A DNA stretch of 64,000 nucleotides, filler included, from Sphacelaria rigidula (taxonomy: Eukaryota), in NCBI GenBank assembly GCA_964200075.2. It is 6 parts of 6 records of this genome, joined end to end, with 100 filler letters (N's around TTAATTAATTAA, not from the genome) between each part and the next. Parts side by side here need not be neighbours in the genome. Positions count along the whole stretch, not along the records: positions 10,692 to 21,282 come from CAXNAA020006231.1; positions 21,383 to 31,972 come from CAXNAA020006232.1; positions 32,073 to 42,660 come from CAXNAA020006233.1; positions 42,761 to 53,348 come from CAXNAA020006234.1; positions 53,449 to 64,000 come from CAXNAA020006288.1; 1 more part is not named here. One strand, written 5' to 3'. Made by a program: the position numbers and the translations under genes. The number at the start of each line of letters is the position of its first letter. Within the stretch, counting starts at the first letter, position 1. The notes under the pieces are model-generated. The model was not told the DNA's origin and ran no database searches. It saw only the letters and a list, made by a program, of their open reading frames with translations. Below, one piece after another: positions 1 through 64,000 of the stretch.

Positions 1-2
1 TA

Positions 3-185
3 AAGATGGGGGAAATAGCCACAGGCACAGCATTCACCGAGTTTGGCATTCATTGGTTCAAAAATGGTGGTATCGCCGTGATTGGGGGCACTGCTGCCAT
101 TATATTTTTGTTGATCAACACATACATTCATGCGCATGTAAAGGTAAAGGACGCTGACGTTCGCAAGCAAGGGAGAAAATCGTGA
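3..185 (+). CDS. Possible 3' end of a membrane-anchored protein gene (partial)
   Basis: Frame open from the window start: KMGEIATGTAFTEFGIHWFKNGGIAVIGGTAAIIFLLINTYIHAHVKVKDADVRKQGRKS*. Hydrophobic stretch followed by a basic tail; no family recognised. Confidence 0.3.
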   Translation, partial: KMGEIATGTAFTEFGIHWFKNGGIAVIGGTAAIIFLLINTYIHAHVKVKDADVRKQGRKS

Positions 186-2222
186 GCGCCGGCAGTATTG
201 CAGCACCATAGGCGGCGAGTTGCGAGACAGATTCCAGCTGTGCATTTATTTTATTTTATTTCATTTTATTATTACTTAGTTCCTTAATATTTATTTTTTC
301 TATGTCGCACTTTAAATAACACCCCCTCCCCCTTCTCGAGGCGAGTCCGTGGTCTCAAGGGATCAACCCGTCTCTCCCCGGTGCATCATCTCACTTGAAA
401 CATGATAACCGAACCCCAGTGTCCATCTGCGGGCACGCAAAAGATTCAAGATTCCACGTTCAAGTCTGCAGCATGAAATCACTTTTGCAAATACGTCCCG
501 TTACTGGCCTCGAGAATATGGTGATCCACGTCCCACCTCGAGCGGCTTTGAAGCATGCGCAGCACGTGTTTTGCCTCACTCCTCCTGCATTCCTACCGAG
601 CCCTCTTTTCATCAGTCTCGAGAGGACGCGGCCTGCAAGACACGCCCTACGTATTACGCTGCTGGCCCCACGTGTGGGATCTCCGCAAGACTCAAAGCTG
701 GTCGTTCCGGGCGAAGTCATATGAAGTGCGATGTTGGAATGCGATCTTATTTGTTCATGCCGATAAGGTATGGTCATAGACAGTTGAAGTGTTCTATCCA
801 CCCTGACTCGTCGAGTTCGAGTTCGACTTTGGCCTCCTCACGTGGGCCCTGACGAATAAGACATGCCTCAGAGTCCTTCAGAAAAGGGTTCCTGAGACGA
901 TGTTTGTTGCCTGAAATCACTCTCATCGTCCCAAGGTACACCGAAGCAGACACAATATAACGCCTTTAGACGAGAACTCAATGAGACAGAAAGCTATGGT
1001 ACACAGTTACCTCACAGGCTATATGGGAGGCGATTTTCATCTGCGGAACCTCTCTTCCAAGGCGACTGCGCAGACTGCAAACTGTACACTGCAGAGTAGA
1101 ACACCACAACACACGATAGATACCCCTGATACGGAGAGCTGAAGGGCACCACGCCTGTGCAAGGGGGTAGTTCAACTCTCGCAGCACCTCCACCACAAGC
1201 TGGTTTGGTTGCTTTGCCCATCGCCCTGCCGGCGCGGCGCAACATGCGGCTGTGGTAGCAGCGGCGCACTCGTGTATTTTGCTCTTGTTACTGCGCTGCT
1301 GCGGGCATGTACCACGCTTGCGTATGGCCGTTGAGGCGGAGCCGTGCCGCCGCGCCGTCTACTACCGTTATTTATCATACACAACAAGCAAAAAGGAGAG
1401 CATGTTGCCTTGGTCCGAAAGAGCCATGTCAGGCGTGAAATAAGGCATCCGAGGCATGAAAGAAGCGTGCAAGGCAATCTGCCTTAGAGTTAGTTGTCTC
1501 ACTAAGGAGACACGAAATATTTTCAGTCTACATCTACACACGTACTGTCTTATTTTGGACTCCTCAGGGAGGGGGGTTCGAGTACTAGACCACCGCCCCC
1601 CTCCCAACACGCCACACAAACTCATACACAGACCAATTTCCGACTAGATCCCTTACAAAATTGGGCGGCGTTGAAGGGGAGGAGGGGGTGCACTCATGAT
1701 AATGCATGCCATAGTCATAAAGGGGGAGGGGGGGGTACTCCCCTGACCATGGTAATGGCAGTCGGGAGGGGTGGATAGGATACGATCCACTTACCTCCTC
1801 TTATACACAGATGTAGAAAATAAAGGAATAATAATACCCAACATAAAAACACAATATTCGGAAACGAAAAAGCAAGGCTTTCTTCGACATGCCTTTTGAG
1901 GTTGGTAACGTTCACCACGATGGTATCCCAGCAACACGGTAATGCACGGTGCATTTAGGATGGATCACCCTGGTACTCACCGATACAGGGACCAGCCACC
2001 TTGAAAATGCATGTTAATTTCTGCATTTAGGATGGATCACCCTGGTACTTTTTGGTCAAGGAACCAGCCACCACACGGTAATAATAGTGTCTTCGTTTTT
2101 CCTGTGTGGTTCTTCAGCGTGTGGCAACCCACGGTCATAACATATGCCTCCCAGACATATGAACAACACGAGATTGCACGTGCTATCATCAAGATGGACT
2201 TCTTACCAACCTCAAGTTATTT

Positions 2223-2456
2223 CTGTTGGTTACGGCCCCGACAGTGGAGGTTTAGAACTGGTTTCATCTGCCTCAGCGAGTAAAACGCAAGCCTAGCCTA
2301 TACTGAACACAGGCAGACTGAAGCAAGCTGCGGCACAACACGACCGTCAGCAGGCGTGGCTGTACGTTATTGGACCATCCCCACCAGTGGCGGAAGGACT
2401 CGCCGAGGCAGACGAAATCACTTGACAACCTCCACTGTCGGGGCCGTCGCCAACAG
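2223..2456. mobile_element. MITE-like element with ~58-bp imperfect TIRs
   Basis: ctgttggttacggccccgacagtggaggt...gcgagt is the reverse complement of actcgc...acctccactgtcggggccgtcgccaacag. No clear TSD. Confidence 0.7.
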
Positions 2457-2929
2457 CCACATCTTCACTCATGACTGCTTGCCTCCGACCGTGTGTGTTT
2501 TATGATAGTGTGCTACTGCTTTATGCTCTCGAGCTTCAGCGCTTCAGCGCGTGTATCTACGGGCTAAAAACCCGTAAATTCTTCTTGGATTCCTTGACAA
2601 TAAAGCTTAAAAAACAAAAATAGTACCTCATTCAATAGGATACAAGAAGGCAAAAAAAACAGCAAGGGAGACAAGAAAGAAGAAATCTGAAGCGGGACGA
2701 CGGCGATTGTAACCCCGATTCATTCACCACATGTTGTAAACGGCCACGAGCTGGGCCGGCCGAGGCTTCGTCGCGACGGTTCCATAGGCCACGCGCGGCT
2801 CACGTTTTCGAATTTCGAGGTTATATTTTGTCACCAGAGGAACAATACTTCGGCCTGTCGTGTCATCGCTACGTCCTTACTTCGTTTTACGCTAAGGTCG
2901 CTCCCCATAGCAAACAAAAATCAAGCTCT

Positions 2930-3280
2930 GTAAAAACGCCTTTTTGGTCCTTCTTCATCGTTTTACGCCCTAAATGAGAGCTAGGCCGAGGTTCACACCT
3001 TGGAATGACGTGCTCTACTACTCGTTGAGGCACTTCTCGGACGTCCTCGCCTCGTGCGGTGGTCGCAGTTTTTATTTTGGCCACACTTGAACTTTCGTCC
3101 GAGATCGGTCAAGAATGGTCAAATCTAGAACAAAAACTGCCATTTTTGTCTGGACTTGACCGTCTCTGGACAAAAAATCGTATTTGGCCAAAATAAAGAC
3201 TGCGGCCATTAGAAAACGCGAAGATTTCCTGGAACCGCCTAAACGAGTGCAGCAAATCATTGCAACGTGTCAAACTCCTC
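2930..3280. mobile_element. Partial copy of the foldback MITE family also at 31463-31931
   Basis: Shares tttttggtccttcttc...ttttacgccctaaa...gagagctaggc...ggaatgac with the copy starting near 31505. Confidence 0.65.
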
Positions 3281-4200
3281 CGCGTAGCGACCACCCACCG
3301 AAAAGCGTGGAATACGGTCATTTTGGGGCCGACTGATCTATTTTGGGCCGTTCAGCCGCATGGTTCAAGCACCGGCTGAGAAAAACAAACGAACATGTTC
3401 TTGACTCGATTATATATTCCCATCAAGGTAGACTATAAACCGCGATGAGATTATTTCGCGTTTTTAATCCAAGAATTATTTCGTGTGTTGTTTCTGTAGA
3501 CACGGGAATACGGGGTTCTCATTAGCTATGCGCGTACATTTGCGAGGAGTATACCGGGGTACCACCACAATACCACAGCTACAGCTAAAGCTTTATGCTT
3601 CGGAGCACAGCCGTGTGGGCATACACTCGCAATCGGTGTGTGGGATTTGTAGACAGCCGAGGCTGTTGAAGAATTCGATCCCCGTGCCCAATTGATATAT
3701 GAATATGGGGGCAAGAGGATGAGTTTTCAACAATTTCTGCCGCCTCTCGAGTCTCATCTGCTGATACGGTGCAGTATGTGGGATATGAACAGCAGAAGCT
3801 TCTCGCAAATAAGTTTTTTTTCTGCCCAATGTCGGGTGTTAGCGGGCAAAATGGGGATTTATTTCGAACAGCCTGTGAACAACTTCGATCTGCGAGTGTG
3901 CATGGTATTTGTACAGCCTCTGCTGTTCGTATTCCAAATTTGGAACCGGGCATACTCTAAAGGGTTTATTCCGAACAGCAGAGGTTGTCCAAATTTCAGA
4001 TTTCCGTAGCACTTGTGCCTTCAAAAACAACCCAGGGGATTTTCAAATTGACACAGACCTTCGAGGGCCCCAACATATAAAATCCTCTAGAGGATTACAA
4101 ATACCCAAGATCCTTCAGCAGGAATTTCAAAACAGACGGAACCGAGGATGAAGTTTGGGAAATCCTCTACAAGGTAGCCGAATGGCTGCGTGTGTGTCGT

Positions 4201-4838
4201 TCGGGGTTTCACTTAGACTTTAGTATGGACGCTATCTCCGTATAGGAATTACTACACATGGGATTTAATCAACAAGAAAAAATTGGCCCAGACTTCTGAG
4301 CACATGGGCACCTTCCCCATGATCAGACGATTGATACGATATGCAAATCACGGCCCAACTCGTCTGTGTCGATGACATATTGCTTTGAGAGCTCAAACCC
4401 GCGTCTAGGCGGGCCCAGCTTGTAGCGGTTCTCCATACGAATTTCTATAGCACAACTCTCAAAACCTGAGACGCGACATTCAGATTTAGGGCATGTATAG
4501 TGCCCCTGCTCGGAAGATTTTGATTTGATTATCGAATCCCATGTATGCCATATCTCGTGATAGAGGACGAAAGAGGTGAAGGTGAGGGTATTGATCGTCT
4601 CCCCGTGCTCAACGGAATGTTCACACCCCAAATCGTCGTCACCCGTTGAATGTATCGATCGGGAGTTTCATATAGATTTTAGTGTGGAAGCTATCTCCGT
4701 TAGGTATAGGAATTACTAGACATGTAATCAACGAGAAAATCTCGGCCCAGACTTTCGAGCAGATGGGCACCTTCCTCTTGATTGGACGAATAATACGATA
4801 TGCGGATCACGGCCCAACTCGTCTGTGTCAATGAAATA
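4201..4838. repeat. Pair of ~180-bp diverged direct repeats (4201-4379, 4659-4838)
   Basis: Both copies carry gctatctccgt...ataggaattacta...ggcccagactt...atgggcaccttcc...atacgatatgc...atcacggcccaactcgtctgtgtc. Confidence 0.85.
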
Positions 4839-4857
4839 AGCTTATAGGTTGATTTGA

Positions 4858-5130
4858 TCTATTCTGGCCGCCGCCAGTCTACAGACTACGCCTTTGGTAT
4901 ATACTACGTAGGCGCATCAGCTGGGGTCACGTAGGAGGAAGGCCTACACAGGAGTTTTTCTTGCTTTCTGTTCGTTCTATTACTCCACCTTTTGCCTTTT
5001 GTAGTGCTACACTTTTTCTTCATCGCGAAAGGGGTTCAAGCGTCCAATTCCCTCGTCGACCGTGAAGTCGGACTTTATGTACCCACGACATGGTCGCTTT
5101 ACACTGTTCGGCATGGTGTGAGAACAACGA
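4858..5130 (-). mobile_element. tRNA-derived SINE, 5'-truncated copy
   Basis: Reverse complement matches the body and 3' part of the element at 60827-61195. Confidence 0.7.
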
Positions 5131-5219
5131 GGCGACCCAAAGTTTTGGGCGTAGATCTATGGTTGATTTTTTCGAACAAACTCACAATAACGCTAACTCT
5201 AACCCTAACCGCGACCCAA

Positions 5220-5524
5220 CACACGCAGCCATTTGGCTACCTCCAAATTTCCTCCAGGATATCAACGCCTCCGGAGGGTGCGCGGCCTTCAAGAGGAGAT
5301 TTTTTGGTTTCCTCCAGAGGGATGAAACGCCTCCGGAGGCTTATTTTTGCCTCCGGAGGGCCGCGCATACCCCCAAATTCCTCCAGAGGGGTGCGCAGCC
5401 CTCCGGGTCGGTAGCGTTTGGTTTCCTCTAGAGGGATTGGAGGCCTCTGGAGGCTTGTTTTCCCCCTGGAGGGCCGCGCATCCCTCTGCAGGCATTTTGG
5501 GGTGTAGCCAAATGGTCGCGTGTA
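5220..5524 (+). mobile_element. MITE with CAC...GTG-type TIRs and 2-bp TSD (CACTA/CMC-like), copy A
   Basis: TIRs cacacgcagccatttggctac / gtagccaaatggtcgcgtgta, flanked by aa on both sides. Internal ctccggagggccgcgca subrepeats. Confidence 0.75.
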
Positions 5525-6199
5525 AAGGCATACGAGACCCTCGGGCAAAGCGGGCGCACAGGATTCCCTACGCAAAGTGTGTTTAGGCAGGCCTCAAATT
5601 GACGCCAAGCAATGCAACGGTACACATTAGAAACAAGAAATATGGTGCTCTGGAGGACCGTGCATCCTCCAAATTCCTCCCGAGGAATGCGCGGCCCTCC
5701 AGAGGCAAAACGAGCCTTTCCAGGCGTTCGATCTCATCCCTCTGGAGGGCCTCGCACCGTCTCGAGGCGTTGAATTCCTCTGGAGGCTCGACAAGTTGAC
5801 CGGTAGCAACACTGTTTTCGTGAGGTTTTGAGAGTAGACCGCTGATTGAGAGTAGCTTCGGTAATTCGCTTTAACCTAGCCAATTTTTCATCCCGTGTGT
5901 GCTTTTCTTTGCCTTCATCACTAGCGTGTGCTCACAGCTACACGTCGATATCCTACTCAGGGGTATCTAGGGCTCCAGTATAGCAAGCGACTACAGAAAG
6001 CATATCCGGCCTCGTGGAGGGGCATTTCAGAACTGAAACGACTGATTCACTAATTGATCGCTTTTCACTCTCAATCGTATCCTCTACTCTCCATCTCACG
6101 AAAACCTTGTTTAGACGAATGGCCGCGTGTGTGGGCATTTAGATATGAAAAACTATTTCCGGAAAATCCCTGCCCGGTTTGACCGTGCATTCAGGCCGC

Positions 6200-6945
6200 C
6201 TCCTAGGTCGGATCTTATGGCAAACAGATTTTTGGCCCACGGGTTGTTCACGTTTGGGACGTTTGACCCACTTTTTGACCCTCAAACAGGGAAAATCGCC
6301 ATCACACGTCTCGCACACTTTGCATCCCCCCACAGAGAGGAGCCTAGTCTGCTTTTCATGTTCGCTTGGCTCCGGGGTTTCGAGATTGGCCGCTGGATTA
6401 TTATTCGTGTGCAATAATCTGTGCTTGCAGACCCCCGCCAGTTTGCCCAGTAATATGTGGAGATCGCCGTAGATTTTATTGCACACGGATTATTCTTCAG
6501 CGGCCGCTCTCGAAACCTCGGAGCCAAGCGAATCTGAAAAGTGAGCTGCACACGCGGCCATTCGGCTACACCCCAAAATGCTTCCAGAGGGATGCGCGGC
6601 CCTCAAGGGGGAAAACAAGCCTCCGGAGGAATCTGGGGGTATGCGCGGCCCTCCGGAGGCAAGAATAAGCCTCCGGGGACGTTCAATCTCTCTTGAGGAA
6701 ACCAAAAAAAACTCCTCCGGAGGCGTTTCATTCCTCTGGAAGCTCGAAAAGTGTATCAACCTGGAGGAAGTTTGGAGGTAGTCAAATGGCCGCGTGTGTG
6801 GGCTCCTCTATGTGAGGTGATGTAAAGTGTCCAAGACGTGTGTTGGCGATCTTCCCTGTTTGGGGGTCAAGGAGTGGCTCAAACGTCCCAAAAGTGGACA
6901 ATCCGTGGGCCAGAAATCCATGTGCCATAAAACCCAGCCTCAAGG
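6200..6945. mobile_element. Foldback (long palindromic) element interrupted by MITE copy B
   Basis: 6200-6344 is inverted relative to 6801-6945, and about 6348-6420 is inverted relative to about 6470-6545. Confidence 0.8.
6549..6798 (-). mobile_element. MITE copy B (inverted copy of 5220-5524)
   Basis: TIRs cacacgcggccattcggctac / gtagtcaaatggccgcgtgtg, flanked by tg on both sides. Sits inside the right arm of the foldback element. Confidence 0.8.
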
Positions 6946-7511
6946 ACTGAAAAAAACACTATAAAATATTCTGGCGGACGACGTTTCTCAGTGACTTTCT
7001 TCAGAAAAGTCAATTTTCCTAGTCCCAGCACTCATGTAGTCGTATGAAAAAATCTAGGAGTTTGTACACCCCTAGCCATCATCTAGCCTGCGTGCAAATG
7101 GTGGTAGTGGTCATCATTTGCATTTTGTGCTTGTGCCACCCGCGGTGAATAGCATACAGAATCAGTATGCGTGCGGTATATCTCCGCAGGATACAACGGT
7201 AAGAAACAGTCAGCGTGCCCTCGCTCTCCACCGAAGGTAATACTTACTGCATGCTGCTGACGCCTCTGCTCACTCTTCAACAACAACAACACAGACGATG
7301 TGAAGCTATGTTGGCAGCACACGAGGCGTCAGACAGGCGGCACAGACCTCGAGCAGAGTACAAGACAAATTATTTGTACCCATGTCAATTATGGTTGAGC
7401 TGCCATGGCCAAAATGAGATATGCCCGTAGACAGCAGAGTAGTCCACCTGTAGGGGAACTACGTGCTCATTCTGACGGCCGTGATCAGGACCCTTCTTGA
7501 CCGTTTTATTG

Positions 7512-7700
7512 CGAGGGCTGGTCACCGGCTGAATCGGCATCAATTCGACTCGGAAAAAGTGTGCATGATCCAGATGGACTACCCTCGCGGTCTAAGGGTT
7601 AACTCTTTGACCGCTAAGGTAGGCCATCAGTAGATTCGGCATCAATTTCACTCGAAAAAAGTATGTGTGATCCGGATGGACTACCCGCATCGCGCCGCAT
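7512..7700 (+). repeat. Tandem units of a dispersed repeat (atcggcatcaattt...aaaaagtgtgcatgatccagatggactacc...aagggttaac)
   Basis: The same unit recurs at 9945-10290 (direct then inverted copies, foldback) and at 30825-30935. Confidence 0.7.
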
Positions 7701-7829
7701 CGCCGTCATATATAAGGGTTGACGAAGAGGATCATCACCTTTTTCAAAATTCCCTTTTCGAGAAACGACCGCTGATTGATCACTGCGATATCACCCTCCA
7801 GAAAAAATCCTCTCAACGTGCACAGAAAC

Positions 7830-9587
7830 TAGAGCCTGGCATAAATATAGCCCTAGCCTATATATACTCCCTATACCACATGATATTTCATATACCTTAG
7901 TCATGTTTTTTCGGAGGGTATATGATATAATTTTTTTTCCATGACTTTATATCATATACTGTATATGGAGCTTTTTCAGAAAAATGTGACTAGAAGGGTA
8001 TATGATATCATGTGATATATGATATATAGGACTATATCAGATGATATATAGGCCTATATCAGGTGATATATAGGCCTGTATCAGATTATATATAGGCCTA
8101 TATCAGGTGATACTGAACAGCTTGTTGCCTATATCAGGTGATCTACACTATATATATGACTACATTACGTGATGCATGTAAGAATTCGGCTTAAATGGGT
8201 GCAATGTGCTATACAGTGCGCGATAACAATTTGGACCGCCTACTGTACACAAAAGGGGACGCACACGTCTGTCATACATTTATTTCTAGGGTGAAGTTTT
8301 GACGCGATGAGCGACGCCCAGGCACCTTCATCCCCGCCTACAGGCGAGTTTCACCAGCAGTCGCCTTCGACTACGCTCACCCCCAACACCGCCCCCAGGC
8401 CGTCTTCGACCACTGCCAACACCACCGCCGGCAAGGACCCTCCAGCAAACCGGAGTCGTCCAGATCCCATCAATCTCACCGGCGATGACCCCTTTTTTCG
8501 GCATCTTCGGAGCGCCTTTTCTCGGTGGCAGGGAACACTATTACCGTGAAACGCGCGAGTCTTTCAGACGATAACGCAGAAAACATAATTTTCCTGCACT
8601 CTAATCAGCATCTGTGGTAATTGCAGTCCTCCACGGCAGTGTTATTGCAAAATAATTAGCGCAGTAGCGGTAGAGACTATCGGATGAGGATCGGCACGTG
8701 CTTCTCGTAACGAGTGGGGGGCGGGAGGTAGCTAGCGGGTGGCGTGGAATTTATTTTCTCGGGGTTTCGGAGTGGTGCAGCTCCGTGCCAGCCAGGAGAA
8801 TCGAGCTTCCAGTGCTTTTTCCCTTGCACCTGAACTTTCGGTGTTTTGATTTGCTGCAGTTTTGCCTTCTTTGGTATGATTTTTCGGTCGAAGGAGCATT
8901 GAAGTCGGCCGAAGGAGCACTGTGTGATAATAGCCGCCTGCCGCCTGAACTGTGATATACCCTGAAGGTCGGAGGTCGGAGGGATGACGTGTGGGGCGCC
9001 AGCAATAATAAAAAGGAACATGAATATTCTCATGATACATGTCATTGTCGTTATTGATCGCAATGCTACTGCTGTCTTCACGTCTGCACTTCACCACATA
9101 TGTAAATATAACCTCGGAGCAGGTGCGTTTGGAGGAGTCACCAATACAATTGCCAAACTGGGCACAGTTCCCAATCAACGGCAGGTACTAATGTGACACG
9201 GCGACAGGTACATAGATGCGAGAGTATCACTGGAAAACGCGACATATATTATATATGCAGGGACTATATATTATGTAATACACCACATTATTATGTTCCA
9301 AGTAGGTTTAATAGCAGGTTATTTCATCATCATGAAGGTCAGATGCCAGGTGATACACGTCACACAGGTCAGAAATCACGTGATATTTAGTATATATAGT
9401 ATATAGGGTATATATAGTATATACACTATACCCTAAATATATCAGATTCATAGCGATATATGGGAAAATGGGGGGTATATGAACATGACTACAAATATAT
9501 CAACTTTTCTGACATTTCACCTTTTTCGGGAGGGGTATAGATAGATACACACTATATCTCGAAAAGTTGATATGATACCAGGCTCCA
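7830..9587 (+). mobile_element. Internally deleted hAT DNA transposon (Ds-like)
   Basis: Imperfect TIRs tagagcctggcataaatat / gatatgataccaggctcca and a perfect 8-bp TSD acagaaac (7822-7829, 9588-9595). Subterminal tatatcaggtgatatataggcc repeats at about 8030-8150. Contains a hAT dimerisation-domain remnant. An uninterrupted copy of the host repeat lies at 32073-32260. Confidence 0.93.
8307..8620 (+). pseudogene. hAT transposase remnant: N-terminus joined out of frame to the C-terminal dimerisation domain
   Basis: The ATG at 8307 opens a P/S/T-rich N-terminus. 8498-8620 reads SASSERLFSVAGNTITVKRASLSDDNAENIIFLHSNQHLW*, the SERxFS...KRxxL...IFL signature of the hAT dimerisation domain. Confidence 0.88.
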
Positions 9588-9944
9588 ACAGAAACCCTCC
9601 TCTCAAAAGGAGTATTTCTGTGCACCTCGAAGAGGAACATACATGTCCCGTTGACAGGGGCACATGAAAAGGCCTACCACAAAACCCAACACAGTCACAG
9701 CTGACCCCGAGGAACTTGGTGGCCCCGCAGACCAAAAACAAACTGCTTGAGTCGTAGCTGCTCATCAGCTGTGCACGTTGTGCGTGACCTCGCTCGAATC
9801 TGTTTTGAAGTGATCGAGGAATAATGTAAGTGTGAGACGCGCGCACAGAACACGCGCACAAAATGATCAGCAACTGCACGTTTTCGGTTGTTCTTGACAC
9901 GCATGCGGCCGCCATTAATCCAATACAGAACATCTCCTACTCTA

Positions 9945-10290
9945 CGCGGTCGAAAGGTTGACCCTTGGACAGCGAGAGCAGGTTATCTGTCGAATCGGCA
10001 TAAATTTCAATCGAAAAAAGTGGGCATAGTCCAGATGGACTACGTTCGCGTTCCAAGGGTTAACGCGTTGACCTCGAGGGTAGGTCATCTGCTAAATCGG
10101 CATTAATATTAACTTGAGAAAAATATGCGTAATCTAGATGGACTACCCGCATCGCGGTGTAAGGGTTAAGCCCTAGACCGCGAGGGCAGTCCATCTGGAC
10201 CATGCATGCTTTCCTCGAGTGAAAATTGATGCTGATTCAGCAGGTAACTAACCCTCGCGGTCACAGGGTTATTCCCTAGACCGGAGTGCG
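9945..10290. mobile_element. Foldback MITE built from the repeat unit seen at 7512
   Basis: Two forward units (atcggcat...ccagatggactac...aagggtta) followed by inverted units (gtccatctggaccatgc..., gcgggtagtcca). Confidence 0.65.
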
Positions 10291-10591
10291 GGTAGTCCAA
10301 CGGGATCATCATGTGTGTGTGTTATTGTTGTTGTTGTTGTTGTTGTCGGCGCTGCTTCTTCACTGCTTATTTCTTTCATTCCTTTTCGTGGCTGTTGCTT
10401 CTTTTGTCTGTTTCTTCCTTCTTTCTTTTTGTTGTGCTTTTCTTGCTGCTCCTGTGACCATGGGCTGGATTTTTGTAATCAGCCATTAATAATAGGGCAA
10501 TGACCTAGAAAAGGTATACCTTCTCGTTTTTCGCCTGAGAAAGGTACGAAAAATGGCCAGAGACGCGAAAACAGCCAATCACGCCATTCTG

Positions 10592-10691
10592 NNNNNNNNN
10601 NNNNNNNNNNNNNNNNNNNNNNNNNNNNNNNNNNNTTAATTAATTAANNNNNNNNNNNNNNNNNNNNNNNNNNNNNNNNNNNNNNNNNNNN
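10592..10691. other. Artificial contig linker (N44-TTAATTAATTAA-N44)
   Basis: An identical 100-nt spacer with stops in all six frames recurs at 21283-21382, 31973-32072, 42661-42760 and 53349-53448. The complete contigs are 10591, 10590, 10588 and 10588 nt, i.e. size-sorted. Confidence 0.97.
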
Positions 10692-10760
10692 TGATGCGCC
10701 CACATATCCCGAAAGGGGTAGACTGGCGTCCAGAATAAATGGGACAACACAACACACACG
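10692..10760 (+). mobile_element. 3' end of the tRNA-derived SINE
   Basis: tgatgcgcccacatatcccgaaaggggtagactggcgtccagaataaatgggacaacacaacac matches the 3' end at about 61130-61195. Confidence 0.7.
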
Positions 10761-11084
10761 ATGCAAATATTTTAATTTTCCGGGTTATCATCATCAATGA
10801 AAAGCTCCATCATCAATTTCGATGATTGACTGTTGAACCTAAAAAAACTGTTGTTGGGATGCACACATGAAAAAAGTAATGGGGAAAAAAAGAGCATTTG
10901 GTGGAGAGCATCTAGACGCGCTAGGGAACAACGTATTCCGAGCACGTCCAGATGAGGGAGAAAGAGGACCAGGGGCACCCTGACGAGCCCGTGCCTAATG
11001 CACCCGTCGATGATAGCGCCAACTATCAATCAACGATGGATGGCTGCTTCGTAGCTACATCGTGAGACACCCATGAAGCAGTGT

Positions 11085-11585
11085 GTAACCTGTCGCTGTC
11101 TCTCGAAGTCGTGATACCAGATGAAGCAACTCATTGTAGGCCGTCGTCCGAGTGCGAGATGATCGTACGAGTACCGTTATTGTGCGAGTCATCGTATACC
11201 CCCTAGACCGAATTTCAAAGCTAGATTACTCCACAACAAGAAGAGCGTCAGTTCTGAAAAGGGTGACGCTGGAAAGATGTCATCGATAGCTGTCCGGAAA
11301 CGCGTCGTTTGGTATTGGTACCCTCTTCGTCATGTAGTAATCGAGCTTTGAAATTCGGTCCAGGGGGTGTGTGATGACTCGCGCAATTACGGTACTCTTC
11401 GGGCGGAACAATCTCAGCAGGATGCAGCTCACCCTTCGTGTGAGTCGCCAAACACGCCGCGGCGCTTCGTGCTTGGTGATTGAGTGCGAGCCTGATCCGA
11501 CGAAAACCCGGCGTGCTCCGTCCCGGCTTTGTAGGGGGTGCAAGGTCAACGTTCGTATGACTGCGGCATGCAAGATCATGAGGTT
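11085..11585 (+). mobile_element. C-tailed retroposon family S copy, interrupted by a MITE
   Basis: Body (gcaggatgcagctcaccc...cggcgcttcgtgcttggtgattg...cccggcttt) is shared with 36095-36390 and 53180-53348. 3' motif atgactgcggcatgcaagatcatgag. Confidence 0.75.
11174..11392. mobile_element. Tc1/mariner-type MITE with ~70-bp TIRs and TA TSD
   Basis: ta|ccgttattgtgcgagtcatc...gaccgaatttcaaagct versus agctttgaaattcggtcc...gatgactcgcgcaattacgg|ta. Absent from the other family S copies. Confidence 0.82.
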
Positions 11586-11649
11586 CAGTTGAAGAAGGCA
11601 GTGATGGATCAGTTTCCGTATCAACCCCACCTCCGCCACTCATCCTTAG

Positions 11650-14600
11650 TCGGGTACAAAGCGGACCGTTCTCTCGATCACCTCCATCATGGGCTCCTGG
11701 TGAGCTGTTACTGTTGTTGTGATGAAGGCGGCAACTCTCCAAATGAGTCCTCTCGACGCAGACGTATTCGTACAAATACTAAGCTATATCGTGCTCGAAT
11801 TTTTTCACCCTTGAGGTGGAGCGTGATCCGTCTGAAAATGACATCCTCTCAGTGTACTGATGCGGATCATGATCCGGATCATTTGCCCCCTTCCCCCCTT
11901 TACATGTTTGCTCGCTACAGCGCCGGACGCCGGGTAGCGCAAAGGTTTCGCTCTCGCTTTTCTGTCTCCGCGGTCACATTTTTTTATTTCATGTTTTTGG
12001 ACCAACGAATCCGAGAATCTTCTTTCATTAGTTATTTCAGACTGACCATGATCTTTCCGACGTGTGAGTTTTTGGGGCGAGGGTATTAATTGCCATTGTC
12101 TTCTTTTTTTTTTCCAACACTTTGAACTCCACCCCTTTCTCGGGATGAGTCCGTGCTCTCCAGGAATCAATCTGTATTTCCCCCCGGTACGCGCCTTTCA
12201 TTTTGTTCTCGCGGATTGGGTCAGCACTCCCGCACCGCGTCAACTCACGTCACACAAACCCAGTCGACTGTTCTGTTTTCTCGCGTTCTCACGCTTTCCA
12301 CGGTGGAAATCATACATTACGAAGAAAAAAACCAACGCATCGGTAATCAAACACCCGTCCTCTCCACCCTAATGGCGATAGTCGGACCATTACACTACCG
12401 GGGCGCGGCATTTTGGTACTTTCGGTGGTGGACTCGTTTAAACGTACGATTTCCCGGGCACGGTAAAGGCGGAAATCAGAGGTCGTTGCGTCGCGTTTCC
12501 TTCTCACGTGTGCGCCAGAGACTGGTTGTGGGACGACATGTACCCTTTTCTTGACCAAAAAAAGACGACTGCTTGAAAATTATATTTCGACAGGATTTGA
12601 AGCTGCTGCAGGCGATTCTGGATGAGGCAAAAGGACAGCAAGGTCTCGCAGGCACGCGGAAGATGGTGACCAAGATGGTGAAGCGCATCAAGAAAGCCCA
12701 GGTTTGTGTTGATGGATATGTTTTACCCGGCCCGTGCAGTTCGACCCGGTTCCGGTTGTTTTAGTTGCCGTACCGTTCTTTCGTGTTGGAGCAATGGTGT
12801 GCACCACCCGGTATATTGAAATCGGTGTGAGGATAGACGCCGAGATTCGGATCTTCGATGGGGTTGTTCAAATCGGCGCCTCAAGCGCCGATTCGAGGTC
12901 TGGCAACGCACACTTTGCTTAGGGAACATTCTGCACCCCCCCCCCCCTGCCCGAGGGTTCTCGGTATACCTTTATCGGGGTACCGGTGAGGGTCGGAGGT
13001 AACGTTATTCAAAATAATGAAATTCCTGAGGAAGATTTTCACGGTACCAACTGATGCACTTTCCTCTGCTGGGAATCTTCCGATCTGTATGCTAGATCAT
13101 TTTTCATGGCTGTCGTCAATATCTCGATTTTTTCGAGCAACCAGGGGAAAAAAACTCCAGGAAATACATTTCATAGGCCGCGATTTGGACCAAACCGGGG
13201 GAGAAAAAAATTGTGGGGTCTCGATCTCCAAACGATTTTCCCCGACTTCAAAGAAACGAAAAGGGAGAAAGCTGAAGTCCCCACGATTTTGAGGTGGTAA
13301 CCGTGCGTTGAGGTACAAAGGTGGGGTACGAGGCGTTGGGTATTTTTGCAACCGCAGCAGAATACAGGCTTGTGACAGCGCGGGGCATGCCTGCCCCCGC
13401 CAGCTCCGGTGAAACAGCTTCGCACGGGGTTTGACAGGTGGATGATGAGTGTTGACGCTGTACCCTGCTGCCATATATATCACTATAACGGACTGTACTG
13501 CACTACAATGTCCTAGTCTGTTGTCGCTGTACTCGCAGGGTGATGTATGGCACAGCACTGCTAAACTCTTCTCGCGCAGTTTGTTCACTATTCTCGCAAT
13601 ACCGACTATGCCATCATGTATTACCACACGGAATTATCACGTTCTGTGATGATGGAGTGTCCTGCACTGTACTACCCTAGGATTATTCGCCACCTGCCTG
13701 CTCTTCGGCTTTATGCAGAAGTATGCGATACTTCACTCATGGAAAAATTTCTGTCCGTATGGAGAACTGTTTCACAAATCTGGGATACCATAATTCGCGG
13801 CCTCAAAAAAATCGAGATTTGTTTTCCACAAGATTATCTTACGTGGCGTGATATTGGTATGGGAATACTCGCTGTTGTTTAATACGCAAGGCACATGTAT
13901 TGATGGAACATCTTCATGACTTGAGTATGAGTGTGTGGTCCTGGGCAAGACCTCTTCCGCCGAAGCCATGTGGCAGAGACCGTCGTTTATTTTGAAGATG
14001 TTTGAAATTATGACCTGTCAGATCAGGATTTTTGTCTTCCGAAGATTTTTTTTTCGATCCAAAACGCATGTGCTAAGACAGGCCCTTGGTTTTGTTTTGT
14101 CGGGTACGCCCTTCATGTGACCACGGCTGGATCCCTCGGGGGTTAGTCAGAGTGCGACAACCAATCAAAATCATATCAAAACCAGCGTGCCCCGGGCGGG
14201 TTGTGCTCCATTCGGTGGGCATTTAAAACACCCCGAAGTATCAAGTAAGTCCGATGTACATACGAAAGTAGGTTCTTGTCTAAGCTGTCCTGTGATTGTT
14301 TTTATCTGCGCTTCATGCGCCGCTCTCTTTTTGTGTTTATTCAGTGCAAGGCTTTTCTTAGTTTAGTCTTTCTCAGTACCTTTTTTATGTACTCTCCCTC
14401 CCTTTCCCACCCTGTTGACTGCGTTTTGTGTATTGTATGTGTCTTGTTGCGCCATCCTCCAACTCAGGAGGAGGAAAAAAAGCTGCATCTGGACCAGAAA
14501 AGGGAAGATTCCAAAAAGGAGATTTCACAGCAGCTACACCCTGCCTACGCCGTGAGTTTTAACCCTTTGACCTTCAGCCACCCCTCCCGCAGGCAGGTCG

Positions 14601-17600
14601 CCCGATATCGCCCATGGTCAAGCCTTGACGTCTGTCGTTTTTCAAGTCGCAAAACACACCAGTTAATCTCGTCAAGTTGAGGTTGAGCGGATGCTGAGGG
14701 GATGAAAATCAGTACGTCGGAACCCCTGATGGCGCTTTCTGGTCAAGCTACGTACGTATACGTGTCGGTACGCGGGGTGGGCGATACATGCCGTCGTACG
14801 GAAGTAAGCGGTGCATGTGTATGAGCGTTTATTTTCGTTTGTTCTCTCCCCTCCTTTTTTTTTTCGGTCCAGATGTTCCTTTCATGTGTAGCAGTCATCC
14901 TTCATCGTCGATAAATCTTCGTTTACCACGCCTTGGATATCATGTAGGTACTGTAGCCACGTGATATTGGCCACGTCAAATGGGATGTCTACCCCGCTGT
15001 TTGAAGTGATTAGTTTCATTCGTGTGTGTGCGTGTGTGTGAACACGATCATTTCCACTCCGTTTTCTCGTCTGTCGTGATGAAAATATCTCGAGACAACT
15101 GTGGCGCATGGGACATGTGGGCAAAAAAGTTGTCACTGCCCATTTGGTTGGGACTGGGGTACGCGGTGTATTTCACCCCGCCTGGATATCATCCTAGGGT
15201 GATGCGTCTTTGGGTGTAGTGGGGGTCCCGACATATTGCGGTCGGTCGCCAGCCTAGAATGATCGCACTATGCTGGAAATCGGTGTAATACTGGGATGAT
15301 GCAAATTTATTATAGCGGCGTGGCCGTTACACCTTGACGTGATTCACGAACATTCATTCTATAAAGAGGAGGATATTGGATGATGGGCCGGGTTGCTGCA
15401 ACGTCCTACGTGAAGTGCATTACATTTCTGCACATGAGACACAAAACGGTCCCCTTGCTGGTGCAGGGGGGTTTCGTGAAAAAGAAGTAAGCCACTGTAC
15501 TGTGCCGCCCTTCGACTCTCCTCATATCTTTTTGTGCTGTTTCGTCTCGTCTCTCCTTCTTTTTTTTTCTTCACCCCTCCGTTCAGACGAGCAAGCCAGC
15601 CTTCAACAGTTACCAACCGCCCAGCATCGCCGCTGACAAGCAGCCGGACGCGATGGTTGATGTGCCCCCCAACGTGGTAGGGTGGGTCATCGGGAAGAAC
15701 GGTTCCCGGATAAACGACATACAGCAGCGCACGAATGCAGCCGTGAGTTTTTTTTCCTGTTTTTCTCACGAGGGGGGGGGGTACTCATGATCATGCATGC
15801 CATTTTGAGAGCAGATTTAGAAATGTACTCACTTGAACAGAGACATGAGAAGATTAAGTTGGCAACATAGCGTAAAGAGCATGCAGAGAAAAAGATTGCC
15901 AGCCATAGTTGATGATGCTATATAGAAGTAACGAAAGGTCAAGCTGAGATAAGGTGGGATAGAGAAGCCGAGAAAGTATGGAAGGAGACGAGAGGAAACC
16001 AAGACGAAAGTAAGAGACATGATGGACATGAAGGAAGAGGAAACCCTGAGACGCGAAGTAGATGAGGAAGAACAGGTGAAGATGAACAGGAGGTTGAGAG
16101 AGGGGATAGGGATGAAAATATATCCGCATGGCCCAACGGACGCGGCGAAAAAATTGAACCCGCGATTTTGGGTGGGGGACCTGGACCTGCCAGAAAGAAA
16201 AAAGAGATAAACCAGCAGTCGAGAGGAAGAGGAAACAGATGCACAGAATTGCCCCTGTGGCAAAGTAGTAGAAAGCAGAGTTCATACAGTTGAAGAATGT
16301 GAACTACACAGGGATCAACGGGGACGTGCCACTCGTAAAAAGGGGAATGCGTGACGTGAACGAAGGTGGTATGAGATAGTCTGATGCGTGAGACAAGAGA
16401 AAAAAAACTATGCCTACGAGGGAGACGGTGGCCACAGACGGCGAGGCATGGCGGGGGAACGATTTGTAAACTGTTTTTTGTAACGTATGGAAGAAACGTC
16501 ATGGGCACCGAAATAATTGAAGTGTCTCTCATTAGAAGTAGGAGCGATGCTCCGTCTCGAAAGGGATGCGTGGTCAATGGTCAAACGACTACGGCAAGCA
16601 ACAAATGAGTACGCCCCCCTCCCTCTCCTCTTGTGTCTCATTTCTCTAGATGTGGATGGATCAGAACTTCCCGGAGGGCGAGATGCGCAAGTTGCATATC
16701 CACGGCAATAAAGCGCAGGTGGAGGCTGCGATCCAGGAGGTCGAGTTCCTCATGAACTCCGCCCCTGTCAACAACTCCCGCCCGGGCAAGGGCTCTGAGG
16801 TGCATAAGAATACTGTTTGCCCAAAGCCGAGCCGATATTTTTCGCGCTTGAAGAAAATGTCACGTCCAGTGAATGCTGTAATTTCGTGTTCGTATGTATT
16901 TTCCGCGTGTGCACATGCACGTCATGCATGTAATACAGTACGCTCGTTTTGTCGAGAGGTCAAAATCGATTACCTCGCGGGGGGAGCTGTTTTGCCGGAC
17001 CGTTAGTTTGTGCGGTTTCGTGTTGTCCTTCGAGGTGTTCCACGTCACGAAGGAAACACTGCAATTTCTGGGAAAATCGAAGTATTGAAGCTGTGGTGGC
17101 TCGGGAATTCATTTTGCTTCACAAACGAGCACACGTCGGACACACTATGATCTGTCTGAAACGACCAATCGAAGAAGATTCTCACTCGAATTATGTCGTT
17201 TCAAAAACACGAAGAATGTGATGGCGGAGTCGAAAAGGCCAAAGCACGACCTTTGCGCTACTCGGCGTGCTTGGCGTCCGGCGCTGTAAGGAGCGAACAT
17301 GAGGAAGGGGGGCCACCTGATCCGGATCATGATTCGGATCAATAGACTGAGATGTGTGCAAATGAGCCATGCGTGTAATGTTTTGTGGGGTGTTGTGTTG
17401 GCCCATGCTCTAATCGATCGTTTTGTCTGTTGACGATGTTGACTCATGTCCTCGAGCTACTCCGTTTTTTCTTCATCTTATTTATTTTATTTTGGCTCTC
17501 GCCTCAAATGTGTGCTTTGTTTTTCGTTGACTTCTTGTTTTGGCAGTATCAAGCAGTGCCACCGGGGCATCCAGATATCGCTCCACCCCCTCCCGTCAAA

Positions 17601-19973
17601 GGCCATGCCAATCGCATGATCGAGTGCCCGCATGCGCTGGTGGGATATCTGATCGGCAAGAAGGGTGCTATGATCAAGCGCATCAAGGTTGGTTGTAATC
17701 CCGTTCTTGGATTACTCTCCACCTCTCTGTGCGCCTCATCCCCCTCAATGTTATGGAGTAGGACGTGTCGCTCTCATTACAAAACAGCCTCTGCAATAGA
17801 AAGACAAGAAGTGGGTTTGAACAAGTTATCTCGTACTCGTGAGGACAACCCGTACTTGAGGTCAGATATGTATCTTGGTAATTCCGTGAACGGTCCCGTG
17901 TCGTGAATTTCAAAGGTGCCACGGGAACAGAAGCATGCACACGGTGCTTGTTTGCCGTATTTGGTCGCGGGAACTCCTTTTTGTAAATCTTTTTCTGCAT
18001 TTCGAGCGCACCACTGCGTGCATTGTGAGGGTCGGTGCTATCATGTTGTAGCCCAGGATGCATATCAACCCCTTTATTGGTATGAAATTCAGCGGGTGAT
18101 ACAAGAGGTATCTACGATACGGTGTTTTTGTAGCTTGGAGCTATAAAAAGCATGGAGCCTGTCACGCGGGGGGGAGGGAGGGGGTTGATGCAGGCGGGTG
18201 ACGGAACTCACTGTTTTGATAATGCGTTTTCAACGGTACGGTGATGATGTCTCGTTTCGCATGGCTGTGCCTCACGGTACAAGAATTGAGTCATATTTAA
18301 TGGTATGCCGAGCAGCATTCTCTAGGGTGATACTAGTATAGTTCGTGATGACAAGATTCTGCCGGTATCCCCCCCCGCCCCCCTTCGAGGGTTCTCTCGT
18401 TTGGCACCACGGTATCTGACGCCAACTGCGGGTTTACCTGCAGAGTCCTGAACGAACCACCTGTGGTTGGTGTAGGGTATATCGTATCCTGCGTCACCTC
18501 GTGGCTCTAGGCAATGTCAAGTACTTGGTACCCTGAAAGTACCTGGGTATCGTCTGCCTACAACACCGGATATTGTATGCGTGGAATACCTGGAGTACTG
18601 AAGTTTACCACTACCATTGTCTTCGGTGAGTTTTCCTCACGAGTATCCCATCCCAGTGTGCCGGAGATACAGATTGTTACCCCCCACTTGCAGTATCGAC
18701 CCCGGGACCCCGGCAAAATCGATACCGATATGTCTGAGGAACCTTCCGTGTCGTGTTTTTGTGTTCATGCACAGCTTGTTTGATATTTGTTTCGCCCACT
18801 GTATGTAATAACACCTGCCCCGCCCTGCCCCATCCTGTGCTGTTGTATGTTGTAAAATGACAGAGCCACAGCAACGCCAACGTGGAAGTTTACCAGCAAT
18901 TCCCAGACGGGGTGCCTCGAAAGGTGTTTATCTCTGGTACCCCGGAGGCGGTGGATTTGGCCGTCTACATGGTGGAAGAGGTACGTTGTATAGTATGTGA
19001 CAGTCGACCCCGAGGTCCTCTCCCATGGAGCTGTTGATGAGCTTGATGCCATCTCGCGACATTTTCACTGCACTCTTGACTGTGCGTGTAGAAGGTGTCA
19101 TACGTAGTTCCGCCGCGTTTTACTTGAAGTGACGGGCGAAATCAGACCACGCGATCACGCCATGATATGAGACGTACCCAGTACTCAATGCAGTGCGATA
19201 ACGCCATCGCCAAAACTGCGCCGATCGAGCAGCGGCGGAGGGGCATGTCGCCAGGTACGTCTGCAGTTCTCTGCGATTGTTCAAGTCGGACTGATTCGGA
19301 AAAGTGAACGAGTTGTGGTGTGCCCACGGGTTCTACGTTTTACCGCTGACCCAACTCGTGGCGTTTGTTTCAAACCGGTTTGTTCGGTTTGTATAAGAGA
19401 TTTATGCTACCTGCCTACATGGAGGAGAAAAGCGAAGACAAAAAAAGTGGTTGGAAAACCCCCGGGCACAAGAGACAAGCACAACACGTGACACGATCTT
19501 GATGAAGTAAAGTTTGCTAACCCTAACCCTTACCCCAACCCCCGACGAAGACATACCGAGAACACTCGGGCAAGGAAGGTGCAACGTGTTCCTTAGGCGA
19601 AGTGGGCGTCGCCAGACCTCGAATCGGCGCCCCAGGCGCCGATGTAGACAAAAACGTGTTCTGCGCACGCTGGGAGCACGCCAGGAGCACAGCCCCCTTC
19701 AAAGATACGCATTTCGTCATCAGCGTCTTGTGGGGAGAAAAGGAATTGCCTGTGAAGATCAGTTTGTATCGGAAACGCCCTCAGCAACAAGCTTCTCTTG
19801 TGTTGGTGTAAATGCACATGCCCCATGTGAATCGTTGAATGCAGGTGATTGCCTCTGGTAAGGTTGCCGATTCTCCCACACTGGAAGCGTCCACAACGGC
19901 CAGCAGCAATGCATCTGTTGATGGCGGCGCCGGGAACGGTCCGGTACTGGGCTTCGGCTCTGGTGCTTCCCAG
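11650..19973 (+). CDS. Multi-KH-domain RNA-binding protein (FUBP/KHSRP-like type I KH repeats), internal exons only
   Basis: AG/GT-bounded in-frame exons at 11650-11699 (tentative), 12594-12701, 14468-14551, 15587-15742, 16650-16799, 17547-17687, 18864-18980 and 19845-19973. KH1: VDVPPNVVGWVIGKNGSRINDIQQRTNAAMWMDQ...RKLHIHGNKAQVEAAIQEV. KH2: IECPHALVGYLIGKKGAMIKRIKSHSNANVEV...RKVFISGTPEAVDLAVYMVEEV. Both have GxxG loops. Confidence 0.9.
11858..12066 (+). repeat. Dispersed repeat (gatcatgatccggatca...gctacagcgccggacgcc...); inverted copy at about 17130-17345, another at about 63280-63490
   Basis: Direct alignment by eye. Confidence 0.75.
12860..13000 (+). mobile_element. Dispersed element with conserved hairpin and telomere-like end (related copies at 19515-19720 minus, 51930-52110 minus, 52790-52920 plus)
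   Basis: Hairpin aatcggcgc-ctcaa-gcgccgatt at 12871-12893 and a tgcccgagggttctcggtat core. CCCTAA-like repeats adjoin the other copies. Confidence 0.65.
13180..13690 (+). repeat. Dispersed repeat; a copy in contig 3 (about 21610-23030) is split by a Tc1/mariner-type insertion
   Basis: Both places contain cttcgcacggggtttgaca...gtgttgacgc..taccctgctg and ttctcgcaataccgact...ccatcatgta.taccacacgg. Confidence 0.8.
15772..16623 (+). mobile_element. 5'-truncated non-LTR retrotransposon (family L, RTEX/CR1-group-like C-terminus) with an oligo(C) tail and an inverted family S end at its 5' junction
   Basis: Decayed ORF: LRADLEMYSL...GIGMKIYPHGP...RFWVGDLDLPERKKR...CPCGKVVESRVHTVEEC (CCHC knuckle at 16250-16300)...WPQTA...GCVVNGQTTTASNK*, then gtacg-cccccctccc. 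Confidence 0.82.
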
Positions 19974-20779
19974 GTGTGTTTGATCATTATCGTCCATGCT
20001 CGTGTTTTTTCTCTTCTTCTCTTTTCGTGGGTGCCCAATGTATGATCTTCATGCCTGTTCATTTCCCATTTTGGCGGCGAGGATCACTAATGACGCGAAA
20101 ACCGACGCAGAAGGTGTGTACTTCCTTTGCAGTTGTGAAGGTCAACTGATGCTGACTCTGACTGCATCAAGCGTTCGGCCGTACAGTAGTGTTTGTGTAA
20201 AGCTGTCTTTTTCAGGTTTCAAGGGGCGGACGAATACACTCATGACTCATCCCATATTCAATATTTGCACGAAGCAGTCATACGATTCGTAAACAAGTTC
20301 TGATTCGTACGCGCTTTCAGCTGGTGATTCGTGCGACACATGTAAAGTGGATATTTGCGCGTGGCAATTCTCGAGGGGCACCGTCGTGCGTGCATGTTTC
20401 TTATCGTCCGCACGTGTGTTTTAAATCCAGCGCACACGTTTCCCAGTTTCCTTTCTCGTGCAGCTCATGCTCCACACCTTCCATTCATACAGCATGAATC
20501 AAAGGTACACTTTTCTCCCCCAACATTCCTATGGCACGAATCGTACTTGCCGACGTTTTCCTTGTGCGTTTGAGCTTCAAACGATAGCGCCACAACAGAG
20601 GACGCAACAACTTATCTATCCACGTTACACTGCTAGCTCGCTCCTGGGGTTCACTGTGATCGCAGACACGTTTTTATCGGATCAGTCTTGCGTCCTGTAT
20701 CTGGTGGGGACTATATTTTGGGCATTCACCCTGAGCCTAACTGTATATGTGGCTAGTGTTAACCCTTCTTGAACGCCCC

Positions 20780-20970
20780 GCTCCCTAGTTGGGCGCTAAA
20801 GGGAAGGGAATACCATGTGTAAAGGTTCTCGTATAATGTACGAGGAATACGTACGGAACGCCCAAATGTTAGAGGTGTTTCCGAAAGGGTCGGGAACGGT
20901 GTACCGTCTTGAAGGGGTGCCTAGTCAATGGTCAAATGCCTGAGGCAAGTAAAAGAGGCGTACCCCCCGC
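20780..20970 (+). mobile_element. Old 3' stub of family L
   Basis: cccaaatgttagaggtgttt...ccgtcttgaaggggtgcctagtcaatggtcaaatgcctgaggcaag...gtacccccc. Confidence 0.65.
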
Positions 20971-21282
20971 ATCCTGCAACCCCCCTTCCCCATCCGCGAC
21001 AGCAAACCGAGCAGGATGCGGACAAACTGACACACAGACGCGAGCGTGCTCTTGAAATAGTATCTGTGAGTTTGTCGCTTTCACCAAAAGCTGTAGTGTG
21101 GGTGCCACAAGTGTGATTGGCGTAGCCATCACACCTGTTACTACAGCTCAGATATAGGCAAATTATTGAGAAGCTGTCCGCTGGCCGTTTTTTTTTTTTT
21201 TCCATCACTCCTGCAAAGGGCCACACGTGAATGAATCATTCCAATTTCGCGAGAATCATCAACGAACAAACCTCCCAATAGT

Positions 21283-21382
21283 NNNNNNNNNNNNNNNNNN
21301 NNNNNNNNNNNNNNNNNNNNNNNNNNTTAATTAATTAANNNNNNNNNNNNNNNNNNNNNNNNNNNNNNNNNNNNNNNNNNNN
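21283..21382. other. Artificial contig linker
   Basis: N44-TTAATTAATTAA-N44. Confidence 0.97.
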
Positions 21383-21395
21383 CCGCGTGTGAGGT

Positions 21396-21430
<35 letters not shown>
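21396..21430. repeat. Poly(G) tract (35 nt)
   Basis: Read directly. Confidence 0.95.
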
Positions 21431-21431
<1 letters not shown>

Positions 21432-21924
21432 GGTACCGTTATTTCCCGATATGGGGCCCCTCGATGCTACGGTATGGGTTGCACTTTTTGTTTCTGGGTC
21501 TCTTTTTCGTAAGAGCCCAAATATATGAGGCTCAGACCATCTTGTATGGCAGTCACAAAAACGGATCTGTACGCAGATCGGGAGATCTCAGATCCGGAAA
21601 CGTCATGTATGGACCCCTATTTGGCCCAAATCGGGGAAGCTCAGATTCGTGTGTCACGATTTTGAGAACGATTTCCCCCGAATCTGAGCGCAGATCGGGG
21701 AAAAATCGAAAAATCGAGGTCCCCCGAATCTGTAGGAAGTGACGGACGTACACTGACTTACGGTGATAGGGCAACGGGCGTTTGATGTTTTTGCAACCAC
21801 AGCAGCAGACAGCCTCGTGACAGCCCAGGGCGTGCCTGCCGGCGCCAGCTACTGGAGTGGCTTCGCACGGGGTTTGACAAGCGGATAAGAAGTGTTGACG
21901 CCATACCCTGCTGCGATGGTAATA

Positions 21925-22783
21925 TAGTAGTCAGCATCAGAAGTTTTCAGAATCCGTACTTGTTGTAGTTGTTGAGTTTTTCTCGAGCACTGTTCTTCAT
22001 TACTACTTGAAAGTGCTAGTGCGGTAGAACGTAGGCTGCGCTCAAACTGCAGTGCCTAAGTTGGTGTTTTTGGGGCAATACGGGCTAGATACCCCGTTAA
22101 TCAGGAGCGTGTCATTGACCGTTTTTGGTCCAATAAAAGCAGTTTTTCGGCTCTTCCGCTACGAAACGGTAAATATTCAGATGAGTGAATACGTATAAAG
22201 CCCTCCTCTACTGCACAGACCTCAGTCTAACATTTTCTGCGGGTGGCCTCTTTTCGTTTTTTCTTCGCGTAACATTTTCCATGAGCACCCGACAGTGCTA
22301 ACGTCGATAGTTTTGGCAAAATAAGCAGACCGTGCTCAAATCGCAATGCCCAAGTTCATGTTGTGGGAGGCGATACGGAGTAAAGACTCCGTTCATCAGG
22401 AGGGTGTTATTGACAGTAAATGGTATAAAAAACATGGTTTTCCGGCTTTAGCGCAGTGAACAGGTGGAATTAAAAAAAAACACTTTTGAGTCTTCAGTTA
22501 TATGATCGGGATCGAGTCGGTCCACCGAAAATACCAAAAAGCTAGAACCTGGGGTTGCACATCCGCAGGACTCCCGAACATTGGTCAAGCCCGTAAGTCA
22601 CTCAATATTGATTGCAGGCATTTTTTCTTTAAATAGTTGTCAAGAGGATTGAAATATCTCCAGGTGCCCATTTTTCGGCATCCAACAGTCACTGTGATGA
22701 GCGGTGGCAAGCGAAACAAATTTGGAAAATATTTTAGAAACTAAGAAGTTACGAATTCTGCATACTTCTGACGCTGACGACTG
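21925..22783. mobile_element. Non-autonomous Tc1/mariner-type element with ~45-bp TIRs and TA TSD
   Basis: ta|tagtagtcagcatcagaagttttcagaatccgta versus tacgaattctgcatacttctgacgctgacgactg|ta. It interrupts the repeat that is intact at 13180-13690. A related inverted internal sequence lies at about 56490-56990. Confidence 0.82.
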
Positions 22784-24589
22784 TATTTTGTGCTGCACTG
22801 TGCTACTGTATCTATCATCATAACAAACGGTACTGCTCTATCCTACACTCTGCTGTCGATGTACTCGAAGGGCGGTGAATTACACTGCACCCGTGTTTTC
22901 TTGTCGCACACTGTGCACTGTTCTCGCAATACCGACTGTACCATCATGTACTACCACACGGCACTACTGTGTACTGTGAGTGTGAAGTGTACTGCACTGC
23001 ATTATACCCTAAGGTACCACGGTACGACGCTGCTCTTGGAAGATTATTCGCTACCTGCACAAGGGTACCTCAGGATTGGAAATGACTAGCCCTAACCCCC
23101 TACGAATCCCCTTTTTGGGCCCGGTTTTTTCAACAAAAACACGTGAACTTCTTTTTAATTCGTATGTTGCCGCTATGTGCCGCGTTTGTCTTGAGACTAG
23201 ATCTTGAAGTGCCAAGCACGTTCGTGCGCTGGAAGGCGACATTAACTGTGTGTGCGCGATGAATGAACGTGCAGGGGGACAGCGGGGTGGGGGGGTGGGG
23301 GGGTAATATCCCGCTGACCCGAGTCACTTCGACGAACGCAGTCGAACTTTTGTTGCTGGGGGCTTGTGCCACTTAGTTGCAACCTATCTTGCACTCTTGT
23401 TCATGTTTGAAGGCGCAAGCAGCAAGCATGTTCCGCGACATTTGCGTGGCAGTCTTCTTGCGCTGACCACCGTGAAGGGTGCGGTTGCTGCAACCGAGCC
23501 GAAACTTGTCTGACCCGCGGTCACTCTCGACTATAGTAATCGTAGTCGACAATGGTATGGAGCGTGCGGGCCTTGGTGTAAACTGCATAATTGTGTTGAT
23601 CGTCAGGAGACGTTCATTGGCAAGCAGAAAGCAAAATCAGCAAAGCTCGGTCATCATGGAGTACGCATACGACCATACAATGTACGAATCTATATTGGCT
23701 ATATGCATACATACGTGCACGAATCATACATCTCTCACGGTAAAAGACAAAATACATCTCACTACTCAAGCTCTACCCAATGCTTCAAGCAATGCCGAAC
23801 AGGACCACACTCGCTGAAAGGTGTACAATCTGTAGTGGTCGATGTCCAGCTTCGGCACGTGTTGTTGTTTGACCTTGCTCCAGTGTCTATACAATCATGG
23901 GATGTTACACAAATTACACTATAATCAAGTGTTCGACTACCACGCTAAATTCAAGTAGTTGATAAACAGACTAAGATCAAGTAATTTACAACTATACTAA
24001 GTTCAAGTAGTATACTACACTAAATTCAAGTAATTAGCACAGACCTGCCACCCGGCGCCCAACCCCCTCCTCCCTACCGCCTCGAACCCGCTTTTTCTCG
24101 ATTTTTTCAACGATTGGGGGTTATGATCCTTCAAAAAGAAAATTGAGGTACCCTTGGCCTGCATGTTCTTCGACTTCATTGTGACACCACACCCCTGCAA
24201 AAAATGATCCTCCGTGTACAGAACAATTTCAACAAATCATCTGTGAAGCCATGACATATACAGGCGTACACAAGCTGCACGAATCTGAGTTTCGCGAATT
24301 TGAGTCCCCCCGACTTGGCACAGATCGGGGTCCCGCCAGATTCGGGGGTGACTGCCATATAAGTTGATCTTACTGTGCAACCCTAACCTCCGCGGACCGG
24401 CTCCGGGGACCGGCTCCGGGGACCGGACTCCCGAAAACATGGTGTTCGCACGCAGGGGCCTTTTCGTGAATCGGCATCATTTTGAGTATTTCCGAGTAAA
24501 ATGATGCCGATTCTCAGAATGATCCGTCCAACACACCGAACAGCCTCGAGAAAGATTTTCGCGAAAAAAAGTGCAACCCCTACCGTAGC

Positions 24590-24631
24590 ATTGGTCCTAT
24601 GACTATGGCATGCATGATCATGAGTACATCC
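24590..24631 (+). mobile_element. 42-nt 3' stub of family S with 13-bp TSD
   Basis: TSD cccctaccgtagc at 24577-24589 and 24632-24644. Confidence 0.85.
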
Positions 24632-24644
24632 CCCCTACCGTAGC

Positions 24645-27600
24645 TTTGCTCGAACGCAATCAACTAAAATATGACCAAAATGAAGATAAGAACAGAGACG
24701 CCGAGAAAAACATGATAGGTAGCTTCCCCGAGTTCAACGGGGTAAAAAGAAAAGAAAAGAACTTCAGATTTGCTATGAAAAGCACGACCGACAGAAAAAG
24801 GAAACGAAAGAAAAAGACAAGAAAAGACAGATGGCATGAGGGGATCAGCGTGGCCACCGAGCGAGCGTCAACTTAAAAAAAACCCAGGCATCCTCGTAGA
24901 CAACCACCACAGCTGTTCGGAAAGACCGCAGATGTACTAGCAAGTGTACTACCCGATGGACTACTGGTGACTTTTTGGAGGTCCTCGGTAAGCACTGGGG
25001 GAGCTCTAGTGATGGAACAGCAAACAGTTCGTTAGCGTGGCGTGCTTTCGTCCAGGCTGCCATGTACACGGTAGCCCCCTCCTCTACAACTCGGGACCAT
25101 CCGGACATATCTTGAACAACCTACGTCCACGATCTCGCATTTGTTTCGAAGCACGAACAGCAGTCCGTGATACAGTGTTGTAGGAAGCTTGCTGGTCGGC
25201 CTACCCTCGTCTTACCTCCAACTATGACTCCATGCATGACGATGTTGGGGACGTGTTCATCGTGCATGCGCACAACGCGGCCGGCGTGTAGGAGGATTCG
25301 CTTTATCACGGTGGCCTCCAAGCACTCGCAGCTAGCTCTTTGGAGAACCTCGTGGTGTGGCAGCATGTGGTAGTCAGGGGCCCTGCGGCTAAGGTATGTA
25401 TGCTTAATGAGGCACCTCGACAAGAATCCTCGATGGGCCTCCCGTAACGCGTCGAAATTGTCGTTCGCGATCGTCCAGGTCACGCAGCCGTACAGCATCA
25501 CCTCGATCACTTCAGTCTTCAGGAGACGAACCTTGGTGGCCGGGGCGATGTACGGGCTGTCGGTTACCTCTTTGCTGTACTTGTAGAAGCACGTCCAGGC
25601 CTGGCCAATGCGGCTGTGGATCTCGGGAGTGACATCACGGATGCTGCTGATTTTTCCGCCAAGATGGATGAACGATTCAACTTGCTTGTATCTTCGGCCC
25701 ACTGCCTCCACCTCGATCGTATCCGTGTCCATGTTCGGGGAGCGCATGTCCATGGTGACCGTCTTCTTTTCTGGGACGACGAGACCGAATGTTGCGCATC
25801 CTTCGACGACGACCGTCAGAATCTTCTCCAGGCTTACCCGGGATCGCGAAGCGATGCCAGCGTCGTCGGCGTATAGCATAGCCCAGAGCACTTTGCTAAG
25901 TTCGTCCCTAGTCTTCCCGCCCCTTTCAGCGACGCGAATGAAGTCCTGCGCCACCGCTCTATTGGTCAAGAAGTGGTCGAAGTTTACCGTCAGCACCGCC
26001 GCGAAAACGATGTTGAACGGATCGAGGGAAATCACACAACCTCGGCGGAGGCCCTGGTTAACGTCAAACCACTCAGACGTCTTGCCCCTGTGCGGGCGTA
26101 CGCATGCCCATATGCCGTCATGGAATTGGCGGATGATGGAGATGACCTTGGCGGGGATACCGTAGCGTGCTAGAATTTTCTAGAGAAGAGAGCGGTTCAC
26201 TGAGTCGTATGCCTTTTCGGAGTCAATGAAGCACATGTACAGGGGAAGATTCTTCTCTCTGGCTAGTCCTCGGAGCCGGCCCACAACGAATATCATGTCG
26301 ACTGTGGATCAGCTAGGTCGAAAACGGCATTGTGCTTCTGGGAGCATTCCCTTCTACTCGCAATAAACGCTGAGGCGAGTCGCAACCACCTCGAGTACCA
26401 CCTTACCCGCGTGGGACCTAAGAGAAACACCGCGGTAGTTGCCGCATGCGTGCGTGTCCTATTCCTTAAAAAACACCTTGATTATGGTGTCTTTCCACTC
26501 TTACGGCACTACTCCCTGACGCCACACGGCGAGCACGATGTTGTGGAGGCACTCCAGGATGGCAGTCTTCAGTGCGGTCGAGCTTCAATGATTCGCTACA
26601 CATGATTTCGTCCGTCCCAACGGCGTTGCCGTTCGCCAGCTTGCCCACCGCTTCCTTCACTTCTGCCATCGTGGGTTCCACCGCGAGCGGTGCGTGCTCC
26701 GGCATCTGTTCGATGAGATCGATGACAGAGTGGTCGATCGTGGGCGAGGGTTGCGTTCAGCAGTGTCTCGAACTATTCTTCCCATCATTGCAGGATAGCT
26801 TGCTTGTCCTGCAACAGCTCGCAATTCGCGTTCCTGATGTAAGTTGAGTCGCTCTGCTCCTTTCCTTCCAGTTCCAAGGACTTGATATGCTGGTGCAGTC
26901 CTGCTTGGTCCTTCTTGCTAACAAACTCCTCGGCCCGGACTGTGAAACGAAGTTCTGCAGCTCAGCATCCTCCACGCGCTCGAACGTTTTGTCCGTCACC
27001 TTCAGCGCCTTCTTCAGGATAGCGCCTTCCTGCTTTGCTCGCAGTTTCCTCCATACACTTTCCCTGAGATCCCACGCCTTTTGGAGGCCATCCTGGGCTT
27101 AAGTTGACTCACTGAAACCTCTAGGTGAGGTTTTCTTGGGGAACCGAGGGAGTGTATCTGCGGCCGTCTGTCGCAGGGCGTTGGCGAAGGTAGATGTCAT
27201 GTCGTTGACGTTCATCACTGCTGGAGAATCAATGGCATTCGGGAGCTCAGCGACAGTGGCCTGTGAAACAGTCGCTCTCCAGCGTCGGTCGGATGCGAGG
27301 GCGTTGTGGTCGAAACGAACTCACCTATCCCCGCCTCTCGGTTTCGGTTGGTGGTTGGGAGCGTTCCGTCCGAGGAGACGGATGGTGGCTGAGACCAGAC
27401 GATGATCCGGCTTCATCTTGGGTTGCACAGTGACATTTCGGACGAGTCCGCGGTCTTGCTAACGTACTAGAATGTAGTCCAGGCGCCAGCGGTGTTCGAC
27501 CTTCGGCCCCGCATATGTGTATACGGTTAAGCTTTCCCCGCGCATTGATGTGCGAAAAAATGTGTTGGTGATGCCCGTATTTTGTTCCGCAGCGCATTTC

Positions 27601-28991
27601 AGTACGCGTCCACCTTTATCATTCCGGGTGTCTCTGCCATGTTCTCCCAGTACCCGAACGTCATCCATGCCTCCTCCTTCTCTCTTTCCGATGCGGGCAT
27701 TAGCATCCATCATAAGTACCATTATAGGTGTTCGTTTGTTAGCACTTCAGCCATGGAACTACTGAGGGTTTTCCATAAGTTGATCTTTGCAGAACCTTGT
27801 GCTGTCTCAGTAGGATCATACCCTACGACGAAGGCTGTTGCAACTCTATGCCTGAAAGCAAGTCGCGTCTTGAGGATCCTGGCACTCACGTGTACGGGGG
27901 CGATGGCATCTGGGCCAAGCGTGCTGACGATAGACTGCTTCATGGCGAGGCCGACTCCGAGCATTCCCGGTTTACCCTCGCCTCCATGGCAGTGGCCGCT
28001 ACAGTGAACGATGTATTCTGCTGCCGGTGCGTGGAAGGTTGTTCGTCCATCGCGTGGGGTTTCTTGGAGGGCAACGAAATCACAGCTGTATTTGGACGCA
28101 GAAAGCAGCAGGTCCCCGGCGTAGCCTGTGCCATTGGAACCTCTCTCGGCCATGATGCGTACGCTCTAAGTGGCCACCACCAGCTCTTTCGATCCAGACT
28201 CCGCCCTTGCGGAGGTGCGACGGGCGCGAGCCTGAGCCTTGGCTGCTCGCCGGGCTAGTCTTCCCCCCCTTCTCTTCCTTCGTTTTGCTATATCCCTATC
28301 CTGTTGGTATTTGATCCAGCGTTTGTGGGCTATTCTCTGTTTCCACGCACTTTTCTGCCTACGCTGGTTCATACCTCTTCGTTCCTGCGCAGGGTTCAGC
28401 GGACCCCGCCCACGTCGACCTCCACCAAGCGGACCTTTGTGCTTACACGCACGCCGCTGTCTGCTCTCAGACCTATGGTAACAATACTTTCGGCGGTGGC
28501 GATGTTCAGTCGGATGAGCGGCCCCCGCCGGCAGGGGTAGGGCGTGTACCGATACGATCGCCATGTAACTGCAAATGTACGGGTATTGACCACCGTATGG
28601 TGCAGTCAGTAAGGCCAGCCCGATGGGTATCCAACCCCACACCACTGTGGTGCGGAGCAGTTAGACAGTAGGAGTTACTCCCCGAACAAGCAGATTGTTG
28701 TACTCTTCAAGAGGTCGTTGTCTTAGGTGGCCTAAACCCGTTCTCGGTAGTTCGGGTCGAAGACCGTGGGAGAGTATCGACTGCATCACGGGTGATGAAC
28801 ATCGTGCAGCTTGCGCGTGCGGGTCACTTTGAAAGTGGGAGTCACCCAGCTCCCGCACGGACGTGGTACGGAGCAGTTCGACAGTGTCACTGATTCTCCG
28901 TACTAGCCAAAGTGCTGTGTCTTCCCTTGGGCCGCTGCTGTCAGCTGACCCAACCCGGCCTCAGCGCTCGAGGCCCAGGCCGGGGGGAAGA
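24645..28991 (-). mobile_element. Near full-length, decayed RTE-type LINE (APE endonuclease plus reverse transcriptase in a single ORF)
   Basis: APE motifs LVVAT*SVR, CDFVALQET, MMDANARIG, NTFF, RLDYILVR. RT motifs include the GCVISL region and WAMLYADDAGI, followed by the RTE thumb/C-terminus (FIHLGG...RIGQAW...VMLYGCVTWT...KTRVGRP). Multiple stops and frameshifts; T-rich 3' UTR. Confidence 0.92.
25121..28645 (-). pseudogene. Disrupted APE-RT polyprotein of the RTE-type LINE
   Basis: Collinear ORF fragments at 28166-28645, 27722-28153, 27459-27722, 26757-26999, 26466-26705 and 25121-26035. Confidence 0.9.
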
Positions 28992-29034
28992 AAGCTATAA
29001 TGCTCCTATATTTGTTACTGCAGGTAGACTACTT

Positions 29035-30156
29035 TGCTGTCTAGCCGCATTTCGCATTTTGGTCATGACAATTGAACCTTCCTTGAATGATGTTGGCACA
29101 AATAATGTGTGTGTTTACTCTGCTCGTGGTCGTTAACGCCTGGCTGACCCCTCGTGTGTTGCCAGCATAACTTCTCACTCCGTGCAGCGTTGTTGTGGAA
29201 TACAAAGCAGGGACATCAGTAGCATGCAGCAGACCGTGTTCAGTGTAGAGCGATGGCACGCTGCTTGTTTCTTGCCGGTGTATTTAGCGAAGACATACAG
29301 CACACATCCGTACTCTGCACGTACTAGAGTGCAGGGTCACGACCGATCAGGGCTTCTTTGCGACTCTTTTCTCTACAGATGCCCAGCATCCACATGTGCA
29401 TGAAAAAATATTTTTTGTGTAGCGAGAAAATAGCCGTACTGAACCCCAAAGGTGGCCTACGTGGTCAATCTCCGTCCACCTCCGGAGGGTCGCTGTCGAA
29501 GGGTTAACAGGGGGGCGAGGGCCTGTCCACAGAACAGTCGAAAAGCGCGCCAAGTCAACCATGTGTGTACGGAAATTTTGCAAGGAAAATTACAAGCCAA
29601 GAAGGTGGCCCGAGAGGAGCGGAGTGACCATTCTGACCAATCACAACTATCGAAATGGTCACTTTGTTCCTCTACGGGTGGACTACAGGTGGGCTACTTC
29701 GCTGTCTAGCCGCATTTCTCGCTTTTGTCATGACAATTCAACCATTGATGACATCGACACGAAGAACGTGCTTTTTTACTCTGCTCGTGGTCTATGCCGC
29801 CTGCGGGACCCCTCATGTGTTGCCAGCATGACCTGGCACTTACTGTATTGCTGCCGTAAAAGACTACGTAGAGAGATATCAGCAGCATTCAGTAGAGTGT
29901 GTTGCAGTGGACAGCGATGGCACGCGGGCCGTTTCTTGCCGTTGCGTCCAGTGAAGACAGAGCACTCGTACTGATTCAGCACGAAATTGAATGCAGGGTC
30001 GAAAAGCTGTCAGGGGTTCTTCGGGACTCTTTTCTATTTATGCCCAAACACTCACATGTTCATGAACAAAGGCGTTTTGTGTGGCGAGAAAATAGTTGTT
30101 CTGAACCCCAAACGTGGGATAGTCTGCCTCAGTCCACGCGCGGGGGGGTCGCTGTC
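29035..30156. repeat. Diverged tandem duplication (about 29035-29505 and 29700-30156)
   Basis: Both copies carry gctgtctagccgcattt...catgacaatt...ttactctgctcgtggt...gttgccagcat...agcgatggcacgc...ctgaaccccaaa...gggtcgctgtc. Confidence 0.85.
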
Positions 30157-31462
30157 TGATGACTATGGCATGCATGATCATGAGTACACCCCTCGACCCC
30201 TGAAGAACCTCGGATTTTCCTGAACTTTCATCCCTCGAAACTATTCCGAGGCGTCACTCGCCGTCAAAGGGTTAATCGTCTAGTCAAGGGGCAGATGGCC
30301 ACCTCCTCAAAAGTCTGGGGTCATCATTTCTCGTTGATTAAGCGCCATGTGGAGTGATTCCTATACCGTACGGAGATAGGGTCCACAGCAACGTCGGTAT
30401 GAATCCCCGGACAATATGTACAGCGGGTTATGATTTTTGGTGTGAACATTCCCTGCTTTTTTTGAGCCTTTCATGACGGGTTTTGGCGGAATATGGGCCT
30501 TGGCAGATTGGACCTCCTCTGAAATATTTGCTGTCCGTTCCAAGAGGATTCTAGTCACTTTCCCGACCTTTCGTGCACCCACTTTTACTTTCGTCATTTT
30601 GTAGATGAGGAACGTGCGCTGGAATCCTCCTGGAATGCACAGTAAATATTTCAGAGGAGGCCCAGTCCGCTGAGGTCCGTATTCCACCAAAACTCCGCGA
30701 TGAAAAGCTAAAAAAGAACAATCTCCGCGAGCCCGTTTTCTGATGTTACGAAGCGCCCCAATTCGTCATCTATCAAGATACAGGGCGCACATATCATTCC
30801 GTACTAGGCTCGATATTTTTGCCCTTGGCCCTTGTAGATGGCGAGAGTAGGCCATCTGTTTAATCGGCATCATTTTCACTTGAAAAGAGTATGCGTGATG
30901 CAGATAGACTTCCCTTGCGGTCCAAGGGTAACTCAGCTGAGAATTGTGTTTTGAAATTGTGTGTGAAGACACGCAAGGGCACCCTTGTGACGAAAATGCC
31001 TGGACCATGGTTTTTCGATAGTTCATGTTCCTGTGAAAAATGGTCCTCACTACACGAAAACGTCCTGAACTCACCAACCCCTCCCCAAAAAATCCCGCGG
31101 TTTATTTTTCATTATTATACCGTTGCGATTCTCCACATGAAATCTCAAAGTACGACTTTCAACGCTGAGCTGCTAAATGGCCTGCAACATACAGCCCAAT
31201 TTGTACGTTTGCCCAGCCTGTAAATGTGCGTTCTTCCCTCAATTTTGAGGGTGCACTTGAAAATTTGGTATACGAGCTGGGGCCAGCCTAGAAGCGGATC
31301 TGTAGCTTGCGGGTCCATTCTCGCCTCAAACTGGTTTGGAGAATCGCTTGGGCATAATAAAACAGTAAGTTGCGGTCGATGAGATTTTCTGCATGAGTTA
31401 AGGGTAAAAAAACAATTTGCAGTTTTCATGAAAATCTCCTTGAGTCATGAAAAAAGCATCTC

Positions 31463-31931
31463 AAGCCGCTCCTTACAGGAAACAAAAAACATCCTTTAGA
31501 TGATTTTTTGGTCCTTCTTCGTTGTTTTACGCCCTAAAAGAGAGCTAGGCGGAGTTTGACACCATGGAATGACTTGCTCTTCTCGTCAACGCGGTTCCAG
31601 GACATCCTCGCATTTTACGGTGGCCGCAGCTTTTATTTTGGCCCAACCAGCATTTTTGTCCAGAGACAGTCAAAGTCAAGTCCAGAGAAAAATAGCAGTT
31701 TTTTCTAAATTTGAGGGTTCTTGACAGTTTTTTTTAACAAAAATTCAAATTTGGCCAACATAAAATCTGCGGCCACCGGACAACACGAAGATGCCCGAGA
31801 ACCGTCTCAACTAGTAGAGTAAGTCATTCCAAGGTGTCAAACTCCGCCTGGCTCTATTTTAGGGCGTAGAACGGCGAAGAAGGACCAAAAAAACATTTTT
31901 TCGGGGCCTTTTTTTGTTTCGTAGGCCGCTT
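31463..31931. mobile_element. Foldback MITE
   Basis: Left arm tttttggtccttcttcg...acgccctaaaa...ggcggagtttgacacc is the reverse complement of right arm ggtgtcaaactccgcc...ttttagggcgt...cgaagaaggaccaaaaa. Confidence 0.8.
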
Positions 31932-31972
31932 CTTATAATAGACAGAAATAAAAACCTGGAAAAGTGTCTTTT

Positions 31973-32072
31973 NNNNNNNNNNNNNNNNNNNNNNNNNNNN
32001 NNNNNNNNNNNNNNNNTTAATTAATTAANNNNNNNNNNNNNNNNNNNNNNNNNNNNNNNNNNNNNNNNNNNN
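31973..32072. other. Artificial contig linker
   Basis: N44-TTAATTAATTAA-N44. Confidence 0.97.
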
Positions 32073-32487
32073 GAGCCTTTGCATGTGCCCCTGTCAACCG
32101 GACACGTATGTTCCCCTTCGAGGTGTCCGGAAATCCCCTCTCCAGAGAGGATTTCTGTGTACGTTGAGAGGATTTTTTGGAGGGGGTGGTATCGCAGCGA
32201 CCAATCATCAGTCGTTTTTGAAAAAGGGGATTTTGAAAAAGGGGATTATCCCCTTCGTTAAGACAGGTCCTAAGTATACCAAACACCAGTTTCACGAACG
32301 TGGAGCTTGGGTAGCATGGAATTTCGGCGTTGTATAGCTCAACGGCAACATCATATCACACCTAGAGAACGTATCACCTTCTGGGTGTTAATGTTTGACA
32401 GCCTGCATTGCATGTCTACCGCTGGCTCCTGTGCACCCCTCACGCGTGGTGTCTCGGCTCCGCTGTAACTTTTGCTCGAATACCCAG

Positions 32488-33378
32488 CCAGCAGGAATGC
32501 CCACCGTCCCGACCATCGACAACGTCGTCCAGAGCGTGATGCACCAAACGCAGCTCGCGGTCGCCAGGGCCCTCGGCTACAACGGCGACAAGCTCCCCCT
32601 CATGCATGCTGTGTCGCGACTGGACGTTTGTACCTCGGGAGTTGTAGTGTTCGCGCTGAACAAACGTTCGGCGGGCAAACTCAACGAGCTCTTCAGCGCA
32701 CGGCAGGTTACGAAGCACTACCTCGCACTGCTTACACCAGGCCCCCCGATACGAAGCGGATCTCTGGCGCACTGCTGTCGTGGGAAGAGCTTTGACGGAA
32801 TGCGCCGGGCCAAAATTTACGCCGACTATGACCCAGACCTCTTAGAAGGGAGTAAGTGGGGTGGGCATTGGCAGGAGGCCCGCTCGACCGTCATGAAGTG
32901 CGTGCCGGCGAGGGGGCCGGCTGTGGACGCCGCGGTGGCGGCCGATCGAGCAGCTCAACGATCGCAAAGTACCTCGAAAGATGTCCCCGAGACACCCCTG
33001 GCTGACGAAGAAACAGAAGAAGATGGATATCCGGCCCACCTGTGCCTCATGAGGCTCGAGACGGGCCGAAATCACCAGCTCCGCATGCAGCTCGCTGCCA
33101 TGGGCGCCGGCATTGTCGGGGATACACAATACCGGGGGATTGTGGGGAGATTGCACAGGGGCGTACCAGAGGACGACAGGACGGATATATTCGGGCAAGA
33201 GCCGGAAGCTATCGCGTTGACGGCGGCGAGATTAGAATTCGAGTGGGAATCGGAGCACGTTGTGTACACAGTCCGCCCACCCCCATGGGCGATTACAGAG
33301 CAGCCACTACGGTCGGTTGTCGTGGAGTCTGGGGCCGGGCGCGTTGGTGGTGAGGAGGGTAGAAATACTGTCGTGTAG
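32488..33378 (+). CDS. RluA/RluD-family pseudouridine synthase, terminal exon
   Basis: cag|PAGMPTVPT (second half of motif I NK-PAG), HAVSRLDVCTSGVVVFA (catalytic Asp), KHYLAL, LETGRNHQLRMQLA..GIVGDTQY, LTAARLEF. Stop at 33378; upstream exons lie outside the contig. Confidence 0.9.
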   Translation, partial: PAGMPTVPTIDNVVQSVMHQTQLAVARALGYNGDKLPLMHAVSRLDVCTSGVVVFALNKRSAGKLNELFSARQVTKHYLALLTPGPPIRSGSLAHCCRGKSFDGMRRAKIYADYDPDLLEGSKWGGHWQEARSTVMKCVPARGPAVDAAVAADRAAQRSQSTSKDVPETPLADEETEEDGYPAHLCLMRLETGRNHQLRMQLAAMGAGIVGDTQYRGIVGRLHRGVPEDDRTDIFGQEPEAIALTAARLEFEWESEHVVYTVRPPPWAITEQPLRSVVVESGAGRVGGEEGRNTVV

Positions 33379-35579
33379 ATGGCGCAGCGATGGCGGTAAA
33401 AGTCCATTCAGCGTCATGTACTGTCGAGCACCAGCTCAGAACTACTCATCGTTCGAGTAGCTCGGAACAACAAGACCCACCTGCCAACTCGTCCAGTATC
33501 GTGTACCTGATTATGACAGTGGCAACCACTGACCGGCGGTAATCTTGGCATATTGAGGTATGTTTCCAAGGGATCGCCGTTGCTACTGCTCCGCAAGACA
33601 TTTGTGAGAGGGAGATGTGACTAGGTACTCGCCGCACTGATGTGTCACAGCCCTACCATCGCACGAGACTCACGAGGTGGTTTGCGTGCATGTTGCCTCA
33701 GAGGACACCGACCTACATGCAGATCATACAGCATAGCATTGTGGAAGTACCGAATGCTGCATTCATCCGCGCTACTGCTGTCTCATTCGGGGCCAGAGGC
33801 TAAGTCGATATCGAAGAACAGGAACAAGTAGTGCAACTACTTGGATATGGTATTTCAAATAAGGCGACAAGAAACAACGGACAAATCGAGAAAGGAAGCG
33901 GAATCGTGGGTTGGTAGCAGATACCAGTAGCAAGCTACCAGAAACAAGTATAGCGGTGCGGGACATTCTCGATGTGATGAAGTCGAGAATCAACAGGAGC
34001 AATACAGGGCAACAGCGATTGATGGCCCTGCCGGCTCCATCACGGCTTGGAAACACACGTTGGCGACATTCGGTCTCGACCACACGTGAAGGAATTTTCT
34101 CGATCGCGGCGGATCCGAACAACGGGTGCGATATCCCGCATTTGCATTCTTCGGTGGTATTTCCCTCCGAAATTGAAAAAGCCGTGGGGGATTTTTATAT
34201 CCAGTTGAAAACAGGTAGATCGGGGGGTTCTATAGCCCATAGTCACAACTTATGTTGAGTGTGTTCTCGTCCGTATCCACAAATTCTCTGGGGGGTGTCA
34301 TCTCGCGTGATCGCAAAGCCCCGAGGGGTATTTTCCTCAAGATGGAATTACAGGTAGACCGGGTGGACACTTGCGTGCTTGGGAGATGATACTCTCATGG
34401 GGTGCTGTACTCCGCGACTGAAAAAGCTGGGGAGTCTTACCCTCCGTATCGAAAAGACAGGTAGGTTGGGGTGTGCTATATCCTGTAGCCAAAAATTGTA
34501 TGTAATCCCCCGCGATCGTAAAAGCGCCGGGGGGGGACGTTCTCCTTCGCGATTACTGTACAAAGTCCTGGCTGCAGTAGTGTCTGTGCTGTGCATCCAG
34601 TAAAGCTCTCCAAGAACGTATTTGCCTTCTCATGCATGGCGACGAGAGAGTGCGGAAGACAGAAAGAAGGCAGAATCGGGGGTTCGCAGCAGAAACCACC
34701 CGCAAGCCACTGGGACTAGATACGGATATACGCGACAGTGTGACTTGAGCCTCCTCACTTATACCACGTTGTTTAATCATATAAGCACAGGCGCAAGTGT
34801 GGCAAGCCCTGTCTAACCGTGTTTACGGCAGCATCACCGTGTCGCAAGTGGAGTGAGTCCACCACTTGCTATTCTTCTCGTTTTTTTAGCACGCTTTCAA
34901 CCCTCCCCTTCCTCGGGACGAGTCCGTGGACTATTATATAATCGTGGTCTCAAGAGACCAACCCATCTCTCCTCCGGCACACGCGTTACATTTCGGCATC
35001 CCGGGTTGGATAAGCACTCCCGCACCGTGTCGATTTCATTAACAAAACAACAATTCTTGCTGCTCACGACCTCATCTCTCCAACGATGGAAAGAAAACCG
35101 AGTTATGTCGACCTCGAGGCTCCAGTTGGGCCATTACGGCACCGGGGCGCGGTGACACTGCCTGCAGACAATCCCGCAAAAAAAAAGCGTGAAACCTCCG
35201 GTATACACACTTGCTTTTAACCCCGCCCACCTCCCTCCGCAGCTCTCGTCGCCGTATTCAACTACCCCGGTGCAATCCGCTCCCCCATAAATACATGTAC
35301 ACGGTAGCACCCACAAGTTCGCTTGGTGGGATTTTCGTCCTCCTTACACGTTTGAATGAGGCGTTACGCTCGCAAAGCTTGGTCTACATGTTTCACTCGT
35401 GTCATCTGAGCGCATTCTCTTCAACCCCAGTTCCCGCTCACCTTCTCTACCTTCGTTGCCAGCGTCACCTGCTAGCAGCACCACCTGCTCTTTTCGTTAC
35501 ATAATATCCACTCAAGACCCCGATTCCGGGTTAAAATTGTTTACATCCCTACACACACACTTGGCCCGTAGCGAATTAT

Positions 35580-38500
35580 TCACGAGTCACCGCTCTTGAG
35601 CGCTCGCTTCGCCATCAACCCAAACAACATTTGCGGCGCCAAGGCGCGCAGTAATACGGCAACTTTAACCTTCAAGTCTGCAATCACAACCTCGTCCCTT
35701 CCTTCCGCCACGGCCATCCACACCGCACTCGCCACCTCCCGCGGGTCTCGACCGGTCGCCGTGGACTTGTCCATCTGTGCGTGTCGGCTGCCGTCACCTG
35801 ACAAAGCGTTCATGGACAAGCTGTAACACGCGGACGAGGCCCGAGGATACGATACGGCCGGATTGCGTGCACGCATGTATCATATCCTGTCGGCAGATTT
35901 TGAGCTGGGTGTCATCGTTCATTACCTCATGTGCTCCGCATGGAGTTCTCCACGTCATGAATTCCCCCCCCCTCCCTCCTTTTTTTGCGGTGACCATGAT
36001 TGTGGTCGACCTTGTGCGGGGTGGTGAACCCGAAGTCCGCACAAAGGGGATGATCGTACGACGTAGTGTTCTACGGTGAGACAACACTGAGGCAGTGTAA
36101 CCCGTGGCTGTCTCTGGAAACGACGATACCAGAAAATGAAGCAACGCATTCTAGGCAGTCATCCATATGGAAGAAAAATATGAGGCTTCGGGCAGAATAA
36201 CCTTAGCAGGATGCAGCTCACCCCTCATGCGACTCGCCGAACACAACACGGCGCTTTGCGCTTGGCGATTGATTGCGAGCCTTGTCTGGCAAAAAAAACG
36301 TCGTCCTGCGCCCCGGCTTTATAGGGATGCGAAGTCAATATTCTCATGACTACGGCATCCAAGATCATGGGTACATCCCCTTCCCCCCCAAGAATACCAA
36401 CCAGTTCGACGATACCTAACAGAGGCCGCACCAGCGGCAAACACTGCCGTCCATATCACAGGAACGAGAAAACTAAAAAACGGTGAAACTCGCACCCTTA
36501 CCCACCCATTCTACGAGCACACAAGAAGTGACACGTTACACCACAGGGAACAAACGCACACGCGAAAATAAAAATAAAACGCGTGTCCTACCTTGTTCTG
36601 ATGTAGCCCGGCAGCACAGTGGTCACTCGGACTCCGAGATGCGCAGTTTCCGCGCGCAAGCAGTCAAAGAACCCGACGAGCGCGTGTTTCGACGCGGCGT
36701 AGCTCGACCGGAATGCGATGCCGAACTTCCCCTGAACGCTGTTAACGACAACGAAATGCACTCCCGCCGAGCTCCCCGGTTCGCGCGCCTGCGCCGTCAG
36801 CAACCCCTTCGCCAGAGCCACGGCGCCGAAATAGTTGACTGCCATCACTCGCTGAGCAACCTCCAGCGACGTATCTTCGACGCTTGCGCGTGTAGATACC
36901 TTTGGGATGACGGGGGGGAAAGAGAAGGGGCAGAAGGTCGGAGGGTAATGGTGTAAGGGAATGAGGCTGAGCTGTTCTCATTGCCGTTCCGTCGCTCCAC
37001 GTGAACGCTAAATACACACACACAGATTATCCTGGGGTATGGAGGAGACACACACCTATCCACTTGTGTTGCACAGCTCGTGGATAATGACGGGACAAGA
37101 GAAGATTATGAAGAAAGTGAGTAAAATCATACCTGCGACGACTCTGGAAAAATATATACACATGGTACATATATAGAATATTTCGAACTCACGAGCGCCA
37201 AGCATACTTTGTAACGAGGCGTCCACGAGATTCAATGCTGATGTTAGTGTGTAAGTTCCTCCGCACCCGCCCCGGGAGATAACTGTTCCGGCCAATGCCA
37301 ATGCTAGGGGTCCGGTTACCGGATTCGTACTTTATTTTGTGAGGGGGTACACATGCGTTCGCGACCGTTCGAACGGACGCGCGATCGCGGTGGTCCTGCA
37401 ATATTTCAGGCGGGCATGAACATTACGAAGGAGGATCTATTCTCACGAGGGCTTGGCAAGGCAAGAATACCGAGACGCTAAAAAGAACGGACGGGACCGG
37501 GGCGCAGCCCCGGGTCCCGTACGGCTTGTATATATATATATATATATATATATAATGTATGTATTGATGAAATCAGCCGTAACAAGAACTAGAACCGCAG
37601 ACAAAAATCATACCGAGGGCGGATTGACATTGTCAGGATCACACTGCGACGACCTCTGTCATATTTTCGCAATTTTTGAGTTGTGCGGCGACTCCACGCG
37701 TTCGTTCAAGTTTCATTCATTCTCCCAAAATATTTTCAAAATCATACGGTCGTGGTGGAGGCCGTAGCTGAAATAGAAACTGTGGGAGGTCGCTCTGGAT
37801 CATGAGGACGACAGATGTCATACCGGTGTTCATCGTTATGACGCACGCTCAGCCTACACAACGCCGTGCTCCACGAAACCGATGCCAAGACACACTATAA
37901 TATAGAGACACGCTTCATACATTGATGTCAACGGGAAGAGCTTCACAAGCTACGCGCCGGCGCGAATATGAAGTATCTGATGATCGCCAGCTTGGCTTTA
38001 CTTGGGGTTATCCCAAATCCGCACGAAACTCACACGTTACAAAATATATATTTACATACGACGAGAACATTCTACATCAATCATTAGAAGGGGACGATGT
38101 TCTTTCTTTTCAAGCTGTATATCAAAATCCATATTATTTGACAATGAATGACTGTTGTTCAACGCTGTCCGCAGAAAAACGTGCCCTGGTGAACGCAGCT
38201 GTAGCGTGGCTATGGTGCTTTTTTTTGTGAACTTCAATGAGTACGACCAACCGTCAAGCCATGCCACCATGGTTGATAGGGTGCTACGGGCTCGGCCCAT
38301 TAACTTTTGCCTGCGTGTGTGTTGTTGCGCGCGTCATTAATCAAGGACAACCGTTTTCTTTTTCTTCAGTTGGTACTGTCGGGTCTGTTTCTGCTATATT
38401 TGCAAATGGTAATTACACTTCGTGTTCTGCTTCATCATGGTCAACAAAGATCCATCAAGCATCAGAGTACAATGATGGGCAATATGTGGTGACACAGTAG

Positions 38501-40411
38501 TCAACGAATTTTCTCGAACTCAGTGTCAGCTAGAGTTAAAGCCAGGTGAGTAATTTTCAACCTAGAGTGAGCTATCAACATTTCTACGGGCGATCACGTT
38601 TGTCCGATCCGACCGGTAGGGGCCAAGTGACAGGTTCTGACCGTGAGATATCTTGGGAGCAATGCTAAGGTAGGGGTGAACTTTTTTCGCAAAATCTTGT
38701 CTAGTTCAGCAGCTCCTAACGATTCTAGGTGCACAATAATATGGGTCAGGGCATCCCCGCTTGCAAATTCTATTCGGGATCTCCTTAGCACATTGGATTA
38801 GTAATCCTGGCGTGCTCTCATATATTTCATAACTCATGTTCTGGATGAAATAAGGGGCTCCTATCAATTCTAAGCTCAGAAAATATTTGTGCACCCGTAC
38901 CGTAGCACCACTCTTGGTGCGTTGCTCGACGGCGCGGTGAAAGGACGCTTCGTCACCCACTGAATAAACGCTAAAAACGGCAGAACGCCCATACATGTGG
39001 ATATATTTTTGTAGTGAAACAGAAAATTCAACGAATCAGAGGCCCTTCAGTGAGGAATCGGCGGAATCTAGCGCCAATGAAATGCGACTTTTGTCGTGAA
39101 ATATGCAGCGAAAAAATGCTTGTGATTGGCTCGCAGACTTGAGTCACCCCTGCAGTGTACGTACGTACTTCAGTGAATGAATAAACACCCGCGCCGGGAT
39201 GGATAGAGCAGCAGTAGAGAGAGGAAGCAGGAAGCAAGCAGACAGCGAGTGGTGCATCCCCGCCGCAGGGGGTCATTGCGATGCTCGTGTATCGGTTATC
39301 ACCATCTTAGTATGGTTGGTTGCACCTTTCAGTGCCCGCGAGCCCTGGCGCCGATACCAGTAGCGGCCGCCATGCTGCCGGGTGCAAGCATTACTCTGGC
39401 GGTGCAGTATATCCGCACTGTGCTGTGGGCTGCTCCTTTCATCGGAGCACGGGGTCTGGCCCAGCCGGTCGAGCGGTGTATACCCGCGCTGGTTGTGTGG
39501 TTTTACCTAGCCATGTTTGCCATCGCGCTAATGATGGGTCTGGGCAGCGCCTTGTTCGTTTTTACGGAAGACGAAACGTTTAACACGCCATGAAGTATTC
39601 AACAGTCAGTGTGTAGACAGCACTGCATCCCGGCTGCTCGTATTTCTGCAGACACGATCACGATGATACAGCAGCTCAGTGTCAGGAGACGGGCTCACCA
39701 CATCAGGCAACCCCAGCGGAGACCAAACCGTCTTCGTAAGGCCTCAAACACGCCTCAGAACAGTGACAGCTACAGCACATGAGAGAGGACGTGCGTGTGT
39801 TGTGCTGCAGTACAGTGAAACAGGATACGTCCCATGCTCTACTTCTTCGCTTGACTTTAAACGGGTCCTCAATTTCTGCCGGGTGCGGATCATGAACGCT
39901 TCGTCATAGTCGCACTTCCCGTGAATGATCTAAATCTACTTCACTGCAAAATCATCCCCATGTATGGGTGCTGTGCCCGCAAAACACAACGATAAACAAC
40001 GACAGCAGCGGCATAACAAAAACCGCGCCGACTATCCAACATCACTATTATACAGATTATAAAGGATCGCGATACTGGGTATTACTCACCCCTGCATTAA
40101 GCGCAAGCACGTCCACCCTGCCGAACTCCGACACAGCTTTCCTCGCCTTCTCTTCCAACCCGTCCAGCTCCCCCATGTCAAACGCCAGCACGCGAGCGCC
40201 TCCCTCTCTCCTCTCTCCACTCCCTACCCCCGCCGGCCATGCCGCCTCGCATGCTTGTCGCACGCGTTCGAGTGCGTCCTGCCGCCGGCCACTCAGGATT
40301 ACACCGGCGGCGCCGCCCCGGGCCGCGGTAATTGCGAGTTGCTCTCCCAGGCCCGAAGAGGCACCAGTGACCCAAACTATTTTCCCGCTCAAGTAAGATT
40401 CCGCTGTTTGT
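35580..40411 (-). CDS. Short-chain dehydrogenase/reductase, DHRS7/DHRS7B-like
   Basis: Exons 40411(or 40403)-40090, 36899-36592 and 35820-35580 splice in phase: VWVTGASSGLG...DVLALNAG|VSTRAS...NYFG...NSVQGK...YAASKHALVGFFDCLRAE...PGYIRT|SLSMNALSGDG. Possible first exon 40659-40580 (tentative). Confidence 0.92.
35990..36390 (+). mobile_element. Family S copy in an SDR intron, downstream of a C-run
   Basis: Ends tagggatgcgaagtcaatattctcatgactacggcatccaagatcatgggtacatccccttccccccc. Confidence 0.75.
37491..37553 (+). mobile_element. Helitron-like 3' terminus (GC hairpin, then CTTG) abutting (TA)n
   Basis: acgggaccggggc-gca-gccccgggtcccgt, then acgg-cttg, then a (TA)n tract. Confidence 0.4.
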
Positions 40412-40876
40412 CTGGTATGGGGGAGGATAGGGGACAAGTGGACAGGGGGGGAGGGGGGAGGGTGACGCTTTGAAGGCAAAGGAGCGGGGGTGGATCTCTA
40501 TTGCAGACGAAATTCGACAATACAAAAATATGTGCAGCACGTGCCTCCAGGTTGAGATCGATTCAAATGTATCACATACATCAGCAGCAAAGTACTGTCA
40601 AGACCACAGCAGGCGGAGTTTGTCGGTGCTTTGGTGGTTACCGCCTGCCCGCGCGACATCACAGAAGTGATCAAGGACACGAAATTCGACGAGAGTACAT
40701 GGATAAGGGTACCGGGAGAGCGGGCAACGAAATACTTTTAATGCAGCACGTGGCGACACGTACTAATTTCAACCGATAGGAGCCACAAAGTGCCCTCGTA
40801 GTGCCGTTGGATGCCGCTACGAATCCGTAACCAGTTAGCGCAGATACCCATGCCAAGTTTTTTTCTTCACATTTCA

Positions 40877-41225
40877 GTGCGTGTTGTCACCCCATCCATT
40901 ATGGACGCCAGTCTAGACCTGTGATATATGTGGGCGCATCAGCCGGGGTCACACAGGAGGAAGGTCAACACAGAAGATTTTCAGTACCGTACTCCACTTT
41001 CCTTCTGCGGTGCTCGCCTTACTCTTTATCGCGAGAGGGGTTTAGCACCCCCTTTCCCCCGGCGATCGTGAAGTCGAACTTTGTGTACCCGCAACAAAGT
41101 CGCTCTCCACTTTTGGGGATGGTGCGAGAAGAAAACGAACAGATCATGTGACTTCACCCGAGATTCTAAACCACGACCCAACCGTCAGAGGGTTTCGATG
41201 TTACCAACTGAGCGACAAGAGCGAC
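40877..41225 (-). mobile_element. tRNA-derived SINE, full-length copy
   Basis: Reverse complement aligns head to tail with 60827-61195. Confidence 0.8.
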
Positions 41226-42660
41226 CGGATATATCCAGTACAAGCTGAATGCAACTCCAACTGAATCAATCACAACGGAGGGAATGGTGGACGTTGAGCT
41301 ACAGGCAACAGCCCACAAGTACCACGGGAATATAGACTTGCGTTCGTGTCTGTGGAGCAGCTGCTGTCTCCACGCAAATCACCACGGCTTGAACCGGTTT
41401 ACACCCCACGGCACAGGCCACGATGGTGGAGGCTCTGCTCAGATCTGCGAGATGTCCACAGTAGGCCTGTGCGACGCTCGCGGTACTATAGTTGCGCCAC
41501 ATCGTCCGTACATGACACAGCCGGTCGAGTGTATGAAGAAACCAGCATTTGACACGGCATGAAATCAAGGTGGCAGCACGAACCAAACCGAGCGGGAACA
41601 GTCACGACGCTCAAACCTGTAGTTTTGCCGGTCGTCGCCGAGCTTTTGGAACTAGTACCACTGGTAGACGACAATCCATTGCTATGGAGACAACTTCTGG
41701 AACGTAGCGCGCATGCTTTTGCTCTGTCGCGGCAAAAAAACGTTCAAGATTCCCACAAGTCAAGTGCACTTTGATCACCAAAAAGTGCCGGGCAAAAAGC
41801 GCATCATCCCTCGTATTTTGGTTGGCGCGCCGCTCTTTCATCATAGCCCAAACTATCATGCTGGCTCTGTTACGAAGAAACCATCCACATCACCTCCATC
41901 GCAAGCACAGCAATGACAGTGAAGAAGCGAATGCTGTACACGTATACTGCTGAGATTTCTGGATTCATCACCACTGACAGCCAACCTCTTGCTTCCTACT
42001 CGCGAAGAAGCCGTGGAATGTCGCCTGGCCTTATTCTTGTGCGCGTTATGAAACTCGAAGGGCGGCGCCGTAACAGACAGTGCAACGCACTAATCGCAGT
42101 ACGTCTTTTAGTGCTACAACCGATCATTCACAGCCGAGATACGATGACGTTAGTTAGCGCCGATGCGAACTACCGTAGCTCCTGAAATACTGGGTTGGTT
42201 TTGGCCAGAGCAAGCCTCATGTTATTGTTTCTCACATTTAGCCCCTTCCCGGAACTCTAGCGCCCGTGGTGACAAAGCCGTGGTACAGAAAGACAGAATA
42301 CGAGGGCAAGAACAATACGCCCACGAACATGGAAAACACGACGCGATGCAGGATGGGGTTCTACAAACACGTCAGCGACAAACAGACCATACGCAAACAC
42401 ACACGCGCGGCTCGAATGTATACAATAAAAAGCTTGTGTGCATGTAGGTGGCTGTATATGGGCTAGGCTCAGAGCTTTTGTACTCCTCTGCGGCTCTTTG
42501 TGCGCGTCGTTGAAGACGTCACATAATTCTCATGTAGATGTTGCCTCCTCAAACCAACCATTTTTCTGCGGGGGGGGGGGGGGGGGGGGGGAGATGGGCA
42601 AAACCAAGAATTGCAAGGGTTTGAAGATCAGCATACATTTGGGGGCAGCGGCAAACGTGG

Positions 42661-42760
42661 NNNNNNNNNNNNNNNNNNNNNNNNNNNNNNNNNNNNNNNN
42701 NNNNTTAATTAATTAANNNNNNNNNNNNNNNNNNNNNNNNNNNNNNNNNNNNNNNNNNNN
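42661..42760. other. Artificial contig linker
   Basis: N44-TTAATTAATTAA-N44. Confidence 0.97.
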
Positions 42761-43053
42761 GGATGCGAGGTCAATGGTCTGATGACTATGGCATGCATGA
42801 TCATGAGTACACCCCCCCTCCCCCCGTTGTGGCCACAGACGGCTAAACAGGACGGAGGTAAGATATGTAAAATGTTTCTGTGTAGTGTATGGGCGAAGGG
42901 TAATGAGCGCCCAAATATTGGAGGCGTTTCTATTAGGAGTAGGAACGGCGTTCCGTCTCGAAAGAGGTGCGTGGTCGATGGTCAAGCGGCTGACGCAAGC
43001 AACAAACAAGACCATGCATGATCATGAGTACACCCCCTCCCCCTCCCTCCGTT
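42761..43053 (+). mobile_element. Stacked C-tailed retroposons: a family S end, then a chimeric L+S insert with 13-bp TSD
   Basis: TSD ccctccccccgtt (42816-42828) / ccctccctccgtt (43041-43053). Confidence 0.78.
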
Positions 43054-43222
43054 TGTTCGAAAGTGTTCAATTTGTTTGTTCATCATCCAGCGAGCGTAAA
43101 ATAATACCCCAAACTAACACGGCACAACTCTGTACACCTGAATACAACGACACCTGAATACAACGCACCTTCATGTTCGACACTCCCGACCACCACACCA
43201 CCGCCAACGCTACCACCACAAG

Positions 43223-46200
43223 ACACTTGGGGTGTTACCCTTCCCGAGGGCTACTTCGACAATGCGGTGGGACCGGAACCGTTTCGGCAAACCGTTTCAA
43301 GATTCGGTGGTCCCGACGCCGTGGAACAGTGGGAGCGCTTGACGGCACATCTCTTGGAGCTGTCGGAGTGCACCATGGGCCTTCCTCCATTTTCGCTGAG
43401 GACGGGACCGGGAGCGTTGGTCACTTTGTCTCGCTTTCTGCCCACTCTCGTCAAGGTTGTCAAGGCGGGTCCAAGGTGTGTGTTGCAAGATATGAAAATA
43501 TGGTTTATGGAATCACGTCGGATTGGATTAGACGTGCCGAGTTATTGCACAGTCGGTGTCAAAACGCTCATGGCTTGCGTGGTATGTAGAAGAGCGTGCT
43601 GGTGTGTGTGTGGGGGCGTATTGAACGATAATGATGATCGTTCGCGGAAGTAACCCCAAATTTTATCGGCCAGTAACTTCTCCACCGACCGAAGGTGGGT
43701 CAAGACGGGCGAAGTGTCGAAGCACGTCTTGGCACGTGAGAAACGCTGTAGCGTGGCCTCTTCGTCAGTGGCGAGCAGTGGTGGGGCCTCTAGCAGCAGG
43801 CGAAGCTGGGAGTCTTGAAGTGTGAATAGGTTAATGAATGAAATCCCCGAAAAACCGAGGACGGTGCCCTCCTGAGTTTTGTTCTCGTAGATGTGCCGTA
43901 TGCTTTTACGCCTGGTGTGGCACGACCCGTCGTATGCGACGAGCGCAAAGCCGCGGTGAGTTTGGAGCGTGGTTCACAGCCCCCGCGAAGAGTTGAGAAG
44001 ATACCCTGGAGACGAGGTCAGGGGATCGAGCCACATACAGCATCGCTTGTAAATGAAGAAATACAATATCCTTGCCCCAGCCCCACCATACAGACTATTT
44101 TCCCTTCACTCCATTTTCAAGGTAATTTTTCATAGTAACAAAACAATTTTTCAAACACGCGTTCCTGAGTGCAGCTCACGGAAGGTAGTCAGAGTGGATG
44201 CTTATCTTCCCGCCCGCTTTCACAGGTTCCTCAGGGATTCCCACTTGTCATACATGTCCCAGGATTTCGAAGCGATCTCCCATTTGCTCCATTTTTCCGA
44301 CCGTTTTTGTCAGTGACGCATCATCCCCCCTCCCCCCCCCCGTACGTTTCTGAATGATGCCCAAAGCTGCCAGTGTTAATAAACAAGGCTGTCAGTGCTG
44401 ATAAACATCGTTTTTCTCCGACTTTCATCGATTCCGTGGGGGCCCCAGTCATTACATGCCCATGATGTCGGAACAACTAACTCTACCCATACTTGATTCC
44501 TCACGCCGTTGTTGTAAGGTATGGATACAAACTATATACACCTGCAATAAAGCAAACCCAAGTCTGCCAGTGTCCTGTTCTTTCTTCTTCCGCTCAATTC
44601 CACCGGTTTCTCGAGGTCCACGATCGCGAAGTATCGCTGGGGATCTACCTCAAACAAGTTAATCAAACCCTGACAACCTTGGGTTCACTTTCAGCATTCC
44701 GTGTTCGAAAATTCGTCTTCCAACCTCTCAGAGTTGCCTGGGAAATAGTTGCCGACTGATGTACGCGCCTGCCTCCGTCCGTGCAGCAAGCTAAACACGG
44801 ATATCGTTTTTGCCGTTTGGAAGTATCATGTGATTTTTTCTTGCTGCGGACGGGTCTGCTCAAGTGTCCTGTTGTCGGTGATGAGAAAGTGCGTTGTGTG
44901 TTCGGAGCCTCGTTCTGTCATTTTCTTGCCTTCTTGAGCTGTGTCTTACGGCGTCAAACGTCTCGTGGTATTTGAGTGTTTTTTTGTACAATACAATACA
45001 AGCGCGGTGTGTGTTCCTCGTGTCCATGCTCAAATCAAATTTTCTCTTTGCTTGGTGTTAACTAGCACGATTTCGTTTTGTTGTTCATGCTTCAGGTAGT
45101 TGCCGTACGCTGCAGAGGTAGGTCCACGACCACACCGCATATCATTGGTTGCTTGATATGTATTCCAACATTGCCACATTGACCTCCCCTCATCGTCTTG
45201 CCAGCTGCACGCTTTGCCAAACCTTGAGGTGGTCCTTTCCCAGACAATGTTGTCGAGTGTTACACTACAGTATTACATATACTCCGCAACCCCCCCGTCC
45301 GTTCTCGCGATCCATTGATATTTCGTTGGACCACCGAATGTTCTGCATGCTTTAGTCTCCAGGACCCGTTCACCGACGTCCTGAAGAAACTGGAGATCAC
45401 GGACCCCTTTGTGTGCAACTGGCTTAACCTCCTATGCTTCTTACTCCAAGGCTTGCCGTCGGACGGCACTTCGACGGCTGTGATGGCGTACATGATAGCG
45501 GACTGGTGCAGACCTGTGAGGGCTAGGACATACCACCGTAACCCGATAGTGGGAGACGAACTCTGTGAATTTCAAAGTGAAAGTGACAGTTTGACATAGC
45601 TGTTTTGATATGATAGTGAATATGAGTACTGAACATTTTTTTCTTAGTATCGCTTTTTTTGGTTGTTCCGTCGCTCTTTTTTCGTCGTCTCCCTTTTTGA
45701 GTTTCCTTCATCCCGAGTTCCCATTTTGTTCCCCTGGAGGCACGTCTACATTGTGTCTATCATGATGACAACGGCCGAATCCCTCGGGGATAAGTTCACG
45801 CGCGATCCATCAATCCATCAATCAGCCCCTTCAATCAAAATATTGCCGGTGTCTTGGCGGGTAGTGTGACCCACAAGAGCGGACATGTGCAAGGCGCGTG
45901 AGGGGATGAATGTTGAATGAAACAGCGCAGCAAATAAGTGTGGCATGAAAAAGTCAACTCACCAGCGTACGACCCCACAATCCTCTCCAGGGCACGTGAT
46001 CAATACAAGTGTTCGTGCACAGAGCAGCGTTCCTATGTGCTGGAAGCCATGTACGTGTCATTTGCTATCACAGACCAGTGAGGCAGCGACGACATATATC
46101 AAGGGCGTATTGAAGGGAAGGGTGAATGTACGAGATACCTCACGCATGCCCCCGTCCCGGCGTGCTCCTTCAGGACTTCGTAGGGATGCGAGGTCATGGT

Positions 46201-49200
46201 CTCATGACTACGAGATGCAAGATCATGAGTATACCCCCCCCTCTCTCCCTCCAACCTTCGTATTGTGTATACCCCACACGTTGTGGATATGTACGTCATG
46301 CCTTGTGGATCACTTTTTTCCAGTGGTTTCAAAATATGCTACTGCCGCTTCAAATGTATCACTCCCTTCCGGCAACTGTACGTTGCTTTGCTCCCTGTCC
46401 CACTACAATCGGTAGAGGTCGGGAATGGTTTGTCTAATCATTTAACTGGTTAATGGGTACGCGTAGCGCACTTGGCTTCACAACAGCTAGAAAAACACGT
46501 GAAATTCGGGCCATTTTTTGAGGGACAAAACCATAGCGCACTTGGCTTGGAATTTCGAGAAAAAATAAGTAGCCCATTATAAACCTTTATCGGAAAGTTA
46601 TAGGACCGTGCTGCATGTTGTGTACTCTCTGTTGTAGCGATGTGCTGTGTGTAGCGCACGTAGCCGGTAACGGCTTGTGAAGCCGGCAACAGTAAGTGAT
46701 GGTCTGAAACAATGATACATTTTTTTCATACAGCCATTACCATTATTATCATTATAATGATCATGACCAGTTATAACTGATGCTATTTTCGAGCTCCGAC
46801 AATCGGCCGTGTGTGGTTCAATTGGACACCGTGCGTTAGGGTGTGGTGCTTGACTACCCGAAGGGAGGAACAGAGGCTATGGTTGATGCTCTGGTTCGTG
46901 GCGTGGAAGGCAAGGGGGGTAAAGTGATGTTGTCGGCGCATGTTGAGGAGGTCGTGGTGGAGGACGGAAAAGCACGCGGTGTGCGGCTGAGAGGAGGCAA
47001 GGTGGTACGAGCTAGCAGGTGAACGTGGTGTTTCACCTCGGTGGGTGTTGGAAGCCGATACGATACTGTGATGGCGGAGCATGTTGTTTTTGAGCATCTA
47101 AGGATTCACTGCTCTGTGCACATTCGGTTTTGAACATGGATGAGATATACAGGTATCATGGACTGGAGAACTAACAAACTAGAGGTTCGGAAGAGTATAT
47201 ATTGTACATTCATACCCTCCAACAACAGTAGAAATCGCCACAACCCCCAGGCGAAAACATCCCGTTCTGCTTTGAATCAGACACACCGCGCGTCCGCTGG
47301 CCCCGTTTGTGTTCTTCAAAATATTTCTTTGAAAATCTTTCGCTTCGTTCCACTGCACCAAAAAACATCCCACGTCAGGTCCGTCGTTTCGAACGCAAGT
47401 ATATGGGACACCCTAAAGCTCCTTCCGGAAGGAGCTCTACCAACAGAGTTTGTAGACCAGAAGCGGGCCACTCCCCATTGTAAGAGCTTCATGCACGTGC
47501 ACTTGGGTGTGCGCTGCCAAGACCTAATCGACAACAATGCAAACGCTACACCCGAGGACCCGGGGACAGATGGTTTCCATCCCCGGTGCCACTACGCCGT
47601 GGTGGCGGATTGGAGCAAGCCTATTGACGATGCCGGTAACGTGATCGTTGTGAGCATCCCCTCTGTGCTGGATCCTTCCTTAGCCCCCCCGGGATGCCAC
47701 ACTGTGCACGCCTACACGTGAGTACTGTGTGTTTCACTTTGTTTTGTTGAAAACGAAAGAGCAAGCGGACGAGGTTAGTGTGTAAAGTAATTTGAATAAG
47801 CGCAACTATTGGCAGTCTCCTCCACATAGTTTTTTACGGTTGTTCATTTGCAGTTCTTGCTCATTTTACTCCGCTTGTTCTATCCCTCCTTCTTCGTTTT
47901 CCCCCCTTGTAAGGTTCTCTTTAGAGTGTGTTTTTCTTTTTCTCTTCTTTTGTTTCCCCTTTTTTGTTTGTTTGAGATCAGCCATTTTTTTCTGTGCTCT
48001 GATTTTGTTGATTTTTCATGTTATAAATATACACTTTCTTTTAACGTCTAAGTCTACTATGTCGTTCTGTTCGACTTTTTCTGTTCCAGTCTTGTTTTTG
48101 TCGGGTACTTCTCATATGTGACCGCTGCTGGACCCCTGAGGGGCCAGTTAAAGTGCGACAATCAATCAACCAATCAAGTGTTTGCGCTTTGTTTACCTTG
48201 GGTACGTCTATATTGTGGATAATGACCACGACTGCGGCCGGATCCCGTGGGAATCAGTTATTTTGCGACAATCAACCAAGCCAAATGAAAAAGAAGCCGA
48301 CGAATACACCGAAGGAATATCTGACGGATGCATGCAGTCGAAGACCGATTCTTTTCGGTGACCCTGTTTTTACTACGAAAAAAGCAAAGGCCGGGCTCAT
48401 GGCGTATCGAGAACAATCCGCACCCAACTTGCTGACGAATGCACCAACGAAATAATTCACAGAGGCATGCAGTGAAGGACCAGTCCTTACCGCCGATCCT
48501 GTTGTTGCCGTCAAGAGAGCAGAAGCCGGGCTCATCGCATATCGAGAAAAGTCCGCCCTCAACTTAACATTAGTTTTATGCGCAAACATTAACGAGGTCC
48601 AAGGGGAATCCAGTCATATCGCGCAGTTGCTTTGTGTGCAAATTACGTAGGCGCCATTAGTGAATGGTCAATACTGATACCTGCAAATCGACAATATATA
48701 TATATATATATATGTATGCGCGGATGCTCGGGAATTTCGGATTCTAAGCTAGCATTATATAACGGAAATTGGCGCGAGACCAACTTGTTTCCCTTAATTT
48801 GCCCTTTTGTTCGTCGCGGCGGCCTTGCTCGTGCGGCATGCGGCAAAATCAAGCCGTAATCTGCGGACCAAATCGGAAAGTTATCGCACCGCACAAAATC
48901 TCTCCAACTTTTCACGCCACCACGTAGAAGGTAGACGAGATTTCGAAGTGCTCCGAAAGAGCCTGTTGACACTGTAGCAACTGCTCAACAGGCGTAACTC
49001 GACGGCAGGATATGCATATTTTTTACACACAATATTCGCCGGGTAACGGCCTTAACTCTTGTGTCTCATTGGTTTACGACTTTGCATCCTGCGTGCATGT
49101 CGCCTTTCATGCACTTCGCTGTTTCGTTATTGAACACACCGGCTCCCAGGCGCTGTCATATGAAGGATATAGGACTCTTGTGTGAGTAACTCCACCACTT

Positions 49201-50331
49201 CTTGTTCTGTATAAAGGTTGTATTTTCGGTTTAATGAGCCCAACGTGGTTGGGTGACAATTTTTTCTCGTCGTTCATACCGTGAGAGTCGATATCCACGA
49301 AAGACTTCGAAAAATTCCATGTAGATTTTTTTTCCCAAGCCTTCCCCCCACTTTTACATTGCCGGGCCGCGTCATCGCGAGCGCCAATCTCGTTCAGAGA
49401 GAGACCAAAAACGTGGAATTGTGGTTGTGAGCGGTGTTTCTTTTTTTTACATTTTCCGTTTCCTGTTCGAAGCTGGGTTACCATAGCTGAGCCGATAGAT
49501 GGGTTTTATTTGCCAGTGTTTCGTCAGCCGAGGGGTACATAGCAGTGTTATCACCCCCTCGCTCTCCCTGAGTTGCCCTGAAGAGCTGTGTCCAACGTAC
49601 GTACATTAGTTCGCGCGGAAACTGAAGAGTATATGCGGAACACTTGTGGCCTCCCTCGGTGAACAAGTTGGAGTCGTACTCTCTGGTGATGGTGTGAAAG
49701 TTCGTTGACTTCACTTCGCCCGCTCTTTCGCTTTGTCATCTGTGCGAAACAAAACAGCGCCGGATGCGAGCCTTTCTCGATCTGGGAAGGACTGGACCCT
49801 AAGAGCGACGAGTACAAGCGACTGAAAGAGGAACGAGCCAAAGTACTCATGGATGCGGTGGAGGTGACATCAGTTTTTATCTCGGAGTGGCTTTTTATTG
49901 GTACTCGTTCCGCTGTACCGCTTGGAGTCGTGCCACTGCAAACCCACTCCAACGAAAGTTGCGCCGGTTTTAGCAGCGCTTATATTCGTTAATCCTCAGG
50001 GCGAGAGTTCCTACAATACAACAATGGTTGGGTTAGTTCGCGAACGACGTGGCCGGGACCGCCTCGTTGGGGTGGCGGCGTTTCAGATGATGTGGAAATA
50101 CTGGCTGAAGGTGTTGGTTGACATTGAACCTATTTCGGGGGTGTTAAAGAGAGATTAGTGCAGTATATTTTCAGCTCATTATTTTGTTTCTGTTATCATT
50201 CACAACAGACATTCTCAACGATCGCTTTTGTTGACGTCCGATTGCACCCCCTTTCCCGCGAGCAGGCTGTGTTCCCCAACTTGGAGAGCCGGCTGGATGT
50301 CCGACTGATTGGCACGCCGCTCACACACCAG
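43223..50331 (+). CDS. Carotenoid isomerase-like (CRTISO/CrtH, phytoene-desaturase superfamily) FAD oxidoreductase, internal exons
   Basis: Phase-consistent exons at 43223-43475, 45356-45515, 46840-47018, 47379-47717, 49758-49863 and 50266-50331: TWGVTLPEGYF...WLNLLCFLLQGLP...DWCRP|GVVLDYPKGGTEAMVDALVRG...VVSNASIWDT...SFMHVHLG...SIPSVLDPSLAPPGCHTVHAY...YKRLKEERA...IGTPLTHQ. N- and C-terminal exons were not found in the contig. Confidence 0.92.
46145..46250 (+). mobile_element. Family S 3' stub with C tail
   Basis: ttcgtagggatgcgaggtcatggtctcatgactacgagatgcaagatcatgagtatacccccccc. Confidence 0.75.
46413..46798. mobile_element. hAT-type MITE with 8-bp TSD
   Basis: TIRs tagaggtcgggaat / attttcgagctccg and a perfect TSD acaatcgg (46405-46412, 46799-46806). 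Family members at 54339-54719 and 61296-61613. Confidence 0.85.
48090..48285 (+). mobile_element. Two tandem RTE-type 3' stubs with (CAAT)n-like tails
   Basis: ...tgtgaccgctgctggacccctgagggccagttaaagtgcgacaatcaatcaacc. Similar stubs at about 14085-14180, 45725-45835 and 62100-62205, most after T-rich tracts. Confidence 0.6.
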
Positions 50332-53179
50332 GTGCGCAAAACGGAATTAAATATAGCGAGGGTCGGACAAATCAATGATTCCTTTGGAAATTGCTTGGTT
50401 TTAGTGTAATTGATTCGGATCGTACCAATTCCTAGGCTTTGTTTTCAGCGTTGCAACCCAGGTACACGCAGCCCAGACACGTGGAATGGCGTAAAAGTTG
50501 CGTGGATACTCCTTGGACCAGCGGTCAACATTTTCCTCCCTTTTGGGCAATCAGGCCGAAGAAATCGTGGGTTTGGTGATTTTTAGTCGTGATGATTCGT
50601 CCTAACCGTTAAATATAGCACCACTGTGTCTTCTACTCGCGTTTTTGCTGTGAAGTAGACCGGGCACTTGTCCTCCCCGCCGCCCCGCGCGTTAGCCTGG
50701 TCCGACGAGAACCCGGCGTGCCTCGTATCGGCTTTGTAGGGACGGACCCCCCATGGGGTTGGCGTCGGTTGGCAACGGCGCTGTAGACCACGCCACTCAC
50801 TACCTATGCTGGGCGACCAGGTTACCGTTTTTTTTGTGCGCTTGCGTTTTTTGCGGTAGCCATGGTGGTAGTCGAGGTAGATTATATTGTGCGGGGTGGG
50901 AGAAACTCGATTACGGGGGGGGGTGATCATACTACGTAGTGTCTGAAGAGTGATGTCGAGGCCGTGTGGAACCCGTGACTGTTATGGGCGCGCCTGACCC
51001 CCCAAAATGAGCCAAGAAAGTGTCACCGACTAAAAGCACGAACAGACCGCAGATCTTGTTCATCCCCTGAATATGCACGCCGTAAAATCACCTAAAGCAC
51101 TTCTGATTTGAGTGGGGTTTCCATTTCACGGTTTCGAAGTTTTCTCGTCCCGGAGTACGAACCACGGCGTCGCTCGCCTACCCACCGGCGTGTATTTGTG
51201 TAAGTTACGATGTTGGTGCTCAGTTTGGCGAAATAAGCGATGGTGATCGAGAAAATCGCAAAAAATCTATATTTTTTCCACTTAATTCGTTGTAAAACTC
51301 GGATGCTGGTGAATTAAAAAATTCCAAGCACCAAAGTTGTAGCCGTGGTTTTGGCGCAGGTGATGCAAATATTCGTTTCCCAATCGATGACCTTGGTCAG
51401 GAGTATTTTCTGAAACAAATTGGGCTATCAGCCCAAACGAGCGCCTCCAACACTCGCCAGTTTCCACGACATGCGAAAATTTCACCCCTGCCCAAGGGCC
51501 TCAGAATAGATACACCCATGAATGACTCTTGATAGCGCATATGGTTGATGCATTGCATGTGTGGAATGTTCGACAGGTGTAGAATTTGAAAGTTCGATCT
51601 AACCCCCCTAGAGGCTTTCGTGTCTACGGATATTTACCCCCATCTGTGCATCGCTTGTGATAGTGCCAAGAGTCGCGCTCGTTCTCCTGCATCCGGTGCC
51701 ATCACCACGCCACCATCGGTAGCGTAGATAAGATGGCAGCAAGTATGAACAAACTCTGAGCTGAAGAAAAGAAAGCCACAGAGCAAGCTGGCGTTCAAGA
51801 AGAGAGAGCAGTAGCCGCAATGGCAACACACTCCAACACCCGATATAGACATGATCATGAGTCGCACGAACGAAAGCAAAAATCATCTTTGCGACCTTGC
51901 AGCAGCGAAGCGAACAAATTATAAGACCAAACCTAACCCTAACCACAACAAGGGCATACCGAGAATCCTCGGGCAAGGCGGGTGCAACGTGTTCCCTAAG
52001 CGAAGTGTGCGTTGGCAGACCTCAAATCGGTGCCCCAGGCCCCGATTCAGACAAAAACGCGTTGTGGGCATGCTAGGAGCATGCTAGGAGCACAGCTCCC
52101 ATGAAAAGATCCGGATTTCCGGGTTCACACTCAAATCAAGATGGACCAATTTACCCTCCCGAATGGTGAGCTATATACAGCGTCAAGACGACACAAAAGA
52201 CAGCATGAAGCCGTCGGCCCACTTTTGCTGAAGTCACATGGCACCGAAGCCTCATTCATGCCTTCCAGTGCACCAACCCGTCCTAAGACACGCGTCCGTT
52301 GTATCGGCAGTGGTGGGTGACGGCCGACGGTTTTTCATTCCCTCTTGGAACACGATATCTTGGGAGTCCGATGAAAATCGTGCATATTCATGAAATGAAA
52401 AGGCATACCCACGGAACAACAAATACACTTGCACAGGGCGAGTCATTCATCCGCTAAAGTTGTAGAACGATGTGGTCCGATACATCAAACTCCTCAAAAC
52501 ATGACGAGGAAGTCGACCAACATCCGCCCAGCCTACATGACACACCCGATGTAAGGGCCGTCCTCATTGAAGTTCATCAGTACATATGATTCTGTCGCAT
52601 TTTGAGCATATGAGTTTGCTCCAATTTTCAATCCGCGTTCCATAAAATAAATGGTCCAGCGTTCCGGTTTCAGTTACTGTACCGGCGTTGGGCAACAAAT
52701 GTTCATGGTTGATATTACTTGGTTTGAGTGTGCACAACGAGAATCGGAATTTAGGTAGGACTGGCAGTCCCGTCGGCTCCTCGTGTGAGCAGAACGTGTT
52801 TTCGTTGAAATCGGCGCCACAGGCGTAGATTTGGGCTCTACCAAGGCCTCACTTTGTTTAGAGGATGTATGTACCGCCCTTGCTCGAGGGTTCTCGGTGT
52901 GCGTTGGGTTGGGTCAACCCAACTAGCCTCCTAGCATCCCAGCGTATCGCAAGCGCGGACGAAAAGCGACGCAGTGGCATGCAAAATATGAGGAACACCA
53001 AGGGAAGTAGCGGTAGGGTTCTCCATATGAATTTTTGATCCATGTCGTTCTCTTCCGATGACGTAGGGCGTATTTTACCCGACGGGCCTAGATAAGCCCC
53101 AAAAGTCGATCTGTTCGTGTCTTTTCGTGGTTTCGGTCGGTGACACTTTTTTTGCCCATTTTGGGGGGTCAGGCGCGCC

Positions 53180-53348
53180 CATAACTGTCTCTGGAAGTGG
53201 CGATACCAGAAAATAGAGCAACTCATTGGAGGCTGTCATCCGAATGCAAGATAGTTAGTACGCATCGGGCTGGACAATCTTCGCAGGATGCAGCTCACCC
53301 TTCATGCGGCTCGCCGAACACATCACGGCGCTTCGTGCTTGGTGATTG
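53180..53348 (+). mobile_element. Family S body, cut by the contig end
   Basis: ctgtctctggaagtggcgataccagaaaat...gcaggatgcagctcaccc...gtgcttggtgattg. Confidence 0.75.
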
Positions 53349-53448
53349 NNNNNNNNNNNNNNNNNNNNNNNNNNNNNNNNNNNNNNNNNNNNTTAATTAA
53401 TTAANNNNNNNNNNNNNNNNNNNNNNNNNNNNNNNNNNNNNNNNNNNN
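53349..53448. other. Artificial contig linker
   Basis: N44-TTAATTAATTAA-N44. Confidence 0.97.
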
Positions 53449-53544
53449 ATATGCTCAAGTCGAGCTGATTTGGTAAAACCTGACGAGTTATGGTTGGAGA
53501 TGCAAATGCGGCACTCTTGGCTGGCCCAGCCTGTAGGTCAATTT

Positions 53545-53584
<40 letters not shown>
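53545..53584. repeat. (TTG)n microsatellite
   Basis: Read directly. Confidence 0.9.
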
Positions 53585-54338
53585 CAGAAGGACCACCGTG
53601 AACAAAAGCGTGGAAAGGTGCTGATGGTTCCTCTCGCGGACAGCTTTGCAAACCTGCGTTGGAAATTTCAACGCCCTGGACAAAAAATAACACTGTCAAA
53701 AGTGTACTGCGGGTGGATCGACTGTTGCGTCTACTGCAATAGACAAAATGTTCAATACTGTACGTAGTCCACTGTTGAATAATGTGATCTGTTGTCCCGT
53801 GTGTGAAAAATCTCCCTCAAGTGTGCGCTCTCAGTCCCTGAAGAAGAAACGTTGCATGATTGGAAAAAAACAAAACAAAAACAGTCGTACTGTTCGGAGT
53901 TGGTAGCATTGAAAAAATCTTCCGCACTGAGGGCAGATCATTTAGTCCATGCCTACATCGTACAGCCCGGACAAAAATGGTATCGCGTTTGATATAATAG
54001 ATGGATATTCCGAGGTTGTGTTCTGTTGGGTATACTGGCTAAAATTCGGGTATTAGCATAAGTATATAAGGGGCATTTTTTCTCAGCAAATACCCTTCTG
54101 AACCGTAATGGAGTGTTAAAACAGGCGGAGCACACATGGGACAATATATGATCAATAGTGCAATGAGCCTATACTTTACGCAGTACATTTTTTGTCTAAT
54201 GCAACTATTGACCATATAATGTTCAAGGTGTAAACCATACCGAGGTGTTCAATATACATTTCGGTATCGTTTTAGTATGCCAACCAGAAATTCCCCACTC
54301 CTGGATTTACCCTATAGAAAATGATCTTGGGAATATCT

Positions 54339-54719
54339 TGGAGTTGTAACTGACCATTATCACAATAATGGTGATGGTTGTAAGAATTTTTGGATCATGG
54401 TTTCAAACTATTATTCACCGTTACCGGCTACAAGGCCATTACTGACTACAAAGCCATTACCGGCTACGTATGCTACATACAGCCCTTGAAAGTTGGCCCA
54501 AAATTCACGTATTTTGTAGCTCTAGTAAAGCCAAATTGCGTAAAAACGGGCCTCCGACACGGCGCCTCCAGTGGGCTTTCCAGGGACGCCTCCGGCGGGG
54601 CACCCCCTGCGGGGGGGGGGGGGGGGGGGGTTCTCGGCTCGCAGCTCTGCCGCTCGATGGCCAAACTATTATGTACCATTATATTGGTTGACGGTTGAAC
54701 AAACCATTTCCGAGCTCTA
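54339..54719. mobile_element. hAT-type MITE
   Basis: Right TIR catttccgagctcta; near-perfect 8-bp TSD gaatatct/gaatatgt. Inverted relative to 61296-61613. Confidence 0.72.
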
Positions 54720-55102
54720 GAATATGTAGCATAGACTCTCCTCGATTAAACACTAGTAGTAGGGAAAGACAGCACTTGCGTAAACAGGTCCGTCGGCCCG
54801 CGTATATTTCGCATCCTTAGTCGCCACTACTAGCAGTATGCGGACATCAGGTCAGGAAGGAAGATTTGTGTGGTGAGGTGAAGTCATGAAGAGTATGTGA
54901 GTGTGTCCATGAAGGAGGGACGCATACGTCATGTAGGTCATGAAGTCATACTCCAGAGGCTTTCCCTATACTAGAACACATTGCTTTTAACAACAGCGAC
55001 GTACTACTGTGCCAGGGAGGTGCAATACATTTTGTTCGTGCATAGATCTGATGGTGTTGAGGAGTGAGGCTGGGATAGCCCTCCCCCGCCCCTCTCCCGC
55101 CC

Positions 55103-55270
55103 TGTGCTCCACGTGCTCCGTCTCGAAAGGGATGCGAGGTCAATGGCCACACGACTAAGGCAAGCAACAAATGAGTACGCCCCTCCCTCTCCCGCCCCAC
55201 ATTCCGTCTCGCAAGGTATGCGTAGTCAATGGCTACACGACTCAAGCAAGCTACAGATAAGTACGCCCGC
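55103..55270 (+). mobile_element. Two adjacent family L 3' stubs; the first has a 13-bp TSD
   Basis: TSD ccctctcccgccc at 55090-55102 and 55185-55197. Confidence 0.85.
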
Positions 55271-55892
55271 GCTTCATTCCCCCGAAGCAACCCTCACGAC
55301 TGGGATGACGAAAGCGACCATACGGTGCATGCAGCACCTCATGTGGGCGACATTGGCGAAAACGATCCCAAGCGTCGGAGTTCCCAGCTGCTCGGATGTG
55401 CTCGGCTTTTTTTATCATTATGATAGGCATGAAGGTATCGCCTCCTCAAACCGGGCACTTTTCTGATGAGGGCTATCGCGAGATCACACTAGATTGGTCC
55501 ACGTTCCCGTCTCTAGCGTTGATCGACTTGGCGGGTACCCTCGGTCGTGCATGTACTTGACATGTCATCACATCACACAGTACAGAATGATATGCAATAG
55601 ATGGTGGGAGAAAATAATGAAATTGTATTCTCCTCCATCAACGGAAGACGATAGTTTTTCTGCGACAGCCTTTTCAGCGCAAAATAAATGTTTTTTGCGC
55701 GGCTGGCGCCAGCGACTCATGTTCATTTTACAGGCTGTGTTTGTGAGGCAAAAGGGTTCCGAGCAGCAGCAAAACGAAGGAATACGCCAAAAGTAGAGTT
55801 ACTGCTACCGTACAATCGCCGCAGAGTGTTGTGCCGCGCGCTCTCATGGATCATTTCGCATGACGCCGTCACTCCCATTTGACTCGAGGTTT

Positions 55893-55966
55893 TACTCATG
55901 AGACTTTTGACCTCGCATCCCTACGAAGCCGGGACGGAGCACGCCGGGTTTACGCCGGATCAGGCT
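55893..55966 (-). mobile_element. Family S 3' fragment
   Basis: ttgacctcgcatccctacgaagccgggacggagcacgccgggttt is the reverse complement of the S 3' body. Confidence 0.7.
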
Positions 55967-58059
55967 CTGGGGGGAATTTTTTGCAGTCGCCGTTGTCTTG
56001 ATGTTTCCCTCATTGTTTTCCGTTTTGCCCTGTATCGGAGTCTCGGAAGAGGTCGCCCAATTAGTGCCTTTATCTCATTTAAGGAAAAGTAGGGACGGTA
56101 CTGGAAAGGCAAGCCCACGTCCGTGATGGCGAGCTCGAGATATCGAGTTTATGTGCAGGAAATAATAGTCATGACAAGAGGAATAATCTGATACACCCTG
56201 ATGTCACTATTTGGGCAACCGAGGTAAACAAGAACAAAAAAGAAACATGACTGAGCCTAACCGTAAGCAAGATCGATCTGAAATTTAGTCTGCGGGTTGT
56301 TGATTGATACCGACGTAAGAAAAGTGACACCCGTTTTGGCACCCGAATTGTCGTTCGAAAGCTGTTCTCAGGATCTGTTTTTTCTTGACTTGTGAAATAA
56401 GGTATTGGATTTTCGAAGCGTTTCTCACTGCACATATCCTGGTTCGGAGTTTCGGACTTCGAGTTTTGGAGAGTTTTTTTTTGTCAATTTTTCCGTTGTC
56501 TTTCTTGAGTGTCTTCGCTTGCCACCGCTCATCCTAGTAACATTGAGTGATGCCAAAGTTTGGTGACGGGGAGATACTAGGTATCTGCTCCATGTTCCCC
56601 CCCCCCCAAAAAAAAAATCATCTCTGTACTCAACATTGAACGAGCTACGGCCTACCGGTTTTCGGAGTTCCTGCGACTATCAGCCTCAGGTTCTGACCCT
56701 TGGGTATTCTCGCTCGATTGAAGCAATTCCGATGGTCCTCGTGAAAAAGAGCTGAGTAATGTTTTCATCAAATTTTCACCTATTCATTGCGGTAGAGTGG
56801 GAAAACTGTGTTGTTTTTTACCAGTGACGGTCGATAACACCGCTTGATATATAAGGTACTTTCTCCGTGTCACCCTGACAGCACCAACTGAGGATTGATC
56901 TTGCAGACCTTCATTTTCAAGTTTCACCTATTCATCGCGCTGGAGTCGAAAATTAGTGTGTTCTGGACCAAAAACGGTCAAGAGCACGTCATATCAATTC
57001 TGCCAGTAAGTCGTTCAATATTGAGCGCATAGATGATTTGTGTTGTGGAGTGTGGGGCGGATGCCTAGTATCTCTCGACCCTGGAATATCAAACGTTTAC
57101 TGAGATAAGCGGTTGCACTCGAAAAAACTGTAGAAGAATCGTCAACTGCGGGGAAGAAGAAAAAAACAGCTCGAAGCTACTATAATTACGATACAGGAGG
57201 TGGCACAGACTGAAAAAGGCGAAAGTATCCTTTTTATTTATACTTACTCTGTGCCATGAGTAAAGGTTTTTATAATTGCACCGACCCTGAATGGTGTGAT
57301 ATTTGATTTCCGACCTTTTTGTTGCACTCGTCGGCGTTGTTTTAGCTAAAACCAACATCCTTTGTACAACGTGTGTGCTTGACCCATGCAGCCGCGCGAC
57401 CGAGGAAAAGTAGGTCGGTCCAAAAACGGTCATTTTCCGCTCGTTTTCCCAGGAAAGCATGAGAGACCCGGGAGCACGAAAAATCGCAAAAAATGGTCCA
57501 GAAAATGTGAAGATAGCGAAATCACAATTGATTTTGGACATGTCCGTGATCTTCACCTACGCACGCCCCCATCCAACATTTTGTTCGCATATAATTGCTA
57601 GGGCTCGACGTGAAAACGTCGAAAAGTGGTCATTGATGGGGGTTCAAATTCGTTAAAAAGTGTCAAAATGGGGTATATTCTGACATGATTTCAGCGATGA
57701 ATACAAGTTTTTTTCATCAGCTTCGTCTGCGCTTTACCTCTCTAACGAACCAAAGCATAGAATGATTATCAACGTTGAAATACTCAAAAGATTTAACGCC
57801 TTTAAGGACCTTCACTTATGACACAGAGGATGTGTCTGTGGTTGATGTCCAAGCGGTCAAAAATGGTTTCATTTTCAGCTGGGCGATACTGTGCAATTTT
57901 GTAGAACCTAATGGATCATTCCACGAATCAATACTATCGAAGTCGTCACCCCACCGTCAGACCTTTTCCCCCAACTAGAAATTTACTGGAAAGACGCATG
58001 ATTGATCTGGGAAGCACGCTCTAACGATCGGGGAACTCGCATGCCCCCACCCCCACCCC

Positions 58060-58260
58060 TCAATGACAGGGAAATGTGGGAAGTACACGAAGGTGGCATG
58101 AAATCGTTTGGTACATTAGATAGCAAGGAGAAAACAATCGGTATACCAGGAGATAGATGGTCAACGTTGGGTCTATCACGAGCAGGAACGGTACTCCGTC
58201 CCAAGTGAGGGGTGCGTGGTACTTGGTCAACTGACTAAGGCAGCACTACATGAGTACGCT
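58060..58260 (+). mobile_element. Family L 3' fragment following a C-run
   Basis: cgaaggtggcatgaaatcgtttg...ggagatagatgg...ggtgcgtggt...gactaaggcagcactacatgagtacgc. Confidence 0.7.
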
Positions 58261-58447
58261 GCGTCAAGAACGTTGAAACCCCGTAACATGTCAGCGGATG
58301 GAGGTGTTCCGACACGATGCGGGAGGTAAATGGGGTCACACGCACTCTGCGCTGTAGCTGACGAGCTTTTCCCTGCTTGCTAACAGCATCATCTCCACCG
58401 TACACACTCGACGATGGACAACGTTGTTAAGAAGTGTACTGCGTACA

Positions 58448-60394
58448 GTTATGGGTGGGACTGGAGGGCCTAACGACCAAAAATCAGCGGCAAACTAAAA
58501 AAAACAGAAGTGCGGAGGAATAATGAACACGTCAGTAGGTGGTCAAACCTGTGCCGAGGCCCTCTCGAGCAGAACGCACGCTTAATCACTTATAAACTTG
58601 GTTTAATATGGGACAGCTCTAGCACGGGAGATCGCGCGGTTCTCGATCCAAAAGGCGAGCCAGCCCACGGCACTTCACACTCCCCCGCATACACACACAA
58701 GATCTAGAGGATTCTAATTCACATTTTCCTGGCGTCGCGCCAGCAGCGAGAAACCCCCCTCCTAGAGCGCTAAACACCTCATTTTCGTACGTTTGGGTTC
58801 GTTACGGCTCAGTATCACGCTCAAATGAAAAAGTAAGATAGATTGACCTAGCTTGGGTGTGTGGGAAGCGCACGCAAGAAACTGCAGTCCGATCCTCTGC
58901 TTCGTCGTCGAGTTCTACGCGTTGCGCGATTGGCACTTTTGGGTTCAGGATTAGTATCTAGCGCTATTAGAGGTCCAACATCGCAAATTAAAAAAAAAAG
59001 ATTCGGTGCCCATTTTGTTTTTTCTCGCCTCAAGTTGTCACGAAATTCAGTTTGGTTGCGTATCGGCAGGCGCTGCTGCTTAGTTCTGTGCGGCTGTGCA
59101 CAAAAGGCAATTTCGCCTTTCAACAGCGAGTATTCCTAAAAGTGTCGAATTTCAGAGGGGGAGTTCACGGAAGAGAGACAAAGCTAGCGGCTGCTTCGTG
59201 TCAGAGCTCTAGGGCAGAAGCCGAGGCTTCTAGAGCGATTGTAGTACTTACACCGCCTTACATCTGCTGGTGACTGTTGTTATCATGTACTTGGTAATTG
59301 TCTTTTTTACAATATATCAATGTAAGATTGAGATGCAAACTATGCGACGGTCGACAGCTTTGTTTTGGGCTGCATATTTTTTTCTTGCAGCGAGCAGTGT
59401 GTGACGGTGTTTCACTTTGTGGCGTGCCGCCAGGTGCTGCTTCGTTCTGTACGGCTGTGCACAAGGAGAAAATTAGCCTTTCAACAGCGAGTACCCTTCA
59501 TGTGTTGAGTTGCAGAGAGCGTCGTAACACATGAACTTCGGCTGTTAGATCTGAGGGTTCCAGCGGAGAAACCAGGGCGCCAAGGACGATTTTTATGTTA
59601 GACTACACACTATGTATGAACAGGTCAGCAGAGCCACGGTGTTTCAACTGACTGCCTGTATATATTGAAAATAACATCTAAACCATGCGATTTACACCAA
59701 CTTGCATCTTCGACCAAATGCTATTTTTTGGCACCAATGCCACGACATTTGCTTTGGTGGCGGTCCGCTATGTGCTGCTCTGTTCTGTGGGGATTTGTAC
59801 AAAAGACAACCTCACTTATCATGAGCCAATGCCCCCTTTACCCCTTGGCTTGTAGAGGACGAGTTCACCGATTAAACACGACCGTCTTCTCACAGACGTT
59901 TTCGAGACAGAACCCAAGGGATGCGCAACGCTGCTGCTCATGGTATCCAAATTCCCGTACTTTCTCGTTTTAGCACGATGTCAGGCACGCCTTTCGCTGC
60001 AGATGCGTTGGTGTGTGGCGGCCACACTTGCTGCTGTTCGTCTTCTTGTCGTGTTATCTTCGCAATGGTAGTAAGCGTGGGGTGGCACCTCGGGGGCGTG
60101 CGCTTCCCGAGTAGTACAGCAACTGAACACTGGTGCACCAAGAGTTTCCACCCACTGATCTGGAGCGAGTTATCCGGAGGAACAATGTCATTCCAACACC
60201 GAGCACTCACAAGCTTGAAGATATGTATAATGTTTATCGTACATTTTGTATGAGCCAGGTCGTTTCTAGGTGACGCATGTATTTTTGATTGATATGATTC
60301 GCCTGATTACGGTCCAGTTCTTACGCATATAGCGTTCGTGATCCATTTTTTAGAAATATAGTACCCGAAATCGGACCCCAGTCCCACCCATAAC
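58448..60394. mobile_element. Putative non-autonomous TIR element with internal diverged repeats
   Basis: Perfect 17-bp inverted repeat gttatgggtgggactgg (58448-58464) / ccagtcccacccataac (60378-60394). Three internal copies of tgctgct..gttctgt near 59070, 59435 and 59772. Confidence 0.5.
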
Positions 60395-60826
60395 AGAGTA
60401 GAATCTTTTGTCTACTGCGTACAGTGTAAAATCTATTTTTTTTGCATTAGGTGTAGTAGTCAATACTGTACGCAGTAGAATTTTTGACAAGAAAAAAAAC
60501 ATTTTCCAGGGTGTGCTTCACTGACAGATCATACTTGGCCGTATACTAGAGGATTCCAAGGGTATACAGCCGAAAAGGCTTAATGTTCTCGAGTAACCGG
60601 TGAACTTACTGGCGAACTTACTGAGTAATATAGAGTTCCTCTGGTACTCGCGCTCCGAAATACCCAGTCTGGTACGCGGGTAAAGAGTACCAGTAATGAG
60701 TACTTTGGATCCTCACGGTAGAGAATGTTGACAACACTCCATATTTCACGGTACCTCGGGTACCCATTCTTATAAAGTACACGATTTTGCAAGGTTGTGT
60801 TCTAAAGGGTATACCCGGAAAAGTCA

Positions 60827-61195
60827 GTCGCCCCAGTGGCTCAGTTGGTAACCTCGAAACCCTCTGACGGTTGGGTCGTGGGTTCGAATCTTGGAGCGAT
60901 CTGGGATTTTTTTCTCACACAATTCCCAACAGTGGAGAGCGACCATGTCGTGGGTACACAATATTAGACATGATGGTCGACGAGGGAAACATGATGGTCG
61001 ACGAGGGAAAGGGACTGCTAAACCCCTCTCGTGATAAAAGTTAAAGGCAAGCATCGCACAAGGAAGGTGGAGATTCAAACAAACGAAAAAGAAATAACTC
61101 CTTTGTTGACCTCTCTCCTGTGTGACGCCGGCTGGTACGCCCACATAAACCGAAAGGTGTAGACCGTCGTCCAGAATAGATGAGACCACAACACA
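60827..61195 (+). mobile_element. tRNA-derived SINE
   Basis: Pol III A box tggctcagttgg (60837-60848) and B box ggttcgaatc (60881-60890), followed by a non-tRNA body and CA-rich tail. Four copies in the window; 21-bp internal tandem duplication at 60968-61009. Confidence 0.85.
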
Positions 61196-61295
61196 TCTAA
61201 ACCATACCGAGATATGTACGGAATATTCCGGTATGGCCCGGCAGGATGTCGAGCCTTGCCCCGACCAATCCGGTATGATTTGGAAGGGCATTTAC

Positions 61296-61613
61296 TAGAG
61301 CTCGGACATGGTTCATCTAGCCATCAACCAGTTGAATGGTTACGCGTAGCGCAACCATTAACCATGTAAATGGTACGCGATGGTTTGGTCATCGAGCGGC
61401 GCAGCCACGAACCAAGAAGCTCCCCCCCCTCCCCCCCGAGGCAAGGGGGGCCTCGCCGGAAGGACTCCCGAAGGGTCGCGCTGGAGGCGTCGTGTTTTTA
61501 CGCGATTTAGCTTCACGAGAGCTAGAAAATACGTTGAATTTGGGCCAATTTTCAAGGGCTGTAGCATACGTACCCGGTAACGGTATTATAACTGGTATCA
61601 TTTCCGAGCTCTA
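61296..61613. mobile_element. hAT-type MITE
   Basis: TIRs tagagctcggacatg / catttccgagctcta; same family as 46413 and 54339. Confidence 0.78.
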
Positions 61614-62975
61614 CTAATATAGCTTAGTTTTGTATTTTTGATATCCAGCATAATAATACTGTAGGGAGTAGCTTGTTGCTGTTGTCGTCATATTATAAAC
61701 CGTTCCGTTCTCTGCTCTCCGTTTCCACATCTTTCTCTTCTATGTACATGTTCGCTCATTCTGGTGTATGCCAGAGCAGTCTAGAGCCTCGCTGCCGCAG
61801 GGCTCATGAATGAGAGGTTTTATACCTAGAATAATGACGTCGTAGTAGTTGAGCCGCAATGTTTCCTCACAGATTTTGTTTTTCTACGGTTGGGTATGGC
61901 TGTGGTTTCTGCGCAAGACCTTTTCCACCGAAACCTGTGGCAAAGGCCGGCTCTCTCTTCCTCTTTTTTCCTATATATATATATATATATATATGTTTTT
62001 TTTCGATTTTTTTCTTCTCTTAGTCTACTCTGTCGATGTGTCCTACCTTTTCGGTGTTGTTTTGTTTTTTATATTTTTCTTCAGCAAGCATTTCAGTTTT
62101 GCTCTTGTCTCGGGCACGTCTATACCGTGTGGATGATGACCACCACGGCTGGATCGTGACTCCTGGGGGATTAGTGAAAGTGCGACCATCCATCAATCAA
62201 TCAGTTAATTGATAATTTTTTCATTTCAGGGTATGCGGTGTATATTGACTGCTAGAAATAATTTTGTTCGTGAAGTACCCGAGGTATTCTGGGCTTGTGT
62301 GCCTAGAAATAATTATGTTCGTGAGGTGTCCAGGGTGCACACTGCCGGGAGTACTGAGTATTCCAAGGTACCAAGGGTGTGTCGCGTAAGGTATTTATTT
62401 CGCTTGGGTATTTGAAAAAATCGTATCGTACGCACCCGAAATTTGAGTGAAGTATTGAAATTTTACTCAACAATGCCCACATATTGGATAGAGTGTGAAG
62501 ATCGGACCATCGCATCACAAAATTCGCGAGGGTAAATACCTGGGTACTTATCCTACCTAACACACCCTCGCAAGGTACGCTTGGTACCCCGCCCTCTAAA
62601 ATACCCGGTTTGTCTCTTGGGGTATCAGGTGCATGTACAGCGTATCACCGGGAACCCAGGGTACAGACTGTCAAAAATACTGCCTATTCCAGAGTTCACA
62701 GGGTACCGACACGTCAAAAGATCCGACTTTGTATCCTACCCTAACCTCATCACTTTAGGTATTTTTCATGTTTGTTTTTGTTCGTGATACTCGATGATTG
62801 CCGCGTTTCTCCCCCTTTCCCCCTTTCGTCTGTAATGCTTCGCTATTTGATGGTTGTGGAATATTAACCTGGAGGGGTATATAAGAAATGGTGCGTGCGT
62901 CTTTTTGTGTTCGCCCTGGGTCACATCACGCCATCTGTTTTTGTTTTTTCTCCCTTATTTTTTTTTTTCCAACAG

Positions 62976-63086
62976 GCGGGGCATGAATGGTTTACCGTTT
63001 ACCTTGACTCGAAGAAGTGCTACCACCTCCGTGAAGCGCTTTGCAAGGCGGTATACTCGGGGCTGTTCGACTGGCTTGTCAAGAAG
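62976..63086 (+). CDS. Myosin motor-domain exon
   Basis: Polypyrimidine-cag|AGHEWFTVYLDSKKCYHLREALCKAVYSGLFDWLVKK|gtgag, which matches the myosin RDALAKxxYxxLFDWLV helix. Confidence 0.85.
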
Positions 63087-63924
63087 GTGAGCAAGTGGCA
63101 CTCGGTAGGGCGGGGACACTCGTGACCCTGGGGGTGTGTATAGGTATGATTGAATAGTTGAAAAAAAATGATGTATGATAGATATCGAAACAGCAGCCGC
63201 CGCTCATGTTGTATTTCACCAGAAAACATTAGTCATGAGCTACAGAACCTGAAGATTAAAAGTACTTGTTATTGGTGTTTTGATCCGGATCATAAGCTAG
63301 CTCATTTGACCCCCTTTTTCCATGCTTGCCTCGCTCAACCCTTGACGCCGAGCATCCGGAGTAACGGAAAGGTACCACTCTTGACTTCTCGGACCCTGCT
63401 GTCACATTTTTTGTGTTTTAGACAAAAGATCTCGAGGGTCCTCTTTGATCAGTTCTTTTAGGTAGCTTGTGAGCTGTCCGACCTGCGAGACACAAGACAC
63501 CTTCTCTTTTTCGCTTCCAGTACACTACGTACTGACATTCTGTACTCACAAGTTACGTTTCCTGTACGAACACCACTGGAGCATGACTTCACCACTCCCC
63601 TCCTTTACGAGATTTACGATGATTTGGATAGCTGCTCTGGTTCGTTTCACTACTCCTGTACTGGAACTCGCATCCTAATGTACTCATGATCATGCATGCC
63701 TGACGTGTGCCTCGATAGCACTCCGCAGAAGAATGGCTGGCTTGAGGTAATACTTAAACGTTCACCTAAATGGCAAGAGTCGAGTACACCGTGCAGCTGG
63801 GAACTCCCACGGTCGAGATCACCATCGCAAATGTCGCCCATATGAGACGTTTCATGCGATCAGAAACCGGCGGTCGTGCGCTGTATGGCACTTGTCTTCG
63901 TAATGGCTTTGAGGCTAGTCCGTT

Positions 63925-64000
63925 GGGTGTACTCGTGATCATGCATGGACCATTGACCTCGCACCCCTACAGTGCCGGGCTGGAGCAGGCCGGGTTTTCG
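63925..64000 (-). mobile_element. Family S 3' end
   Basis: gggtgtactcgtgatcatgcatggaccattgacctcgcaccc; a shorter stub lies at about 63679-63700. Confidence 0.7.

What the first reader, a model, noticed from the sequence alone, without database searches (positions are those of the whole stretch)
15772..64000. Oligo(C)-tailed retroposon pair that targets C-runs and makes 13-bp TSDs
Seen in sequence: more than 15 copies, across all six unlinked contigs, of two related 3' ends. Family L is gggatgcgtggtcaatggtcaaacgactaaggcaagcaacaaatgagtacg-CCCC; family S is gggatgcgaggtcaatggtctgatgactatggcatgcatgatcatgagtaca-CCCC. Copies are variably 5'-truncated, end at the same 3' point, and run into C-runs rather than poly(A). 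Three have 13-bp TSDs that begin with CCC (24577, 42816, 55090). Family L carries a LINE C-terminal CCHC knuckle, and its stop lies 5 nt before the tail. Established: 5' truncation with a fixed 3' end and TSD is the signature of target-primed reverse transcription, and shared 3' ends mark LINE/SINE partners. Typical tails are poly(A) or short microsatellites. Inference: a LINE whose RNA ends in oligo(C) and primes on the G-rich strand, with S as a partner SINE or sister LINE. I do not recognise this as a described family.
Basis: partly seen in the sequence, partly recalled or inferred. Interest (0 to 1): 0.8.

Follow-up and report, generated by a model that had tools for sequence, protein, structure and literature searches.

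The report
Oligo(C)-tailed RTE-X LINE and partners
These repeats are real copies of a brown-alga jumping gene (an RTE-X type LINE) and its short dependent partners, which end in runs of C instead of poly(A); the same behaviour is already noted in the curated Ectocarpus repeat library.

Summary
The window is six unlinked ~10.6-kb contigs of a brown alga or close relative. It carries 17 copies, in all six contigs, of a shared ~50-75-nt 3' end finishing ...GAGTAC(A/G). Copies are variably 5'-truncated (23 to 809 bp). In 11 of 17, a run of at least 4 C follows directly (background 1.3%). Four of 16 copies have TSDs of about 13-15 bp (two of them perfect 13-mers) that start with C.

Three metagenome copies end the same way (C8, C10, C12). 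Two of them carry long open APE-RT-CCHC ORFs whose TGA lies 5 nt before the tail. Contigs of four public runs show hundreds to about 1,800 contig ends per run at that boundary, running into C-runs, plus tandem arrays of a ~66-nt 3' unit.

The TPRT reading is well supported at the DNA level. The novelty claim is not. The Ectocarpus TE library (Genome Biol 2025, supplementary table) lists RTEX-1 and RTEX-2 as "(C)n 3'" with "C-rich" TSDs. It also lists non-autonomous RTEX-N1 and RTEX-N2, which share the 3' end and occur in tandem.

This is a new member of a known kind. The RNA 3' end and the endonuclease specificity remain untested.

The parts
15805..16613 (+). L copy: 5'-truncated, decayed. Holds the CCHC knuckle (16251-16301) and the 3' end ...AATGAGTACG. 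A C6-T-C3 tail/target follows at 16614-16628.
   Evidence: blastn to L003 positions 4147-4997 at 74% identity; sequence and translation
15781..15803 (-). S copy of 23 bp, inverted and abutting the 5' end of the L copy. Its C10 run lies at about 15771-15780 on the minus strand.
   Evidence: nhmmer E=6.7e-4; C-run listing
20802..20960 (+). Old L copy of about 160 bp, followed by C6.
42761..42811 (+). S copy cut by the contig start, followed by C7-T-C6 (42812-42825).
42829..43032 (+). Copy whose body is L (42829-43006) but whose last ~26 nt are S type. It sits inside the C-rich tail of the preceding S copy. TSD 42814-42828 / 43039-43053 (15 nt, 1 mismatch).
55109..55179 (+). L copy reduced to the ~66-70-nt 3' unit. 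Perfect 13-bp TSD at 55090-55102 / 55185-55197, with CCCCT between the 3' end and the TSD.
55198..55265 (+). Second, older ~66-nt L unit in tandem with the previous one, followed by CCCGCGC.
58069..58258 (+). Old L copy with a ~100-bp internal gap relative to L003. No C-run follows it.
24590..24628 (+). S copy of about 39 bp with a perfect 13-bp TSD CCCCTACCGTAGC (24577-24589 / 24632-24644). TCC lies between the 3' end and the TSD. It sits downstream of an unrelated RTE-like RT ORF on the opposite strand.
30154..30188 (+). S copy of about 35 bp, followed by C4.
1689..1719 (-). S copy of about 30 bp between two C-rich stretches (imperfect TSD of about 14 nt).
63679..63701 (-). S copy of 23 bp with no C-run after it.
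36108..36375 (+). N copy: a non-autonomous family of about 270-300 bp. No ORF and no recognised RNA head. It shares the last ~70 nt with L and is followed by TCCCCTTCCCCCCC.
11096..11582 (+). N copy interrupted by a palindromic insert (11169-11397). The 3' tip is decayed and no C-run follows.
46156..46233 (+). N copy, 5'-truncated, followed by C8.
53185..53348 (+). N copy cut by the contig end (5' part only).
55892..55967 (-). N copy that lacks the 3' tip.
63928..64000 (-). N/S-type copy at the window end, followed by CCC.

Best explanation
L is a brown-alga member of the RTE-X group of APE-type LINEs. It has one long ORF (APE endonuclease, reverse transcriptase, C-terminal CCHC knuckle) that runs to within 5 nt of the element's end, so there is essentially no 3' UTR. 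S and N are non-autonomous or heavily 5'-truncated relatives that carry the same ~66-75-nt 3' module and are mobilised in trans.

Proposed integration, by target-primed reverse transcription at C-runs:
1. The endonuclease nicks the G-rich strand at the edge of a G-run.
2. The freed G-run 3' end pairs with a short oligo(C) stretch that follows ...GAGTAC(A/G) in the template RNA.
3. cDNA synthesis starts there. It often stops early, which gives the 5' truncation.
4. The second nick falls about 13 nt away, which gives a C-initial TSD.
5. Each new copy leaves a C-run at its end, so that tail is itself a target. This explains nested and tandem copies and arrays of the ~66-nt unit.

Shown: the anatomy, the C-run association, the TSDs, the ORF and its domains, the abundance, the tandem arrays, and the published annotation of the same traits in Ectocarpus RTE-X. 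Inferred: which strand is nicked and where, the C/G pairing, trans-mobilisation of S and N, and how the template RNA comes to carry C residues. The most likely source of those residues is transcription through the source copy's own tail, with initiation inside it, as recalled for other LINEs with simple-repeat tails.
For: - Copies and their ends: 17 copies share one 3' end. 11 of 17 are followed by >=4 C against 1.27% background.
- TSDs: 4 of 16 copies have TSDs of 13-15 bp, all starting with C, against 0.1-0.6% in controls. In three of the four, 3-6 extra nucleotides (TCC, CCCCT, CCCCCT) lie between the 3' end and the TSD, so some C are not target-derived.
- External copies: 3 of 3 metagenome copies end in ...TACG plus C8, C12 or C10.
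- ORF: L003 holds a 1,426-codon open frame and L001 a 1,253-codon open frame, 75% identical (940/1254). Both stop at a TGA 5 nt before the tail.
- Domains: Pfam Exo_endo_phos at 235-461 and RVT_1 at 807-1056.
- Ectocarpus relative: P0124, 59% identical, ends with the same ...VVNG.TAK C-terminus.
- Genome-wide contig ends: 111,791 / 165,746 / 81,380 contigs of three organism-A runs lie on L003 at >=80% likeness. Of these, 1,636 / 1,794 / 816 contig ends fall at the tail boundary, and their loose consensus continues the C-run by a further 13-17 nt before becoming diverse.
- Short units genome-wide: another 396 / 404 / 324 contig ends lie ~66 nt upstream and run into a C-run. Joints that 'go back' 70-79 nt show tandem unit-plus-tail arrays.
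- Published annotation: RTEX-1/2_Ec32 '(C)n 3'', TSD 'C-rich'; RTEX-N1 'can be present in tandem', '60 bp 3' end 83% RTEX-1/RTEX-2' (PMC12477816, supplementary file 1).
Against: - No RNA evidence: no run holding the stretch is on record as RNA, so the transcript's 3' end is unknown.
- 4 of 17 copies have no C-run and 12 of 16 have no detectable TSD. Age and uncertain 5' boundaries may explain this, but that is not shown.
- RTE-X membership rests on matching a published description and on 59% identity to an unnamed Ectocarpus protein. It does not rest on a phylogeny with reference RT sequences, which were not available.
- The RNA structure proposed for the shared 3' module has no statistical support: z-scores of -1.06 to +0.45, and covariation reached by 62-141 of 500 shuffles.
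- No full-length 5' end or TSD was found for L003.
- The depth gradient towards the 3' end comes from contigs. The tool says such depth cannot rank parts of a gene.
Confidence: 0.8

Rival explanations
1. The C-runs are purely target DNA. The element is site-selective for pre-existing C/G homopolymer tracts, its RNA carries no C tail, and reverse transcription starts at ...GAGTAC(A/G).
For: All four TSDs begin with C, so tail and target cannot be fully separated. The copy at 1689 shows no extra nucleotides between its 3' end and its TSD. C-runs are very frequent in this window apart from these copies: 95 matches to C12 with up to 1 mismatch, against 0.22 expected.
Against: In three of four TSD-bearing copies the downstream side has extra nucleotides that are absent from the upstream TSD copy: TCC, CCCCT and CCCCCT. 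The curated Ectocarpus consensus sequences are themselves annotated with a '(C)n 3''.
Confidence: 0.15
2. S is not a SINE-like partner. It is the 3' end of a second autonomous RTE-X LINE (a sister family, as with RTEX-1 and RTEX-2 in Ectocarpus), seen here only as extreme 5' truncations.
For: All six S copies in the window are 23-51 bp, and none shows a body or a 5' end. One copy joins an L body to an S tip (42829-43032). Ectocarpus has two autonomous RTE-X families with related 3' ends.
Against: The S tip differs from the N tip at only about 3 of 36 positions, so S copies may be truncated members of an N-like non-autonomous family. No S-type ORF was seen, and a scan of genome contigs with an S/N pattern found nothing.
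Confidence: 0.3
3. This is a LINE clade not yet described, and it only resembles RTE-X superficially.
For: The C-terminal CCHC and the ORF reaching the tail are not mentioned in the Ectocarpus notes I read.
Against: The Ectocarpus homologue is 59% identical and has the same C-terminal peptide. The published RTE-X notes match on ORF layout, (C)n end, C-rich TSD, partners sharing 60-100 bp of 3' end, and tandem occurrence.
Confidence: 0.07
4. The C/G runs are sequencing or assembly artefacts, for example poly-G read ends.
For: The loose ends are G-runs on the strand laid.
Against: The runs sit at two defined positions of the element. Within assembled contigs they are interrupted by T and followed by unique flanks and TSDs. 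They also recur in three contigs from separate metagenome records.
Confidence: 0.01

Closest known systems
RTEX-1_Ec32 / RTEX-2_Ec32 (RTE-X LINEs of Ectocarpus; PMC12477816, supplementary file 1)
   Same: Single EN-RT ORF, '(C)n 3'' end, 'C-rich' TSD, brown-alga host, and very high copy number (main-text Table 1 lists RTE-X at 16,418 copies and 3.41% of the Ectocarpus genome). An Ectocarpus protein is 59% identical to the L ORF and shares its C-terminal peptide.
   Different: Different species and sequence family. I could not align to the Ec32 consensus sequences. The notes give no TSD length and do not mention the CCHC knuckle, the stop codon 5 nt from the tail, or the ~66-nt unit.
RTEX-N1_Ec32 (607 bp) and RTEX-N2_Ec32 (188 bp), non-autonomous partners
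   Same: Head of unknown origin, 60-100 bp of 3' end shared with the autonomous RTE-X, C-rich TSD, and 'can be present in tandem'. N (about 270-300 bp) and the tandem ~66-nt units behave the same way.
   Different: Different lengths and bodies. Homology of the bodies was not tested.
L1 with Alu (poly(A) tail pairing with a T-rich nick site); from recall
   Same: A homopolymer tail complementary to the primer strand at the nick, trans-mobilised partners, 5' truncation, and TSDs of similar size.
   Different: C/G instead of A/T. The partners share a specific 3' sequence module with the LINE rather than only the homopolymer. A poly(A) tail is added after transcription, and I know of no equivalent process that adds C.
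LINEs with simple-repeat tails: RTE-1/2_Ec32 '(CAA)n 3'' and CRE-1_Ec32 '(CA)n 3''; eel UnaL2/UnaSINE1 (recall)
   Same: A non-poly(A) repeat tail, and partners that share the LINE's 3' end.
   Different: Here the repeat unit is a single nucleotide, and the target itself is a run of that nucleotide.

Membership tests
Non-LTR retrotransposon integrating by TPRT | Fixed 3' end with variable 5' truncation | tested here: met
   17 copies of 23-809 bp end at the same point. Genome-wide contig ends pile up at the 3' boundary.
Non-LTR retrotransposon integrating by TPRT | Target-site duplications flanking individual copies | tested here: met
   4 of 16 copies have TSDs of 13-15 bp. Controls gave 3 of 2,946 and 17 of 2,929.
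APE-type LINE | ORF with an N-terminal AP-endonuclease domain followed by a reverse transcriptase | tested here: met
   Pfam Exo_endo_phos E=6.7e-13 (residues 235-461) and RVT_1 E=1.1e-30 (807-1056) in the L003 ORF. Best PDB matches are L1 ORF2p at 3e-22 and R2 at 4e-18.
RTE-X clade (as curated in Ectocarpus) | RT domain groups with Repbase RTEX references in a phylogeny or best blastp | not testable with these tools
   No reference RT sequences are held here. [quoted passage not shown]
RTE-X clade (as curated in Ectocarpus) | Single EN-RT ORF; (C)n 3' end; C-rich TSD | tested here: met
   compared with supplementary file 1 of PMC12477816.
RTE-X clade (as curated in Ectocarpus) | Full length of about 5.5-5.9 kb | tested here: inconclusive
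   L003 holds 4,997 bp up to the 3' end, with 711 bp upstream of the ORF. No 5' end or TSD was found.
SINE (for S and N) | 5' head derived from tRNA, 5S, 7SL or snRNA with a Pol III promoter | tested here: not met
   Rfam gathering search of the whole window gave 0 hits. ARAGORN gave 0. An Rfam E<=1 search on 35950-36400 gave 0. So S and N are filed as LINE-dependent non-autonomous elements with an unknown head, as the Ectocarpus curators did.
L1-like poly(A) LINE | Poly(A) tail at the 3' end | tested here: not met
   None of the 17 window copies or 3 external copies is followed by an A-run. The loose-end consensus at the tail boundary is a C-run on the element strand.
Penelope-like element | GIY-YIG endonuclease C-terminal to the RT | tested here: not met
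   Pfam reports only the APE domain (N-terminal) and RVT_1.

The most novel reading that the evidence does not exclude
C/G homopolymer pairing may be the actual specificity rule of this LINE, a natural non-A counterpart of the L1 poly(A)/T-rich rule. A ~66-nt module derived from the last 22 codons of the ORF, plus a few C, may be enough for mobilisation. Its own tail would then recreate its target, so the element seeds self-extending tandem arrays and much of the genome's C/G homopolymer load. None of this is analysed in the papers and supplementary table I read; the C tail and C-rich TSD appear only as curators' notes.
Probability: 0.4. Interest if true: 0.55.

Novelty: new member of a known kind. 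Interest (0 to 1): 0.3.

Why it matters
A LINE that uses a C homopolymer where L1 uses poly(A) is a natural experiment on how tail-primer pairing sets LINE target choice. It also bears on how a tail that no known enzyme adds is kept from copy to copy. In brown algae these elements are the most abundant repeats: main-text Table 1 of the Ectocarpus paper lists RTE-X at 16,418 copies and 3.41% of the genome, and the most abundant single family, RTEX-N1, at more than 6,000 copies. Their rules shape intron and intergenic content and create long C/G runs that are hard to sequence. As a discovery it is modest, because the kind and its hallmark traits are already in a curated library.

Tried and rejected
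- Whole genome: none is held for this window. Genome-wide tables of tails, TSDs and target logos could not be built from sequence.
- Earlier findings: nothing on this genome or sequence.
- RNA evidence: no RNA holder is listed among the 12 runs. Run X6 is only guessed to be RNA. Its contigs cover the element and run past the tail into flanks, which says nothing about the template's 3' end.
- Other collections: viral contigs gave 0 hits with the L/S pattern. Genome contigs gave 0 hits with an S/N pattern.
- L003 5' end: no 5' end or TSD found.
- RNA structure of the shared 3' module:
  - RNAalifold gave only a 7-bp hairpin with no compensatory change.
  - Single-sequence folds had z-scores from -1.06 to +0.45.
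  - A closing stem between GUGCUC at the module start and GAGUAC at its end, plus three inner helices, paired 88.8% of cells, but 141 of 500 shuffles reached that figure. The covariation score was reached by 62 of 500 shuffles. I treat this as unsupported.
- ESM Atlas: only unnamed RVT_1 clusters and a Tx1-named cluster at 0.95. No help with the clade.
- Literature on C tails:
  - 'LINE' + 'retrotransposon' + 'C-rich tail' returned 0 papers.
  - Six phrasings of poly-C or oligo-C tail and C-rich TSD returned 137 papers. None of the 25 listed concerns retrotransposons.
  - Searches on RTEX/RTE-X, and passages read in four further papers, mention the clade but not its tails.
- Depth gradient: the contig depth gradient (highest in the 3'-most 342 nt) fits 5' truncation. 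The tool warns that contig depth cannot rank parts of a gene, so I do not count it as evidence.
Full report
**What the window is.** The 64-kb window is six unlinked pieces of about 10.6 kb, joined by artificial N44-TTAATTAATTAA-N44 spacers. No whole genome is held for it. An RT fragment at 25121-26179 (minus strand) has its best named relatives in brown algae: Sphacelaria rigidula, Ascophyllum nodosum, Ectocarpus and Pylaiella, at 40-70% identity. Runs that hold the sequence are labelled as one coded organism or as algae or protist metagenomes. I treat the source as a brown alga or close relative.

**The observation.**
- A 20-mer from the L end occurs 7 times with up to 3 mismatches, against 0.01 expected.
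- A profile built from four window copies finds 17 copies at E<1e-3, in all six contigs. The four seeds are among the 17.
- All copies are collinear with one 3' end...GAGTAC(A/G). Lengths range from 23 to 809 bp.
- In 11 of 17 copies a run of at least 4 C begins within 3 nt of that end (background 1.27%, binomial p about 1.6e-17). In 13 of 17 it is at least 3 C (background 4.0%).
- Four copies lack a C-run: 11582, 55892, 58258 and 63679.
- For the copy at 20956 I shifted the end by 4 nt to the true end of homology.

**Target-site duplications.** I compared 35 nt on each side of 16 copies. Four gave matches scoring at least 12:
- a perfect 13-mer, CCCCTACCGTAGC, around the ~39-bp S copy at 24590-24628;
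- a perfect 13-mer, CCCTCTCCCGCCC, around the ~70-bp L copy at 55109-55179;
- a 15-mer with one mismatch around 42829-43032;
- a stretch of about 14 nt with one difference around 1689-1719.

The same search scored at least 12 in 3 of 2,946 random pseudo-insertions and in 17 of 2,929 pseudo-insertions anchored on C-runs. All four TSDs start with C. In three of them, 3-6 extra nucleotides (TCC, CCCCT, CCCCCT) lie between the 3' end and the downstream TSD copy. So part of the C-run comes with the element and not from the target. The other 12 copies show no TSD. Several are old (71-82% identity to L003), and the 5' limits of the N copies are uncertain.

**The autonomous element.** The window's own L copies are decayed. 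A scan of metagenome contigs with a 23-base degenerate pattern gave three external copies.
- All three end in ...TACG followed by C8, C12 or C10.
- L003 carries a 1,426-codon open frame. L001 carries a 1,253-codon frame that is open to the contig end.
- The two proteins are 75% identical (940/1254) with 4 gaps. Both frames stay open at that divergence, which suggests functional copies, although no rate test was run.
- Pfam finds an AP-type endonuclease (residues 235-461) and a reverse transcriptase (807-1056).
- A C-x-C-x8-H-x4-C knuckle lies about 115 residues from the C-terminus.
- The best solved relatives are L1 ORF2p (3e-22) and R2 (4e-18).
- Relatives include an Ectocarpus sp. protein at 59% identity that ends in the same ...VVNG.TAK peptide.

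The ~66-75 nt shared by L, S and N are therefore the last codons of the LINE ORF plus 5 nt.

**The partners.** N is a non-coding repeat of about 270-300 bp. It is seen at 36108-36375, at 11096-11582 (interrupted by a palindromic insert), at 53185-53348, and as shorter copies. It has no tRNA, 5S, 7SL or other Rfam-recognisable head. S is seen only as copies of 23-51 bp. Its tip differs from the N tip at about 3 of 36 positions. The data cannot tell whether S is a truncated N-like element or the end of a sister LINE. One copy (42829-43032) has an L body and an S tip.

**Genome-wide support.** I laid Logan contigs of three organism-A runs, and of one run guessed to be RNA, on L003 at >=80% likeness.
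- 111,791 / 165,746 / 81,380 / 7,281 contigs were recruited.
- The commonest loose ends lie at the outer edge of L003's own C10 tail, in 1,636 / 1,794 / 816 contigs of the three organism-A runs. Their consensus continues the C-run for 13-17 more positions and then becomes diverse (agreement about 0.4).
- A second class (396 / 404 / 324 contigs) ends ~66 nt upstream of the 3' end and also runs into a C-run.
- Joints that 'go back' 70-79 nt show tandem arrays of this unit plus its tail. For the 179->104 joint the counts are 22, 29 and 10 contigs.
- The window has one such pair, at 55109-55179 and 55198-55265.
- No A-run consensus appears at the 3' boundary.
- The summed depth is highest at the 3' end, but the tool warns that contig depth cannot rank parts of a gene. 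I do not lean on it.

**Mechanism.**
- The anatomy is the classical TPRT signature.
- My reading is that the endonuclease nicks the G-rich strand at the edge of a G-run.
- The G-run 3' end then pairs with a few C that follow GAGTAC(A/G) in the template, and the second nick falls about 13 nt away.
- Each insertion leaves a fresh C-run, so resident tails become targets. That explains the nested copy at 42829 and the tandem units.
- All of these steps are inference.
- No enzyme is known to me that adds oligo(C) to RNA, so the C residues are most likely transcribed from the source copy's tail. Reverse transcription would then start inside them, as recalled for other LINEs with simple-repeat tails.
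- The recurrent ~66-nt truncation point coincides with the upstream limit of L/N homology (GTGCTCC...).
- A stem between that point and the GAGUAC tip can be drawn, but it has no statistical support.

**Comparison with what is known.**
- The curated Ectocarpus TE library describes the same traits (Genome Biol 2025, PMC12477816). I read passages of the main text and part 1 of supplementary file 1.
- It describes RTEX-1_Ec32 as 'single EN-RT ORF; (C)n 3'' and RTEX-2_Ec32 as '(C)n termini/TSD'. Both have TSD 'C-rich'.
- It also lists non-autonomous RTEX-N1 (607 bp; '60 bp 3' end 83% RTEX-1/RTEX-2'; 'can be present in tandem') and RTEX-N2 (188 bp; 'could be SINE').
- RTE-X is listed at 16,418 copies and 3.41% of that genome (main-text Table 1).
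- An RTEX-1 was also reconstructed for Saccharina japonica (PMC4421812, passages).
- I could not test RT-domain phylogeny against Repbase references, so RTE-X membership is by matching description and by homology to Ectocarpus proteins.
- My searches found no paper that analyses the C tail mechanistically. The searched library omits most subscription journals.

**Verdict.** This is a real and well-resolved LINE/partner system. The DNA-level interpretation is right and the novelty claim is wrong. It is a new member of a known kind. The details added here are:
- TSDs of about 13-15 bp, two of them perfect 13-mers;
- an ORF that ends 5 nt from the tail;
- extra C between the 3' end and the TSD;
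- a ~66-nt unit that forms tandem arrays.

Noticed in passing
window 25121-26179 (-), with ORF remnants to about 24990: Fragment of a different, RTE-like LINE. Pfam RVT_1 scores just under the cut-off (28.9 against 29.6 bits). It has no CCHC, and its C-terminal region resembles brown-alga proteins at 60-71% identity. The S copy at 24590-24628 lies downstream of its ORF on the opposite strand.
   Followed up: partly
window 15771-16628: Head-to-head arrangement: G10, then an inverted 23-bp S tip, then a 5'-truncated 809-bp L copy, then a C-run. The layout looks like twin priming from both nicked strands on two different RNAs. No TSD was found, so two separate events are equally possible.
   Followed up: no
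window 21396-21430 (C35 on the minus strand) and 21466-21487 / 24568-24589: A 35-nt C-run at the start of contig 3 is preceded by ...AACGGTACCA, which may be the tip of another C-tailed family. The 22-mer AAAGTGCAACCC(A/C)TACCGTAGC occurs only twice in the window (0.00 expected). Each time it lies directly upstream of a short sequence that ends in a C-run. One of these is the TSD-bearing S copy. Unexplained.
   Followed up: partly
window-wide, e.g. 12936-12947, 42570-42591, 44332-44341, 54611-54630, 56597-56607: C/G homopolymer runs are greatly over-represented: 95 matches to C12 with up to 1 mismatch against 0.22 expected. Many are not next to a recognisable L, S or N end. Two (54611-54630 and 61422-61437) lie inside another repeat pair (54454-54697 and 61352-61583). 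Further C-tailed families may be present.
   Followed up: partly
window 53542-53583 (-), 10322-10348 (-), 7278-7292 (+): (CAA)n arrays, 22 pattern matches against 0.64 expected. The Ectocarpus library notes '(CAA)n 3'' for its RTE-1 and RTE-2 families. I did not check whether these arrays are RTE tails.
   Followed up: no
window 11169-11397: A ~230-bp perfect-type palindromic (self-reverse-complement) repeat inserted in an N copy. Similar self-inverted repeats lie at 2988-3277, 6352-6541, 9961-10299, 30459-30715 and 31500-31896. They are probably MITE-like elements.
   Followed up: no
window 32392-33378 (+): Open frame of 328 codons with a pseudouridine synthase domain (PF00849, E=2.6e-18). 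It is the only clear host gene fragment seen.
   Followed up: no
window 40663-40724: An isolated 62-bp piece, 90% identical to an internal part of the L ORF (L003 element positions 1659-1720). It is not 3'-anchored.
   Followed up: no
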